Below are positions 1 to 54,802 of a stretch of DNA of 54,802 nt, piece by piece. Under the pieces are notes generated by a model that saw only the letters and a list, made by a program, of their open reading frames with translations, ran no database searches and was not told where the DNA came from. Source of the DNA: Clostridiales bacterium (GTDB taxonomy: Bacteria; Bacillota; Clostridia; Saccharofermentanales; Saccharofermentanaceae); NCBI GenBank assembly GCA_017513085.1, contig JAFWDK010000020.1, positions 1-54,802 on the forward strand. The letters run 5' to 3'. The stretch's first letter is position 1, and every line of letters starts with the position of its first letter. Made by a program: the position numbers and the translations under genes.

Positions 1-96
1 ATAGATAAGTATATAGACTATTACAACAACAGAAGAATTCAAGCCAAAACAAGATGGATGCCTCCTGCTGTTTACAGGAAGACATCCATCTGTTAA
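1..96 (+). CDS. 3' end of IS3-family transposase OrfB (integrase core C-terminus), cut by window edge
   Basis: Frame 1 reads IDKYIDYYNNRRIQAKTRWMPPAVYRKTSIC*, matching the YI.YYN..R.Q.K....P..YR tail of IS3/IS150 transposases. Confidence 0.85.
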   Translation: MDKYIDYYNNRRIQAKTRWMPPAVYRKTSIC

Positions 97-141
97 AACA
101 AATTCATTAATCTATGTGTCCAGTTTCCTGGGTACATATCA
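1..141 (+). mobile_element. Right end of an IS3 (IS150-like) insertion sequence; IRR about 115-141
   Basis: GTGTCCAGTTTCCTGGGTACATATCA follows the transposase stop and ends in CA, as IS3 termini do (5'-TG...CA-3'). Confidence 0.75.
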
Positions 142-184
142 CGAAGAAGCAGCTCTCTATTTTTATCTGACGATCGGAATGGGA

Positions 185-1273
185 TCAGTAATTCATCATG
201 TTGTTGTCGATCGGCGGAGGTGTAACACCGAGGGATTTCTCCAGATCGATCGGATCGTAAGAAGCTTCTACAGCTGTCTTCCAGTTGATGTAACCGGACT
301 TGTAAAGTCTGAGAAGATCATCGTTCAGAGTATGCATACCGATGCTGCGTCCGGACTGGATCGCGCCAGGGATCATCATGATCTTATCCTCAAGGATGAG
401 ATTCTTGATCGCGTTGGTACCGATCATGAGCTCGGTTGCCAGTACACGGCCTGTGCCATCAGCAACAGGAAGAAGCTGCTGGGAGATAACGCCGCGGATA
501 TTGGTAGCGAACTGGGAGCGGACGATTTCCTGCTTGTCGGCAGGGGATCCGTCGATGATTCTATGGATAGTCTGTGCCGCACTCTGTGTGTGGAGTGTGG
601 AAAGAACGAGGTGACCGGTCTCGGCTGCAGTAATAGCGGCAGCGATCGTATCAAAGTCACGCATCTCACCTACGAAGATGATATCCGGGTCTTCACGGAG
701 TGAAGAGTGAAGTGCATTAGCAAAAGAATCCGTATCGTGGTGAAGTTCACGCTGGTGGATCATAGCACGGTCATGAGGATAGATGTACTCGATCGGGTCC
801 TCGATGGTGATTACGTGCTTCGCTTCGTTCTTGTTGATATAGTCAACAACGGCAGCCATCGTAGTGGTCTTACCGGAACCCGTAGGACCGGTGACGAGGA
901 TGATACCGTTCTTGGCGGAAGCCAAGGACTTGATGACCTCAGGAAGACCGAGATCTTCAAACTCCGGGATCTGAGCCATAAGGAGGCGGATGCTGCAGGC
1001 AAGATTGTTACGCTGATGATAAACATTTGCTCTGATTCGAATCTCGTTATCGATCATAAGACCAAGATCAAGATCTTCTCCTGCTTCCACACGCTTGATC
1101 TCTTCATCGGTGAGGATCGTGTAGATCATCGCCAGAGATTCTTCAGCTGTAGGACGCTCATCGAGGATGTGAAGAACCCCATATCTTCTGACCGCGAGAT
1201 TCGAGCCTACGGTAATATGCACATCGGAACAATCTTGCTCGACTGCATAATCCATTAATTGTTCAAAAGTCAT
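185..1273 (-). CDS. pilT: Type IV pilus retraction ATPase PilT/PilU family
   Basis: SDVHITVG N-terminus, Walker A GPTGSGKT, TIEDPIE Asp box, LREDPD..GEMRD Walker B, TGHLVLSTLHT His box, AIKNLILE (AIRNLIRE-like). Confidence 0.9.
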   Translation of the reverse strand: MTFEQLMDYAVEQDCSDVHITVGSNLAVRRYGVLHILDERPTAEESLAMIYTILTDEEIKRVEAGEDLDLGLMIDNEIRIRANVYHQRNNLACSIRLLMAQIPEFEDLGLPEVIKSLASAKNGIILVTGPTGSGKTTTMAAVVDYINKNEAKHVITIEDPIEYIYPHDRAMIHQRELHHDTDSFANALHSSLREDPDIIFVGEMRDFDTIAAAITAAETGHLVLSTLHTQSAAQTIHRIIDGSPADKQEIVRSQFATNIRGVISQQLLPVADGTGRVLATELMIGTNAIKNLILEDKIMMIPGAIQSGRSIGMHTLNDDLLRLYKSGYINWKTAVEASYDPIDLEKSLGVTPPPIDNNMMNY

Positions 1274-1625
1274 AACAACACCTCCAAATTAGTTATGTTC
1301 TTATTATACATGAAAACAAAAATCTCTGATACCCACAAATTCGAACTTTCTTGATCTTTTTATGAAATATCGGACACATAGAGCAAAGCGGGTGTCAGTA
1401 AAAATCTATCCGGGTTTTTACCGTTTCTTCGAGCAAGAAAAAGGAGGCATCTCGAAATGGGGTGCTTCATTCTTTTGCCCAATAATAGTTTTTTTCTTTT
1501 TGCCATAATCTAAAGAAGATATTTAGATGCCTTTAGATTATCTTAACTGTCTTTTGACGATGGCTTTACTCTTTGTCGGTAAGATAGAGACATCAAGCAA
1601 GGGAAAGTCCCGGAGGGTAAGAACA

Positions 1626-1877
1626 ATGACAAATATTCAGAATGCAGACAACAAGACAGTGATCACAGGGATAGAAACAGTGAAATTCCTCGGTTTATCC
1701 ACTTTATGTTTAATCGTTTCGATCATCCTGAGCAGTTTCGTAATCTGGATCTCATGCCAACTGTTCGGCATCGCCGATGTGAACGCAGCTACTCTCGGCG
1801 GAAAGATCGGCCTTCTGGTATGGCTTGTCTGCCTGGGCTTCCTGATTGGAAAGAACATTAAGAAGAAAAAAGCATAA
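1626..1877 (+). CDS. Small two-TM membrane protein
   Basis: GGAGG upstream of ATG 1626; two hydrophobic segments and a basic C-tail; stop overlaps the start of the 88-bp repeat. Confidence 0.6.
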   Translation: MTNIQNADNKTVITGIETVKFLGLSTLCLIVSIILSSFVIWISCQLFGIADVNAATLGGKIGLLVWLVCLGFLIGKNIKKKKA

Positions 1878-1958
1878 AAGTACCCCCATTCATTGTACAT
1901 CGCTGTACAAAAAATGGGGGTAACTTCATTGCTTCTGGCGGAGAAGGAGGGATTCGAA
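1871..1958. repeat. 88-bp direct repeat, copy 1 (att-like; 3' 23 nt of tRNA-Ser plus downstream hairpin/IS end)
   Basis: Identical to 5796-5883 from AGCATAAAAGTACCCCC to GGAGGGATTCGAA. Confidence 0.92.
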
Positions 1959-2070
1959 GAGTAGGATTCTTGCCGGATTCCATCAAAATACATCAAAAAT
2001 CGCATGTTTAGGAGCGAAAACAGCGTGTTTTTACATCAACCGGTCTATTTCTTACATTGCGTTTAATTCT

Positions 2071-2094
2071 ATTTGGGGTCAGATTTGGGGTCAG
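2071..2094. repeat. Tandem 12-mer ATTTGGGGTCAG x2, possible tyrosine-integrase arm-binding sites
   Basis: Perfect tandem repeat about 110 bp inside the att-like repeat. Confidence 0.5.
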
Positions 2095-2144
2095 AATAAT
2101 ACTGCCAGAATCGCCTCGTATCCGACTTATAGCAGTTACTTACT

Positions 2145-2804
2145 CTAATGCTTCTCGAGATGAAAGACCCGATTGCATTTTTGTGCAACTTCTTCGTCAT
2201 GTGTGACGATGATGAGAGTGGCACCGCTTTCTTTGTTTAATTCAGAAAGCAACGAGATTATGTGTTGCTCTGTTCCAGCATCAAGAGAACCGGTCGGTTC
2301 ATCAGCAAGGAGCAATGATGGATTTCCTACAAGAGCGCGTCCAATAGCAACACGCTGCTTTTCTCCGCCAGAGAGCGTTGGCGGGTATTTGTCCTTTAGT
2401 TCAGTGATTCCGAGTTTTTCTAGCATGTTTGATACCTGTGTCTTCATATCCTTTTTGGAAAGACCGGATTCCCACAAACCAAGCTCTATATTCTCATATG
2501 CAGTAAAATCATTGATTAGTGCAAATTGCTGCAATACTATACCGACAGTGTTTCTGCGGAATCGCACGCCTTCGGAAGCGCTCTTGATTTGAATAAGCTT
2601 TCCGTCAAGATAGTATTCGCCACTGTCCGGGGAATCGATGCCGGCCAGAATATTAAGCAGAGTAGTTTTTCCACAGCCGCTTTTTCCCATGATAGCAAGT
2701 TGTTCCCCCTTTTCAACTACAAGATTTAAGTCAGTCAGAACCTGCACACTTTTGTCCGCTTTTCCAAACGATTTATTGATGCTTTTTAATTCTAGAAACG
2801 GCAT
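2145..2804 (-). CDS. ABC transporter ATP-binding protein (LolD/MacB-like)
   Basis: GKSGCGKT Walker A, LSGGEKQRVAI signature, LLLADEPTGSLD Walker B, VTHD. Confidence 0.93.
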   Translation of the reverse strand: MPFLELKSINKSFGKADKSVQVLTDLNLVVEKGEQLAIMGKSGCGKTTLLNILAGIDSPDSGEYYLDGKLIQIKSASEGVRFRRNTVGIVLQQFALINDFTAYENIELGLWESGLSKKDMKTQVSNMLEKLGITELKDKYPPTLSGGEKQRVAIGRALVGNPSLLLADEPTGSLDAGTEQHIISLLSELNKESGATLIIVTHDEEVAQKCNRVFHLEKH

Positions 2805-2816
2805 ACCTTCCTCCTG

Positions 2817-4052
2817 TCAAAACACGATTCTTTCTCGTATAAACATATCTAGATTGCATTTTTTGTTCACCATGAAAACAGGAACAAGAGCAATACCTGT
2901 TATCATCATCGCAAAAAAGATCAGTAACCACATTGGTACTAAAACTGCGTGGTAAATACTGAATGAAATGGCGATGGTTGGGATGAGTGAAAGTATGATC
3001 CAGACTATCATTTCTAATACTACGGATATGTTAATCTTCCAAAGCGGTATTCCGCAACACAGATAAATGCAGTTTGAAGGAAGATCTTCTGTAGCTCGGT
3101 GATACAGAATCATACTAAGTGAAGACAGACACATTATGGTTGAAATCACTGCCAGAAAACCGATAATCCTGACGTTCTTTTCGGAAATGGTTTTCGTTTC
3201 GGTAACCTGAACACCATCAACAGGAGATACTTCAAGAGTATAAAATCCGTTTTTGGCTGTAGCATTGTTTACTACCGCTTGAACATCCACATCATCGCTT
3301 TTAGTGTAAATAAACTGGATTCTGCGGTATTCATTTGAATGATCAAACATCCGGGGAAACTCAAACGGTGAGAGTATGGCCCTATCCAACGGGTAATAGG
3401 CATTCCAGATAACATACCCTGAGTTTTGTTCCAAAAAACCAACAACTACTGCTTGATCGGAGTACTCATTGTCTTTGTATTCTATAATATCACCTAGTTG
3501 AAAAACAGAGCTGAGTTCATATCCGAGAATCACCGGTAACGGCTGCCCGCTTTCAAGATTATAATCTTCTTCCGTAAAGAAACGCCCGGAAGAAATTTTG
3601 AGGTGATATGCTTCAAAAGCATTCAACGAGAGAACTGGATTGGAGATACTACTCTCATCAAAAACTATAGTTTCTTCGATGAATGGTGATAGATCTACTT
3701 TGTTTTGAATGCCGGATAACCGGGTAGAGTTTCCCGCAAATGAATAGACAAACAAATTAGAATTACTTTCAATATCTTCAATCACTTTCTGACCAACTAG
3801 GAACATATGCGTCAGATTCAGTTTGTCGTTGGCGTAAGTGATCTCATCCTCATCAACAGCAAAAGCAACCTCATAGTTTGAAGCTGTTTTCCCTGAAGAA
3901 AAATACTCGCTATGGCGTTTTCGGAGGAAATGATAGTTTTGCAGAAGAATGAAGATCACAAATGTGCAAAGTATCATGTTCAGAAGAATAGTTAGATTCC
4001 TTCGCATGTTCTTAAACAGGTTATGAGTTGTGATACGTAATACTACTTTCAT
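2817..4052 (-). CDS. ABC transporter permease (MacB/FtsX-like)
   Basis: N-terminal TM, extracellular domain with SGRFFTEED motif, C-terminal TMs; ATG 4052 overlaps the upstream stop (ATGA). Confidence 0.8.
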   Translation of the reverse strand: MKVVLRITTHNLFKNMRRNLTILLNMILCTFVIFILLQNYHFLRKRHSEYFSSGKTASNYEVAFAVDEDEITYANDKLNLTHMFLVGQKVIEDIESNSNLFVYSFAGNSTRLSGIQNKVDLSPFIEETIVFDESSISNPVLSLNAFEAYHLKISSGRFFTEEDYNLESGQPLPVILGYELSSVFQLGDIIEYKDNEYSDQAVVVGFLEQNSGYVIWNAYYPLDRAILSPFEFPRMFDHSNEYRRIQFIYTKSDDVDVQAVVNNATAKNGFYTLEVSPVDGVQVTETKTISEKNVRIIGFLAVISTIMCLSSLSMILYHRATEDLPSNCIYLCCGIPLWKINISVVLEMIVWIILSLIPTIAISFSIYHAVLVPMWLLIFFAMMITGIALVPVFMVNKKCNLDMFIRERIVF

Positions 4053-5242
4053 ACTTTTGCCACAAGGTTCTTGGGATTGATAAGGTACTCTGAAATGGCA
4101 ATGACCAAAAGAAGGAGTACAAGCAAACATATATCAAGAAGGATCAATTTGCATGCGGTGGAAACGACAAATGAAACCGAAAGGGAAAACAAGGAATTAG
4201 CTACAAATGCCGCGATGAGAGATGTACCAAGTAATAGTCCAATCCCTCCCCATATCAGTAGTTCCCGACCAGTAATCTGTAGAATCTTTGAGAATGAAAT
4301 ACCACACAATCGCATTATTGCCACTTTGGAAGACTGGCGTCGTACGATTTGTATAGCAATACTTCCGCTGAAAAACAGGAAGAGGCAGATAATACTTACT
4401 TTGAGATATTCCTTTAAATACATACCACCGGAAACCGTATCAATCAAAGCGGTGGGTGTTCGCCTTGGTGCAAGTTTAGTATGTAGTAATTCTAGACACG
4501 TGGTGTTCATGGTTTTAAATATGGATTCAGCTGAACGAGTATTATCAATGTAGAACATCCCATTCAATTGTTCTTCTGGAGAAAGACTTCCCAAATTAAC
4601 AAATACAAGAGAATCAAGAGAAGAGGGACCGGTTAGGCCGCATGTCCCAATCACTTGGTACTTGCGGCCCAAATAGTCATAGTAGGTTTCTCCGTTTTCC
4701 TTGTAGACAGAGTCTGAAACGTTTCTTCCAATAACAGCTAAAGGTTCGTCCTGAAGACATTCTTCAGAAGAAAAGAAACGACCGCTCGTCAGAGGAACGG
4801 TAGATGTATCACCCTGATAGTACACTGCCCGCAGAGTGCCGTTATGCAGTGAAGAAAAGTACGCACCTTTTCCCGAAGAAAGAATTGACTCAACAGCAGT
4901 ACTACCATCAGAAAGGAGGGGATTTGTGAGGACAAAACTCGGGTCCACAGGATCGATGGGGGTATAATCAAGAGTCAACGTGCCATCTGACTCAGAGACG
5001 GCAACGTTACCTACTACTGTCATCTCTCCCGTTTCTGGATCGAAATCTGTCCATCCCCACCTCGCTGTAGGTTGAGAAAGATCAACTATGTTGAAAAAAA
5101 GCGCATCTCTCGAAATATAACCACGTGCAATCTGCTGATTTAGATTATACTCGGCATCTGTGCAGATGAATACATAGCCCACGATCAATACAGAAAAAAG
5201 CAGGAGCACTATAGATGATTTGAAAACGATGCTTTTTGTCAT
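4049..5242 (-). CDS. ABC transporter permease (MacB/FtsX-like)
   Basis: N-terminal TM, SGRFFS...AVIG periplasmic-core motif, three C-terminal TMs with IMRLCG. Confidence 0.8.
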   Translation of the reverse strand: MTKSIVFKSSIVLLLFSVLIVGYVFICTDAEYNLNQQIARGYISRDALFFNIVDLSQPTARWGWTDFDPETGEMTVVGNVAVSESDGTLTLDYTPIDPVDPSFVLTNPLLSDGSTAVESILSSGKGAYFSSLHNGTLRAVYYQGDTSTVPLTSGRFFSSEECLQDEPLAVIGRNVSDSVYKENGETYYDYLGRKYQVIGTCGLTGPSSLDSLVFVNLGSLSPEEQLNGMFYIDNTRSAESIFKTMNTTCLELLHTKLAPRRTPTALIDTVSGGMYLKEYLKVSIICLFLFFSGSIAIQIVRRQSSKVAIMRLCGISFSKILQITGRELLIWGGIGLLLGTSLIAAFVANSLFSLSVSFVVSTACKLILLDICLLVLLLLVIAISEYLINPKNLVAKV

Positions 5243-5455
5243 ACAGACACTCGAGATTAATCATATAAATTTTCGCCTTAGCCATTTTGTGGCTAAAATC
5301 AATCTAATTATATCATGCTGATGTCAGAATTTGTATCCCTTGACACTGACCACGAAAAACAGAAACACATGATTAAAACTATTAACAGAACAATTGAGAT
5401 TTTGAATTAAATATCTGTCAGTAATGATGTTTTGTGGTTAGAAAAATGGAGCACT

Positions 5456-5800
5456 TTACATCATAATCGGTCCCTGACTCTGTTCGCCGTCTTTCTTATA
5501 CTTGTCCACCCAATCTTTGAGTATTGTATAGTCTGTTAGCCCAAGATCTACCGCTATCTTTCGTAGCGACTCATTTCCGGTCATATACCTTTTGATTGCC
5601 TTGAGTTTGTACTCGCGAGTATATGCTCTTAATTCCCCGTCGTTTACGAATACAGACTCTCCATGTGCCAGATAAAGGTCCACATAGTACTTAATATTCG
5701 ACGTGTGGATGTGAAATTGTTCAGACAATTCACGCAAAGTTACACCATCTTTAAGATGCTTTTTTACGATTTTTAACTTGGTCTCTCTTGTTATTAGCAT
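5456..5800 (-). pseudogene. Truncated IS3/IS150-family OrfA (HTH transposase subunit), no OrfB
   Basis: MLITRETKLKIVK and YTREYKLKAIKRY..SLRKIAVDLGL...LKDWVDKY double HTH; preceded by IS150-type left end TGAAGTTACCCCC (starts 5853). Confidence 0.75.
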
Positions 5801-5883
5801 AAAAGTACCCCCATTCATTGTACATCGCTGTACAAAAAATGGGGGTAACTTCATTGCTTCTGGCGGAGAAGGAGGGATTCGAA
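5796..5883. repeat. 88-bp direct repeat, copy 2 (overlaps tRNA 3' end)
   Basis: Identical to 1871-1958. Confidence 0.92.
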
Positions 5884-5953
5884 CCCTCGAAACCCTTATG
5901 GGGTTTATACGATTTCCAGTCGTACGCGCTCGACCAGGCTACGCGACTTCTCC
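5861..5953 (-). tRNA. tRNA-Ser(GGA)
   Basis: Reverse complement GGAGAAG...TACGA-CTGGAAA-TCGTA (anticodon GGA), long variable arm, GGTTCGAATCC T-arm, encoded CCA. Confidence 0.96.
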
Positions 5954-5984
5954 ATTGCTGATCACATCTTTACAATGCTGAATA

Positions 5985-6013
5985 ATTGTACTTGCTTTGA
6001 CTTGATTTGTCAA
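5985..6013 (-). promoter_or_regulatory. sigmaA promoter of tRNA-Ser
   Basis: TTGACA-17 bp-TACAAT on the minus strand. Confidence 0.75.
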
Positions 6014-6027
6014 CCGATTCTTGAAAA

Positions 6028-7665
6028 TCATTCATGAAGCGGAAGGATCAGCTGTTGGGGCTGATCGAAAAGCTTGTATTCCAGGACAAGCTGACGGTTT
6101 TGGTAATAGACTTTCGTGATCTCGGCTTCCTGCAGAGAGTGAACGACATTCCAGGCGACGGTATCCTCGGCGGTGTATTTGCTGATTTCATCCGACGTAA
6201 GGATCATTCCCTTGGAAAGACCCTGGATACGGGCCATCAGAGAACGCCTGTCGTCATCGAAAAGAAAAGCTTTGTTGGTAAGCGGCAACACATTGTTGAA
6301 TAATCCGAAAGCACGTCCGGCCAGCTGGCGGTGGAAGATCAGGTCGACCAGTGCACGATACGTCGAGTTCTGCTCACGGCTGGCCAGCGTTAGCGGCGGG
6401 AACCAGTCCGGCGAACAGTCACAGCTGACCTGGCAATAATCAAAAACACCGGCGGCAGCCATCAACGGCACACCGCAACCGATGGTGACGGAATCCCCGA
6501 CACACTCTTTCAGGAACCGCACGGCATCGTACATTTTCTCGCCACGGGTCATGGTCGGCGACGGCAGCGCGCAGGCCGCAAACAGGAAATCAAACTTGAA
6601 AGCCGAGATCCCCCAATCGTCACGCATGGTGACCAGCACATTTTTCAAGTGATGACGGAAAGCAACATTCGTCACATCGATGCAGTAGAGTTCTTTCCAT
6701 GACTTACAGGCCTCCACGAGGTCGCCGGAGGGACTGCGCAACAGCCAATCGCGGTGATGATTGTAAATATGGGACTTTTTGTCGCACACGAAAGGCGCGA
6801 TCCAGATACCCGGCTGAATCGAAGCTTCGAGCATCTTCATCGTGACGGATGAAAGACCATGCGGAAAGTGATTTTTTTTCGGGACAAGCCAATCGCCGAT
6901 AGAATGCTCATAGCCTTCGTCGATGAAAAAGAACTTACACGGGTATTTGGCGTAAGCATCGGTGATCTCTTTGACGTCGGCCAGAAGTTTCTTCTCGTTG
7001 ATATCCTGCTGGTGCCTGTACCAGGTCGTGTAGCCGGTGACCGGCTTGGCTTTGGACGGCCCGATATGAAGGAGCCGGAAGTATTCGTCGAAGACTTCTT
7101 TTTCCGTGCCCTGCAAAAAAACTATGTCAAAAGCAAGGTAACTATCATCCACGATACGCTTGGCAACGTCTTTGCGGATCGTAAGCGTGTTATCTTCCGT
7201 ATGGATGTCGAAGAATGTAAAGCCGTCTTTCTCCGAAAGGGAGCCGAACAGCCGAAAATCCTCATCCTGCCGGACATACCCGTAACTGACGCCATGAAGC
7301 CAGCGGTTCTGCTTGGGATACTCGGTAAAGTAGCGGTCCCCGCAGTTGTCCTGTGGCGCATGCTTCATGAGTTTGGCCATCCGCTCGGCGATAACGTTAG
7401 TCGTATCCACACTATATTCCTTCGCAACGGTCCAGGACTGGTAGCCGTTCATAAAGATACAGTCGCTTTTTTCAAAAGTGTAGGGAAAAACAACTTTCAG
7501 CTCTTCCAGTTCAACCGGTTTTTTAGGCTTGAGAAGCAAACGGAAGTGATCGAAATCAAAGATGTATTCAGCATCGAAAAACTGCTCGGCTTCCTCGCCG
7601 GGAAACTCCACGGTGTGCGGCATATTATGCTGATAAAACGAAATAGATACAGACGTGGGTTTCAT
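6028..7665 (-). CDS. Glycoside hydrolase family 36 (alpha-galactosidase-like)
   Basis: NGYQSWT, GYTTWY, IDEGY..IGDW, PGIWIAPF, FKFDFL nucleophile, GCGVPL, VSCD acid/base region. Confidence 0.8.
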   Translation of the reverse strand: MKPTSVSISFYQHNMPHTVEFPGEEAEQFFDAEYIFDFDHFRLLLKPKKPVELEELKVVFPYTFEKSDCIFMNGYQSWTVAKEYSVDTTNVIAERMAKLMKHAPQDNCGDRYFTEYPKQNRWLHGVSYGYVRQDEDFRLFGSLSEKDGFTFFDIHTEDNTLTIRKDVAKRIVDDSYLAFDIVFLQGTEKEVFDEYFRLLHIGPSKAKPVTGYTTWYRHQQDINEKKLLADVKEITDAYAKYPCKFFFIDEGYEHSIGDWLVPKKNHFPHGLSSVTMKMLEASIQPGIWIAPFVCDKKSHIYNHHRDWLLRSPSGDLVEACKSWKELYCIDVTNVAFRHHLKNVLVTMRDDWGISAFKFDFLFAACALPSPTMTRGEKMYDAVRFLKECVGDSVTIGCGVPLMAAAGVFDYCQVSCDCSPDWFPPLTLASREQNSTYRALVDLIFHRQLAGRAFGLFNNVLPLTNKAFLFDDDRRSLMARIQGLSKGMILTSDEISKYTAEDTVAWNVVHSLQEAEITKVYYQNRQLVLEYKLFDQPQQLILPLHE

Positions 7666-7904
7666 AGATCATCCTGCCTCTTGCGCCCCCTGGTCGGAAG
7701 GCCTTTGTTTCTATTCAAATAGTATATTTCTTTTTCCGTGAAATGCAAATGAGTTAACAAAGTGCTTTTTTTTCGGTAAAATGGCATGTGCACATGTCCT
7801 GTCGGCGGTGCCGGCCGAAAAGAAAGCCACCGGACCCGAGGCAGGAGGGACGGTATGAAACTGTGCCCGCACGAGGCGGGTCATGAAAAGAAGAGGAATA
7901 TACG

Positions 7905-8576
7905 ATGGCGAGAATGCGCAAGAAGAGAAATCTGATCCCGAGGACCGAAGCATGTTCGGAGCACTTTTTTGACGATCCGACGCTGAATAAAGGAAAGTGG
8001 CGGGAGGCTTGCGGCATGCCGGAAGCGAAGGAACTGTATGTGGAGATCGGCTGCGGCAAAGGGCTCTTTTCCGAAAATATGGCGAAGAAGTATCCGGATG
8101 TCTGCTACGTGGCCATTGAGCGCGAACCTTCCTGTTGTCTTCTTGCCATGGAAAAAGCAACGCGCGAGAACCTGAAAAATCTGTTCTTCATCCGCGGCGA
8201 TGCCACCAATCTTCTCGAATTTTTCGGCGCAGAGGAAGTTGACCGGATCTACATTAATTTCTGCGATCCGTGGACCCGGCAGAATAAACCGAAGCGCCGC
8301 CTGACATACCGCGCGTTTCTGGATATGTACCGGCAGGTCCTGAAGAAGGGAGCGCAGATCCACTTTAAGACCGACAACGATGCGCTCTTTGATTTCAGCC
8401 TGGAAGAGTTTACCGCATCCGGCTGGGAGACGACTTGTGTGACGCGCGACCTGCATCACAGCGAGTGGGACGAGGAGAATATCCGTACCGAATTTGAAAG
8501 CAAATATGCCGAACAAGGGATCCCGATCAAGCGGTGTGTTGCCGTCATGGGCGAGAAACCGGAGAGCCGGGAGTAA
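7905..8576 (+). CDS. trmB: tRNA (guanine-N7)-methyltransferase
   Basis: VEIGCGKG SAM motif, INFCDPW...KRRLT, FKTDN, TEFE. Confidence 0.95.
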   Translation: MARMRKKRNLIPRTEACSEHFFDDPTLNKGKWREACGMPEAKELYVEIGCGKGLFSENMAKKYPDVCYVAIEREPSCCLLAMEKATRENLKNLFFIRGDATNLLEFFGAEEVDRIYINFCDPWTRQNKPKRRLTYRAFLDMYRQVLKKGAQIHFKTDNDALFDFSLEEFTASGWETTCVTRDLHHSEWDEENIRTEFESKYAEQGIPIKRCVAVMGEKPESRE

Positions 8577-8617
8577 CCGTCGGCCGGAGAGAAATGCTTT
8601 TTGTCAGAAAAAGTTGC

Positions 8618-8646
8618 TTGTGAAAAGCACTTCTCCCTTATATAAT
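8618..8646 (+). promoter_or_regulatory. sigmaA-like promoter
   Basis: TTGTGA-17 bp-TATAAT upstream of the ORF at 8730. Confidence 0.6.
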
Positions 8647-8729
8647 GTTCGTGTATTAAGAAGTCCGCTTGGATAGCGATGATGCGCAGGACGACCGGCG
8701 CACCAGGCGAAGAGAAAGAGGAATGAGAA

Positions 8730-9461
8730 ATGGCGCTTTTTGACCCGAAAAAGAATCAGATCACGGCGTTGCAGAAGTCGATCGATGACAAGAACCGTGC
8801 AATCGGTGTGTATTACAACGAGATCGGCCTGCTTTACTATAAGCAGTATAAGGATATGAACGCGGATGTTTCCAAGGAGATCAATTCCCGTTGCGAGAAT
8901 ATCTCCAACTTGTATATCGAGATCGAGGAGTGCCGTTTGCGTATCCTCTATGAGCGTGGTTTTAAGGAGTGCGCATATTGCAAGAAGGAGAATCTTCTGG
9001 AACATGCCTATTGCTCCGCTTGCGGACAGAAGTTCCCGGAGTCGAACGATGTATCGGTGGTGACCCGTGTGGATCCGGTCACACTGGGACCTGTAGGCCT
9101 TAAGGCGAACGATGTTCCAACCGTTCCGGTATTTGCAGCGCCTTCTGCAGCGGCGGCTGCTGCGGCGACAACAACTGCGGAAGCGATCGCACAGGAAGTC
9201 GGTCAGCCGGAATATCAGGGTGTACCGACGGAAGTGAATACGGAGACGCTGACGAATGTGGATGCTCCGGCTCCTGCGGGTTCGGAAGAGACCCCGGAAG
9301 AGGAACCGTATATGCTCGCCGGTGATGTCTGCGCGGAAGCTCCGGAAGATATTGCTTCGGATGAGACACAGCAGAACGAAGCGGGCGCGGAAGAAGTTTC
9401 TGTGACAGCCGGTACGGCACTTACGGAAGAAGAGACCATCCGGGTATCCGAAGAAGACTGA
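8730..9461 (+). CDS. Zinc-ribbon domain protein with coiled-coil N-terminus and acidic disordered tail
   Basis: CAYC...CSACG Cys pairs; A/E/T/P-rich C-terminal half. Confidence 0.75.
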   Translation: MALFDPKKNQITALQKSIDDKNRAIGVYYNEIGLLYYKQYKDMNADVSKEINSRCENISNLYIEIEECRLRILYERGFKECAYCKKENLLEHAYCSACGQKFPESNDVSVVTRVDPVTLGPVGLKANDVPTVPVFAAPSAAAAAAATTTAEAIAQEVGQPEYQGVPTEVNTETLTNVDAPAPAGSEETPEEEPYMLAGDVCAEAPEDIASDETQQNEAGAEEVSVTAGTALTEEETIRVSEED

Positions 9462-9511
9462 AAATGAGTGCTTTTTCTTAAGAAGCGCGAATAGAAATGA
9501 AACAAAAAACA

Positions 9512-9556
9512 AGAGGCTCTGAAGGACGTTCGTCTTCCAGAGCCTCAACATTTTTA
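9512..9556 (+). terminator. Hairpin, probable intrinsic terminator
   Basis: GAGGCTCTG...CAGAGCCTC stem followed by a T-rich run. Confidence 0.5.
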
Positions 9557-9681
9557 TTATAACATAATTTGCGGATCGGCTCCGTCTCGTGTGTTACCAT
9601 TCTGTGAATCTTTGTTCACTATAATAAAGATGTGGACGGACAAGGGTCCACAAAAATGAACAAGCGGAAGGATGTGATTAC

Positions 9682-10221
9682 ATGAAGATCACGACACAGG
9701 GAAACGGTATCAAGATTGGCAAGCGCTTGGAAGAGAAAATTGCAAGTAAACTCGCAAAATTCGACAAGTATTTCGGACAGGAGGGTTCTTTTAACATCAA
9801 GATCCACCCGGAGAGAGAACTGAAAAAGGTGGAGATCACATTAAAACTTCAAAATCATATTTTCCGGGCAGAGGCTCGCGACGAAGATATTTTGAATGCA
9901 GTAGACAGAACAGTGGATAAGCTGGAGTCCCAGATCAGAAAGCAGAAGACAAGAATCCAGCGTCAGAAGAAGGATTATACGATCATTAACGATTACCTCA
10001 ACGATATCGTAGAGGAAGATTACGAAGAAGAAGACAACGAACCGACGATCATTAAGCGTAAATCGTTTGAACTGGTTCCGATGGAATCGGAAGAAGCAAT
10101 TTTGCAGATGGAGATGCTTGGACACAGCTTCCTGGTTTATCTGGATGCGCAATCCGGGAACGTCTGTGTGGTGTATAAGCGCAAAGACGGTCAATATGGT
10201 CTAATAGAGCCTACCTATTAA
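9682..10221 (+). CDS. hpf: Ribosome hibernation promoting factor (long HPF/RaiA)
   Basis: KLAKFDKYF, AVDRTVDKLESQIRKQK, PMESEEAILQMEMLGHSF, VYKRKDGQYGLIE. Confidence 0.93.
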   Translation: MKITTQGNGIKIGKRLEEKIASKLAKFDKYFGQEGSFNIKIHPERELKKVEITLKLQNHIFRAEARDEDILNAVDRTVDKLESQIRKQKTRIQRQKKDYTIINDYLNDIVEEDYEEEDNEPTIIKRKSFELVPMESEEAILQMEMLGHSFLVYLDAQSGNVCVVYKRKDGQYGLIEPTY

Positions 10222-10279
10222 TCCTTCCAAGCGAAATTCCTTGTTCAAACTTTAAGCCGTCTTGGCGCAAGCAATTCGC

Positions 10280-10313
10280 GGGAGCTGCCTCATCGAGGCG
10301 GCTCCCATTTTTT
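10280..10313 (+). terminator. Intrinsic terminator after hpf
   Basis: GGGAGCTGCCTC-ATC-GAGGCGGCTCCC followed by ATTTTTT. Confidence 0.8.
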
Positions 10314-10333
10314 GTCTTTCATTATAGATCAAA

Positions 10334-10798
10334 TCATTTGTGGATCTGTTCGTTCGCAAAAAGCACCGGATGGCGTTTGTTGTAGCAGACGATGGTGGCT
10401 TGGGAACCCTCGTGAAGCAGGTCGAGCGTGTGGTTGCTCACGATCGGCATGGCCTCCAAGACTTCGCCGGATTCGGAACGGAAAGTTACGGCGTTATAGT
10501 AAAGACCCGATTCTTCGTTCGGGGTGACCTCACGCTTGTTGGTTACGATCCCGGAACAGACTTTGCACTTCCAGGCAGGCATATCCGAGATGGCTGTGTA
10601 GATCAGCACTCCCAATGAGAGAATCAGCCCGAAGACCGTGAGAGATTTCTTGGGAACCGGCAAAACGAGGACGACGACGATCAGCACCAGCGCGCAGATC
10701 AGCATGATGCAGCTGCGCCGATTCATAAGAAGAAATATTTTTTTCTTCTCGTCTTTGGTAGCGTCGCGGAATGTAAGACCGCTTACGTCGATATCCAT
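10334..10798 (-). CDS. Hypothetical two-TM membrane protein
   Basis: Real 3' part of the 618-aa ORF; GGAGG RBS before ATG 10798 (MDIDVSG); two TM helices. Confidence 0.7.
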   Translation of the reverse strand: MDIDVSGLTFRDATKDEKKKIFLLMNRRSCIMLICALVLIVVVLVLPVPKKSLTVFGLILSLGVLIYTAISDMPAWKCKVCSGIVTNKREVTPNEESGLYYNAVTFRSESGEVLEAMPIVSNHTLDLLHEGSQATIVCYNKRHPVLFANEQIHK

Positions 10799-10942
10799 GC
10801 TGCATCCTCCGGTGAAATTTCTTCTGTCATGATAGCATACGAGCAATTCATTGACAACGCGGGCGGAAATCATGCGATAATAGAAGCGTTGAAGCATTGA
10901 AGTATTGAAGCATAAAGCAGAAAAACGGATGGACAGAATGGA

Positions 10943-12472
10943 ATGAAAGATGCAACACCGGTGAATAGAAAGAATCAAAATGTAACCGTAAAAGGAAGAA
11001 ACCCGATCCTGGGAATGGATTTCCCGGATCCCGACGTCATCTACGCGGACGGGTGTTTCTACATGATCAGCACCACAATGCATTTCTTTCCGGGCGGCCA
11101 GATCCTGAGAAGTTACGATCTGGTGCACTGGGAGCACGCTGCCTATGTTTTTGACAGCATTGACGGAACCCCCGCTCAGAAACTCACGGGCGAGGAAAAC
11201 ATATACGGCAAAGGAATGTGGGCCGGCTGCATAAGATACCATAACGGTGAGTTCTTCGTCGCTTTTTCCTGCAACGATACGCAAAAGACATATCTCTACC
11301 GCGCGGATTCTATCGAAGGACCATGGCGCAAAAACATCGTGGAAGGGTATTTCTACTATGACCTTTCGATGCTTTTTGATGAGGATCGTGTATACATGAT
11401 CCACGGACACAAAGAGGTGTTCATCACGGAGCTGAACAGCGAATTGACCGGGCCGAAAGAGGGCGGCCTGCACCGTCTTCTGATCAGCGATAAAGATAAC
11501 CCGATCCTCGGCTACGAAGGATCGCATATGTATAAGATCAATGGGGAATACTGGCTGTTCTCGATCCATTCGCTGGCTTCTCACTGGAAACGGGTCGAAG
11601 CGGCGTTCCATGCCGGATCCCTTGAAGATGATTTCAAGGGTGGCGATGTGCTGAACTTCTCGCTTCCCGACCGGCCGGACGGGTTCGCTCAAGGTGGCGT
11701 GGTCGAAGGGCCGGAAGGGGTCTGGCACGCGGTGCTGTTTAGAGATAACGGAGCGGTCGGAAGGATCCCTGTCGTGACCGGGGTCTCCTGGATCACAGGA
11801 GATAAAGGTGTGGAACTTATCGCATCCGAAGAGTTTGAGACGACTGACTTGAAGCCCGGTTACGAATATGCGCCGCTTTACGGAAGCGATGATTTTTCTT
11901 CTGCTACACGACGCGATTTCTGGCAGTTCAATCACGAACCGGTTCCGGAGAATGTGTGCTTCGGAAATGGTGAGCTGGCGATTACGACGGATAAAGTGTG
12001 CGACCGGATCACTTCCGCGCATAACACGTTGACGCAGCGGATGAAACTTCCCGAATGCGCGGCGGAAGTAACGATCGACGGAACGGACATGAAAAACGGA
12101 GATGTCGCCGGCCTGGCGGCTTTTCAGGGTGATTACGGCTATGTGGGGATCATGCGCGAGGAGGATCGGTTTTTTGCCGTGTTCGGACAAAAACCGGAAG
12201 ACGGAGCCGATGAGATCTGTGAACGCGTGAAATTGGATGCAACCGAAGATTTCGTGCCGCCGAAACTACGTGTCAGGCTCGAAGCAAGATTCGGCGAAAA
12301 AGATGAAGCGGAGTGTTTCTTCCTTGCCGGTAAGAAGTGGAGAAAGATCGGACCTGTTCATCCGCTTTCTTTCCGTCTGGACCACTTCACGGGATGCCGG
12401 TTCGGATTATTTTACTCCGCAAGCCTGGAATGCGGAGGGACGGCTCGCTTCAGTGCTTTTGTCTACGAATAA
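10943..12472 (+). CDS. Glycoside hydrolase family 43 (beta-xylosidase/arabinofuranosidase) with C-terminal GH43_C2 domain
   Basis: NPILGMDFPDPDVI, SYDLVHWE, GMWAG, YEGSHMYKING, WQFNH, HFTGCRFGLF. Confidence 0.9.
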   Translation: MKDATPVNRKNQNVTVKGRNPILGMDFPDPDVIYADGCFYMISTTMHFFPGGQILRSYDLVHWEHAAYVFDSIDGTPAQKLTGEENIYGKGMWAGCIRYHNGEFFVAFSCNDTQKTYLYRADSIEGPWRKNIVEGYFYYDLSMLFDEDRVYMIHGHKEVFITELNSELTGPKEGGLHRLLISDKDNPILGYEGSHMYKINGEYWLFSIHSLASHWKRVEAAFHAGSLEDDFKGGDVLNFSLPDRPDGFAQGGVVEGPEGVWHAVLFRDNGAVGRIPVVTGVSWITGDKGVELIASEEFETTDLKPGYEYAPLYGSDDFSSATRRDFWQFNHEPVPENVCFGNGELAITTDKVCDRITSAHNTLTQRMKLPECAAEVTIDGTDMKNGDVAGLAAFQGDYGYVGIMREEDRFFAVFGQKPEDGADEICERVKLDATEDFVPPKLRVRLEARFGEKDEAECFFLAGKKWRKIGPVHPLSFRLDHFTGCRFGLFYSASLECGGTARFSAFVYE

Positions 12473-12565
12473 ATGACGTTTTTGTGTCTAATTTGTCACC
12501 TTGGTTCGAGGGGCAATATGCTAGCATAAAGGCATGAATTTTTTGTTAGAAGGTGAAGGAGTATT

Positions 12566-14779
12566 ATGATGAAGAAGAAGGTATTTAGGACCGGATTGCT
12601 CGCTGCAGTTTCGGTCCTTGCTTTGAGTGTCCCTTTTTCCGGCGTGCTGGCGGATGAAGAGGACGTGGCGATCGATGAGACCAATTTTCCGGACGCGCTG
12701 TTTCGAAGCTATGTACAAAATGAGGTCGACACGAGCGGAGATGGCAAGCTCTCGAAAGTGGAACGGGAGAGTGTAAAGGAGATACCATTCGATGATTTGG
12801 ATGTTACTTCACTTGAAGGTGTGAAGTTCTTCCCGAATCTTGAGATCCTTACCGTTAACGGTGGTCGTCTGATGAGTCTTGACGTTTCGCAGAATCCGAA
12901 GATCAGGGAATTGTACTGCATGGCGAATCACCTTACGAGTTTGAATGTTTCAAACAATGCGGAACTTGAGATGCTGGTCTGCTCGGAAAATGAACTGAGA
13001 CAGCTTGATCTGTCTTCCAATACGAAGCTTGTGTCTCTTGCCTGCAATAACAACGAGATTTCAGAATTGGATCTAAGTCACAATCTTGCTCTGGAGGAGA
13101 TGGATTGTTCTTCGAACAAGATGAAGACGCTGACTCTTCCTCAAAATCCTAAGATGAAGAATTTGCTGCTGATGAGCAATAAGCTTGAGAAGATCGATGT
13201 TTCCGGTTTTCCGGAATTGCAGAATCTTGCGGTATCCGACAACCCGGTGCAGTCCCTGGATGTTTCGAAGAACCCGAAACTTGAGATGCTTCTGGTGGAT
13301 CAGACTAAGTTGTCTTCTTTAGATGTTACAAACTGCACCGGACTGAAAACACTGGCTTGCAACGCGTCTGAGATCGATAAGCTGGATCTTTCCCGAAACA
13401 AGGATCTCGAAGCACTTCGTTGCGATGAGACCAAGCTGACTTCTCTGGATCTAAAAGCACTGAAGAATCTAAGTCTGCTTACTTGCGCAGATGCTGAGCT
13501 TAAAGAACTGGATGTCAGCAAAAACGCGGAACTTGCCGCTATGGATTGTTCCGGAAACCATTTGGTTTCCCTGGACGTCAGTAAGAATGCGAAACTTGCT
13601 GAATTGTTCTGCTCGGGAAATCAGCTGACGTCATTGAATCTTGGCACAACGAATATGTTGACTTACCTGCACTGTGAGAAGAACAAGCTTTCTGCTCTGG
13701 ATCTCAGCGGGCAGGTGAATATTATTGAGTTAGCCTGCTCTGAGAATCAGCTTAGTGAACTGAATCTTGAAGGATTGTCCGATCTTGACGTCCTGGTTTG
13801 CGAGGAGAATAAATTCGAGAAGCTGGATATCTCCTACAGCTATGCGCTTGTTGATCTGGTCAATAACGTACCGCCGGAAAAGAAAGGCGATATCGTGGAA
13901 TACAGAAAAGAAGAGGGCGATGACCTTTGGCTTCTGAGCGTGAACAGTAATGTGGAACTGATCAAGGAAGGCACGCCGGGGGATCCTGGTGATCCGGGTG
14001 ATCCAGGCGATCCGGGCGATCCGGGTGAGCAACATACGTTTGTTGAGTTTGTTGAAAGACTCTATGTGATTGCTTTAAACCGTGAATCGGAGGAGAGCGG
14101 TAAAGAGTATTGGATGAACGAGATCAAGAGCGGCAGAAAGAATGGTGCGGACTGTGCACGCTTCTTCCTGACCGGTGAGGAGTTCCAAAACAGAAAACTG
14201 TCCGATGAACAGCTTGTCGATGTTCTTTACGCGACTTTCTTTGACCGTGAAGGCGAAGAAGACGGTAAGAAATTCTGGCTGGATCGCCTGAAGAATGGCG
14301 CAAGCCATAACGAGGTGATCAACGGATTTATTGATTCCACCGAGTGGTGCAATGTTTGCGCGATGTATGCGGTAAAGTCCGGTGCACCGACGGCCAAGGC
14401 GACAGTGCCTTCTGACCCTACGGTCAATTTCGTACTGGGATTCTACCTCAACTGCCTGGACCGTATGCCGGATCAGGACGGCTGGGACTACTGGAGTCTT
14501 GCTTTGACGAATCTGGAGCGTACCGGCTCCCAGATCGCAGACGAGTTCTTCAACTCTCCGGAGTTTAAAAACATGAATCTGAGTGATGCGCAGTTTATCC
14601 TCCGTGCTTATAAGACTCTTTTGAGCCGTGAAGCCGATGTTGAAGGTGGCAATTACTGGCTCGACAGAATGAAGGCCGGCATGACCAGACAGCAGGTCCT
14701 GGCTGCATTCTCCCAGAGCCCTGAGTTTACGGCACTCTGCAATTCTTACGGCATCGAACGAGGCGCGATCGAAGCTTAA
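12566..14779 (+). CDS. Secreted leucine-rich-repeat surface protein with PGD linker and C-terminal DUF4214 domains
   Basis: Signal peptide, IDETNFPD cap, many LxCxxNxLxxLD repeats, (GDP)n linker, FVERLY...LNRE..GKEYW repeats. Confidence 0.85.
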   Translation: MMKKKVFRTGLLAAVSVLALSVPFSGVLADEEDVAIDETNFPDALFRSYVQNEVDTSGDGKLSKVERESVKEIPFDDLDVTSLEGVKFFPNLEILTVNGGRLMSLDVSQNPKIRELYCMANHLTSLNVSNNAELEMLVCSENELRQLDLSSNTKLVSLACNNNEISELDLSHNLALEEMDCSSNKMKTLTLPQNPKMKNLLLMSNKLEKIDVSGFPELQNLAVSDNPVQSLDVSKNPKLEMLLVDQTKLSSLDVTNCTGLKTLACNASEIDKLDLSRNKDLEALRCDETKLTSLDLKALKNLSLLTCADAELKELDVSKNAELAAMDCSGNHLVSLDVSKNAKLAELFCSGNQLTSLNLGTTNMLTYLHCEKNKLSALDLSGQVNIIELACSENQLSELNLEGLSDLDVLVCEENKFEKLDISYSYALVDLVNNVPPEKKGDIVEYRKEEGDDLWLLSVNSNVELIKEGTPGDPGDPGDPGDPGDPGEQHTFVEFVERLYVIALNRESEESGKEYWMNEIKSGRKNGADCARFFLTGEEFQNRKLSDEQLVDVLYATFFDREGEEDGKKFWLDRLKNGASHNEVINGFIDSTEWCNVCAMYAVKSGAPTAKATVPSDPTVNFVLGFYLNCLDRMPDQDGWDYWSLALTNLERTGSQIADEFFNSPEFKNMNLSDAQFILRAYKTLLSREADVEGGNYWLDRMKAGMTRQQVLAAFSQSPEFTALCNSYGIERGAIEA

Positions 14780-15011
14780 AACGAAAAACGGATAACCGTT
14801 GAAAAGACGGGCGAGGTCCAAGGAAATGAGGACCCCGCCTGATTTTTTTGTGCCGGACATTCGCCATGCGACATGACCTGAGAACTGACCTGGTCTCCGG
14901 CCGGAGGCGGCAGAAGTACCCGCACAAAAGGGCGCGTAAGGGAGGCGTACCGCTTTCTGCATTTTTGGTGTACACTTATACGATAGAAGAACGGATGACG
15001 GAGTTGCTATT

Positions 15012-15629
15012 TTGAACGCTAAGAGACTGATCGTATTTACTGTTTTTACACTGATCCTGATTGCTTTTTTCGTATGGATCATCGGGGTCTTTATTAACGA
15101 TGCCTCCAGGAAGCGCCGCTTGTGGCGGGAAAAAGCGCAGGATGTGACGGCTGCTGTCGAATATGTGAACTCCAGACAGTACGATATCATGGTCTACGGC
15201 GAGAATTTCGACGGCCCGAAGGACCTGATCACCCGCAAGATCCACAATTTAGAGCAGGATTCACTCGTCGGTCCGGATCCGGATTTCGTGCATTACGGAC
15301 ACGTCCTGATCATCAACGACATAACCGGCGCAGCGCCTATGACCGAAGAGATGTGGGGCAAGGTACATGACCTTCTTACTCTCGATGATTATATCGTTAT
15401 CTATTTCGGCTCGGCGAAACTGCCGCAGATGCAGGAGGCAGGATTCTTCTTCGATGTGTATTCCGATACCACCCGAAGCATCATCCTCTGGAACCGCGGA
15501 GCAAGCTACGATCTGGGCTTTGCCGACAATCCGTCGATCCTGCCGGATGTGGTGCTTCAGTCCCTGACTCCAGGCCGCATACCTTCCTTTGTCATGGTCA
15601 TGAAAATGGTCGAGAAGCACTACTTCTAG
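15012..15629 (+). CDS. Hypothetical membrane-anchored protein
   Basis: TTG start after GGAG; N-terminal TM followed by a soluble domain. Confidence 0.7.
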   Translation: MNAKRLIVFTVFTLILIAFFVWIIGVFINDASRKRRLWREKAQDVTAAVEYVNSRQYDIMVYGENFDGPKDLITRKIHNLEQDSLVGPDPDFVHYGHVLIINDITGAAPMTEEMWGKVHDLLTLDDYIVIYFGSAKLPQMQEAGFFFDVYSDTTRSIILWNRGASYDLGFADNPSILPDVVLQSLTPGRIPSFVMVMKMVEKHYF

Positions 15630-15728
15630 CGGCCTGAGACTAGGTAGTCTCTGAAGGACCGAAGAAGAAAAAAGAGACGGGGACCTCCCCCGGGACAAGT
15701 GCTTTTGGAAAAGGATATGAGGTGAAAA

Positions 15729-16829
15729 ATGAATCACGAACAAGAGAGAATGCAACAGGTCACAAACCGATATGACGAGGTGCTTGCTGCAATGGCAGAT
15801 CCGGCGGTGGTTTCGGACCAGGCGAGATATTTGAAGATGACACGGGAGCTTGCGGATCTTGAACCGATCGTGCATGCGATCCATGAAAAAGAGCGTGTCT
15901 CACAGGAACTTGCGGATGCGCGGGAGCTTCACACTGCGGCGGAGGATGAGGAGATGCGCCAGATGGCGGCGGAGGAAGTGTCTGCGCTGGAGGCGGAGCT
16001 GGCCGGGATCGAGGAGCAGCTCGAGGATCTTCTGGCTGTCAAAGATCCGAAAGACGACAGGTCGGTCATCATGGAGATCCGGGCAGGCGCAGGCGGCGAA
16101 GAAGCAGCGCTTTTTGTGGCGGATCTTTTCAAGATGTATTCGGCGTATGCGGCCACCAAGGGCTGGAAGATCGAGTATATCGAGAGTAACGATACGGAGC
16201 TTGGCGGCTACCAGAAGCTGGTGTTTTCCATCGAGGGCCGAGGGGCGTACAGTTGTTTTAAATACGAGAGCGGTGTGCACCGTGTGCAGCGTGTGCCGGC
16301 GACGGAATCGGGCGGGCGTGTCCATACTTCGACGGTGACGGTGGCGGTGCTGCCGGAGGTCGATGAGGTCGAGGTCAATATCAACCCGAATGACTTGAAG
16401 ATCGATACTTTCCGTGCTTCGGGCGCGGGCGGTCAGCATATCAACCGTACGGACTCGGCGATCCGTATCACGCATCTTCCGACCGGACTGGTGGTGACGT
16501 GTCAGGATGAGCGGTCGCAGCATAAGAACCGTGCGAAGGCGATGGCGGTACTGCAGAGCCGGCTTCTTGAGATGGAGGAGCAGAAGCAGAGCGGCGCGAT
16601 CGCGGCGGAGCGGCGCTCGCAGGTCGGAACGGGAGACCGTTCGGAGAAGATCCGTACCTATAACTATCACCAGGGCCGTGTGACCGATCACCGTATCGGG
16701 TTGACCTTGTACCGGCTTGAGGAGATCCTTGGCGGTGATCTTGAAGAAATCGTGCGGCAGTTGACATTGGCCGATCGCGCGAATAAACTCGGCGGTGGAA
16801 CATCCGGTGCCGACGATGAGGACGAGTAA
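15729..16829 (+). CDS. prfA: Peptide chain release factor 1
   Basis: GGQ motif, PAT tripeptide (VPATES), [14 protein letters not shown]. Confidence 0.97.
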
Positions 16830-16954
16830 GTGCGTGCGGAAAAGAGCGCGTGAGGACGTGCGGCCGGATCATCGGGCGGCATGACTGAAATGTTGAAAAA
16901 TCAGCCTTTGTAACAGTGTTACTTGGCCGAATATATAGATTAGAGGCGAGAAAA

Positions 16955-18598
16955 ATGTTTGAAAATGCTCTTAGAGCGGGTGAAACAAGATTTGAGACGA
17001 AGCTGGTGGGTATCGAGGATCAAGCCGGCTTTGCTGCGGCGGCGCGTGCCCTGGCGGAAGGTGAAGTCGTAGGCATGCCGACGGAGACCGTGTATGGTCT
17101 CGGTTGCGATGCGAGAAATCCGGAGGCGGTGGCGAAAGTCTACGAGGCAAAAGGCCGTCCTTCCGATAATCCGCTGATCGTGCATGTGGCTAGTAAAGAA
17201 TCGATCCCGGAACTGGTTTCCGAGATCACACCGGTTGCCCGGGTACTGATGGATGCTTTTATGCCGGGTCCGATCACCGTGATCATGAAAAAATCCGACG
17301 TCATTCCTGCATGTGTGAGCGCCGGGCTTGATACAGTCGGGATCCGTTTCCCGATCCATCCTGTGGCACAGGCCCTGATCGCAGCATCGGGCGTGCCGGT
17401 CGCCGCACCTTCGGCGAATCTTTCCGGGAGCCCGTCGCCGACTAAAGCCGAGCATGTCATGAAGGATATGAATGGGCGTATCCCGTACGTCGTGGAAGGC
17501 GGGGAATGCCAGGTCGGCCTTGAATCGACCGTAGTCGATGCGACCGGAAACTGGCCGCAGATTCTCCGCCCCGGCGCAATTACGATGGAACAGATGGAGC
17601 AGGCACTTGCCGCGGCGGGCATCAGTAAGCCGGAGACGGTCGTGGCGCTTGAGAACAAAGCTGGCGAGGCCCCGCGTGCGCCGGGCATGAAGTACCGTCA
17701 CTATGCGCCTTCTTGCGAGGTGCACATCCTTGGTCAGGGCGATTTCGACCAGTATGAGGAATACTATAAAGAAGCGGTTGAACGAGAGATCATCGACAGC
17801 AGGACTCCGGTCGGCCTCTTCGTATCCGACACGATCGCAGCTGAGATCCAAGTGCTTTTTGAGGATCAAAAAGACAAGATCCTGTTTTATACTTACGGAC
17901 AGACCGATGACGTAGAGGCCGCGTCGCAGCACTTGTTCGACGGCCTTCGGGTCCTGGACGGGCAGGGCGCGGGCATCATTTTCGCTCCGGCGTTCCCGAA
18001 AGAAGGCTTGGGCGTGGCGTACATGAACCGTCTGGAAAAAGCGGCGGCCGAGAAGGTCAGCAAGGCGGAGGCGCCGAAGAACGAGCGGAAAGTGCTTTTT
18101 GTGTGTTCGGGAAATACGTGCCGGAGTCCGTTGGCGGAAGCGATCATGCGGCATCTTTGGAAAGCGACGGAGCCGCATGTGATGCTGGGGCAGCCGGGTG
18201 TTCAGGCGTCTCTGGAGGTTTCTTCGGCGGGCGTGGCGACTTCGGACGGGTGCTTCTATACGCGTTATTCCGAGGAGATCGCGGAGTATGAGTACGATGA
18301 GGACATTACCGGTGAGCGTTCGACGATGCTGACCGAGGATATACTGAAAGAACAGGATCTGGTGATCTGTGTGACCAATGACCATTCGCATTTTCTGCGG
18401 GAGCGTTTCCCGGATCTGAGCGACAAGATCTTCTCGTTTGAGGAGCTCCTGGAGGATAACTATATCGATGGCATCGACGGGGAAGTGCTGGATCCGTATG
18501 GCCGTGAGTACGAGGTGTACCAGAAGACGGCTTGGCAGATCGAGCAGATCCTGCGTGCGGTGTTGCCGGAGATCCTGAAAAAGTGGGAAATGACGTGA
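16955..18598 (+). CDS. sua5: Sua5/TsaC2 threonylcarbamoyl-AMP synthase fused to a YwlE-like low-molecular-weight protein phosphatase
   Basis: PTETVYGLG, KGRPSDNPLIVH, APSAN.SG, PGMKYRHYAP; C-terminal VCSGNTCRSP P-loop and DPYG in the same ORF. Confidence 0.9.
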   Translation: MFENALRAGETRFETKLVGIEDQAGFAAAARALAEGEVVGMPTETVYGLGCDARNPEAVAKVYEAKGRPSDNPLIVHVASKESIPELVSEITPVARVLMDAFMPGPITVIMKKSDVIPACVSAGLDTVGIRFPIHPVAQALIAASGVPVAAPSANLSGSPSPTKAEHVMKDMNGRIPYVVEGGECQVGLESTVVDATGNWPQILRPGAITMEQMEQALAAAGISKPETVVALENKAGEAPRAPGMKYRHYAPSCEVHILGQGDFDQYEEYYKEAVEREIIDSRTPVGLFVSDTIAAEIQVLFEDQKDKILFYTYGQTDDVEAASQHLFDGLRVLDGQGAGIIFAPAFPKEGLGVAYMNRLEKAAAEKVSKAEAPKNERKVLFVCSGNTCRSPLAEAIMRHLWKATEPHVMLGQPGVQASLEVSSAGVATSDGCFYTRYSEEIAEYEYDEDITGERSTMLTEDILKEQDLVICVTNDHSHFLRERFPDLSDKIFSFEELLEDNYIDGIDGEVLDPYGREYEVYQKTAWQIEQILRAVLPEILKKWEMT

Positions 18599-18632
18599 TC
18601 GCGGGTGGCGGTGCCGGCTTGAAGGAGAAGAG

Positions 18633-19184
18633 ATGCTTTATATAATGCGACATGGAAAAACAGACTGGAATGAACGCCACAAAATACAGGGGCGGACAAA
18701 CATTCCGCTAAATGACGTCGGCCGGCAGATGGCGCGTGAAGCGGCGGAAGAATACCGCGACGTGCATTTCGATGTGTGCTACTGCTCGCCGCTGGTGCGT
18801 GCGCGCGAAACTGCCGAGATCCTGCTGGCCGGCCGTGATGTGCCGATCGTTTACGACGACCGCCTGGTGGAAATGTGTTTTGGCATATACGAAGGGATCG
18901 AAAACTCTTTCTCGATCCCGGACTGCCCGATCAACGAGTTTTTCTTTCATCCCGAAAACTACAACGTGCCTGTCGAAAACGGCGAAAGCATCGACGAACT
19001 GATGGCCCGGACGGGTGCTTTCTTAGAGGAAGTGGTCGAGCCGGATCTGAAAGCGGGAAAAGACGTGCTGATCGTCGGTCACGGCGCTATGAATTCCGCT
19101 ATCGTCTGTCAGGTGAAGAATCGCCCGCGTTCTGAGTTCTGGGCGGACGGGATCCCGAACTGCAAACTGATGACGTTGAAGTAA
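18633..19184 (+). CDS. Histidine phosphatase family protein
   Basis: RHGKTDWN, SPLVRARETA, IVGHG. Confidence 0.9.
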   Translation: MLYIMRHGKTDWNERHKIQGRTNIPLNDVGRQMAREAAEEYRDVHFDVCYCSPLVRARETAEILLAGRDVPIVYDDRLVEMCFGIYEGIENSFSIPDCPINEFFFHPENYNVPVENGESIDELMARTGAFLEEVVEPDLKAGKDVLIVGHGAMNSAIVCQVKNRPRSEFWADGIPNCKLMTLK

Positions 19185-19225
19185 ACGCGAGTGTGCGTGC
19201 GCGTGCGCAGACTTGGTAAGCCGGA

Positions 19226-19684
19226 TCAAAGACCCAGGATCTTCAGTGCATCGTTAACAGCGGTGGAATCAGAGCCGCTTGCCATGATAAGGACCTCATC
19301 TGCAAGAATCAAAACTGTGTAGGAAGTGCTCTCTTCAGCCACGATCTTGTTGTCGGAAATGGTCAGGTTGGTAATCTTTCCTTCTTCTTTCCCCACCTGC
19401 ATGGTGTTTTTCATGTCATCAAAACTCTTCTTCGCATCTGCTTTGCTCAGGTAAGTAAGATGAGAGATCATGAAGTACAATATGTTTTTATTGACGGCGA
19501 TCAGGAAGGAATTAACATTATCTGAAGGTGGTACCTCATCGCCATAAACATCGTATGACGCAGCCTCAAGCTTCGTCCGAAACTCCTCGGCAGAAATCTT
19601 TTTAGTCTTTTTCTTGCACGCAGCGATAGAAAGAACCATTGCGAAAACCATCAGCATGGCTACCAGTTTTTGTGCTGTCTTCAT
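19226..19684 (-). CDS. Lipoprotein of unknown function
   Basis: GGAGG RBS, MKTAQK...LSIAA-C lipobox. Confidence 0.75.
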   Translation of the reverse strand: MKTAQKLVAMLMVFAMVLSIAACKKKTKKISAEEFRTKLEAASYDVYGDEVPPSDNVNSFLIAVNKNILYFMISHLTYLSKADAKKSFDDMKNTMQVGKEEGKITNLTISDNKIVAEESTSYTVLILADEVLIMASGSDSTAVNDALKILGL

Positions 19685-19892
19685 ATGTGTGTCCTCCTTG
19701 CATGCTCTTAAAGATAAGTAGGTTATCATTCACTAGAATAATTTATATCTACAATTATATACTGTTGTTGTCAATAGGGTGTATAATGGACCCATCATTC
19801 ATATAGAAGCATTTTGATATTCCGATCAGATGATGTGATTAATGCTGTTGATGCCGATGCCATGTTGATCCTGCCGGCACGCCCGCTTCGGA

Positions 19893-20717
19893 ATGAAAAC
19901 CATCATCGAAAGGAATATTTTTATGCAAGACGTGATCCAACTCCTGAAAGAACGGCAAGCCCAACTCGAGAAAGTGCTTTTGCAGGCGGAACAAGACCTC
20001 GCGAAGCTGCCGGAGGGAAGGCTTAAGTTTTCCTTCAGCAACAAAAAACTGCAATATTACTATACTCGTTCAGGTGACGAGAAGAAGATGTATATTCCTT
20101 CTTCCAAACGAGATTTAGTGAATCAGCTTGCGCAACAGAACTATTTGAACGAGTTGATTCCTTTGGTAAAAAAAGAACTGCAGGATATCAGTAGTTTCAT
20201 GAAGAAGAATCATCTTGGGGCTGCGGAGCAAGTATTCCGTGAAAGTCACCCGCACCGTAAATCGTTGATTTCTCCGTACATGGTTGATAATGAAACATTT
20301 GCAGAGCTTTGGCTCGAGCATCCTTTTGATCCGAATCCGGCATTTCCCGAGGAACTGATCTATCCGACCCGCCGTGGAGAGCGCGTTCGGACCAAGGCCG
20401 AGGCCCTGATAGCGGATATGTATTATGATCTCGGAGTCCCATACAAGTACGAGTGTCCAGTCCGACTTTTAAATGGTAAGCAAAAGTATCCCGACTTTAC
20501 CCTACTCAACAAAGTGACCCGAAAAGTGTATTTTCATGAGCACCTCGGATTGCTCGACGATTCCGGCTACAGAAAGGACAATATGATCAAGCTTTCCCAA
20601 TACCGACAAATAGGGATCTATACCGGCAAAAACCTGATACTCACTCACGAAACAAAGGACAGTCCTCTGGATCTGGTCACTTTGCGGAAAAATACGATTG
20701 AACTGTTTCTGAAATAA
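19893..20717 (+). CDS. Uncharacterised protein: helical N-terminus plus C-terminal PD-(D/E)XK-like (Vsr/DUF559-type) nuclease domain
   Basis: GERVRTKAEALIAD...VPYKYE...YPDFT...FHEHLG motifs; alternative start at 19923. Confidence 0.65.
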   Translation: MKTIIERNIFMQDVIQLLKERQAQLEKVLLQAEQDLAKLPEGRLKFSFSNKKLQYYYTRSGDEKKMYIPSSKRDLVNQLAQQNYLNELIPLVKKELQDISSFMKKNHLGAAEQVFRESHPHRKSLISPYMVDNETFAELWLEHPFDPNPAFPEELIYPTRRGERVRTKAEALIADMYYDLGVPYKYECPVRLLNGKQKYPDFTLLNKVTRKVYFHEHLGLLDDSGYRKDNMIKLSQYRQIGIYTGKNLILTHETKDSPLDLVTLRKNTIELFLK

Positions 20718-20767
20718 TCCCAGAAGGGGAGCCATGGGGAGCCATAGCAACCTTGGCTAAGGTGTGA

Positions 20768-21017
20768 TTACGGTCTAAAACAGAGAAAAGCATCGTTTGG
20801 CCCGTAAATTGGGGGTGGTAAGTCTTGGCTAACTCTGCTGTTTACGGGCCAGATTACTAAAAACGTTGATTTAGCCCGTAAAAACAAGTGCTTTTTCATG
20901 GGATTTACGGGCTGGAATGAAGAAATCGTTGATTTAACCCGTAAATATCAAAGAAATAATGCAAAAAACGTAGAATATTACGGGCTATTTTGCCAATATT
21001 GTCGATCTTGCCCGTAA
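20768..21017. repeat. Array of four 40-bp palindromic units TTACGG[GT]-N26-CCCGTAA with variable loops and spacers
   Basis: Units start at 20768, 20842, 20905, 20978; spacers 34, 23, 33 nt. Confidence 0.8.
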
Positions 21018-21249
21018 TAGAGATGGTTAGTGTTGACTAACCGACAGAAGGACTACGGTCTGATCCGGAAAAAGGAGTTTTTTTGACCGTAATGTATCGA
21101 TGAATTTGTTTTGTTGAAGTGCACATCGTTTTTCTCGAAAAGCACTTCCGCGCGGCGGTCTTCGTGCCCTTGAGGTGTTCTTCGGGTGTAGGGGCGAACA
21201 AAAAGGTACCCCGCAGCGCTCGATCGCGCTACGGGGTGATCGATAGGGC

Positions 21250-21630
21250 CCTCCAGCCCCGGCTTCCCGCCCGGGTTGTTTCGCCTTGCAGGCTCCAACC
21301 CCGGCTCCAGCCCAGGCTGTTCCGGCCCGCGCCGCCGCCCCGGGGCAAGTTTCTCCGTTTTTACGATGATGATGCGGCTGCGGCGGGGCCCGCCTCTCGG
21401 GCAGTCCTGCCCGGGTTTGAGATGGTGCTGTTCCAGCCCCGGCTGTTCCGGCCCGCGCCGCCGCCTCGGGGTAAGTTTCTCCGTTTTTACGGTATGATGA
21501 TGCGGCTGCGGCGGGGCCCGCCGCTCGGGCAGTCCTGCCCGGGTTTGAGATGGTGTTGTTCCGGCCCGCGCCGCCGCCCGGGGGGCAAGTTTCTCCTTTT
21601 TTACGATGATGAAGCGGCGGCTGCGGAGGC
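21250..21630. repeat. GC-rich tandem duplication (about 113-126-bp units) including the DUF4003 gene stop region
   Basis: TGTTCCGGCCCGCGCCGCCGCC...AAGTTTCTCC at 21318, 21444, 21557. Confidence 0.8.
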
Positions 21631-22593
21631 GGCGGCTGCCGAGGAGGCGATGATCGCGATCTCGACGGCGATGATAGCTGAGATGATGGTGCTGATCGCG
21701 CTGTCGCGAACGGCGCTGTTGCCTGCATCGGTGTACGATTCGATCACAAGAGCGCAAGCGATCAGATCACGGATACGCTTGCCGGCGCCCATCGCGCCCA
21801 TGCCACGGATCTTTCTCAGCTTTTTACTCGTCTCGTGGATCATAGAAGCAACTTCCTGAAGATCCTCCTCGCGCACCAGCATAGCGATGGAAGCAATAAC
21901 CGAGAACGCATCCCCGGAAAAACGCAGCCCCACCTGCTTCAGTGCTTTTTGAGTTGAAACGACGCGCAAAGCTTTGTCTTCCGGACGTCCGTCAAAAATA
22001 CTGGTGATGCAAGCCATATACTGGATCCTGTTTTTCAGACGGTAGTAGTCGTGCAGAGCCCGGAAGTCATCTTCGCAACGGCGCGCGATCTGTGTTTCGC
22101 TATAATCGGAAAGCGCCATGAGTACGCAGTTGCTAAGATCTTCGCGTCCGGTGATCATGGGATGATCTCTACGGATGAGCTTATAGATCTCACGTGTTCT
22201 GGAAACGATACGGCTGTAGTCCGCGGGATCCGCATTGCTGTAGATCATATTGGCGGCCAGGACAAGATAATCGGAATTGAAAAACTTTTCGTCCAGCGCA
22301 CTGTGGATGAAACGGATAGTGTCCATCGCTACTTGCGGCTCCTCGCTCATGCTTACGGTGGCCGCGATGACCTGGCTGGCATTACCATGACCGAGCGTGG
22401 AGAAAATGCCCGTATTCGAACGGACGACCTTCTTGGCATCTCTCAACCTCTCCGGTGAAACCACGAAATTTCGCCCGATAAAAGCAGCGGCACAGGCAGA
22501 TGCCTCTAAACTGGTGTTCAAGACGTAGGCGCTTTTGGCGGCGCGGAAATTGGACTCAAAGATTTCAATGCTTCGGTTGATGTTGTTTAACAT
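21601..22593 (-). CDS. DUF4003 family protein
   Basis: YKLIRRDHPMITGRED motif and poly-Ala/Ser C-terminus; GAGGTG RBS. Confidence 0.75.
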   Translation of the reverse strand: MLNNINRSIEIFESNFRAAKSAYVLNTSLEASACAAAFIGRNFVVSPERLRDAKKVVRSNTGIFSTLGHGNASQVIAATVSMSEEPQVAMDTIRFIHSALDEKFFNSDYLVLAANMIYSNADPADYSRIVSRTREIYKLIRRDHPMITGREDLSNCVLMALSDYSETQIARRCEDDFRALHDYYRLKNRIQYMACITSIFDGRPEDKALRVVSTQKALKQVGLRFSGDAFSVIASIAMLVREEDLQEVASMIHETSKKLRKIRGMGAMGAGKRIRDLIACALVIESYTDAGNSAVRDSAISTIISAIIAVEIAIIASSAAAASAAAASSS

Positions 22594-22949
22594 ACAGGAC
22601 ACCTCACTTTCTGTTCGTCGATATCTTACCATTGCGCCGTTTCAGAAGTGGTTAAGGCATGTTTAAGGTTTTATATATTCGGGGCACGATTTATAAAGAA
22701 AATATTCAGCCTCGCCGGTGAGATCTTTTCTGCGCCCAAAGCACTGTTTCTTTTTGTTTTTTCTTGTTTTTGTCTTTCGCGCGTGTTCGATAGGTAGTAT
22801 AATGAACTGGTCGAAAGACATATTTATTCTCAGCCCTCACGCTGGGTGACGTGATATGATTTCCGAATGCCTGAGTGCTTCAGATTATGATACCTCGTCG
22901 GAGGTGAAAGGAAGAGGACCTGTTATCCGAAATAACGGAAAAATAGGGC

Positions 22950-22979
22950 TTGACGCGACCTTTTGTCTTGTGGTATGCT
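22950..22979 (+). promoter_or_regulatory. Promoter of the rpsF operon
   Basis: TTGACG-18 bp-TATGCT with extended TG. Confidence 0.55.
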
Positions 22980-23029
22980 ATCTCGTGCTGCGAAGGATGC
23001 AGAAAGCATATCTAATATGTTAATGAAAT

Positions 23030-23089
23030 ATCCTCGCTCTCATCGAAACAGGTATGAGAGCCGTTCTAGTCCAGGAGGAGGTGAAAATC
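23030..23089 (+). ncRNA. S6:S18 autoregulatory leader RNA
   Basis: TCCTC anti-SD, GCTCTCAT/ATGAGAGC stem followed by CCG, pairing with the GGAGG SD of rpsF. Confidence 0.6.
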
Positions 23090-23377
23090 ATGGCGAACAA
23101 GTATGAAATGATGGTTGTTTTGAGCCCTGTTCTCGGAGATGAAGGTATTACTTCCACTACCGATGCAATCAAGGCTAAGGTCGAGACCGGTGCTACGATC
23201 GATTCTTTTGAGTCCCTCGGTATGAAGCGTATGGCTTACGAAATCGAGGATCAGAAAGACGGTTTCTATCTTCTGTTCAACTTCACATCTGAAGCTGATT
23301 TCCCGAAGGAAATCGAGCGTGTACTGAAGATCACAGAAGGCGTGCTGCGTTTCCTCGTTATCCGCGTTGAGGAGTAA
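23090..23377 (+). CDS. rpsF: 30S ribosomal protein S6
   Basis: KYEMMVVLSP, GMKRMAYEI, ITEGVLRFLV. Confidence 0.97.
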   Translation: MANKYEMMVVLSPVLGDEGITSTTDAIKAKVETGATIDSFESLGMKRMAYEIEDQKDGFYLLFNFTSEADFPKEIERVLKITEGVLRFLVIRVEE

Positions 23378-23400
23378 TTAACGAAAAGGAAGTAACGACT

Positions 23401-23904
23401 ATGAACAAAGTTATTTTAATGGGTAGATTGACGAAGGATCCGGAAGTGAAGCAGACTCCGAGCAATATTGCGGTTTGTTCCTTTACGGTAGCTTGCGACA
23501 GACGTTTCAAGGGCCAGAATGGTGAGCGTCAGACCGACTTCATCTCTTGCGTGGCTTGGCGTCAGCAGGCGACCCTCCTGGGTAATTATTTCCACAAGGG
23601 TTCCCGTATTGCGGTAGTAGGCACACTTCAGTCGAGAAGCTACGATGACCAGAATGGTCAGAAGAGATACGTTACCGAAGTTGTGGTAGACGAGATCGAG
23701 TTCATCGATACCAAGGCAGACGGCCAGGGATATCAGGGTGCCGGCGCAGCTTCTGCGCAGCAGGCAGCTCCGATGACACCGCCGGCTCCGGCACAGATGG
23801 CTCCGCAGACACCACCGCCGGCACAGCAGATCGATCCTGGATTTGAGGCGTCGATGGACTCTGACGACAGTTCGTCCCTTCCTTTTGACGTATTAGGATT
23901 CTAA
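23401..23904 (+). CDS. ssb: Single-stranded DNA-binding protein
   Basis: MNKVILMGRLTKDPE OB-fold; acidic LPF tail. Confidence 0.97.
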   Translation: MNKVILMGRLTKDPEVKQTPSNIAVCSFTVACDRRFKGQNGERQTDFISCVAWRQQATLLGNYFHKGSRIAVVGTLQSRSYDDQNGQKRYVTEVVVDEIEFIDTKADGQGYQGAGAASAQQAAPMTPPAPAQMAPQTPPPAQQIDPGFEASMDSDDSSSLPFDVLGF

Positions 23905-24046
23905 GGGATACGAGTCGCGAAGAACCGTATCCGGGCGGGTGGGATACATACGCCTGAATCCTGAAGCGAGATTCGGTTTTCGAATCAAATTTGCATGAAC
24001 CGGACGATCAAAGTCCGTGACTTTATCTGAAAGGAGATTACATAAC

Positions 24047-24322
24047 ATGGCTGAAAATAGAGCACCTAAGGCTACAACTCGCGAGTTTGGCGATCGTGGC
24101 ATGAAGCAGAGACGTTCCAGAAGAAAGGTATGTGCTTTCTGCGCTGATAAGATCGAAGCAATCGATTACAAGGATCAGGCTCGTCTTCGTAAGTTTGTCT
24201 CTGAGCGCGGCAAGATCCTGCCGAAGCGTATGACAGGTAACTGCGCGAAGCATCAGAGAGAGCTGACTATCGCTATCAAGCGTGCAAGACACGTTGCACT
24301 TCTGCCTTTCGTAGCAGAGTAA
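24047..24322 (+). CDS. rpsR: 30S ribosomal protein S18 (zinc-binding form)
   Basis: CAFC...IDYKD...ERGKILP...CAKHQR...IKRAR. Confidence 0.97.
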
Positions 24323-24386
24323 TTTGCGTGGCAGTGCTTTTTGCAAAAAGATGGGCGGATCCGATGCGATTCAACCATCAGTAACA

Positions 24387-24415
24387 TTGCGATAATCACA
24401 CGAACAGTTTATAAT
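24387..24415 (+). promoter_or_regulatory. sigmaA promoter for rplI-dnaB
   Basis: TTGCGA-17 bp-TATAAT. Confidence 0.6.
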
Positions 24416-24455
24416 ATTGAGCATCCGTTATTAGAAACGGGTGCTCAATTTTTTT
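24416..24455 (+). terminator. Intrinsic terminator after rpsR
   Basis: ATTGAGCATCCGTT/AACGGGTGCTCAAT stem plus T-run. Confidence 0.75.
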
Positions 24456-24471
24456 ACCGGAGGACGAACAA

Positions 24472-24921
24472 GTGAAGTGCATTTTATTGGCAGACGTCAA
24501 GGGTCTGGGCAAAAAAGATGATGTTGTTGAGGTAAATGATGGCTATGCCAGAAATTTCCTTCTGAAAAAGAAAGTGGCCGTGGAAGCGACCGCGGATAAT
24601 ATGAACAAGAACAAGCTTAAGAAGGGTTCCGAGGCGGAGCACGCCAGAAGGGAACTCGAAGAGGCGAAGAAGAACGGCAAGCTGCTCGACGGAAAGACCG
24701 TGACACTTGCGGTCAAGACAGGTGAGGGCGGACGTCTTTACGGCGCGGTGACCGCGATGGACGTGGCCGATGCGATCAAGAAGGCCGGTTTCGACGTGGA
24801 TAAGAAGAACGTCGTGATCAAGAACCCGATCAAGAACCTGGGCACATATGAAGTTACCGCGAAGCTCCACACGCAGGTCAGCGTCAAAGTGAACGTGGAA
24901 GTCGTTGCCCTGGCGCAGTAA
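24472..24921 (+). CDS. rplI: 50S ribosomal protein L9
   Basis: DVKGLGKK...GYARNFL, GRLYGAVT. Confidence 0.97.
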   Translation: MKCILLADVKGLGKKDDVVEVNDGYARNFLLKKKVAVEATADNMNKNKLKKGSEAEHARRELEEAKKNGKLLDGKTVTLAVKTGEGGRLYGAVTAMDVADAIKKAGFDVDKKNVVIKNPIKNLGTYEVTAKLHTQVSVKVNVEVVALAQ

Positions 24922-24954
24922 AGTAGACGAATCGAATCGAGGAAGAGCCGCAGC

Positions 24955-26559
24955 ATGCCACAACCAAGCGATAATGTAATGATCCAGCGCGTACCGCCGC
25001 AGAGCAAAGATGCCGAGCAGGCGGTGCTGTACTGCTGTCTGGAAAGTCAGGATGTCCTTCAGAAAGCCATGGGCATCCTTCTTGCCGAGGATTTCTATGA
25101 ACCGGCGCACAAGATCATCTATGACACGATCATTACCCTTTATTCCCAGTCCAAATCCGTGGACCTCATCACGGTCGGCGACAGCCTGCGCCGTGAGGGG
25201 AAACTCGAAAAGGTAGGCGGCATGACGTACCTGAGTACCATCGTGGATACCAGGTCGCTTCTTTCCAATTTTGATGAATATGTGAAGATCGTCCGGCAGA
25301 AGGCGCAGGCCCGCCGCATGATCAAGAATATCGACGAGATCCTGAAGATGTCGTATGAAGGCAAGATGGATATCAACAGCCTGATCGAGCTCGCGATCGG
25401 AAGACTTTCCGAGATGCGCGACATCAACCGCCAGGACAGTTCCTTTCTGGCCCTCAAAGACGTACTGGAGCACTCTCTGCGCGACATTCTCCATCCGGAG
25501 GACACCCGCGCGATCAAGAGCCACTTCTCCCTCGTGGATCACGTCACCAACGGATTCCGTCCGGGCACACTGACGATCGTCGCCGCCCGACCGGCTATGG
25601 GTAAATCCGCATTTGTGATCAACATCGCGACGAATGTCGCACTCTACGAAAAGAAAGCCGTCGCTTTCTTCAGCCTCGAGATGTCCGCCAAGGAAATCGG
25701 TAACCGTATCCTTTCCTCCCGCTGCGACATCCCGACCAGCGCCATCCAGTCCACCCGAGGCCTGGAAAAAGACCAGCTCGGCCGCATCACCTCGACATTA
25801 CCGGCACTGGGCGTGGCGCCTCTTTATATCGACGATCACTCGGGCCTTAATACGGCCGAGATGCTTACGCGCTGCCGTGAGTTAAAAGAACTTAGCAATA
25901 ACGAGCTGGGCATGATCTGTATCGACTATCTGCAGTTGATGCAGCCGGTGGCCCAGCGCACCAATTCCAGCCGTCAGCAGGAGATCTCGGAAATTTCCCG
26001 TTCTCTCAAGCTTATGGCAAAAGAACTGGACGTGCCGATCATTGCGCTTTCGCAGCTTTCGCGTGAGTCGGAAAAGAGAGACGACCACAGGCCTGTCCTC
26101 TCCGATCTGCGTGATTCCGGTGCTATCGAGCAGGACGCCGACCTTGTTATGTTTATCCATCGTCCGGAGTACTATCGTAGGAAAGATGAGCCGCAGGACG
26201 ACGAGGGCGAGAAGACCCAGATCAAGCAGGTCGACGAGGAGAAAGCCGAGCGCGCGGAGATCATCATTGCCAAGAACCGTCAAGGTCCGACCAAGACGGT
26301 GTACCTGTACTGGAACGGTTCCCGTACGACTTTCTTCCAGAAAGAAAAGGACAGAAAAGACGGCGTGGTGGGTCCTTCCGACCAGGATGCCCCACCGGAT
26401 TTCTCCGGCTCGTCGAGCGACGATGCGCTTTCCGATTTCGATGCGATCTTCAGCGAGCCGTCTGAAATGGAGTTCGATGAAGTCAGCTACGATGAGTCCG
26501 GCTTAGGTTTCGATGAACCGCCGGCCCCGGAAGCTCCGCCGGAGAGTGGTAGTTTTTAA
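24955..26559 (+). CDS. dnaB: Replicative DNA helicase
   Basis: PPQSKDAEQAVL, AARPAMGKS, IDYLQL, LSQLSR, SDLRDSGAIEQDAD, AKNRQG. Confidence 0.96.
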   Translation: MPQPSDNVMIQRVPPQSKDAEQAVLYCCLESQDVLQKAMGILLAEDFYEPAHKIIYDTIITLYSQSKSVDLITVGDSLRREGKLEKVGGMTYLSTIVDTRSLLSNFDEYVKIVRQKAQARRMIKNIDEILKMSYEGKMDINSLIELAIGRLSEMRDINRQDSSFLALKDVLEHSLRDILHPEDTRAIKSHFSLVDHVTNGFRPGTLTIVAARPAMGKSAFVINIATNVALYEKKAVAFFSLEMSAKEIGNRILSSRCDIPTSAIQSTRGLEKDQLGRITSTLPALGVAPLYIDDHSGLNTAEMLTRCRELKELSNNELGMICIDYLQLMQPVAQRTNSSRQQEISEISRSLKLMAKELDVPIIALSQLSRESEKRDDHRPVLSDLRDSGAIEQDADLVMFIHRPEYYRRKDEPQDDEGEKTQIKQVDEEKAERAEIIIAKNRQGPTKTVYLYWNGSRTTFFQKEKDRKDGVVGPSDQDAPPDFSGSSSDDALSDFDAIFSEPSEMEFDEVSYDESGLGFDEPPAPEAPPESGSF

Positions 26560-28071
26560 GTGGAAGATCTGATCCGCACGGTTGAAGAGTACATCAGGAA
26601 GCACTCGCTTCTTACCTCAAACCCTGTTTTCGTCGGGGTTTCGGGCGGGTGCGATTCAATGGCGCTTCTTTTTGTCTTACACGACATCCTAACAAGAAAA
26701 TATCCGGAAACTCCGATCAAGGCTATCCACATCCATCACGGCATCCGCGGCGCAGAAGCGGACGAGGACGAAGCCGTAGCGCAAAAATACTGCGAAACAC
26801 TAGGCGTGCCTTTTGAGAGTTACCGCTTAGACATCCCGGACCTGGCCAAAGAAAACAAACACAGCCTCGAGACCGAAGGAAGGATCCGGCGCTATGCGCT
26901 TTTTGCCGAACTCAGTCAGGACGGCGGCGTCGTGGCCGTGGCCCATCACATGGAAGACCAGGCGGAGAGCGTCGCCATGCATCTGTTCCGCGGAAGCGGC
27001 ATGGAGGGCCTCGTCGGCATGCGCCCCCGAAGCGGCAACGTGATCCGGCCGTTCCTGTGCCTGCACAAGGCCGATATCCGCGCGTTCTGCGCCTCACAGA
27101 ATATTCCGTTCCGCGAGGACCGGACCAATCTCGACACCGCGTATTCCCGCAATTTCTTCCGCAACGAAGTCTTCCCGCTGATCGACCGCGGCGTGCACCA
27201 GTCCCCGGTCGAAGCGCTCTGCGGCCTGAGCGACCGCATCCGCGAGGAAAACGATTATCTTGATCTTCTTGCTTCAAAAGCACTGGACGAGGTGTGCCCG
27301 GGTGGTGGTTTTTCCGTGTCTGCGGGTCAGATCCTTGCGCATCCGCTCAGGCTCCGTATCCTCAAGAAACTGGCGCTCCGGGCGTGGGGCGATATCGTGG
27401 ATATCGAGGCGTGCCATTGGGAAAGCATCCTTTCCATGATGGAGAAGAACGAGAGCAACAAGCGTCTCAGCCTTCCGGGCGGCCGGGTGGCGAGAATGCA
27501 GCAAGGGCGAGTGCTTTTGGAGCGGGACGGGGCGGATGCGTCGTTGATGGACGGCGGAAAGAGAGAAGGCGTCGGGGTTCTGGTCAAAAAGGAGGATGCC
27601 GGTCGTGAACTGCCGCTGGCGTCGATTCCATGCGGAAAAAACGTTAATTTTTTTCAAAGTTTCGTCAGAATCAGGCTCGATTCCATTGAGAAAGAGGCGG
27701 AGGTAGTTTATAATGATACGACATGGTTTATTCCCGAATCTGTCTTGGGAAGAGCCGTGTTGCGGACCAGAAAAGAAGGAGATACCGTTTGTCGGGCCGG
27801 CACGTCCTTGAACAAGGATCTGCGGCGTTTTATGAACGATGTGCATATTCCGGCAGATGAGAGAGACCAACTGCTTCTGGTTGCGGAAGAGGATCGGGTT
27901 CTTTGGGTGCCCGGACATCTTCACGCAATAGGTTTTATCGATGCGCCGTCGAGGGAGAAATACTTCGAGTCCGTGCGCGACGGGGCGGACCCGGCGGGTT
28001 CCCCGGAGAAATTATCCGCAGACAGCAAGCCGGAAAACGAGAAGATTTACCGGCTGGAGCTTTTGACATAG
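26560..28071 (+). CDS. tilS: tRNA(Ile)-lysidine synthetase
   Basis: VSGGCDS PP-loop, HGIRG, AHHMEDQAES, IRPFL, DRTN...RN. Confidence 0.93.
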   Translation: MEDLIRTVEEYIRKHSLLTSNPVFVGVSGGCDSMALLFVLHDILTRKYPETPIKAIHIHHGIRGAEADEDEAVAQKYCETLGVPFESYRLDIPDLAKENKHSLETEGRIRRYALFAELSQDGGVVAVAHHMEDQAESVAMHLFRGSGMEGLVGMRPRSGNVIRPFLCLHKADIRAFCASQNIPFREDRTNLDTAYSRNFFRNEVFPLIDRGVHQSPVEALCGLSDRIREENDYLDLLASKALDEVCPGGGFSVSAGQILAHPLRLRILKKLALRAWGDIVDIEACHWESILSMMEKNESNKRLSLPGGRVARMQQGRVLLERDGADASLMDGGKREGVGVLVKKEDAGRELPLASIPCGKNVNFFQSFVRIRLDSIEKEAEVVYNDTTWFIPESVLGRAVLRTRKEGDTVCRAGTSLNKDLRRFMNDVHIPADERDQLLLVAEEDRVLWVPGHLHAIGFIDAPSREKYFESVRDGADPAGSPEKLSADSKPENEKIYRLELLT

Positions 28072-28086
28072 AAGAAGGGGACACGA

Positions 28087-28626
28087 ATGGAACGGATTTC
28101 AGATGTACTTATTTCCCGTGAGACGATCGAAGAATTTGTTAGCCGCCTGGGAGAACAGATCTCCAAAGACTATAACGGCGAGGAGATCGTCGTGATCGGC
28201 GTTTTGAAGGGCGCTTGTGTTTTCCTGTCGGATCTGATCCGTAAGATCACCTGCCCGGTGATCCTTGATTTTATGCAGGTCTCCAGCTATTTCAACGGCA
28301 CCGTTTCCACCGGCAACGTCCGGATCCGCAAGGATGTCGATCTTGATCTGGAAGGCAAGAATATCCTGATCGTAGAGGACATCATCGACAGCGGAATTAC
28401 CATGACGAGTCTTCTTCGGGAGCTTTCGGCAAGAAATCCCAAGAGCATCAAGGTGTGCGCGGCATTTGACAAGCCGAGCCGCCGTAAAGTGAATTTTCAA
28501 GCAGACTATATCGGGATGGAGATCCCGGATGCTTTTGTCATCGGATATGGTCTGGACTATGCGGGAAAATACAGAAACCTTCCCGATGTTTGTGTACTTG
28601 AACTTGATGGAGGTAACGAAACATGA
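28087..28626 (+). CDS. hpt: Hypoxanthine phosphoribosyltransferase
   Basis: [20 protein letters not shown] motif, FVIGYGLDY...YRNLP. Confidence 0.96.
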
Positions 28627-30716
28627 GTCAAATTGAGAAAAAGCCGATGAAGTCATTCAGCGGTCTTCCGTTCTACCTGGTCCTTGTGGTGATCCTGGTA
28701 GTGACTTCGATCTTCTTCTTCGATACTACTTCGAAGAAGTCGACATCCCTATCGGAGGCTTTGAACTTGATCAGCGACAAGACGGTAGTGAAAGAGGACG
28801 TCGTGCTCAACGGCAATACGCTGAAATTCAAGTATTATGATTCAACCACAGGTAAGAAGGCCGAGGTCAGCAAGGATGTTCCTTACGATTCTGAGGACCA
28901 TGTGCTGACGATCCTGATCGATGCGGAGAAATCCGGTGCGATCGAGAAATTCGAATATAAGCAGCCGACAGACGTAAGCGCGATCATGTCAGGCATTATG
29001 ATCGTCCTGATGGTCGCCGCCATGATCTTCTTCGTATGGCTGAATTTCTCCCGTAACGCCGGTGAGGGCAGAAACGCTATGAATTTCGGTCGAAGCAAAG
29101 CGAAGCTTCACGATCCGTCCAAGAACAAGGTGACTTTCGCCGATGTCGCGGGCGCAGACGAAGAGAAGGAAGAGCTCGCCGAAGTCGTGGACTTCCTGAA
29201 AAATCCGAAGAAGTACTCCGCACTTGGCGCGAAGATCCCGAAGGGTATTCTTCTGAATGGTGCCCCGGGTACCGGTAAAACATTGCTGGCGAAAGCTGTT
29301 GCCGGCGAGGCGGGCGTTCCGTTCTTCTCGATATCCGGTTCCGATTTCGTAGAAATGTTCGTCGGTGTCGGTGCAAGCCGCGTACGAGATCTTTTCGATA
29401 ATGCCAAGAAGAATTCACCATGTATCGTGTTCATCGATGAGATCGATGCCGTAGGCCGTCACAGAGGCGCCGGTATGGGCGGTGGCCACGATGAGCGTGA
29501 GCAGACATTGAACCAGTTACTCGTCGAAATGGATGGTTTCGGTCCGAACGAGGGCGTTATCGTTATCGCGGCGACCAACCGTATCGATATCCTTGACCCG
29601 GCACTCCTGCGTCCAGGCCGTTTCGACCGTCGTGTGCAGGTTGCCCGTCCTGACATCAAGGGCCGTGCGCAGATCCTGAAAGTTCATGCGAAGAACAAGC
29701 CTTTGGCTCCGGATGTGGATCTGAAGGAAATCGCCAAGATCACTCCCGGTTATACCGGTGCGGATCTGGCCAATCTTTTGAACGAAGCAGCTCTCCTGGC
29801 TGCCCGTAAGAATGCTAAGCAGATCACTAAAGCGGAGGTTTCCGAGGCTGTATTCAAGGTCATGATCGGACCGGAGAAGAAGAGCCGTGTGATCACGGAC
29901 AAGGAGAAGCGCCTGACCGCGTTCCACGAGGCCGGCCATGCTATCGTTCTGCGTACAGTTTCCGAGACCGAGCACGTCGAGCGTGTCTCCATCATCCCGG
30001 CAGGTGGCGCCGGCGGTTACACCGCGCATAAGCCGGATGAGGATATCTACTACACAACCAGAAAGCAGTTGATCGATTCGATCATGATCTCTCTTGGTGG
30101 CCGTGCTGCCGAACAGATCATCCTCGGCGAGATCAGCACCGGTGCTTCTTCCGACTTGCAGCACTGCAATTCCGTAGCTCGTGAGATGATCACCCGCTAT
30201 GGTATGAGTGAGAGCTTCCCGAACGTAGTCTTCGATGACGACGACGAGGTATTCATCGGTAAGAGCTACGGTCACACCAAGAGTTACAGCGATAAGTACG
30301 CGGCAATGATCGATGAGGAGATCTGCCATATTATCGATAAGGCATATAAGGATGTACTGGATCTCTTGAACGCAAGACTTTCCATCCTCAACGGTGTTGC
30401 GCAGCGACTCCTGGAAAAAGAGAAGATCGAAGGTCCGGAGTTCGAAGAACTCTACGTCAACGATGGTGTTCTCCCGGCCGGTTCGGCTTTCCTGACATCA
30501 TCTTCCGATGCTGCTTCTTCTGCTTCTTCCGACGCGGTCGGCGATTCCGCTTCCTCGTCTGATGCAGTTGCCACGCCGGCTTCTGAAGCATCCGAAAACG
30601 CGGAGAGCGACGATACCGCTTCCGAGACTACCGCGACGGCACCGGAAACAACGGAAGAGCCGACAACAGGCTCCGCAGTTCCGACCGAGATCACGGACGA
30701 CACTCCGAAGAGCTAA
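28623..30716 (+). CDS. ftsH: ATP-dependent zinc metalloprotease FtsH
   Basis: Two TMs, [28 protein letters not shown]. Confidence 0.97.
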
Positions 30717-30739
30717 GCGCTTCTAACAACGAAACTACG

Positions 30740-30778
30740 AAAACGGCCATGTTCGCCAAACGCGGGCATGGCCGTTTG
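30740..30778 (+). terminator. Hairpin after ftsH
   Basis: AAACGGCCATGTTCGC/GCGGGCATGGCCGTTT stem. Confidence 0.6.
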
Positions 30779-31099
30779 CTATGGGGCGTTGTTGTTGTGC
30801 TTGTGATGTGATAGTGTTGTGGTTGCGCTGTGGCTGCGTTGTGGCTGCGGTTCGGGTGTCGAGGTGGATTCCCGGCGGACATTGTGGCCTGATGCTTTTG
30901 CATGGTTCAGAGGGCATGGCCGCGATTGGAAGCATGCCGGACCGGATCCTTCATTTGCTTGATTCTGTCTTTCCTCCGTTCACAACTTAGCACTTTCTTT
31001 ATTTTATGAGTATATTTCTTAAACCCGCCTTAGCGATCGGTTAATCTGCGCTGTGTAAGATAGAGACATAAAGAAAACAAAGTCACGGAGGGTACGAAC

Positions 31100-31333
31100 A
31101 TGACAAGTGAAAACAGAGCCATTATTGAAGAAGCAGTAGCAAAGAAGAGCACAAGCGCCGTTCTGACGGGAAAAGCAGTTACCGGTGCAGTAGGACTTAT
31201 CGGTGCGGCCGTATCGCTGGTTCTGATCGGAATAGGAATCTGTAAACATGACATGATGCAGGTCTTCGTATTTGGATTCACCGCACTGAGCGGCACAGCT
31301 TCGTTTATCCGCGCAATCAAGAGAGAAAAGTGA
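31100..31333 (+). CDS. Small two-TM membrane protein
   Basis: GGAGG RBS; two hydrophobic helices. Confidence 0.7.
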   Translation: MTSENRAIIEEAVAKKSTSAVLTGKAVTGAVGLIGAAVSLVLIGIGICKHDMMQVFVFGFTALSGTASFIRAIKREK

Positions 31334-31389
31334 CGAACACAACACCGAACAGTCTTTCGGAAACCAGGAAAGTCCGGTCTGATTAGGAC

Positions 31390-31745
31390 GATTACGGGTG
31401 AAAATGAAGAAATCGCGAATTCACCCGTAATCCGTTTCCGTGACGCCGGGTCGATTACGGGTGAAAATGAAAAAATGCCGAATTCACCCGTAATCCGTTT
31501 CCGTGACGCCGGGTCGATTACGGGTGAAAATGAAGAAATGCCGAATTCACCCGTAATCCGTTTCCGTGACGCCAGGTCGATTACGGGTGAAAATGAAAAA
31601 ATTGCGAATTCACCCGTAATCCGTTTCCGTGATGCCAGGTCAATTACGGGTGAAAATGAAGAAATGCCGAATTCACCCGTAATCCGTTTCCGTGACGCCG
31701 GGTCGATTACGGGTGAAAATGAAAAAATGCCGGATTCACCCGTAA
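31390..31745. repeat. Six 63-bp tandem units, each with palindrome ATTACGGGTGAA...TTCACCCGTAAT
   Basis: ATTACGGG at 31391, 31454, 31517, 31580, 31643, 31706. Confidence 0.95.
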
Positions 31746-31820
31746 ATTCGCCGATTAGCGGCGGCTAACTTGTTCCCGGCTGGGCGAACTTGGCTCGGTC
31801 ACAACACCTCACCCATAAGA

Positions 31821-31860
31821 GAAGGGTGCCTCACATCCATTGTGAAGGCACCCTTTCATT
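31821..31860. terminator. Hairpin between convergent genes
   Basis: GAAGGGTGCCTCACA/TGTGAAGGCACCCTTT stem. Confidence 0.65.
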
Positions 31861-31905
31861 GTTTCCATATTTCCCAGCAAAAGCAAAGCACTTGCCGTTT
31901 CTATA

Positions 31906-33726
31906 TCAGCCGCCAAAGTTCACTCGGTAGAACAGCTCATCGCAGGGAACGCCACTGACGGTTCCGGGATAATCGCTCTTATATGAGCAGGCGATATAGA
32001 CATCTTCCGCCGAAGGATCCAGGCTCAGCACTTTGAACTGGACAAGAGCCTGCTCCGGGTAGTACGCAACAAGCGCCAGAGAGGTTCCCTTCGGAAGTTC
32101 GATCTCATCACTGAATTCACCGGAATTGTAGTTGTATTGATATGCTTTGAAAGAACGCTTGGTCTCAAGACCTGTGCCGAAAGTGGTCAGGAAGGTCTTT
32201 GTTGCCGTAGGCATACCCTTCTTTCCAAGAAGCGTCATATCTGAATAAAGAACGTGCGTGCCGGCTACATCGTCGATGAAAGAGAATACAAACTCGCTTG
32301 GGTTCAGGAATGTTTCTTCATCCAAAGAAGAGCCATCAGCCTTCACGACATCGTCGATGTATTTGATTTTGCCGTTTTCCAGCTTTAATGCATAGCAGGC
32401 AAACCAGGCATCCTCTTCACAAACGGAAAGATAGATGTACTGGCCGTCGTCGGTCTGAACGAAATAGATACCATCGCAGTCACCGTAGGAATCCGGAAGA
32501 TCTTTGGAACTGCTGTAGAGCTGCTTGCCGTTCAAAGAAATCGTGAAAGAGAATCCCCAGTCATAACTGTCGGTCTCTGCGTTGACAGAAAGCGTATCCA
32601 TTTTGCCGTCACCATCGAAGTCCCAGCAGAACTGGCCATCCGGAGAAACCAGAGAGAAATATTGCGGCGTGTGACCGAAGAAATCCATGTTGAACAATGA
32701 CGGGTTGGCGATGGCATTGACCTTGATACTATGACGGGCCCAGGAGTCATTACCGTAAATGTGGAAGGTGATGCCGTCATAGGTAAGATTGAACTGGACC
32801 GAACCATCCTGGATCGCTTTCTTGGCATACTCGGTCAGTTCCGCTTTCGTTTCATCATCTGTATAGTGATCAAGAGCCTGGATGCCCTGGAGAACGAGAT
32901 CCGTAACAGCTGCTTTGTCCTTAACGACATCGTCCAGAGTAATATCCGCTCCGGTATCGGAAAGGAAGTTGTACGACTTGACCGTGCCATCTTCGAGAAG
33001 CGGGGATTCGGTTACGACAAAAGAAACGAACTGGTTGTCGAAACGATAGCGGTTTATCATGACATCGATGTATTGTGACTCATATTTGGTGCCTTTTTCG
33101 ATATAATCAGACAACTTCTTCAGAGCAATTTTGTATTTGGCCTCCGCATCGGAAATGTGCTCACTGAGAGCTTTTTCGACAGCTTTCTTGACGTTCGGGT
33201 ATTCATCGTCGTAGAAGGTGATATTTTCCGCTCGCAAGCTTGCTGCCAGACCGAAACCATATTCGGACTGGCCGTCGTTAAAGGTGTATGCCTTACCGTC
33301 GTATTGCGGATTGCTTGCGTTGAGGTACTTAAGATCCGTATCGAACATCTTGTCAGAAACGGACGGCTTGGAAGCAGGCGTCGGAGTTGGCGCAGATGTC
33401 GGCTTCGGCGTAGCGGTCGGAGTCGGCGTAGCACTCTCAGAACTTTCGGAACTCTCAGAACTCTCGGAGCTTTCGGAAGATTCAGAAGACTCCGAGGTAT
33501 CGGAAGAGGATTCTTCCGTTTCCGTAGCAGACTCTGTAGCAGATTCTGTCGGTTTTTCTGTGGTTTCTTCCGTTGATTCTGAAGTTTCCTCAGTATCAGA
33601 GGTTTCAGCTGTTGTTGCCGTATTGGATTCACGCGTGGTGCGTGTCGAAGATCTTGTCGATCTGCGGCAGCCTGCCAGGGACAAACACATGGTAAGACCA
33701 AGTAATGCAGAAATAACTTTTTTCAT
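31906..33726 (-). CDS. Lipoprotein paralog 4 (S/T/E-rich linker, DUF3298/RsiV-like region, DxDGDG motif)
   Basis: LAG-C lipobox, TRTTRES, ITLDDVVKD, FNLTYDGI, WDFDGDGK. Confidence 0.8.
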   Translation of the reverse strand: MKKVISALLGLTMCLSLAGCRRSTRSSTRTTRESNTATTAETSDTEETSESTEETTEKPTESATESATETEESSSDTSESSESSESSESSESSESSESATPTPTATPKPTSAPTPTPASKPSVSDKMFDTDLKYLNASNPQYDGKAYTFNDGQSEYGFGLAASLRAENITFYDDEYPNVKKAVEKALSEHISDAEAKYKIALKKLSDYIEKGTKYESQYIDVMINRYRFDNQFVSFVVTESPLLEDGTVKSYNFLSDTGADITLDDVVKDKAAVTDLVLQGIQALDHYTDDETKAELTEYAKKAIQDGSVQFNLTYDGITFHIYGNDSWARHSIKVNAIANPSLFNMDFFGHTPQYFSLVSPDGQFCWDFDGDGKMDTLSVNAETDSYDWGFSFTISLNGKQLYSSSKDLPDSYGDCDGIYFVQTDDGQYIYLSVCEEDAWFACYALKLENGKIKYIDDVVKADGSSLDEETFLNPSEFVFSFIDDVAGTHVLYSDMTLLGKKGMPTATKTFLTTFGTGLETKRSFKAYQYNYNSGEFSDEIELPKGTSLALVAYYPEQALVQFKVLSLDPSAEDVYIACSYKSDYPGTVSGVPCDELFYRVNFGG

Positions 33727-33836
33727 TTGAATTAATACTCCTTTTCTTATGATCAAAAAGAATAACCTTTTTTACTATACACCTTTTTCTTCGAAGCGGC
33801 ATATCGAATGTTGAATCCGCACTGGCACTGCGAGCA

Positions 33837-35591
33837 TCAGCCGCCGGGGTATACGATGTGTTTGAAAGCCTCAGAGATCAGGTGTCCGTCGATCTCGTAG
33901 TAATCAAATTCCGAATCCACGGATTCCAGTTTGAATGACACGAGTTCAGGATCACTGTCGTCCTGAGGGATCGTTTTCAAAACGAGAGTGGATGTATCCG
34001 GATTATAAGCGTAAGCAATAACCGGCGTGCCCTGCTTGATCGTTATCTTCGTATTGTCGTCGCTGTATTTCTGCCCGTTCAGGTCAACGGCCGGAATGTA
34101 CGGACCACTGAATCCGTAGTGGTATGTGTAGATCTGGTAGGGAACACCTTCGCCCTCCGTGGTGAAGAACTCATTTTCCATACGATTGCTGCCCAGGAGC
34201 ATGTAGTCAGTCCACATCGTGAAACTGTCCGGGTTTAGATAGGTATAGGAGACCGGCTTCCAGAAAAACAGGATGTCCCGGAAAACAAGAGACATGTCCT
34301 TGCCTTTGATCTCGAAGACAAACATCTCACTGTAACCATCGCCGGACTCCGCCATCAGGTACAGGAAATCGCCATCCTCAGTATGCATGATGAACGCATG
34401 CTTAACGACACCATGTGCTTTTTTATCGGTAAGATCCTTAAGGTCCGTGGTCTTGCCGTTAATAGTGATCTGTATGTCAAAAGAACCGTCGTCGTTATAC
34501 TTGGAATCCACATGGAAGGTGTCGTTTTGGCCGTCATAGTCGAGATCCCAAAGAAGATCCATGTTCCGGTCCAAGAATACCGTGAAATTGGCAGGCGTCG
34601 CCTGGAAATATTTCTGATCCGCAAGGGCGAGACCTTGGAGAGGAATCTTGACCCAATCGCCTTCGTATGGATCAGAGATCGAGTCGAAGACGAAGATGCC
34701 GTCGTAAGTCAGTCCGAAGGGGAAATCTTCGCCATACTTTCCGAGAAGGTCAGCCTTGGTCTCGTCGCTGCAGTATTTTCCGACAAGTTCGAAAAACGCA
34801 TCCTTGTCCGTGATAATGTCGTCGATCTCAATCGATTTGTCAGTATACACATCCACATTTATGACCACACTCTCGGCGTTACCGGTTTTGCGGTTGGCCC
34901 CGATAAGCGCAAGCGAAAGCATTTGCTGGTCCGCACGGAAAAGCTCTGTCTCGTAGAAGATTTCTTTCGACTCGAGTTTGTCCGGCGCTGTGGCGGCCGT
35001 CTTTTTAAACTCTTCTACGTTCTTGTCGTAGTTCTCCCGGTAGGAGTCAATGATCTGTTCGTACATGCTGTCGAGTTCTTCGGAGAAATCCTTATACTTA
35101 TCGTCACCGTTATAGATCTCATAATACGGGCAGATCAGCTTGACCATGGCCTGACCGACTTTGTCGTAAGTGCTTTCGTTATCTACGGCGTAGCATTCGA
35201 AATCGTAGTCGCGCTCGGCTTCCAGATCGTCCAGGACGGGGCCTCGGAGAGTAGAAGGATCCACACTGCCCGGCGCGGAAGACGGGTCGCTGCCTGACGG
35301 GTCAGAAGGATCCGAAGTGGAAGAGGAGGTCGGTTTGGTTGCCACAGTCGTAGCTTTGGTCGTTCCCTTCGTCGTCTCTTCGGTGGTTTCCTCTGTAGTT
35401 TCCTCTGTGGTCTCTTCGGTCGTTTCTTTCGAAGTTTTGGATGGCTTCTCGGTTTCCTCAGTTTCCTCAGTCGTGTTTTTTTTGGGCTCTCCGCTTTCAC
35501 GGATCGTACGTGTGCCATTCGGTTCCGACTTGCAGCCCGCTAACGAGAGGACCATCGATAATCCGAGAATGACCGAAATCAGTTTTTTCAT
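33837..35591 (-). CDS. Lipoprotein paralog 3
   Basis: LAG-C lipobox, TRTIRES, IEIDDIITD, FGLTYDGI, WDLDYDG. Confidence 0.8.
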   Translation of the reverse strand: MKKLISVILGLSMVLSLAGCKSEPNGTRTIRESGEPKKNTTEETEETEKPSKTSKETTEETTEETTEETTEETTKGTTKATTVATKPTSSSTSDPSDPSGSDPSSAPGSVDPSTLRGPVLDDLEAERDYDFECYAVDNESTYDKVGQAMVKLICPYYEIYNGDDKYKDFSEELDSMYEQIIDSYRENYDKNVEEFKKTAATAPDKLESKEIFYETELFRADQQMLSLALIGANRKTGNAESVVINVDVYTDKSIEIDDIITDKDAFFELVGKYCSDETKADLLGKYGEDFPFGLTYDGIFVFDSISDPYEGDWVKIPLQGLALADQKYFQATPANFTVFLDRNMDLLWDLDYDGQNDTFHVDSKYNDDGSFDIQITINGKTTDLKDLTDKKAHGVVKHAFIMHTEDGDFLYLMAESGDGYSEMFVFEIKGKDMSLVFRDILFFWKPVSYTYLNPDSFTMWTDYMLLGSNRMENEFFTTEGEGVPYQIYTYHYGFSGPYIPAVDLNGQKYSDDNTKITIKQGTPVIAYAYNPDTSTLVLKTIPQDDSDPELVSFKLESVDSEFDYYEIDGHLISEAFKHIVYPGG

Positions 35592-35615
35592 GAAGCGCCT
35601 CCTTCTCCTTTATGC

Positions 35616-35662
35616 GTTCAAATTATATGTTCGAATTATACGTTCAAGTTATATGTTCAAGT
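35616..35662. repeat. 13-bp tandem repeat GTTCRARTTATAY, about 3.6 copies
   Basis: GTTC at 35616, 35629, 35642, 35655. Confidence 0.8.
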
Positions 35663-35695
35663 CCTACGGCAATGCCGGAAAAACTGAGAATGTCA

Positions 35696-37474
35696 TCAGC
35701 CGGCATGAGAGACGTAGTAGAAAAGCTCATCTGCATCTATGCCCTGGATCGTGTAGGAATAGTCACCATCCTGGACCAGATCGAATTTGACGCAGTAACC
35801 ATCGTCTTCGACTTCTGTGCAGACATTAAAATAGATGGCGGAGTAATTGGAATCAAGAAGATACAGTGACAAGGTCGTGTCAGGCGCGATCGTGACATCC
35901 TCGATCTCCTCGCCGGTCGAGATATCGACCTTTTTACCCTTGATCTCCTGCTTGGTCGTAAATACAGTAGCGCTACCTTCCAGATAAGGATACAAGGGAT
36001 GCAGGATGCCCTCGCCGCCGATCAAGGACATGTACTGCCTCATGTATACAGTGCCGACAACTCCGAAATTGTAAAGTCCGACAGTGAAGTTGGCCGGGTC
36101 GATACAGAAAGCCTCCGTGAAGTCAGCCGGAACTTCGTCCTGAATGAAAGTCAAGCCGTTGCCTGTGATCTTGTAGACATACGCATACGTATAGACATCT
36201 TCCGGACAATACAACAAATACAGGTAATAGGACTCGCCGTCGTTGAAGACGACGAGATCTTCGTACGAGCTACCTTCAAAAATGTCGGTATTCGGCGCAT
36301 GGAAGATCGTACCGTTGATGTTGAGCTCGATATCCTTGATTTCATAGTAGTGATCCTCGTCATATACGGCACGTACGGTATCCGTTGTGCCATTCTCATC
36401 GAAATCCCACGTAATGGTCTCGTTAACGCTGTCCGGCTTCAGATTGAAACGCTCCGGCGCAGAACCGAAGAAGCTCATGTCAAAAATCTCCGGATGGTCT
36501 GCCGCACAGATCAGAAAATCGTAGTAGGCATTCGAAATGATAAAGTTGTTATAAGTCAGACCGAAAGCAACGTTTCCGCTCTCGATATCACTGAGCATCT
36601 GCGTTTCATTGGCAGGATCATGGAGAAGACCCGAAATGAGAGAAGCAAGTGCTTTTGGATCCTTAACGACATCCGAGTAATTGATCTTTTCGCCGGTCTG
36701 CGTGTAGAAAGCGAAGGACTCGTAAACGTAATCGTCGTGGTCGCCGACTGCGGTTTCGCCGATCACGGAGATGATCTGGCTGTCATTGCGGCACGGGTAT
36801 AAGAAGTAGTTGAAAGCAGACGAATCGAGTTTGGACATGTCCTGCTTTTCCTGTGCGATAAATGCTTCGCGGGCCGCATCGTACTGGTCAGCGACCGCAT
36901 TCTGCCTCGGGTTGATCGCGCCGTCGAGCACATTGAAAAGATCTTCATACGAGTCGTCGTTTCCTAAGTCAAAAGCATCGATGTAGCAGCGGACGTAATC
37001 GGGTGATAAGATGTCTTTTCCGCTATTCTTGTGCGTCGCGCCGTACACATAGAAGATCGGGAATACCTCGAAGTCGACATATTCCAGACTTCGGTCGACC
37101 TTGAACGAATCTTTGTGTGGGAGTACCTGGGCGGAAGGCGCGGAAGTATCCGAAGGTTCAGATGTCGTATCGGAAGTCGCCGAGGTCAGACTCTTGGTCG
37201 GTGTTTTGGCCGTGGTCGTATCTGCAGTTGTATCTTCAGTCGTATCCTCCGATGTTTCTTCCGTAGTGGTATCTTCGGTCGTTTCTTCGGTGGTCTCGGA
37301 CGGATCGTCGGTTTCATCCGTATCGTCCGTTTCTTCCGTGGTCGTTACCTTAGTCTTGTCGGCTGACTCCCGGATCGTCCGGGTCTCTTTTTTGTTGTCT
37401 TTGTCTTTGCAGCCCGTAACCGCCAAAGACAAAACCATCGACATGCCAAGGAGAAGAACAAGTGCTTTTTTCAT
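35696..37474 (-). CDS. Lipoprotein paralog 2
   Basis: VTG-C lipobox, TRTIRES, INYSDVVKD, FGLTYN, WDFDENG. Confidence 0.8.
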   Translation of the reverse strand: MKKALVLLLGMSMVLSLAVTGCKDKDNKKETRTIRESADKTKVTTTEETDDTDETDDPSETTEETTEDTTTEETSEDTTEDTTADTTTAKTPTKSLTSATSDTTSEPSDTSAPSAQVLPHKDSFKVDRSLEYVDFEVFPIFYVYGATHKNSGKDILSPDYVRCYIDAFDLGNDDSYEDLFNVLDGAINPRQNAVADQYDAAREAFIAQEKQDMSKLDSSAFNYFLYPCRNDSQIISVIGETAVGDHDDYVYESFAFYTQTGEKINYSDVVKDPKALASLISGLLHDPANETQMLSDIESGNVAFGLTYNNFIISNAYYDFLICAADHPEIFDMSFFGSAPERFNLKPDSVNETITWDFDENGTTDTVRAVYDEDHYYEIKDIELNINGTIFHAPNTDIFEGSSYEDLVVFNDGESYYLYLLYCPEDVYTYAYVYKITGNGLTFIQDEVPADFTEAFCIDPANFTVGLYNFGVVGTVYMRQYMSLIGGEGILHPLYPYLEGSATVFTTKQEIKGKKVDISTGEEIEDVTIAPDTTLSLYLLDSNYSAIYFNVCTEVEDDGYCVKFDLVQDGDYSYTIQGIDADELFYYVSHAG

Positions 37475-37513
37475 AGTCGAATACATCCTTTCAAATAATT
37501 TGATCTGTCAATA

Positions 37514-39274
37514 TCATCCCCACATATCCTGCTCGATGCCGTAGAATGCTTCGAAATCGGGAACGCCTGCGATAAGTGTGTTATAGTCTTCATCTTCGGT
37601 GACCTTGAAAACGTACTGTTCACCGATGGTGTTGGTGGTGGGGAGTTTCTCCAGCACGATCTCGCCGCGCTCAGGCGAATAGCCGACGATAGCGAAAGTC
37701 GTCTCTGCCGGAACGGTGACTTTTTTATCCGTAGGTTTGCCGAGAAAGTCTGCCATTACGCCGGCAAGCTCTTGCTTCGAGATCGGCCCCGGTGCGTAGG
37801 AGGTGTAGTATTCGCTAAGATTCGTCGGCAGGCCGTCGCCCTGTGTGAGCGAGACGGGCATATAGTTCAGATGGAACGAAAGCATGAAAGAGCGATAGTA
37901 AGTGTTACAAAAACTCGGATCCATGTAATACTTATCCTCGATGAATTCTCCGATAAAACCGCAGAACTCCGGCTCATTTTCACCGTTCAGACGGTACACA
38001 TACGTGTCTTCTTCGGCATCGGTCGCTTTGCAGGTGCAGTACAGGTTGTAGTTGTTGCCGTCAAATACGAGAAAAGCACGTTCGAAGTTGGCTGTCAGAT
38101 CGTTATCAGCCGGATCTGTAAACTCGTACGTTTGTCCGTTGATCCCGATGACAAGCTTGGCGGAAGGGAAGTCGTATCCATCCTTGGTATACTCCTCGAA
38201 GCTGACTTTCAAAACATCCGCCTTGCCGTCGCCCGTCACGTCCTTGGAAAGCGTCTGGTCGACATCGAAGAAAAGCGTGTAAACATCCGGCGTCTTGCCG
38301 AAATAGTCCATGTTCACCAGGTCCTCGTGGCCGGCGACCGGGATCTTGAGCCAGATCTGGGAAGAAAACAAATCGGGATTATAGAGATAGATGCCGTCGT
38401 AAGTAAGACCGAAGGCGGCTTCACCGTCCGAAAAATCGTGCGCGATCATCTTGGCCGTATCGCTTCCGAAAAAGGAGGCGAAAACTCTTTCCTCTACGAC
38501 CTTTGCAAAAGCACTTCTGTCTTTGACCACGTCGTCGATCGTGAGTGGGGCCTGAGTCTTGGTATTGTAGTTATAAGTGTAGATCTCGCCGCAGTTGATG
38601 ATGGCAAAAGAAACGATCTGACTGTCCGTGCGGAAGCGATCGAGCGAATAGTCGAAGGTGTCGGATTCGGGGCTGGTGCCTGCGGCGTCCGCTTTATTCA
38701 GATCTTCGACACACTTGTTATACTCGCTTGTTTTCGAAGCGATAAGCGGATCGAATATTTCCTCGTAGAGTTTCTCTTCGAAGTCGGAATAATTCTTGTC
38801 GTTGAAGTGAAGGAACGGGCAGTCCAGCGTGCTTGTCGCACTCTTGCCGTTATCGGAAGTCTTGTCTTTCACGACAGTGCCCTTCCGGATATGGTCGACA
38901 TAACTGAGAAGATAAGCGGGGACTTCATTCGGATCTGCCGACGGGTTCGTACCGGATGACTCCGACGTGTCTGAAGTGTCCGATGTATCCGATGTCTCTG
39001 ACGTTTCGGATGTCTCGGATGTCTCGGATTCGGATCCTGAGGTTTCTTTTGTGGTATCTTCGGAAGAAGCACTGGTCGGAGTTTCCGTGGTTTCCTCGGT
39101 AGTCTCTTCCGTGGTCTCCTCGGAGGTCTCTTCGGTAGTCTCCGTCTTGGAGGTGGAAGATTCTTCCGGATCTTTGGTTTCGCGTGTAGTTCTGGTGCCG
39201 GAAGGTTCACGTCTGCATGAACACATGGATAACACCAAAACCGCGCTAAGGATCAGCGCAATTTGTTTCTTCAT
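37514..39274 (-). CDS. Lipoprotein paralog 1
   Basis: MCS-C lipobox-like, TRTTRET, LTIDDVVKD, FGLTYDGI, DVTGDG. Confidence 0.8.
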   Translation of the reverse strand: MKKQIALILSAVLVLSMCSCRREPSGTRTTRETKDPEESSTSKTETTEETSEETTEETTEETTETPTSASSEDTTKETSGSESETSETSETSETSDTSDTSDTSESSGTNPSADPNEVPAYLLSYVDHIRKGTVVKDKTSDNGKSATSTLDCPFLHFNDKNYSDFEEKLYEEIFDPLIASKTSEYNKCVEDLNKADAAGTSPESDTFDYSLDRFRTDSQIVSFAIINCGEIYTYNYNTKTQAPLTIDDVVKDRSAFAKVVEERVFASFFGSDTAKMIAHDFSDGEAAFGLTYDGIYLYNPDLFSSQIWLKIPVAGHEDLVNMDYFGKTPDVYTLFFDVDQTLSKDVTGDGKADVLKVSFEEYTKDGYDFPSAKLVIGINGQTYEFTDPADNDLTANFERAFLVFDGNNYNLYCTCKATDAEEDTYVYRLNGENEPEFCGFIGEFIEDKYYMDPSFCNTYYRSFMLSFHLNYMPVSLTQGDGLPTNLSEYYTSYAPGPISKQELAGVMADFLGKPTDKKVTVPAETTFAIVGYSPERGEIVLEKLPTTNTIGEQYVFKVTEDEDYNTLIAGVPDFEAFYGIEQDMWG

Positions 39275-39366
39275 ATTCTTTCTCCTATACTTTCACATGT
39301 TCCCGATTGTGTTACGTATGGCGTCATGAAGACCGGTGTTATTTCCAAAAGAAATGGTTGATCAGG

Positions 39367-39681
39367 TTAATCTTCTGAATCGCTCGGCGATGCTTCTCCG
39401 GCAGAATCAAGCTCTGCCCGGTACTTGGCCAACTCTTCCTTATACTTCTCTATGATCACAGAAGAGATCTTCTCGCGGAACTCCGAATTGATCGGATGGA
39501 CGATGTCCTTATAATCTCCCTCCATGGTCTTTCTGCTGGGCATGGCAACAAACAGGCCATTTGCCCCTTCAATAACTTTGATATCATGTACGGCAAACAT
39601 ATCGTCAAGTGTGATCGACACGACTGCGCGCATACGGTTTTCAAAGGTTAACTTTCGTACAACAACTCCAGTAATCTCCAT
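39367..39681 (-). CDS. spoVG: Septation regulator SpoVG
   Basis: [22 protein letters not shown]...YKDIVHPIN. Confidence 0.95.
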
Positions 39682-39846
39682 GTTGCTCCCCCTTTAGGAA
39701 CGACGTATTAAACAACCCCATGTTAACACAGACTAAGCATAACACAATTTGACAACTTTTTCACTTGTAAAAAAACGGTAAGTTTAGAAAAAGAGAAAGT
39801 AGGGTATAATAGCATAGGAAAAATAATGATGCGAGGATAATGAAAC

Positions 39847-41286
39847 ATGGGCATGAAGGAACTGCTTTCGGGCAAGAAAGTATTCTTTGTAGGAATCGGT
39901 GGAATCAGTATGAGCGGTCTGGCAAGGATCGCACAGAATTACGGACTTGTGGTCGCAGGATCGGATATGCATCCGTCGGAGCGTACCGCAGAGCTGGAGA
40001 AGATCGGCATCACCGTTTTCGGCAAGCACAGTGAGGAGAACATCATTTCTTTTGCTCCGGACATCGTAGTCCATACAGCAGCGATCCTTCCCGGAAACCC
40101 TGAGCTCGCATACGCAAGAGAACATGGCCTGGAGGTCATGGAGCGCTCAGTATTCCTGGGCCTCATCACGAAGAATTTCCAGAACGTGATCAATGTCTCC
40201 GGCACGCACGGCAAGACGACCACGACATCCATGTTGTCGCTGATCCTTCTGGCCAGCGGCCTGAACCCGACCGTACATCTCGGCGCCGAACTGGGTGCTT
40301 TTGGAGGATCCGTACATCTCGGATCCAAGGACCAGCTCCTGGTTTCCGAAGCCTGTGAATACCATAGATCTTTCCTGGAGTTCTACTCTACGATCGCTGC
40401 GATCACGAATATCGACCACGACCACGTGGACTGCTATCCGACGATCGACGATGTCATCGATGTATTTGCGCAGTTCTCCGAGAAGATCTCCGCTGACGGC
40501 AACCTTGTCATTCCGGCCGGGGACAAGAATGTCGCCGAGTCCGTGAAGCGTATGCCGAAATACAGAGACGCGCTTGGCCTTCCGATGCCGCACATCACGA
40601 CGACCGGTTTTGCCGGAGAAGGCGTCGATGTGTATGGACGAGAGCCGGATTTCTGCGCGGACAATATCGAATATAAAGACGGATGCGCCGGTTTTGACGT
40701 GCTCTACAAGGGCCGTCCGTATACACATATCCAGCTGGCGATCCCCGGAAAACATAATGTCTATAACGCCCTGACCGCAATCGCTTGCGCATCTCTTGCC
40801 GGCGGTACAAAAGAAGCGGCGCAGCGCGCGCTCGCCGAGTTTACCGGCGCGGAGGGACGTTTTACCATCAAGGGTACTTTTAAGGGTGCAAAGATCGTTA
40901 CCGACTACGCCCACCATCCAAGCGCGGCAAGAGCGACGCTCGATGCCGCCTCACATGTCCCGCACAAGAAGACATGGGTCGTCTTTCAGCCACTGACATT
41001 TAACCGCACGCAGATGCTTTTCGAAGATTACGTAACATCGCTTCTGCCTTGTGAATCTGTCTTCTTTGACGAGATCTTCTCTGACCGTGAAATCAATCCC
41101 GGCACGATCTCTTCCAAGGACATTGCCGACGAGATCAATAGAAGAGGCGGTAACGCGATCTTCTTCCCGTCCAAAGATGCTATCGTGGAGAAACTTTCCA
41201 AGTGCGTCCAGCCGGATGACATGATCCTGATCCTGGGACCGGAGGATATCCGTTCGCTGGGTGACAGACTGGCGGCGATGGAGTGA
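39847..41286 (+). CDS. murC: UDP-N-acetylmuramate--L-alanine ligase
   Basis: GIGGISMSG, GTHGKTTTT, EACEY, TNIDHDH, DYAHHP. Confidence 0.95.
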   Translation: MGMKELLSGKKVFFVGIGGISMSGLARIAQNYGLVVAGSDMHPSERTAELEKIGITVFGKHSEENIISFAPDIVVHTAAILPGNPELAYAREHGLEVMERSVFLGLITKNFQNVINVSGTHGKTTTTSMLSLILLASGLNPTVHLGAELGAFGGSVHLGSKDQLLVSEACEYHRSFLEFYSTIAAITNIDHDHVDCYPTIDDVIDVFAQFSEKISADGNLVIPAGDKNVAESVKRMPKYRDALGLPMPHITTTGFAGEGVDVYGREPDFCADNIEYKDGCAGFDVLYKGRPYTHIQLAIPGKHNVYNALTAIACASLAGGTKEAAQRALAEFTGAEGRFTIKGTFKGAKIVTDYAHHPSAARATLDAASHVPHKKTWVVFQPLTFNRTQMLFEDYVTSLLPCESVFFDEIFSDREINPGTISSKDIADEINRRGGNAIFFPSKDAIVEKLSKCVQPDDMILILGPEDIRSLGDRLAAME

Positions 41287-41289
41287 TCC

Positions 41290-42825
41290 ATGAAGAGAGT
41301 TAAGGTCGTACGCCTTGTTTCCGTTATTGTTCTGATCGTGATGTTCCTGGCAATGTCACTTTACCTTTTCCTGCCAAGAAGAGGTGACTCGGATTCGGGA
41401 GTTACTGCCGTATGCTTCATCGACGAAGACAGGCTTTTCCCGCAGATGGATTACAGCCAGCTGTTCTCGGCACTGGACATTTCGTCCGATTATTCAGTCG
41501 GGGAGGGACTTTCCCTCGAACAGATGAGAGAACGGGTCGACGACGTGGCGAAAGAGAAGAAAGCGGACCGGATCGTTCTTCTTTGCGACGGAAGCTATGC
41601 GGAATCCGGACTTGCCCTGGCCAAAGAGGAACCGAAGATCAAGACATTGGTCCTGATGACGCCGGTGATCCCGGAAGAAGCCGACCTGAGCGAACTCGGC
41701 ACACAGGTGCCGAAGACCGATATATGCATTTTCGCGGAGAAAAAAGCACACGCCAACAGTTTGTATGAGCGTCTGTCGGGTGAGGATACCAAGTTTACCC
41801 AGGGCGTGTTTGCTGACGCGCAGGGGATGTGCCTATATATTTCCCCGGATGCGACGCGTTATTTCGGGACCTATTCCGGTTTCTTCAAGTCGCCCGCTCT
41901 TTCGGCCTCCGCGACGCTGAATCACCCTGTGGTCCAGTCGTACCTGGCCAATTACCTGAAGAATCACTGCCTTGAGCAGGATGGACTGTCCCGTGCACCG
42001 ATGTGGATCTGGGTCATGAAAGTCCTCTGCACCACACTTGTGGTCGTAGCTTTTTTTGTTTATGTCGCGACACTTCCTTCCGGACAGAAGAAAACGCACG
42101 AGAAAGATGCAGTCGAGAAAGCGGAAGAAGAGACCCGCCGCACAGCAGACGGGCGCCTCAAACTCAAGAACCGTTCCATCTTCGTAAAATATAAAGCATC
42201 GCTGATCCATCTTCTGGGCCTCGAACTACTTCTGGGCGCGATCTTTGCCGTGATCGGTGCTTTTTTCGTAGGAGGAAGAGTACAAAATGTCAAGCACGTA
42301 CTCTTGATCTGGATCTTTGTATCGTTCTTCAGCAGTGCTTTTTTCTTATTGCGATACATCCGCAAGCTACCGAAGAAAGAGGCGCGTGCGAACCGGGCGA
42401 TGTTCCCGCTTCAGATCGTCTATGTGGCCGCTTTGATCCTGGATATCTTCCTTTTAACATTGTTATGGAGGGGCGCGGGATTCTTGAAATTCAGCCTTTT
42501 GTCGGTGATTGCGGTGCTTCTTTCCGTGATGCTCGGTGTCTCGATCTATATGCTGGATCTGACCGACAATTTCTACATGAAAACGCAAGGGCAGGGAAAC
42601 GGGGTCCTGGATTCGATAAGATTTTCCGCGATACGTTTCGTTCCGATAGTGATTGTTTTGCTTTTCTCGATTATAATGGATGAGGAAATATGTTCTTTAC
42701 AGATCATGATCCTGTCCGTCTCTTTGCTGGTCAGTGCTTTCTTAAGGAGGATCGCAAAGCGGGGCGCGCTTGGGGATGTGCTCTCGGTAGTGCTTTATGC
42801 GTGCCTGTACTGGATGATGTTCTGA
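41290..42825 (+). CDS. Multi-TM membrane protein with extracellular alpha/beta-hydrolase-like region
   Basis: N-terminal TM, DRIVLL...ALA..EPKIKTLVLMTP, then about 8 TM helices. Confidence 0.65.
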   Translation: MKRVKVVRLVSVIVLIVMFLAMSLYLFLPRRGDSDSGVTAVCFIDEDRLFPQMDYSQLFSALDISSDYSVGEGLSLEQMRERVDDVAKEKKADRIVLLCDGSYAESGLALAKEEPKIKTLVLMTPVIPEEADLSELGTQVPKTDICIFAEKKAHANSLYERLSGEDTKFTQGVFADAQGMCLYISPDATRYFGTYSGFFKSPALSASATLNHPVVQSYLANYLKNHCLEQDGLSRAPMWIWVMKVLCTTLVVVAFFVYVATLPSGQKKTHEKDAVEKAEEETRRTADGRLKLKNRSIFVKYKASLIHLLGLELLLGAIFAVIGAFFVGGRVQNVKHVLLIWIFVSFFSSAFFLLRYIRKLPKKEARANRAMFPLQIVYVAALILDIFLLTLLWRGAGFLKFSLLSVIAVLLSVMLGVSIYMLDLTDNFYMKTQGQGNGVLDSIRFSAIRFVPIVIVLLFSIIMDEEICSLQIMILSVSLLVSAFLRRIAKRGALGDVLSVVLYACLYWMMF

Positions 42826-42852
42826 TTATGTAGTTAACGGGAGGAAAGGCGT

Positions 42853-43857
42853 ATGTCATCGACGATCAAGGATGTGGCCAAAATGGCCGGTGTGTCCATC
42901 TCAACAGTTTCGAAGTTCATTAACGGTGGTAACGTGCTGGAGGAGAATCGTGTGCAGATCGAGAACGCCATCGAGACCTTGAACTACCAGGTCAATACCG
43001 TTGCGCGCGGCATGAAGACCAGAAAGACGATGAGTGTCGGAGTCCTGATCCCGAGCCTTGCTGACTACTACGGCGTTTCCATTCTTTCGTGCATCGACCA
43101 GGAGCTCTATAACTCCGGCTACAGCACGATCATATGCGACTATTCTCAGACGGATCCTTCCGGTGCTTCCGACAAGATCAATTTTCTGATCAATAAGCAG
43201 ATCGACGGCATCATCATGCAACCGATCAACGTGCATCAGGAAGACATCGATCGTGCGGCCAAAGCGGACGTGCCGATCGTCTTTGTCGATATTGAAGATC
43301 CGACAATCGCCTGCGATTCCGTCACGATCGACAACGTTGACATCGCGCACCGCATCACGCAGCATTTCATCGACAACGGACACAAGCGTATCGGCTTCAT
43401 CGGCGGCCAGGAAGGCGTCAACACCACGGATGACCGTGTCCGCGGCTACCAGGAAGCTCTCGAAAAGGCCGGCATTACGCCTTCTGCGGAACTGATCCAT
43501 CTTGAAAATGTCTCCGAAGAGAGCGGATATCTCGCCATGATGCGTTTCATGAATCTCAAAAATCCGCCGACAGCGGTCTTCGCCAGCGGTAACGACCTTA
43601 CCTGCGGAGCCGTCATGTATGCTAACGAGAAGCATATCAAGATACCGGACGATCTTTCTTTCGTCGGCTTTGAGAATCAGACTATCGCGCACGTCTACAA
43701 CCCGACGCTCACGATCGGTATCCAGCCCATCCGCAAGATCGGCCAGACCGCAGCGCGCATGCTTCTCGAAAGAATGCGCGGGGAGTACGAAGGCGCGCCG
43801 AGAAACATCCGGCTGAAAGCCGTCATCGATTTCGGTGCATCTGTGAAGAAGCTCTGA
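42853..43857 (+). CDS. LacI-family transcriptional regulator
   Basis: TIKDVAKMAGVSISTVS HTH, GHKRIGFIGG, IPDDLSFVGF. Confidence 0.95.
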   Translation: MSSTIKDVAKMAGVSISTVSKFINGGNVLEENRVQIENAIETLNYQVNTVARGMKTRKTMSVGVLIPSLADYYGVSILSCIDQELYNSGYSTIICDYSQTDPSGASDKINFLINKQIDGIIMQPINVHQEDIDRAAKADVPIVFVDIEDPTIACDSVTIDNVDIAHRITQHFIDNGHKRIGFIGGQEGVNTTDDRVRGYQEALEKAGITPSAELIHLENVSEESGYLAMMRFMNLKNPPTAVFASGNDLTCGAVMYANEKHIKIPDDLSFVGFENQTIAHVYNPTLTIGIQPIRKIGQTAARMLLERMRGEYEGAPRNIRLKAVIDFGASVKKL

Positions 43858-44025
43858 GACGGATCCGGGAGACCTACGCGATCCGTGCGCTTCTGCTCGT
43901 TCAGATAGCGCTCTATGAGGCGAATTCAAAGTTTTTGTGAAAGAATGTAAAATTCCTTTTGTTCCCCTTCTTTACATGGTATACTTCGGAAAGGAAGAAG
44001 AGCTTTTAGAAGAAGGAGACGGTTT

Positions 44026-47000
44026 ATGAAGAAATTTTCCACAGTCGCTTGCTGCGCGATTGCAGCCTGCATGGCGGTAGCAGTGCTTTTGGCGCCGAAG
44101 AAGGCGGATCGAAAAGTACTGGCCAACGCGTTAGTCCCCGGTAAGAATGATATACCGATCGACGAGTCGCATTTCCCGGACGAAGGGTTCCGTAACGGAG
44201 TCAGAAGATATGACACCGATAATAATAGTGTTTTAAGTCCTTCAGAGCGGGACATGAAAAATATGTATATAGAAAACCAATCATTTACGTCCATGGTAGG
44301 TATTCAATATTTTCCAGATCTGGAATCCCTTACGCTGGTCGGTTGTAACGCGCCGAATATCAATCTGACGGATGCCATGGGTGTGACGGACCTTTACATC
44401 AGAGATGGTGAGAATACCGATCTTACAATCACAACCAAGGCTTTTCTTAAGAATCTGAAGATCGAATCCACGCCGATCACATGGCTTGACCTGCAGGGTA
44501 TGCTGAGTCTTCAGAAACTGACGCTGGAATATACCAAGATCCCGGTGCTGAGGCTGTCCAGTGTGTCGAACCTGAAGACGCTGGAGCTTCACAACAACAT
44601 GATCACCGATCTTGATATTTCCCGAAACAAGAAACTTGAGACCATAGACTGCAACGAGATGCGTCATAAATCAGACTATGCGCTTCTGGAGTCTTTTACC
44701 GTGGGCGGTGCAACAGCACTGAAGACGATCGATGTGAGTCATCACGATATCGGAGAACTGGCATTTACGGATAATCCCAACTTGACGAAGATCAATTGCA
44801 ATTACAATAATAATCTGACCAAACTGGATCTGTCCGGTGCATCGGCCCTGGTCACGCTGACCGCGAAAGACAACAAGCTTGCTTCGCTGGATCTGACGCA
44901 TAACCCGGCCCTGGTATCTGCGGAAATTGATTCTTATGACGACAGAGACCTGTCCGTCGGAAAACTGGATCTGTCCAAGAACACGGAACTTCAGGTCCTG
45001 AACTGTGAAAATCTCGGTATCACGGAGCTCACCTTCCCGAGTTCCGGCACGAGCAAGATGACGAATCTTCACTGTAGTCATAACAAGCTGACATCCCTGA
45101 ATCTGAGTAATCTGGTTAATCTTGAGGAGCTTGGCTGTGCCGATAACAATATTTCCTCTCTGATCATGCCGAAGAATATGCCCAACCTGACATACGTAGA
45201 TATAGAAAAGAACTCGATTCCTTCAATAAATCTATCGACCGCAACGAAACTTCGGGCCCTCGGATGCTCCGAAAACAATCTCTCTTCACTGGATGTCACC
45301 GCCTGCAAAGACCTGTACAAGCTTCATTGCGATAGTAACGGCATTTCGAAGCTGGATCTTTCGAAGAATACGAATCTGACCAATCTTGAGTGCAGTTATA
45401 CAAAACTTACATCTCTGGATCTTTCCAACAATACCTTGCTCGAGAGAGTGCGTTGTGTGCATAGAAGTACCGGTGAAAACGATACTTCTCCGAGGATCAA
45501 GACTTTGAAGGCAAAGAATCTTCCGAATCTGACGTACTTATCCTGCGAAGGCAACGATATCGCAACGCTGGATTTTTCCGGGGACACGGCGCTCGCAGAA
45601 CTCTACTGTATAAACTGCAATACCGAAAAACTGGTGCTGGCCAATAATACGTCATTGAAAACACTATGGTGCTATAACAACAGGATCAGTGTACTCGATC
45701 TGACAAATGTGAAGAATCTTGAGAGCTTAAGCTGTTCGAGTAACAATCTTGTAAACCTGGATCTTACAGGTTGTTCGAAGCTTAATAGAGTGATTGCCGC
45801 GGGCAATAAGCTTAAGACGCTGATCGTTAAAGGATGTGTCTCACTCGAGGAGATCAACTGTTCCAATAATAGCATTACTTCTCTGAATGTCTCAGATTGT
45901 GTGAAACTTCGAACACTCGAAGCAAAAGTGAATTCCCTTTCATCGTTAACGCTGACCGGAGCAGTATCTCTGCAAAAAGTGCATGTGGAAAAAAACCAGC
46001 TTACGTCCTTAGTGGTGAAGGATCTGACAAAACTGAAGGAACTATACTGCGAGGATAATAAACTTGAGACAATGACCTTGTCCAACCTGCCTTCGCTGGA
46101 AAAGCTGTACTGCAGCTATAACAGCCTCAGAAGTCTGAATGCGACCGGAGCACCGAATCTAACGAGGCTGGATTGCTCGTTCAACGACGAGATCACTTCG
46201 CTTACGATCGATAAGAACAATATGCTTTCCATGCTGAGCTGTTTCGGAAATAAGATCAGCTACCTGAAGATTGGGGTAAACCCATACATGAATGCATGCT
46301 TCAACGGGCACAAGACAGAATGCTTCTTCTCCGGTCGAGAGCACGGTGCTTTGGGAAACCATTTCGTTCCTCTTGAGAGCTCCGAATACTATGGCAAGGC
46401 CATGATCCAATGCGACAGGGACGTTCTGATCATAACGACGGGCAATACACCGACACCAACGAAGGCTCCGACAAAGACTCCGACCAAGGTTCCGACCAAG
46501 ACACCGACCAAGGTTCCGACCAAGGTTCCGACCGGTGCGCCGACCAAGACACCGACGGGAACCCCTTCAAAAGCACCTACAAAGACGCCGACGAAGGCGC
46601 CAACCGGTGTTCCGACGAAGACGCCTACCAAGTCACCGACACGGGCGCCGACAGGAAGACCTACCAAGACACCGACCGGTGTGCCGACCAAGGTGCCAAC
46701 AGGAACACCTACCAAGGCCCCGACCGGTGCGCCGACCAAGACACCGACAAAAGTACCGACAGGTGCTCCGACAAACAAGCCGACCGTGTCTCCGAAGCCG
46801 GGAGATCCGACGCCGACACCGAACCCGCAGAAAGAACCGACCTTCAAAGATTTCGTGGAGAGATTGTATGTCGTTGCCCTGAACCGTGCTTCTGAGCCGG
46901 AGGGTAAAGCTTTCTGGGTTTCGAAGGTTGAGAACGGTGAATACAATGGTGCTGACTGTGCGCGCTTCTTCCTGCTGGAAGCTCCGGAGTTTATGAACCG

Positions 47001-47586
47001 TGGCCTCGGCGATGAGGATTTTGTCGAGATCCTTTATAAGACATTCTTTGACCGTGCATCCGATGCTGCCGGTAAAAAGGGCTGGGTCGATGCGATCAAG
47101 AGCGGTAAGATGACCCGCGCGGTGGTAGTGGAGAACTTCATCGAGTCCACGGAATGGTGCAACATCTGCGCGACTTATGGCGTACGCTCCGGTGCGAAGT
47201 GGCACAAAGCCGAGTTCGCTTCCAAGAATGCGATCAACTTTGCCACACGTCTCTACACCTGCTGCCTCGGAAGAGAACCGGAAGAAGGCGGTTTGAAATA
47301 CTGGTCGTTAGCTCTGACTAACATCGAGCAGACCGGCTGCAGCGCGGCGAGGGAATTCTTCACCAGCGACGAGTTCATCGGCTTCAAACTGAAGGACGAT
47401 GAGTACGTGAAGCGACTCTATACCACCTTTATGGGACGTGATCCGGAGGCAAGTGAAGTTGCGTACTGGGTTAGAGAGATCGCTAAGGGCACACAGACGA
47501 AGGACAGCGTTATGGCTTTCTTCGGAAGTAGCGAGGAGTTCACCAAGATCTGCAAGAAGTATGGAATTGAGCGCGGAGAGATCTGA
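44026..47586 (+). CDS. Large LRR surface protein with PTK-repeat linker and C-terminal DUF4214 domains
   Basis: Signal peptide, IDESHFPD cap, extensive LRRs, (PTK[ATV])n, FKDFVERLY...GIERGEI. Confidence 0.88.
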
Positions 47587-47757
47587 GCGTTTGCTTTCGC
47601 GAAAGTGACGTAATTCCTTACTAACAATAGAATATGAAAAATGCGCCGATTCCTATTCATGCGCGCCCCTGACTGTGGTATATTTCAAGTATCAGTGTTG
47701 AGCGCTGAGTGGATTGGTTGTTTAGAGTATTTTATCGGTTGTAGTGAGGAAAGAAGC

Positions 47758-50382
47758 ATGAAGAAGAATCTCCTGGCATTAGTATGCGGAATAACAGTAG
47801 CGATCTCAGCGGGTGCTTTTGGTGCGGCGAAATTAACGAACACGACAGTGCGCGCAGGTGTGAACGCGGACGGGTCGGTGAGTATCGATAAAAACAATTT
47901 TCCGGACGACGCTTTCCGCGAGGCCATTAGTGAGGCATGTGACAAGGACGCCAACGGGAAACTCTCGGAGAGTGAGAGAGCGGTAACGACGATCACGCTC
48001 GGATATGCTGAGATTTCGTCATTTGAAGGCCTTCAGTATTTTTCGGGCCTGGAATCCCTGACTTTGTCGAATTGTACGATGGGAACACTTGACTTGAGCG
48101 CGAATCCGAAACTGACGCAGCTTTCCCTGTCGTTTTACTTGAACAATTCGTTTTCGTTGAATCATCCTGAGCAGTTGACTTACCTGAAGATTGAGAGATC
48201 GCTGCTTACGGAGCTGAACCTGGCGGGAATGACCAATCTGGAGACCTTGATATTGGATGATACCTTGGTTTCGACGCTGGATCTGTCCAATTCACTGAAA
48301 CTGAAATCGTTGACCGTGTGCAACAACAGGATCACGACGCTGGATGTTTCCGGCAATAAAGAACTGGTGACTCTAGATGCGAATGTGGAAAGCCGTAATG
48401 GTGCTAAGTTGGTGCTTACGTCCTTGAACTTAGCCGGTGCAGTTTCGCTGGAGAAAATCAATGTCAACAATAACGATATCGCAAACCTGTCCGTTACTAA
48501 CAATCCGGCCTTAAAAGAACTCAGATGTGCCGATAATGAAAATCTGACGAAACTGGATCTGTCCGGGGCACCGGCTCTTGAGAGGCTCGAGGCCTATCAC
48601 CATAAGTGCTCGACGCTTGATTTTACTAAAAACCCGAACCTCAAGAGAGCGCTGGTTTACTCGAGAAAAGAAAATAATCTCGCGATCGGCGTACTGGATC
48701 TGACCCAAAACCAGAATTTGATTTATCTGGATTGCAGCTCGCTTGGTATTACCGCTATTTCCTTCCCGGAAACGAATTTGATTCAGAAGCTGATATGCGC
48801 TAACAATAAACTGACGTCTCTAAATCTGAAAGAAGCAACGATGCTTTCTTCTTTGGACTGTGCGGACAATCAGATCACAAATCTTACGCTTCCGCAGGAC
48901 CTGTTCTATTTGCAAGAACTGACCATTTCAAATAATCCCGTTCAAGGACTTGAACTGTCCACGGCTACATCACTTACCGATCTCAGGTGCGTCAATACCA
49001 GCCTGTCTTCTTTGGATGTGTCGGGATGCGGGGGACTTGAAAAAATCTTTGCCCAGTGTAATTCCTTGACTTCAGTGAAACTTGCCGGTGCGGACTCGCT
49101 GAAAGTTTTGGATGTAAGCGATAACTATCTCACGAGCCTGAATACAACAGGAGCACCGCTTCTTCAGGAACTAAACTGCTGCTTCAATTCGCTTACTTCG
49201 CTTACGATCGATCAGAATACCAGCCTTAGTTCCGTGGTGTGCTATGGAAACCAGTTCAGTGCTTTGAACCTTGGAAAGATTCCTGCCCTGAAAGCCTGTG
49301 CCGAAGGGAATAGGCAAGAGGTGCTTTTTGAGGGGACAAATCAGTCGACATCCGGATATAGATATACACCAGCTTCTGGTTCTGCATATGCGGGTTCCGC
49401 AAAAATCGACTGTGACAAGAAAGTAAAGCTTGAACTACCAAGTCTCAGTATCAGATACTCGGAAAAGACCATCAAACTTGGCGAATCATTCCAGTTTACG
49501 GCAGTGAATGCTTTCGGCCAGAAGGTAAGCTGGAGAACCGGAAACACTTCTGTTGCTACGGTTAGCGCAAATGGCCTGGTTACGGCGAAGAGCCTTGCCA
49601 ACACTTATCTCTACGTGAGTACACCGGATGGACAGACAGTGAAGTGCCTGATCAAGGTGACTTATCCGACGCTTTCTGTGAGGTACACGGAGAAATCTTT
49701 GCATATCAATCAGACATTCAAGTTCCCGATTTACGGAGCGGCAGGAAAGACGATTACCTGGAGAGTCGGAAATACTTCTGTGGCGAAAGTAGATCAGAAC
49801 GGCAAAGTCACAGGTAAGAGTGCGGGGAACACCTGGCTTTACGCGAAGTCGGCTGACGGTCGTGAGGCGAAGTGCCTGCTGAGGATCATCGACCCGGGAA
49901 CACTCGCTGTCTGCTACACGGAGAAGACGATCTATCTCGGTGAGAGCTTTACATTCTACGCCAAAAACACCGGCATCTTAATAAATCCGACATGGTCGAT
50001 TGGAAACACCGCAGTGGCAACTATCGACGGACATGACAGTATCACAAGTCCGGGGGCTCCGGTTAAAGCAGTAGGCGTCGGAAACACGTACCTCACGGTG
50101 ACGACTGAAGATGGAAGAACCGCCAAGTGCCTAGTGAAAGTAGTTCGCGGCCAGCTAAGCATTACGTTTACCGAGAAGACACTCAAAGAAGGAGATGCTT
50201 TCGTGTTTGAAGCGAAGCATACAGCCGGGCAGAAGGTAAGCTGGCGTGTCGGTAACACCTCCATCGCCACGGTAAGCGCAGACGGCTATGTTAAGGCCAA
50301 GTTGCTTGGAAATACTTATCTCTATGCAAGCACGCCGGACGGACAAGAAGTCCGATGCCTGTTAAAGATTACTTCGCGGTGA
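47758..50382 (+). CDS. LRR surface protein with four C-terminal Ig-like (Big_2) domains
   Basis: Signal peptide, IDKNNFPD cap, LRRs, 4x W..GNTS[VI]A.V...G.V repeats. Confidence 0.85.
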   Translation: MKKNLLALVCGITVAISAGAFGAAKLTNTTVRAGVNADGSVSIDKNNFPDDAFREAISEACDKDANGKLSESERAVTTITLGYAEISSFEGLQYFSGLESLTLSNCTMGTLDLSANPKLTQLSLSFYLNNSFSLNHPEQLTYLKIERSLLTELNLAGMTNLETLILDDTLVSTLDLSNSLKLKSLTVCNNRITTLDVSGNKELVTLDANVESRNGAKLVLTSLNLAGAVSLEKINVNNNDIANLSVTNNPALKELRCADNENLTKLDLSGAPALERLEAYHHKCSTLDFTKNPNLKRALVYSRKENNLAIGVLDLTQNQNLIYLDCSSLGITAISFPETNLIQKLICANNKLTSLNLKEATMLSSLDCADNQITNLTLPQDLFYLQELTISNNPVQGLELSTATSLTDLRCVNTSLSSLDVSGCGGLEKIFAQCNSLTSVKLAGADSLKVLDVSDNYLTSLNTTGAPLLQELNCCFNSLTSLTIDQNTSLSSVVCYGNQFSALNLGKIPALKACAEGNRQEVLFEGTNQSTSGYRYTPASGSAYAGSAKIDCDKKVKLELPSLSIRYSEKTIKLGESFQFTAVNAFGQKVSWRTGNTSVATVSANGLVTAKSLANTYLYVSTPDGQTVKCLIKVTYPTLSVRYTEKSLHINQTFKFPIYGAAGKTITWRVGNTSVAKVDQNGKVTGKSAGNTWLYAKSADGREAKCLLRIIDPGTLAVCYTEKTIYLGESFTFYAKNTGILINPTWSIGNTAVATIDGHDSITSPGAPVKAVGVGNTYLTVTTEDGRTAKCLVKVVRGQLSITFTEKTLKEGDAFVFEAKHTAGQKVSWRVGNTSIATVSADGYVKAKLLGNTYLYASTPDGQEVRCLLKITSR

Positions 50383-50417
50383 GGACGAAGAACTAAACCG
50401 CTTCTCTTGGATTCGGA

Positions 50418-50811
50418 TTCATACCTTTTTTGCGGGGTTATACCTTTTTCTCTCGAATTCATACCTTTGAGGCAAAAAACGTCAAAAGGTATGAATTCTT
50501 GATGCTCGGGAGAGGGTGATTTCATACTTTTGGAAGAAAAAAGTTGAAAAGGTATGAATTCCTGGTGCTCGGGAGAGGACGGATTCATACCTCTGGGGCA
50601 AAAAACGTCAAAAGGTATGAATTCTTGGTGCTCGGGAGAGGGCGGATTCATACTTTTGGAAGAAAAAAGTTGAAAAGGTATGAATTCCTAGTGCTCGGGA
50701 GAGGGCGGATTCATACTTTTGAAAGAAAAATGTTGAAAAGGTATGAATTCCAGGTGCTCGGGAGAGGGCGGATTCATACTATTTGAAGAAAAACGATGCA
50801 AAAGTATGAAT
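50418..50811. repeat. Six 63-bp tandem units with palindrome TTCATAC-N24-GTATGAA, plus two upstream half-sites
   Basis: TTCATAC at 50458, 50521, 50584, 50647, 50710, 50773; half-sites at 50418 and 50438. Confidence 0.95.
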
Positions 50812-51042
50812 GAGGGTTTGTGACGATATTTCCGGTACTTACCTTTTTGCCAAAAAGAAGCGAAAGGGATGTTCCCGATCATCCGCGGGCTTCTTGAAAA
50901 TTTTTTCAAAAACATAGGTTGTATATCTGCAAAAAAAATATGAAAGCATAAATTTCCCATGTGGCATTCTTTTCTGTATTTGCTACAATAAGCCAGTGTG
51001 TCAAAAAAGTGAATGAATGTGAAACATGTGGAGGTGGAAAGA

Positions 51043-54000
51043 ATGAAGTCAGGAAAAATGACGACGCTGAGGCGGGTCAGACTCGCCTCGGTGGTTCTTG
51101 CGTCTGCACTTAGCCTGCCGATGATCTCAATGCTTGGGATCGCGAAGACAGCGAAAGTACGCGCAGCCGAAAAGAACGAGCAGAACACGCAGTTAGGCGT
51201 GACACAGATTGCGGAGCCGGTAGTACCGACAGATTTTACGGATCCGTGGAAGGGAAGTTATGTGTATTACGGAAAGTATGACGGGGAGCCGATCATGTTC
51301 CGTGTACTGGATACCGATGCGACAGACTTCGGAGCAGAATCGCTCTTTCTGGACAGCGATAAGATCCTTTTTGATGCAAAGTATAACAACGTTTACAAAC
51401 TGACCGTCTGGGACGAAAGTGACCTGCACTACGCCCTCAACGGAAGTTCTTTTCTCACAAAAGAAGGCGTCTTCACAGACGCGGAAAGAGACGCTATTTT
51501 ATCGAGTACAGTTGAAACGACACCATTGGAGGGACTTGATCCGACGCCTATGTCGATTTTTAAGAACTACATGGGACTAAAGGGTGACAAGATCTTCCTT
51601 CTGGACGCCAGAGATCTTATGACAGAGAAATATGGATATGAGAAAGTCTACAACGGCGGAAACAGCCTGGTTTCATCAAATGGCCGTGTGAAGCGGTCAC
51701 TTACGGGTGGGAAACTGAATTACTGGCTGAGAACGGCCTGCTATAGTGCAAGTTCTACTCTGGTCCGTGAGGTCGGTAGTTTCGGTGCTACAAATAATAC
51801 TAATATTCCTATTGGAGTAGCTCCGGCGATGAATATCACCAGAGGCTCGATCCTGTTTTCCTCTTTGATTTCCGGAAATGCCGGGGAGGTCGGAGCCGCT
51901 TATAAGCTCACGATCAAGGATAGCGGATTGAAGGTTACCGTTCCTTCCGACAAAAAAGTGGTCCTGGACAATAACAAGATCACGATTCCGTATGAAATCA
52001 GTGGGGCCCGCGCTGGAGAAGCGACGCAGCTCTCGGTTTTGGTTACGGATAAAAAGTACACGGAAAAAGACGCGAAGATCCTCCTTTACGGCCAAGTCAA
52101 TGAAGAAGGCGCTCTTGCCAAGAAGGGCGAGGTATCGGTTACACTTCCGGATACGGTTGCCGGTACATGTGGTGATGATTATTTCGTTTACCTTATTGCG
52201 GAAGACGTGAACGGCGAGTATGAGACGGATTACGCGAGTGAACCGTGCGAGATTTCTGTCGACAAGAGAAGTATTTATATTGACCTTCGCGAACAAACGG
52301 CCAAGATCTCCAATCTTGAAGCAACATCGATCTTCCTCGCAGTGCTTACCGAGGTCGTGACGTCCCGTAGTGAACACAAAGTTGAACCTGGTTTCGGAGA
52401 AGGTGTATTTTTGTATATCGATCTGGACAAGGACGGCAACGAAGACTTTATGTGGTCTCTGGATTATTCGACAATGGTGAAGAGACTTCCGACGACCAAT
52501 ATCCGAGGAACGTATTCGATTGGTGAGGAGGATCTGAAAAAACTCCAGCTTGATTCCTTTGATTTCGAGTTTGCGAGAACTCTGATCCCGGATGTTTCCG
52601 TCGATGTAAAAGCACCTGCCTTAGGTGAGAAGCCGGATTATTCTTCTGTGCTTCCGAATGATGTGCATTACTATACTGTTGCCAATACTGTTGATCCTGA
52701 TTTAATGAAGGATGGTGTGGAGTGGATCGATGTAACTGCCAACACACCTCTGAACGTGACTGCGAATGAAAAATTCAAGGCGAATCATCAGTATTCCGTG
52801 AACATCCTTGTTTCGGCAGAAAATGAATATAAATTCAGTTCGTCAACAAAGTTTACGATCAATGGAAAGAATCCTTCAAAAGTTACCGTTTTGGAAGATC
52901 GGCTGGCTTTGGTCGAGTACGAGTTCGCCAAACTGGTGCCGACCAATACACCTACTCCGACTCCAAAACCGGCGACGCCGACGCCTACAACCAAGCCGGC
53001 AACGCCGACACCTACAGCTAAGCCTGCTACCCCGACTCCGAAGCCGGGCACGCCTGGCCAGCCGACTCCGACCACTGCGCCGGGAAATCCAGGCAAGCCG
53101 GGTGATCCGACAGTCACACCGAAGCCGGGCACGCCGGGTCAGCCGGGCCAGCCTACTCCGACCACTGCACCGGGAAATCCAGGCAAACCGGGTGATCCGA
53201 CAGTTACACCGAAGCCGGGCCAGCCTGGCCAGCCTGGCCAGCCGACTCCAACGACGGTTCCGGGCAAGCCGGCTCCGACAGAGGCTCCGTCAAAAGAACC
53301 GACGTTTAAGGACTTTGTGGAAAGACTGTATGTCATTGCTTTGAACCGTGCCTCTGAGCCGGAGGGTAAAGCTTTCTGGGTTTCAAAAGTTGAGAACGGT
53401 GAATACAATGGCGCTGACTGCGCGCGTTTCTTCCTTCTCGAAGCACCGGAGTTCATGAACCGTGGCCTCGGCGATGAGGATTTTGTCGAGATCCTTTATA
53501 GGACATTCTTTGACCGTGCATCCGATGCGGCCGGAAAGAAGGGCTGGGTCGATGCGATCAAGTCCGGAAAGATGACACGTGCACTCGTGGTTGAGAACTT
53601 CATCGAGTCCACCGAATGGTGCAATATCTGCGCGACCTACGGCGTCCGCTCCGGTGCGAAGTGGCACAAAGCCGAGTTCGCTTCTAAGAACGCGATCAAC
53701 TTCGCCACACGCCTCTACACCTGCTGCCTCGGCCGTGCGGCGGAGGATGCCGGCCTGAAGTACTGGAGTCTGGCACTTACCAATCTCGAACAGACCGGTT
53801 GCAGCGCAGCAAAAGAATTCTTCAAGAGCGCAGAGTTCGTCAACCTTAAACTTAAGGATGACGAGTACGTGAAGAGATTGTATAAGACCTTCATGGATAG
53901 AGAGCCGGAAGCATCCGAAGTCGCTTACTGGGTCGGAGAAATCAATGCCGGCCGCCAGACCCGCGACAGCGTGCTGAGCTTCTTCGGTCAAAGTGAAGAG

Positions 54001-54048
54001 TTCACTAAGATCTGCAAGAAATACGGTATCGAGCGCGGCGAGATCTGA
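51043..54048 (+). CDS. Surface protein: DUF6273-like domain, P/T/G-rich linker, C-terminal DUF4214 domains
   Basis: YVYYGKYDGEPIMFRVLD, DKIFLL, YWLRT...GVAPAMNI; PT/PG repeats; FKDFVERLY...GIERGEI. Confidence 0.8.
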   Translation: MKSGKMTTLRRVRLASVVLASALSLPMISMLGIAKTAKVRAAEKNEQNTQLGVTQIAEPVVPTDFTDPWKGSYVYYGKYDGEPIMFRVLDTDATDFGAESLFLDSDKILFDAKYNNVYKLTVWDESDLHYALNGSSFLTKEGVFTDAERDAILSSTVETTPLEGLDPTPMSIFKNYMGLKGDKIFLLDARDLMTEKYGYEKVYNGGNSLVSSNGRVKRSLTGGKLNYWLRTACYSASSTLVREVGSFGATNNTNIPIGVAPAMNITRGSILFSSLISGNAGEVGAAYKLTIKDSGLKVTVPSDKKVVLDNNKITIPYEISGARAGEATQLSVLVTDKKYTEKDAKILLYGQVNEEGALAKKGEVSVTLPDTVAGTCGDDYFVYLIAEDVNGEYETDYASEPCEISVDKRSIYIDLREQTAKISNLEATSIFLAVLTEVVTSRSEHKVEPGFGEGVFLYIDLDKDGNEDFMWSLDYSTMVKRLPTTNIRGTYSIGEEDLKKLQLDSFDFEFARTLIPDVSVDVKAPALGEKPDYSSVLPNDVHYYTVANTVDPDLMKDGVEWIDVTANTPLNVTANEKFKANHQYSVNILVSAENEYKFSSSTKFTINGKNPSKVTVLEDRLALVEYEFAKLVPTNTPTPTPKPATPTPTTKPATPTPTAKPATPTPKPGTPGQPTPTTAPGNPGKPGDPTVTPKPGTPGQPGQPTPTTAPGNPGKPGDPTVTPKPGQPGQPGQPTPTTVPGKPAPTEAPSKEPTFKDFVERLYVIALNRASEPEGKAFWVSKVENGEYNGADCARFFLLEAPEFMNRGLGDEDFVEILYRTFFDRASDAAGKKGWVDAIKSGKMTRALVVENFIESTEWCNICATYGVRSGAKWHKAEFASKNAINFATRLYTCCLGRAAEDAGLKYWSLALTNLEQTGCSAAKEFFKSAEFVNLKLKDDEYVKRLYKTFMDREPEASEVAYWVGEINAGRQTRDSVLSFFGQSEEFTKICKKYGIERGEI

Positions 54049-54088
54049 ACGGGCGCTAACGAAACATTCGATAAAATGAGATGAATGA

Positions 54089-54131
54089 ACCCCTTGCGAA
54101 GTGGACGCCACGTCGCAAGGGGTGTTTTTTT
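54089..54131 (+). terminator. Intrinsic terminator
   Basis: CCCCTTGCGA/TCGCAAGGGG stem plus TGTTTTTTT. Confidence 0.8.
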
Positions 54132-54230
54132 ATTTGCGAGCTTTCATATTTGCATGTTGCCGGACGGATTTATCTCGAAAGCACTCGATGGACGATATTA
54201 ATCTAACTGAACTAAGCAGTTTCATGCCCG

Positions 54231-54550
54231 GGTTAGATCATTTGACTGGTTTTGTATCGTATGGTCTAACCTGTTTCGAGCCTGAGTTAGATCATTGGAC
54301 TGGTTTTGTATCGCATGGTCTAACCAAGTTCCATGGCCGATTAGCGCAAGTGGGTATATTCAACGTGTTTGAGCTAATCTTATCCTCATGTCCTGTCACC
54401 TTTGATTAGCGCATTTCGCGATTTTTCGTCATGTGGTCTAACCAGGGGTAACTTTTGGTTAGCGCATTTGCGACAATCTTGCCAAAAGCGCTAACCGCGA
54501 GTTCTTTTTGATAAGACCATTTCGGCTGTTTTGATATAAATGAGCTAAAG
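54231..54550. repeat. Array of six 36-37-bp palindromic units TTAG(ATCA/CGCA)...(GT/AG/CG)CTAA with variable loops and spacers
   Basis: Units start at 54233, 54287, 54341, 54406, 54459, 54512 (last begins TAAG). Confidence 0.75.
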
Positions 54551-54600
54551 GATGAGTTTCCCTTTTTTGTTTTGGAATTGTAGAAAAACACTATGCCTGA

Positions 54601-54629
54601 TTGACGTATACACGCGAGACGGGTATAAT
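54601..54629 (+). promoter_or_regulatory. sigmaA promoter with overlapping palindromic operator (higBA)
   Basis: TTGACG-17 bp-TATAAT; TATACACG/CGGGTATA imperfect inverted repeat across the spacer and -10. Confidence 0.75.
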
Positions 54630-54636
54630 GCTATAC

Positions 54637-54684
54637 ATGATTAAAAGTTTTGCCGACAAAGAAACAGAGAAAGAATGTGATAGT
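54637..54684 (+). pseudogene. higB: HigB toxin remnant (first about 12 codons)
   Basis: MIKSFADKETEK is a typical HigB N-terminus; the rest is missing. Confidence 0.7.
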
Positions 54685-54802
54685 ATGGCAGATTATATGA
54701 TTGAGCTACCAACAGTTGGGGAGATTTTGCAAGAGGAGTTTATGATTCCGCTTGGTGTGTCTTCGTATAAACTTGCTAAGGAGATCAATGTGCCGGTGTC
54801 GC
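54685..54802 (+). CDS. higA: HigA-family antitoxin (runs off the window edge)
   Basis: PTVGEILQEEFMIPLGVSSYKLAKEINVPVS HTH. Confidence 0.85.
   Translation, partial: MADYMIELPTVGEILQEEFMIPLGVSSYKLAKEINVPVS

Follow-up and report, generated by a model that had tools for sequence, protein, structure and literature searches.

A genus-restricted, orientation-independent 9-mer resembling DNA uptake signals in Clostridia-type Bacillota

Abundance of the 9-mer in the window and the genome

What maintains a single 9-mer, AGTGCTTTT, at many times its expected frequency in a bacterial chromosome? An earlier note on a 54,802-nucleotide stretch of DNA (the window) had listed 20 copies of this word and proposed a Chi site, a DNA uptake signal or a nucleoid-protein site. 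All 20 coordinates and strands proved exact (15 on the + strand and 5 on the - strand), whereas 100 dinucleotide-preserving shuffles averaged 0.47 copies and never exceeded 2, and the additional 8-mers it had mentioned were present as well, GTGCTTTT being counted 30 times (20 +, 10 -).

Each copy was compared with the orthologous place in a second genome of the genus, G013 (the genome under study is G000). Outside gene calls, the same 9-mer stands in G013 at the places of 7761..7769 (+), 8623..8631 (-; yet within an open reading frame, 8604-9551(-)) and 9467..9475 (+). It is likewise conserved at 15698..15706 (+), immediately upstream of prfA (15729-16829), and at 24333..24341 (+), between ssb (23401-23904) and dnaB (24955-26559); the latter copy is present in only one of the four genus genomes covering the place. 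Conserved copies within genes or ORFs are found at 18091..18099 (+), in a tsaC-like gene (16916-18598) in the sense frame xVL (alignment 76% identical), at 21941..21949 (+), antisense KAL in a DUF4003 gene, 21601-22632(-) (alignment 74% identical), at 27276..27284 (-), antisense KAL in tilS (26560-28071), at 37461..37469 (+), antisense KAL in ORF 35696-37486(-) and conserved despite an alignment only 66% identical, and at 38507..38515 (-), sense SAF in ORF 37514-39274(-) (alignment 66% identical). Three copies are not conserved: G013 reads ACCGAGTTT in place of 12452..12460 (+; sense SAF in the GH43 gene 10943-12472), GGTGCTCTT in place of 17851..17859 (+; sense xVL in the same tsaC-like gene) and AGTGCTGCT in place of 27510..27518 (+; sense xVL in tilS). 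No G013 alignment was found for 13453..13461 (-; antisense KAL in the LRR/DUF4214 gene 12566-14779), 19973..19981 (+; sense xVL in ORF 19893-20717), 20887..20895 (+) and 21138..21146 (-), both outside gene calls, 36648..36656 (+; antisense KAL in ORF 35696-37486(-)), 42334..42342 (+; sense SAF in ORF 41290-42825) and 44082..44090 (+; sense xVL in the LRR protein gene 44026-47586).

The enrichment is genome-wide: the 3.06 Mb genome of this gut-type Firmicute holds 752 copies, divided 378/374 between contig strands. AGTGCTTTT is the top-ranked 9-mer, the runner-up unrelated word having 383 copies, and AAGTGCTTTT is the commonest 10-mer with 344. Markov models of order 0, 3, 4 and 5 predicted 27, 46, 70 and 152 copies (observed/expected 10.7 to 29.5 across orders 0 to 4), and only order 7 came near the observed count (662), because the motif itself inflates its sub-words. 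As a coding null, we performed 60 synonymous-codon shuffles inside 2379 crude gene calls; in these the sense count was 22.0 (maximum 29) and the antisense count 19.5 (maximum 30), whereas 354 and 252 were observed, a 14.9x enrichment over the codon-preserving expectation. Thus, the Markov and codon-aware models proposed in the earlier note as a check do not explain the counts, with 41.5 copies expected and 606 observed in coding DNA.

Anatomy, dialects and retention of the site

Three reading frames dominate among coding copies, namely sense AGT-GCT-TTT (SAF; 176), sense xVL(F/L) (156) and antisense KAL (208), and the three remaining frames hold 19 to 25 copies each; these are the frames that had been named from the window. 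While 80% of copies lie inside genes, 19.5% occupy the 11.1% of the genome outside gene calls. A 3' flank, AGTGCTTTT N5 AG N A, is common to intergenic and all coding contexts: across intergenic, SAF, xVL and KAL copies, +12 is not C, +14 is A at a frequency of 0.47-0.56, +15 is G at 0.47-0.69 and +17 is A at 0.42-0.57. The near-cognate words AGTTCTTTT and GGTGCTTTT carry the same flank, whereas the control word TCTTCTTTT does not. The complete site is asymmetric and spans ~20 bp, roughly (G)(G)n[A/C]-AGTGCTTTT-nn[A/C][G, not C]nAGnA, past which the flanks are unrelated among copies; core and flank are non-palindromic, unlike a HIP1-type word. Copies are spaced in a Poisson-like manner (CV 1.03 vs 1.01 for random placement). 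Copy pairs less than 100 bp apart were inverted in 19 of 20 cases (P = 2e-5); such close inverted pairs hold just ~5% of all copies, and an upstream GCACT arm was present at 6 of 144 intergenic copies.

AGTGCTTTT was enriched in 24/24 genomes of the genus, the 23 other than G000 having 122 to 1006 copies compared to 9 to 61 of the reversed-word control. Sister genera were at background (8 to 79 copies; 96 genomes, 7 genera), and so were other families (13 to 41 copies; 12 genomes, 3 families). Enrichment was weak in G014, G006 and G070, and a search for an alternative dialect in G014 and G070 found none. Elsewhere in the genus dialects do occur. AGTGCATTT was counted 388 times in G009, 322 in G010 and 302 in G017, compared to 17 to 78 across the remaining 21 genomes, and is dominant in one species and co-dominant in a sister pair (G010 and G017). 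Furthermore, GGATCTTTT-N5-AGNA occurs 94 and 93 times in the sisters G008 and G064, compared to 3 to 5 times in G009, G070 and G007, with reversed controls at 0 to 1. In both dialects the flank is unchanged, and their distribution agrees with a single-gene tree (ftsH).

G000 and G013 align at 80% identity over 205 kb, where they have 30 sites in common, with a further 27 unique to G000 and 22 to G013. Full conservation amounted to 49 to 51% of sites as opposed to 12 to 25% of flanking 9-mers. G000 and G007 (77% identity) share 15 sites, with 18 G000-only and 25 G007-only, over a background of 16.7%. Altogether, retention at orthologous positions is two to three times that of adjacent 9-mers. 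In the ftsH region (21 genomes covered), just one copy is found at any place. The density in G013 was 0.51 per kb in unaligned, less conserved DNA compared to 0.29 per kb in aligned DNA, and known uptake sequences are likewise biased to permissive regions according to the accessible part of one source (10.1101/2025.10.24.684340).

The 99 kb contig C36 is foreign: it has 0 copies of AGTGCTTTT where 25 were expected (P about 1e-11), and its genes, which duplicate G000's own copies, have a best identity of 68 to 73% to any genus member. Motif-free stretches within contigs were unexceptional, the longest being 31 kb where 21 to 37 kb was expected.

Strand use and competing explanations

Polarity was assigned from GC skew. 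The G-rich strand carries 416:325 copies (56.1%), compared to a median share of 61% for 664 frequent 9-mers, 73% of which are more skewed than AGTGCTTTT. Genes on the leading strand have a sense fraction of 58.7% (274:193) and those on the lagging strand one of 57.4% (78:58); as it is alike in both gene classes, the small skew stems from gene orientation only. Although the window does have a 15:5 skew, the genome-wide split is 56:44, a rate at which at least 15 of 20 copies on one strand has P = 0.067, and the replichore polarity of the Chi/KOPS type that had been invoked was absent beyond this effect of gene orientation. Truly polar words exist in the same genome (86 to 92%), GAGAAGAAG at 187:17 and AGAGAAGA at 369:58 (purine-rich). 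Throughout the chromosomes of one genus, the AGTGCTTTT site has been enriched by some process that acts on DNA sequence-specifically and independently of orientation.

Since replication polarity is lacking, the Chi and KOPS readings are not supported. A Chi site of the genus, read by AddAB on single-stranded DNA to switch from degradation to RecA loading, is improbable, even though AddA and AddB lie side by side in the genome, the chromosome has the motif in excess and retains it, its density of 1 per 4 kb is similar to that of E. coli Chi, and Chi sequences vary between taxa. Chi works in a single orientation, and the known sites run with replication and measure 5 to 8 nt, whereas the motif is less skewed than most frequent 9-mers, is in sense equally often in leading- and lagging-strand genes, and has informative positions over ~20 bp; AddA, moreover, is also encoded by outgroup genomes without the motif. 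A sequence that guides FtsK/SpoIIIE (KOPS/SRS-type) or otherwise imparts polarity to chromosome architecture would be a frequent short word of about this length, and the window's skew would suit it; such words are >80% polar, however, and the 56.1% found here contradicts this role, which GAGAAGAAG and AGAGAAGA fit far better, so that we give it hardly any credence. Equally far-fetched are the ideas that codon usage or amino-acid content produced the motif as a side effect, or that its copies are relics of a dispersed mobile element. The three dominant frames do encode common residues, yet the synonymous shuffles account for only a small part of the coding copies, the identical flank recurs between genes as well as on either coding strand, and sister genera with similar genomes lack the motif; these results contradict both origins. 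A REP/MITE-type dispersed repeat was rejected, given that conservation stops within ~20 bp and most copies are genic.

A more serious contender, though in our judgment still unlikely, is some other genus-specific, orientation-independent system that enriches the site without uptake, such as an abundant chromosome-binding protein, as in the nucleoid-protein option of the earlier note, a defence or repair 'self' tag, or a repair bias converting near-cognate sequences to the motif, as proposed for the cyanobacterial HIP1 palindrome. Every sequence-level result (lack of polarity, genus restriction, dialects, retention) fits this equally well, the flank spans about two helical turns, spacing is random and the uptake machinery is not genus-specific. 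Against it, we know of no nucleoid protein or defence system that gives ~750 exact asymmetric 9-mers in the permissive frames of genes, palindromes are what HIP1 and methylase/Vsr-type drives act on whereas the site here is asymmetric over ~20 bp, and we identified no candidate protein.

The reading that we favour, tentatively, is that the AGTGCTTTT core quite possibly belongs to a DNA uptake signal of the DUS/USS kind, in a genus of Bacillota. In this the uptake option of the earlier note stands as far as anatomy goes, the site being orientation-free, genus-specific, split into dialects, placed in permissive frames and absent from foreign DNA, but its appeal to pilT has no weight, because PilT-family genes occur in 119/120 family genomes sampled, nearly all without the motif. 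The genome does encode a type IV pilus cluster (PilB, PilT, PilC, PilM, PilN and five pilins), a second PilT located in the window, PilD, a Tad/Flp cluster, ComEA, ComEC and DprA, and adjacent AddA and AddB (C14:192329-199515). ComEA, ComEC and AddA were found also in both outgroup genomes tested; these genes are not genus-specific, and no tie was seen between the motif and the pilus or competence genes. Regardless of dialect, most species have the two larger minor pilins at 39 to 50% identity, and neither turned up in the motif-rich G010 (95% complete, 150 contigs). The Neisseria uptake receptor is ComP, and comparison of two of the five pilins across the genus identified no ComP-type receptor. 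For the Pasteurellaceae, ComN/PpdA is predicted as the receptor in the accessible part of PMC12616744.

If the site is an uptake signal, a surface or pilus-associated receptor would bind it on double-stranded DNA, and natural transformation would prefer motif-bearing DNA; pilus retraction, followed by ComEA/ComEC, would import the bound fragment, and DprA/RecA would recombine it. New copies would then spread by molecular drive wherever coding allows, because motif-bearing fragments would be imported more often, and as receptor specificity drifted the genome would follow, giving rise to dialects. Competence of the organism, motif bias in uptake and the identity of the receptor are things that we infer. 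In the literature searched, sequence-specific uptake was not reported for any member of the Bacillota. Judged from sequence, this may be the first DNA-uptake-signal system outside Proteobacteria, a bipartite signal of ~20 bp with at least three species-group dialects (AGTGCTTTT, AGTGCATTT and GGATCTTTT) in a genus of largely uncultured Clostridia-type Bacillota, a claim we advance with added caution. Were it true, it would mean motif-selective natural transformation via a type IV or Tad pilus, which would serve as a barrier between species in a dense microbial community.

Comparison with known systems

Like the DUS of the Neisseriaceae (10-12 bp), AGTGCTTTT is short, asymmetric, present on both strands in hundreds to thousands of copies and lineage-restricted, and the dialects of both differ at one to a few positions, track phylogeny and keep a conserved part. 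Uptake sequences in Neisseria and Haemophilus have a density of roughly 1 per kb, about four times that of AGTGCTTTT (0.25 per kb). The part kept across DUS dialects is a CTG core, as stated in the accessible part of PMC3630211, and its counterpart here is CTTT/TTT plus the 3' flank. Foreign DNA lacks the motif in both cases, and DUS-poor regions have been used for finding ICEs according to the portion of PMC7371117 available. About half of known uptake sequences sit in terminators, as far as the accessible text of 10.1101/2025.10.24.684340 goes, whereas few AGTGCTTTT copies lie in inverted-repeat terminators, unlike DUS. Finally, the DUS host is proteobacterial and the AGTGCTTTT host is a Bacillota genus.

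The Pasteurellaceae USS consists of a 9-bp core, AAGTGCGGT, with flanking AT tracts, and its spacing is reported to be even. AGTGCTTTT likewise combines a 9-bp core with weaker, helically spaced flank positions on one side, and copies of both are mostly genic and in few permissive reading frames; however, its flank is G/A-rich at +12 to +17 instead of forming AT tracts, and its spacing is random. The first six bases of AAGTGCTTTT are the AAGTGC of the Hin-type USS, a likeness probably due to chance, given the unrelated phylum. With Chi sequences (E. coli GCTGGTGG, B. subtilis AGCGG), AGTGCTTTT shares over-representation in the chromosome, a density of about 1 per 4 kb and the presence of AddAB; unlike Chi, it is longer, flanked and without replication co-orientation. 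HIP1 of cyanobacteria (GCGATCGC), a hyper-abundant palindrome of unproven function, is similarly lineage-specific and found in both genic and intergenic DNA, but it is palindromic whereas the AGTGCTTTT site is asymmetric. In its hundreds of copies on both strands across the genus and in its species-group variants, AGTGCTTTT resembles the DNA tags by which some bacteria recognise the DNA of their own kind.

Abundance of the motif and extent of the site

The earlier note had located 20 copies of the 9-mer AGTGCTTTT, hereafter the motif, in the 54.8 kb window, and every coordinate and strand (15 +, 5 -) proved exact; 100 dinucleotide-preserving shuffles of the window averaged 0.47 copies, with 2 at most. 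As contig C15, the window belongs to the assembly G000 (36 contigs, 3,059,185 bases), in which we counted 752 copies, 378 and 374 by contig strand. The motif is the top 9-mer of this genome, the runner-up unrelated word having 383 copies. GTGCTTTT is the top 8-mer (1178 copies), and the top 10-, 11- and 12-mers, AAGTGCTTTT (344), AGTGCTTTTGC (136) and AGTGCTTTTGCC (71), all extend the motif.

Markov models of orders 0-3 predicted 27, 26, 40 and 46 copies and orders 4-6 predicted 70, 152 and 364; order 7 alone came near the observed 752 (expectation 662), because the constituent 8-mers are themselves inflated by the motif. For a second null, the synonymous codons of each gene were permuted 60 times on crude gene calls (2379 ORFs picked by codon score, 88.9% of the DNA), so that proteins and per-gene codon usage were kept. 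It yielded 22.0 copies in sense and 19.5 in antisense orientation (maxima 29 and 30), compared with 354 and 252 observed. The exact motif thus reached 14.9 times the codon-shuffle null, while most one-mismatch words stood at 0.4 to 2.7 times, the exceptions being GGTGCTTTT (5.2 times), AGTTCTTTT (4.75 times, 302 copies) and AGTGCTTTG (3.3 times). The earlier note had allowed that a codon-aware Markov model might account for the counts. It does not, since neither the codon shuffle nor Markov orders 0-6 reach them, and we rejected a codon or composition artefact.

About a fifth of the copies (147 of 752, 19.5%) lay outside or at the edge of gene calls, compared with an uncovered genome share of 11.1%; both figures rest on rough calls without ORFs of fewer than 80 codons. 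Three of the six frames were favoured, namely sense AGT-GCT-TTT (Ser-Ala-Phe, SAF; 176 copies), sense x-GTG-CTT-TTx (xVL; 156) and antisense AAA-GCA-CTx (Lys-Ala-Leu, KAL; 208), and frames giving Cys, His or Ser-Thr held 21, 19 and 25. Position along genes was flat across deciles. Intergenic copies were about equally frequent after gene ends (75) and after gene starts (66), and a complementary arm accompanied 6 of 144; neither result favours an origin as terminator halves.

Flanking bases were tabulated separately for copies outside genes (n=144) and in the SAF (176), xVL (156) and KAL (208) contexts. All four classes shared A or C at -1, G-rich positions at -3 and -4, A or C at +11, an almost complete avoidance of C at +12, A at +14 (0.47-0.56), G at +15 (0.47-0.69, with C at most 0.08) and A at +17 (0.42-0.57). 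As the classes differ in frame and coding strand, the flank is a property of the DNA and not of the proteins. The near-cognates AGTTCTTTT, GGTGCTTTT, AGTGCTTTG and AGAGCTTTT had the same flank, which was absent around the unrelated control word TCTTCTTTT. Thus, the unit is an asymmetric site of about 20 bp, in which a strict core of 9 bp is joined by a weaker flank on its 3' side (AGTGCTTTT N5 AG N A).

Orientation, spacing and retention of copies

GC skew in G000 is strong (about 0.1), with 77% of coding bases oriented along it, and local skew oriented 2.87 Mb of the genome. On this scale the motif favoured the G-rich strand only slightly (416:325, 56.1%); 664 frequent 9-mers had a median of 61% on that strand, and 73% of them were more skewed than the motif. 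The orientation call itself works, as it recovered the truly polar words GAGAAGAAG (187:17) and GATGAGAAG (127:11). Sense:antisense ratios were 274:193 (58.7%) in leading-strand genes and 78:58 (57.4%) in lagging-strand genes, and this equality reduces the slight G-rich-strand excess to a mild sense preference multiplied by gene orientation. The 15:5 strand skew emphasized in the earlier note is present in the window but is a local fluctuation at the genome rate (P = 0.067), and the motif lacks the replichore polarity that defines Chi and KOPS/SRS-type sequences. Separately, the purine-rich words co-oriented with GC skew, GAGAAGAAG, GATGAGAAG and AGAGAAGA (369:58), would be better candidates than AGTGCTTTT for guiding FtsK/SpoIIIE.

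Even spacing was not found in G000, where distances between copies were Poisson-like (CV 1.03, compared with 1.01 ± 0.04 for random placement). Pairs of copies within 100 bp were as frequent as expected (20 vs 19) and account for about 5% of copies; 19 of the 20 were inverted (P = 2e-5), and three of these form perfect hairpins with 9-bp stems.

Retention was measured against the closest relative, G013, of which 257 kb was compared and 205 kb aligned at a mean identity of 80%. Thirty sites were shared, 27 were found only in G000 and 22 only in G013. Conservation at orthologous positions, a check named in the earlier note, was borne out: motif 9-mers were fully conserved in 49 to 51% of cases, compared with 12 to 25% at five offsets in the flanks and 23.5% over all 9-mers, and per-base identity was 0.83-0.86 in the motif vs 0.75-0.77 in the flanks. 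Among the window's own sites, 11 of the 14 that could be aligned matched G013 exactly, in some cases where the alignment as a whole was only 66% identical; three differed and six lay in unalignable DNA. Comparison with G007, from a distant clade, gave 15 shared, 18 G000-only and 25 G007-only sites (background 16.7%). Together, these data show that the site is maintained, yet that about half of the copies turn over between species.

In G013 the motif was denser in DNA unaligned to G000 (0.51 per kb) than in aligned DNA (0.29 per kb). In the highly conserved ftsH region a single copy (28735, in G012) was present at any place with 21 genomes covered, and genus-wide site sharing judged from this region was uninformative.

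Two stretches of the window stood out in the comparison with G013. Positions 1871-5259, with an ABC ATPase (2145-2804) and MacB-like permease ORFs (2817-5242), are 97.8 to 99.4% identical to G013, compared with 65 to 91% for the rest of the window, and contain no copy of the motif; this stretch suggests that DNA was recently exchanged between the two species. Four consecutive minus-strand ORFs at 31906-39274 (616, 584, 596 and 586 aa), without a Pfam or NCBIfam match, may form a tandem paralogous family; they are only 65 to 68% identical to G013, and two motif copies are nonetheless kept.

Taxonomic range, dialects and a motif-free contig

The closest relatives of the window's FtsH, at 46 to 62% identity, are mostly from Bacillota, many of them Clostridia. 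Enrichment of the motif, which the earlier note could report for the window only, extended beyond G000 to the 23 other genomes of the genus, with 122 to 1006 copies compared with 9 to 61 for a reversed-word control. In 96 genomes from seven other genera of the family the counts were 8 to 79, about the same as controls, and 12 genomes from three other families of the order had 13 to 41.

Six genus members were low in the motif (G008, G014, G009, G070, G006 and G064; 122 to 235 copies). We sampled 285 to 400 kb each of the first four and of the motif-rich G013 and G007 for alternative words. In G009 the standout word was AGTGCATTT, with 65 copies in a 378 kb sample vs 2.1 expected, and its flank was the same as that of the motif (+12 G 0.46 and C 0.05, +14 A 0.48, +15 G 0.66, +17 A 0.51). 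Genome-wide, AGTGCATTT occurred 388 times in G009, 322 in G010 and 302 in G017, 63 to 78 times in G061 and G018, and 17 to 43 times in the other 19 genomes (28 in G000). G010 and G017, which also retain the T form (408 and 432 copies), are sisters in the ftsH tree, a single-gene, midpoint-rooted nucleotide tree to be read with caution. A second dialect was seen in G008, where GGATCTTTT was 3.7 times denser than in G000 and carried the flank that it lacks in G000; GGATCTTTT-N5-AG-N-A had 94 copies in G008 and 93 in the sister genome G064, compared with 5, 4 and 3 in G009, G070 and G007 and 0 to 1 for a reversed control. In G007, at 77% identity to G000, the canonical core was the top 9-mer and had the same flank. 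No alternative dialect was found in the 360 kb sampled from G014 or the 400 kb from G070; in the former the canonical word, although sparse (25 copies), was still the most over-represented 9-mer. The top words of the G070 sample, GGTGTAGGTG, GTCGGAGTCGG and GCGTAGGCGT (14 to 33 copies), are unrelated to the motif and may derive from a repetitive coding or tandem element.

Within G000 contigs no motif-free island was exceptional, the largest gap being 31 kb (random range 21 to 37 kb). Only one whole contig stood out: C36 (98,990 bases) had no copy, compared with 25 expected (P about 1e-11). A relaxase and a serine recombinase lie at its start, and its other genes include gdh, ald, a second AddAB-like pair, ABC transporters and genes for cell-wall polysaccharides. 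When an 8 kb piece of C36 was compared with the 23 other genomes of the genus, no match exceeded 68 to 73% identity, and the genes of this piece are duplicated in G000, which has separate copies of its own on contigs C17, C22 and C18. These two comparisons, and not the tetranucleotide signature alone, mark C36 as foreign to the genus; by signature (0.923, vs 0.93 for contig C32 and 0.94 for C15) it was not clearly singled out. C36 thus probably results from mis-binning or from a large, recent import; GATCTTTTC and GGATCTTTTC, its most frequent words, recall the G008/G064 dialect.

Uptake machinery, alternative readings and known systems

G000 encodes a Gram-positive-type type IV pilus cluster on contig C1 (PilB, PilT, PilC, PilM, PilN, a 396-aa protein and pilins of 66, 75, 185, 178 and 69 aa), together with a prepilin peptidase, ComEA, ComEC, DprA, AddA and AddB. 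Apart from this cluster, a second PilT-family retraction ATPase lies at 185-1273 of the window, on the minus strand. A Tad/Flp-type cluster (contig C14, 160587-165783; CpaF-like ATPase, TadB/C-like protein, 60-aa Flp pilin and FHA-domain protein) could possibly provide a second DNA-uptake filament. The pilT in the window, cited in the earlier note as a pointer to uptake, says nothing about the motif, since PilT-family genes occur in 119 of 120 sampled genomes of the family; pilus genes were rejected as a genus-specific correlate for the same reason, and ComEA, ComEC and AddA because they also occur in the outgroups G031 and G033. The 185- and 178-aa minor pilins, considered as dialect-linked receptors, followed no such pattern across the genus: they were 39 to 50% identical in most members regardless of dialect, 80-85% in G013 and 56-63% in G070, and neither was found in the motif-rich G010 (95% complete, 150 contigs). 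The machinery genes therefore do not discriminate between readings of the motif. The window also encodes large LRR (internalin-like) proteins at 12566-14779, 44026-47586, 47641-50382 and 51013-54048, the first and last with DUF4214 repeats, that are probably surface proteins.

We rank first, tentatively and at a little under an even chance, a DUS/USS-like uptake signal, and we infer the steps that would lead from the motif to uptake. Its main rival, which we consider less likely, would be another orientation-independent system, such as a protein that binds the site, a tag of self DNA or conversion driven by repair. AddA and AddB are encoded in G000, and the earlier note had proposed a Chi-like site; a Chi site of the genus is very improbable, since Chi, KOPS/SRS and artefact readings are all contradicted by the tests run here.

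To our knowledge, sequence-selective DNA uptake is documented in two proteobacterial families only, and the usual teaching is that Gram-positive competence is sequence-blind. If the motif is an uptake signal, natural transformation would be predicted in a lineage with none known, its three natural dialects would offer a ready-made specificity experiment, and the receptor should be findable by co-variation with dialect. If it is not, it would point to an unknown orientation-independent system that can shape 0.2% of a genome, which would also be new. The motif would also serve as a practical marker of native vs foreign or mis-binned DNA in metagenome bins of the genus, and it already flags C36. 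In the literature outside subscription journals, the top-ranked occurrences of AGTGCTTTT or its complement were primers or constructs and no description of the motif was found; searches for it as an over-represented genomic word gave unrelated matches, and those for uptake sequences in Firmicutes or Clostridia gave only reviews and work on Neisseria or Pasteurellaceae.

The motif differs from known uptake sequences in phylum, in a density about four times lower, in its few terminator pairs and random spacing and in having no receptor candidate. USS architecture is a core plus flank, and in the motif likewise an exact, asymmetric core is accompanied by a weaker flank on one side. Hundreds of copies are present, in either orientation and with no replication polarity; the motif uses permissive frames and less-conserved DNA and is confined to one lineage. 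Known uptake sequences, whose frames, terminators and permissive regions are treated in 10.1101/2025.10.24.684340, are described there as biased to permissive sequence; the motif shows a like bias, with one copy in the ftsH region and a higher density in less-conserved DNA. DUS dialects are congruent with phylogeny, as described in PMC3630211; those of the motif vary at one to four positions of the core, with a conserved part retained. Sister species have a dialect in common, and the motif is absent from foreign DNA. Taken together, these features are the ones that characterize the DNA uptake sequences known from Neisseriaceae and Pasteurellaceae, and it is their combination that places an uptake signal first among the readings.

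Follow-up and report, generated by a model that had tools for sequence, protein, structure and literature searches.

A family of putative Vsr-like endonucleases in Clostridia is paired with palindromic repeat arrays phased to the DNA helix

What connects the gene of an orphan PD-(D/E)XK-like protein with the variable-spacer array of palindromes that follows it? The question was raised by an earlier note made from the sequence of a 54,802-nucleotide stretch of DNA from a Clostridiales genome (the window), which reported a 274-aa open reading frame with the C-terminal motifs ERVRTKAE, YKYE, YPDFT and HEHLG and, 50 bp after its stop codon, four units of the form TTACGG[GT]-N26-CCCGTAA separated by spacers of 34, 23 and 33 nt. 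Gene, motifs and units are present as described: the stop codon ends at 20717, unit 1 starts at 20768, and the four units extend over 20768-21017 (Table 1). Database gene calls begin at the second ATG of the open frame.

Table 1. Positions in the window of the putative nuclease gene, of the repeat units beside it and of two arrays that lie apart from it.
Feature	Position	Strand	Description
Putative nuclease gene	19893..20717	+	274-aa ORF; probable start 19923 (264 aa)
Unit 1	20768..20807		TTACGGT...CCCGTAA, imperfect arms
Unit 2	20842..20881		TTACGGGC...GCCCGTAA, 74 bp after unit 1
Unit 3	20905..20944		63 bp after unit 2; loop contains AATGAAGAAATCG
Unit 4	20978..21017		73 bp after unit 3
Short palindrome	21025..21042		GGTTAG-N6-CTAACC, between units 4 and 5
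Degenerate fifth unit	21054..21092		TACGGTC...GACCGTAA, ~75 bp after unit 4
Array without gene, same arm family	31389..31745		TTACGGGTGAA...TTCACCCGTAA, 5.7 copies of 63 bp, between convergent genes
Array without gene, second arm family	50457..50811		ATTCATAC...GTATGAAT, 5.6 copies of 63 bp

The pattern TTACGGK-N20-32-CCGTAA occurs 20 times in the window when both strands are counted, corresponding to 10 units, four beside the gene and six at 31392-31745; shuffled sequences are expected to give 0.04 matches, and none of 100 shuffles reached 20. The arms and the loop word AATGAAGAAATCG had been noticed to recur at 31.4 kb, and the word indeed occurs in unit 3 as well as in the distant array, where its place is the first unit, at 31392. 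The GC content of 20800-21100 is 0.385-0.39, compared with 0.445 in the 3' part of the gene, 0.69 downstream and 0.47 genome-wide, so that the array is more AT-rich than its flanks overall, as the note had it, but only moderately so on the gene side. In three of four public runs an A>G change at 20937, in unit 3, turns the right arm into GCCCGTAA. Neither gain nor loss of units, nor any joints, were seen in the public runs, for which contigs only were available, and the array at this locus is not hypervariable, since it is colinear in three other metagenomes that differ from it by SNPs only.

Searches of Pfam and NCBIfam with the protein and 29 aligned family members returned no significant family (and, for the query, no Pfam match at E <= 0.1), a sequence search against the PDB gave no significant match, and the ESM Atlas matches were all clusters of 'hypothetical protein', a minority of them with DUF6788. 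The predicted structure (pLDDT 93.4) places a Vsr/I-Bth0305I-like PD-(D/E)XK domain at residues ~144-264 of the 264-aa form. Its restriction-endonuclease-type alpha-beta core was found by two structure searches: the best Foldseek matches were Bax1, the DrdV nuclease domain, R2 endonuclease, AF1548 and VRR-NUC (prob 0.97-0.99, E ~1e-2), and VIA-align, run on residues 131-264, returned I-Bth0305I (Z 9.1), NGO0050 (Z 8.4), Bax1 (Z 8.4) and TnsA (Z 8.3), the first of these (3r3p_B) with an rmsd of 3.0 over 92 of 98 residues aligned. The C-terminus of the PADLOC profile PDC-S68 is matched by all 29 aligned members, the query reaching E = 5e-25, and with this domain homology the fold suspected for the C-half is borne out. 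Ten residues (R156, K158, E160, Y176, D191, E206, G209, Y216, K223 and Y227) are invariant in the 29 members, and H207 is almost so. The strand reads E-H-L, so that the lysine expected of (D/E)XK is missing from the canonical +2 position, and it is only from conservation that we infer nuclease activity.

The N-terminal part, which varies across the family, consists of a long helical hairpin with an inserted three-stranded sheet. Folded alone, the sheet-plus-helix part reached a pLDDT of 91.1; structure searches with it were uninformative (best Foldseek match chromo-like, E 0.5; best VIA-align Z 3.8), and one idea is that it might be an AP2 or integrase-arm-like DNA-binding module. The whole protein is predicted to form a symmetric homodimer, with a score of 0.82 (best control 0.00), a pLDDT of 88 and contacts that agree by at least 97% between runs; that mark is reached by 20 of 30 solved same-chain pairs and by 1 of 23 single chains.

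Only one co-occurrence of gene and array had been visible to the earlier note, and this proved an underestimate: the source genome holds five copies of the family gene, and every one of them has an adjacent array, each with different arms. Searching with a 10-row protein alignment as query gave 80 homolog loci in other genomes, 79 of them independent; L011 and L014, which were considered as a duplication, are one contig filed twice, and the duplication was rejected. A strict array detector found 38 arrays within 500 bp of these genes (77.8 kb) and 3 in 341 kb of farther flank, an approximately 50-fold difference in density. A direct-repeat detector was positive in 34 of 77 near windows upstream of the gene and in 10 of 80 downstream; among control windows it scored 12 of 671. 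With both detectors combined, an array lies within 500 bp of the gene at 49 of the 80 loci. Where neither detector found an array, at the remaining 31, at least two imperfect palindromes occur upstream in 22 of the 26 testable loci, compared with 9 of 73 upstream control windows; their downstream windows were not enriched over controls. A second sample, drawn evenly from the class, had arrays at 10 of 20 loci. The association of gene and array is not due to chance, and the test of homolog flanks that had been proposed came out strongly positive, for palindrome arrays of 36-45 bp whose arms change with the protein.

The spacing of the units was more constrained than their sequence. Distances from unit to unit fall only near multiples of ~10.5 bp (52-54, 62-64, 73-76, 84-86 and 94-96), and 48 arrays, which make up 26 sequence families, deviate from n x 10.5 bp by 0.81 on average, compared with 2.64 for random spacings, a value as low being obtained in 0 of 100,000 random draws. 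The best-fitting lattice is 10.5-10.6 bp, and single arrays mix spacings of 63 and 73-75 despite spacers that are unrelated in sequence. Such spacing, kept over unrelated spacers, suggests a protein bound along one face of the DNA duplex and not RNA guides. The arms follow the protein: proteins more than 84% identical share arms, and at or below 60% identity the arms nearly always differ; in one pair at 59% (C21 and L001) they are one base apart, with periods of 52 and 53. In three pairs of proteins that share arms, residues ~33-53 are more identical (0.53-0.67) than the background (0.40), a hint, from these three pairs, that this segment may carry the arm specificity.

Arrays are also found where the gene is not. 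The source genome has 16 intergenic arrays, four of which adjoin a paralog, the imperfect array of the paralog on contig C24 being missed by the detector, and each arm family is represented by 1-6 arrays; the arms of the array at 50457..50811 recur beside the paralog on contig C32. Gene-less arrays that share arms with gene-linked ones were found in this genome and in a second, distant one. Sister arrays of a family are near-identical from unit to unit, loops and spacers almost unchanged.

With 5,912 clusters (50% identity) reaching E <= 1e-3 the family is large, and its hosts are gut and rumen Clostridia. Gene and array act as a mobile cassette and carry the signatures of mobility. The family is patchily distributed and multi-copy, with several matches per genome in the 26 of 299 genomes that have it, five copies in the source genome and 7-8 paralogs in a Butyrivibrio isolate. 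They are more similar between genomes than the neighbouring lysS, and the module is 96% identical where its flank is 84% identical (94% versus 84% in a second pair); at one and the same lysS site, LysS proteins that are 93-95% identical stand beside nucleases that are 40-42% identical, and in 18 of 20 Butyrivibrio genomes the family is missing within 2.5 kb of lysS. A 1.7-kb module is present at two places with unrelated flanks in one assembly (L039 and L040), which could be two strains as the assembly is a MAG. Inspection of module borders revealed neither terminal inverted repeats nor target duplications, and clean insertion borders were not found in the lysS-site comparison. Nor was a clean empty site found: L031 and G353 differ by 2.4 kb, the difference also removing half a neighbouring gene, and an empty-site comparison is precluded at the window's own locus because same-genus relatives are diverged (85-91%, rpsF/ssb) and not syntenic around the gene.

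We propose, with a probability of roughly 0.6, that protein and phased arrays are a cognate pair carried by a selfish, moving cassette, and that they represent a large, undescribed family. The protein would be a homodimeric two-domain endonuclease, its variable N-terminal part joined to a conserved Vsr/EDxHD-like PD-(D/E)XK catalytic domain, and the dimer would recognise both inverted arms of every ~40-bp unit in duplex DNA. With whole helical turns between one unit and the next, dimers bound to several units would share one face of the helix, where they would form a cooperative nucleoprotein assembly. The gene-plus-array cassette, of ~1.2-1.7 kb, would move horizontally and duplicate as a selfish module, and the gene-less arrays with the same arms may be likened to REP sequences around a RAYT gene or to the landing sites of a free-standing homing endonuclease.

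The same phasing could be expected of a domesticated architectural or regulatory binder, whose dimers, on phased sites, would bend or insulate the DNA or regulate their own gene, nuclease activity having been lost or being incidental. Architectural and operator arrays typically show helical phasing, the array at our locus is stable between samples, and A/T runs inside the units recur about every 10 bp, a weak signal and one not independent of the array period. Position, too, would suit a regulator: in 35 of the 49 loci with arrays these are confined to the upstream side, and they end 28-250 bp from the start of the gene. Against this stand the three of five arrays in the source genome that lie downstream, the invariance of the candidate catalytic residues across 29 diverse members, the rarity of the family (found in 26 of the 299 genomes from the class), and the discordant identities of module and flank, which, with the very divergent variants at one site, fit a selfish element better. 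We consider the architectural explanation unlikely.

The patchy distribution and the replacement of divergent variants by one another at one site are also what a defence system would show, in which the nuclease, encoded in variable islands, would act against phages or plasmids and the arrays would be regulatory or mark self. The C-terminal domain is homologous to the C-termini of the candidate defence proteins PDC-S68, PDC-S69 and HEAT_CxxC_PD-DEXK, and directly downstream of the gene at L031 lies what we take, from its translation, to be an Abi-like gene. However, only the catalytic domain, ~120 residues, is held in common with PDC-S68 and PDC-S69: the match covers positions 1093-1214 of the 1221 in the PDC-S68 profile and not the full length of ~1200 aa, while the 264-aa family has an N-terminal half and arrays of its own. 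This domain is also found at the end of open frames of ~1240 aa and of plasmid genes whose annotation is AAA ATPase or RecD-like helicase. A conserved partner gene is absent, the commonest neighbour being lysS (12 of 80 loci), and a genome may hold several paralogs, each with its own arms and its own dispersed gene-less arrays, which is not known of defence systems. Phage and viral collections held no relatives other than one short fecal 'bacteriophage' contig with a 28%-identical homolog, and the two peptide patterns used found no relatives in IMG/VR contigs. A role in defence is thus quite improbable.

That the array is transcribed and processed, its loops or spacers guiding the nuclease in the manner of CRISPR or TIGR-Tas, had been raised because a nuclease here adjoins short conserved motifs with variable inserts between them. 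On the + strand no intrinsic terminator separates the gene from the array. Contigs from an RNA library span 20411-20561, 20766-20987 and 21036-21186, and the array may act at the RNA level; this evidence is weak, since such a library can also contain DNA. The spacing quantised at 10.5 bp argues against guides, as do the near-identical units of sister arrays and the variable placement of the arrays, whose side and orientation relative to the gene both differ between copies (the loops face differently relative to the gene in the C15 and C4 copies). Loops and spacers, when compared with phage and plasmid collections, had no match, folding of the units of this array is weak (-4.1 to -6.6 kcal/mol, loops ~24 nt), and an Rfam search of the window matched no family and no group I or II intron. 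Unlike CRISPR-Cas, the arrays have no adjoining cas genes or conserved neighbour, and they consist of inverted-arm pairs with spacer length classes 10.5 bp apart, not of a diverse spacer set; identical direct repeats with unique spacers of similar length were not found. TIGR-Tas is defined by a Nop-domain Tas protein, and Pfam detected none in the query and 29 members. The absence of Cas and Nop families from the earlier note's reading thus stands in Pfam and NCBIfam, the one Cas-related row being a weak PADLOC match to Cas6b (E 0.0061) in 1 of 29 members. With these results a guide function has become very improbable.

The weakest explanation, a coincidence of ordinary intergenic repeats with an unrelated hypothetical gene, can appeal to the arrays that exist without the gene, only 4 of 16 intergenic arrays adjoining a paralog by the detector used, and is already contradicted by the ~50-fold enrichment at the gene over 80 loci from many genomes, by its replication in the second sample and by the arrays at all five paralogs.

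Among known systems, the closest analogy is with REP/RAYT, and of the possibilities that had been raised for the protein, to bind, process or spread these repeats in a REP/RAYT-like way is, by analogy, the one that fits best. In both, a gene that stands alone, without transposon partners, lies beside its own short palindromes, the repeat sequence is particular to a paralog or clade, and gene-less copies of the repeat are scattered through intergenic DNA. RAYT proteins are HUH Y1 transposases (Y1_Tnp), and their repetitive extragenic palindromes (REP) number in the hundreds. The enzyme here is Vsr-like PD-(D/E)XK in fold, and the HUH motifs that the note had failed to see are likewise absent from the Pfam and NCBIfam searches, in which Y1_Tnp was not matched. 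The repeats, too, differ in being direct tandem arrays, low in copy (1-6 arrays per arm family) and spaced by helical turns, and the spacing speaks for duplex DNA and against hairpins of single strands.

EDxHD homing endonucleases are named for the motif E-D-x-H-D, and compared by strand reading the strand here is E-H-L-G. Their genes reside in self-splicing introns or inteins of conserved host genes, in contrast to the free-standing, intergenic gene described here, which has varied neighbours and carries an adjoining array of sites. I-Bth0305I is reported to be a multidomain homodimer with a ~60-bp footprint and a preference for a pseudopalindrome (PMC3239194). The likeness extends to a Vsr-like catalytic domain in a multidomain homodimer, for which the fold match and the predicted symmetric dimer argue here, and to the array periods, which range over 52-96 bp with 63 and 75 common and are similar in size to the footprint. 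Tn7-like elements combine TnsA with TnsB and TnsC and have ends that bear transposase sites; here TnsA is a fold neighbour only (Z 8.3), and neither conserved partner genes nor terminal repeats at module borders were found. Plasmid centromeres and iterons (sopC, parC) consist of tandem short, often palindromic protein-binding units in helix phase, and the BIMEs of E. coli are palindrome mosaics with linkers of set lengths. The arrays studied here differ from centromeres and iterons in their chromosomal location, no full-length homolog having been found on plasmids, in the lack of an adjoining ParA, ParB or Rep gene and in having a putative nuclease as partner protein.

A literature search found only papers on I-Bth0305I and none on this nuclease family or on such arrays, and the system, which has no Pfam or NCBIfam family, looks to be previously undescribed. 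The pairing of protein with its own sites and the 10.5-bp lattice are strong, reproducible signals of an undescribed, specific protein-DNA machine, and the lattice is an unusually clean in vivo readout of the DNA helical repeat. Were binding and cutting to hold true, the cassettes would constitute a new class of selfish or domesticated element in gut and rumen Clostridia, would explain a class of intergenic repeats that breaks assemblies, and would offer thousands of natural nuclease/target-site pairs for learning a recognition code. A bolder proposal, to which we give slightly less than even odds, ranks the family with CRISPR and REP/RAYT as a third kind of repeat-associated nuclease system: thousands of compact homodimeric Vsr-like endonuclease variants, each carrying its own recognition sites beside its gene, would build a one-sided nucleoprotein filament on the phased arrays, and the filament would drive homing or duplication of the cassette and seed gene-less arrays across the chromosome. 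Genomes alone would then suffice for reading a natural protein-DNA recognition code.

Unlike a classical transposon, the module has its arrays mostly on one side of the gene, with arrays on both sides in 3 of 49 loci. Intergenic repeats were observed at four contig ends in the source genome, and such repeats break assemblies. The short GGTTAG-N6-CTAACC palindrome of Table 1 also flanks arrays elsewhere in the genome.

The nuclease gene and the palindromic repeats beside it most likely constitute a cognate nuclease-and-site-array cassette. We infer binding and cleavage of the sites as well as the mechanism by which the cassette spreads: a nuclease dimer would read both arms of one unit (an inverted arm pair around a loop), phasing would set successive dimers on one face of the DNA, and the cassette would spread horizontally and within genomes, leaving or seeding arrays that lack a gene.

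The window is one entire contig (C15) of a 3.06-Mb genome in 36 contigs (47% GC). The ORF, the gap after it, the four units, their spacers (34, 23, and 33 nt) and the loop word shared with a second array, all described in the earlier note, were confirmed in the sequence (table). Database gene calls start at the second ATG (19923), giving 264 aa. The unit pattern has 20 matches in the window counting both strands, that is, 10 units, against 0.04 expected. The array beside the gene has a GC content of 38.5-39% and is colinear in three other metagenomes except for SNPs, one of which (20937 A>G) makes an arm perfect.

Features of the window and of the arrays beside the five gene copies in its genome
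Feature	Position	Strand	Description
Nuclease ORF	19893..20717	+	274 aa; all motifs quoted in the earlier note present
Four units TTACGG[GT]-N26-CCCGTAA	starts 20768, 20842, 20905, 20978		first one 50 bases past the ORF stop
Fifth unit	21054-21092		degenerate
Homogeneous array	31389-31745		6 units, 63-bp period; arms and loop word AATGAAGAAATCG in common with the array of the C15 gene
C15 paralog, array	downstream		arms TTACGGGC
C4 paralog (frameshifted), array	downstream		arms TTACGGGTGAA
C32 paralog, array	downstream		arms ATTCATAC..GTATGAAT
C21 paralog, array	upstream		arms GTCAGTG..CACTGAC, period 52
C24 paralog, array	upstream		imperfect units GGTTAGATC..GAGCTAATC

An extended −10-like word, TGTATAAT, was read by eye at 19780-19787, ~105 bp 5' of the ORF; a consensus scan called no promoter at 19600-21700. 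Directly 3' of the array lies a GC-rich (~69%) stretch (21150-21700) containing a 128-bp tandem repeat (2.1 copies, 21306-21567), long ORFs on both strands that look spurious, and several terminator-like hairpins, of which a strong minus-strand example (21237..21208) probably terminates the convergent gene 21601..22632.

The single co-occurrence of gene and array visible to the earlier note was an undercount. Searching the genome by tblastn revealed five copies of the gene, on contigs C15, C21, C24, C32, and, frameshifted, C4, and a palindrome array adjoins every one. The C4 copy (C4:16248-17052, minus strand) is pseudogenized, carrying both a frameshift and internal stops, and an array of four and a half units still lies directly downstream. 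A detector requiring at least three palindromes with the same arms found 18 arrays in the genome, 16 of them intergenic and two protein-coding repeats within ORFs. The intergenic arrays comprise the paralog-associated arm families, a TTACTGG family, and one unassigned array with GATAAGA arms. TTACTGG units always occur together with TTACGGGC units, as parts of a composite element that recurs at four contig ends. This element of ~450 bp, near-identical in its four places (near contig ends on C8, C12, C26, and C32), contains 3-5 TTACTGG..CCAGTAA units, 2-3 TTACGGGC..GCCCGTAA units, and GGTTAG..CTAACC palindromes; three of the four copies terminate their contigs, and these arrays break the genome assembly. 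A 16-bp palindrome, GTTAG-N6-CTAAC (mostly GTTAGC-N4-GCTAAC), has 49 genomic copies, compared with 0 to 39, mostly 10-20, for permuted control words; 14 copies flank palindrome arrays, 16 are clustered on contig C23, and two are in the window (21026-21041 and 47307-47322). Another DNA-binding protein may recognize it, or it may represent a second type of site in the nuclease system.

The association extends to other genomes, where the family is large and unannotated. A word search returned 110 clusters at 90% identity, all labelled “hypothetical”, and an exhaustive search 5,912 clusters (50% identity) at E ≤ 1e-3, with 4,108 at E ≤ 1e-10. Neither Pfam nor NCBIfam has a family covering the protein, the sole label met being DUF6788, which a minority of relatives carry, and full-text literature searches on DUF6788, on nuclease-linked palindromic repeats in phased or tandem order, and on Butyrivibrio repeats yielded nothing about the system. 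Eighty loci were taken from species-representative genomes of rumen and gut Lachnospiraceae, Butyrivibrio, Oscillospiraceae, and unclassified Clostridiales; two of them (L011 and L014) are one contig filed twice, from the same MAG, their 99.95% identity over 6.4 kb reflecting redundant assembly, not duplication. Strict detection placed 38 arrays (27 upstream, 11 downstream) with an edge within 500 bp of the gene, in 77.8 kb, versus three in 341 kb of farther flank and none within the genes, the strong enrichment that the earlier note had proposed looking for. An independent detector of 8-mer direct repeats was positive in 34/77 upstream and 10/80 downstream near windows versus 12/671 control windows. 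United, the two detectors found an array in 49 of the 80 loci (35 upstream only, 11 downstream only, three on both sides). Among the 31 detector-negative loci, 26 were testable upstream, and 22 of these contained at least two imperfect palindromes of matching type and 15 at least three, compared with 9/73 and 1/73 upstream control windows; their downstream windows showed no enrichment (13/30 versus 24/90 controls). In a second sample of 20 loci drawn evenly from the class, the strict detector found arrays at 10. No other gene is a conserved neighbor among the 80 loci, the commonest being lysS (12/80).

Arms are common to proteins more than 84% identical and nearly always differ at 60% identity or less; the 417 protein pairs with unshared arms have a median identity of 41%, a comparison confounded by the relatedness of whole loci. 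Pairs 94-98% identical with “different” arms all involve locus L031, where the detector took the second of two palindromes in the same unit. The C21 paralog and its homolog at L001, 59% identical, have half-sites differing by one base and periods of 52 and 53. Stronger evidence for a link between arms and protein is that the paralogs of one genome differ in arms and that its gene-less arrays carry the arms of a resident paralog. Such gene-less arrays were found in the window's genome, and in Butyrivibrio proteoclasticus P18 three additional 75-bp arrays share their arms with the L038 array and lie away from all eight family matches. The GATAAGA array (C23:32758-32976; spacings 106 and 53, both on the helical lattice described below), with no family gene nearby, may belong to yet another arm family, one whose gene is not resident in the genome.

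The start-to-start spacings of units fall into classes of 52-54, 62-64, 73-76, 83-86, 94-96, 104-107, and 124-127 bp, with the gaps between classes empty. For 48 arrays grouped into 26 sequence families, the mean distance to the nearest multiple of 10.5 is 0.81 bp versus 2.64 at random (none of 100,000 random draws was so low), and a scan of the lattice constant has its minimum at 10.5-10.6. Spacings in the replicate sample were 52, 52, 53, 54, 65, 73, 74, 75, 75, and 84, and among the 18 genome arrays only the two ORF-internal repeats lie off the lattice. Classes are mixed within one array and the spacer sequences are unrelated (74, 63, 73, 75 in the C15 array; 96, 75 in L061; 86, 96 in L064). 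The “variable spacers” of the earlier note are thus variable in sequence, while their lengths are classes one helical turn apart. Such phasing is the hallmark of selection acting on how sites are rotationally positioned in double-stranded DNA. The palindromes are ~33-47 bp long (median 39); their arms measure 7-13 bp and their loops 13-27 bp, so that half-sites lie about three turns apart. Loops of otherwise unrelated units often contain 5-7 consecutive A or T close to the dyad (e.g., window 31392-31430 and 50457-50497), and A/T runs recur every ~10 bp along units, an analysis depending partly on the array period; these runs suggest intrinsically bent DNA.

Rival readings, as a defence system or as a purely architectural or regulatory factor, have lower odds than the cassette. 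The guide array of CRISPR or TIGR type raised by the earlier note is disfavored: its units are phased on the helix, and we know of no reason for RNA hairpins or guides to be spaced by helical turns; sister arrays are homogeneous; arrays occur both upstream and downstream of genes, oriented either way; loops and spacers had no match in phage or plasmid collections; and Pfam and NCBIfam returned no Cas or Nop family and Rfam no family at all. Single-strand folding of the C15 array units is weak (−4.1 to −6.6 kcal/mol). By defining features the system does not qualify as CRISPR, TIGR-Tas, Tn7, or an intron-borne EDxHD endonuclease, nor as REP/RAYT, yet the latter is closest in working logic.

In a confident AlphaFold2 model of the protein (29 homologs; pLDDT 93.4), helices 2-28 and 60-95 form a long hairpin into which a three-stranded sheet (33-57) is inserted, and residues ~144 to 264 make up an alpha-beta domain. 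The top Foldseek matches are PD-(D/E)XK nucleases (Bax1, DrdV, R2 endonuclease, AF1548, VRR-NUC; probability 0.97-0.99, E ~1e-2). A Foldseek-independent search with residues 131-264 matched the catalytic domain of the homing endonuclease I-Bth0305I (Z 9.1, rmsd 3.0, 92/98 residues), equaled by a Toxoplasma mitoribosomal protein (Z 9.1), then NGO0050 (Z 8.4), Bax1 (Z 8.4), and TnsA (Z 8.3). Invariant residues are R156, K158, E160, Y176, D191, E206, G209, Y216, K223, and Y227. Each of the 29 aligned members has a match to the C-terminal end of PDC-S68, a PADLOC candidate (query E = 5e-25, profile positions 1093-1214 of 1221), and the C-domain is also found at the end of ~1240-aa open frames and of plasmid genes with an AAA ATPase or RecD-like helicase annotation. 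Variation is concentrated in the N-terminal half (background pairwise identity 0.20-0.42 versus 0.45-0.69 in the C-domain), which, folded alone, gave no informative match in structure searches. Homodimer prediction scored 0.82 (best control 0.00; pLDDT 88; at least 97% of contacts shared between runs), a mark attained by 20/30 solved same-chain pairs and 1/23 single chains. The predicted interface is symmetric, involves the long helices together with the conserved GKNLILT strand, and supports dimerization. I-Bth0305I is reported to be a multidomain homodimer with a footprint of ~60 bp (PMC3239194).

Gene and array appear to move together. Array and gene together are 96% identical between two Butyrivibrio genomes, versus 84% for the adjoining lysS segment, and between L031 and L045 the values are 94% and 84%. 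At the site downstream of lysS, LysS proteins 93-95% identical accompany nucleases 40-42% identical and, conversely, LysS at 90% accompanies nucleases at 98%; the family gene is absent within 2.5 kb of lysS in 18/20 further Butyrivibrio genomes. Its distribution in the class is patchy and multi-copy (26/299 genomes). One MAG carries a 1.72-kb segment at two places (97% identity, unrelated flanks), which runs from the final 35 bp of lysS through a 330-bp leader, the array, and the gene to 25 bp beyond it; two strains in the MAG may account for it as an alternative to duplication. A simple transposon is disfavored, since the borders of this segment lack terminal repeats and target duplications, arrays are mostly one-sided, and the lysS-site comparison gave no clean empty site. 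Downstream of the cassette at L031 is an ORF (3960-5000) that, judged from its translation, resembles an abortive-infection (Abi) gene, and in the genome of L089 a 2.4-kb stretch is missing, from just past lysS to the middle of that gene. A fragment at L031:5450-5600 resembles the 3' end of a second family gene.
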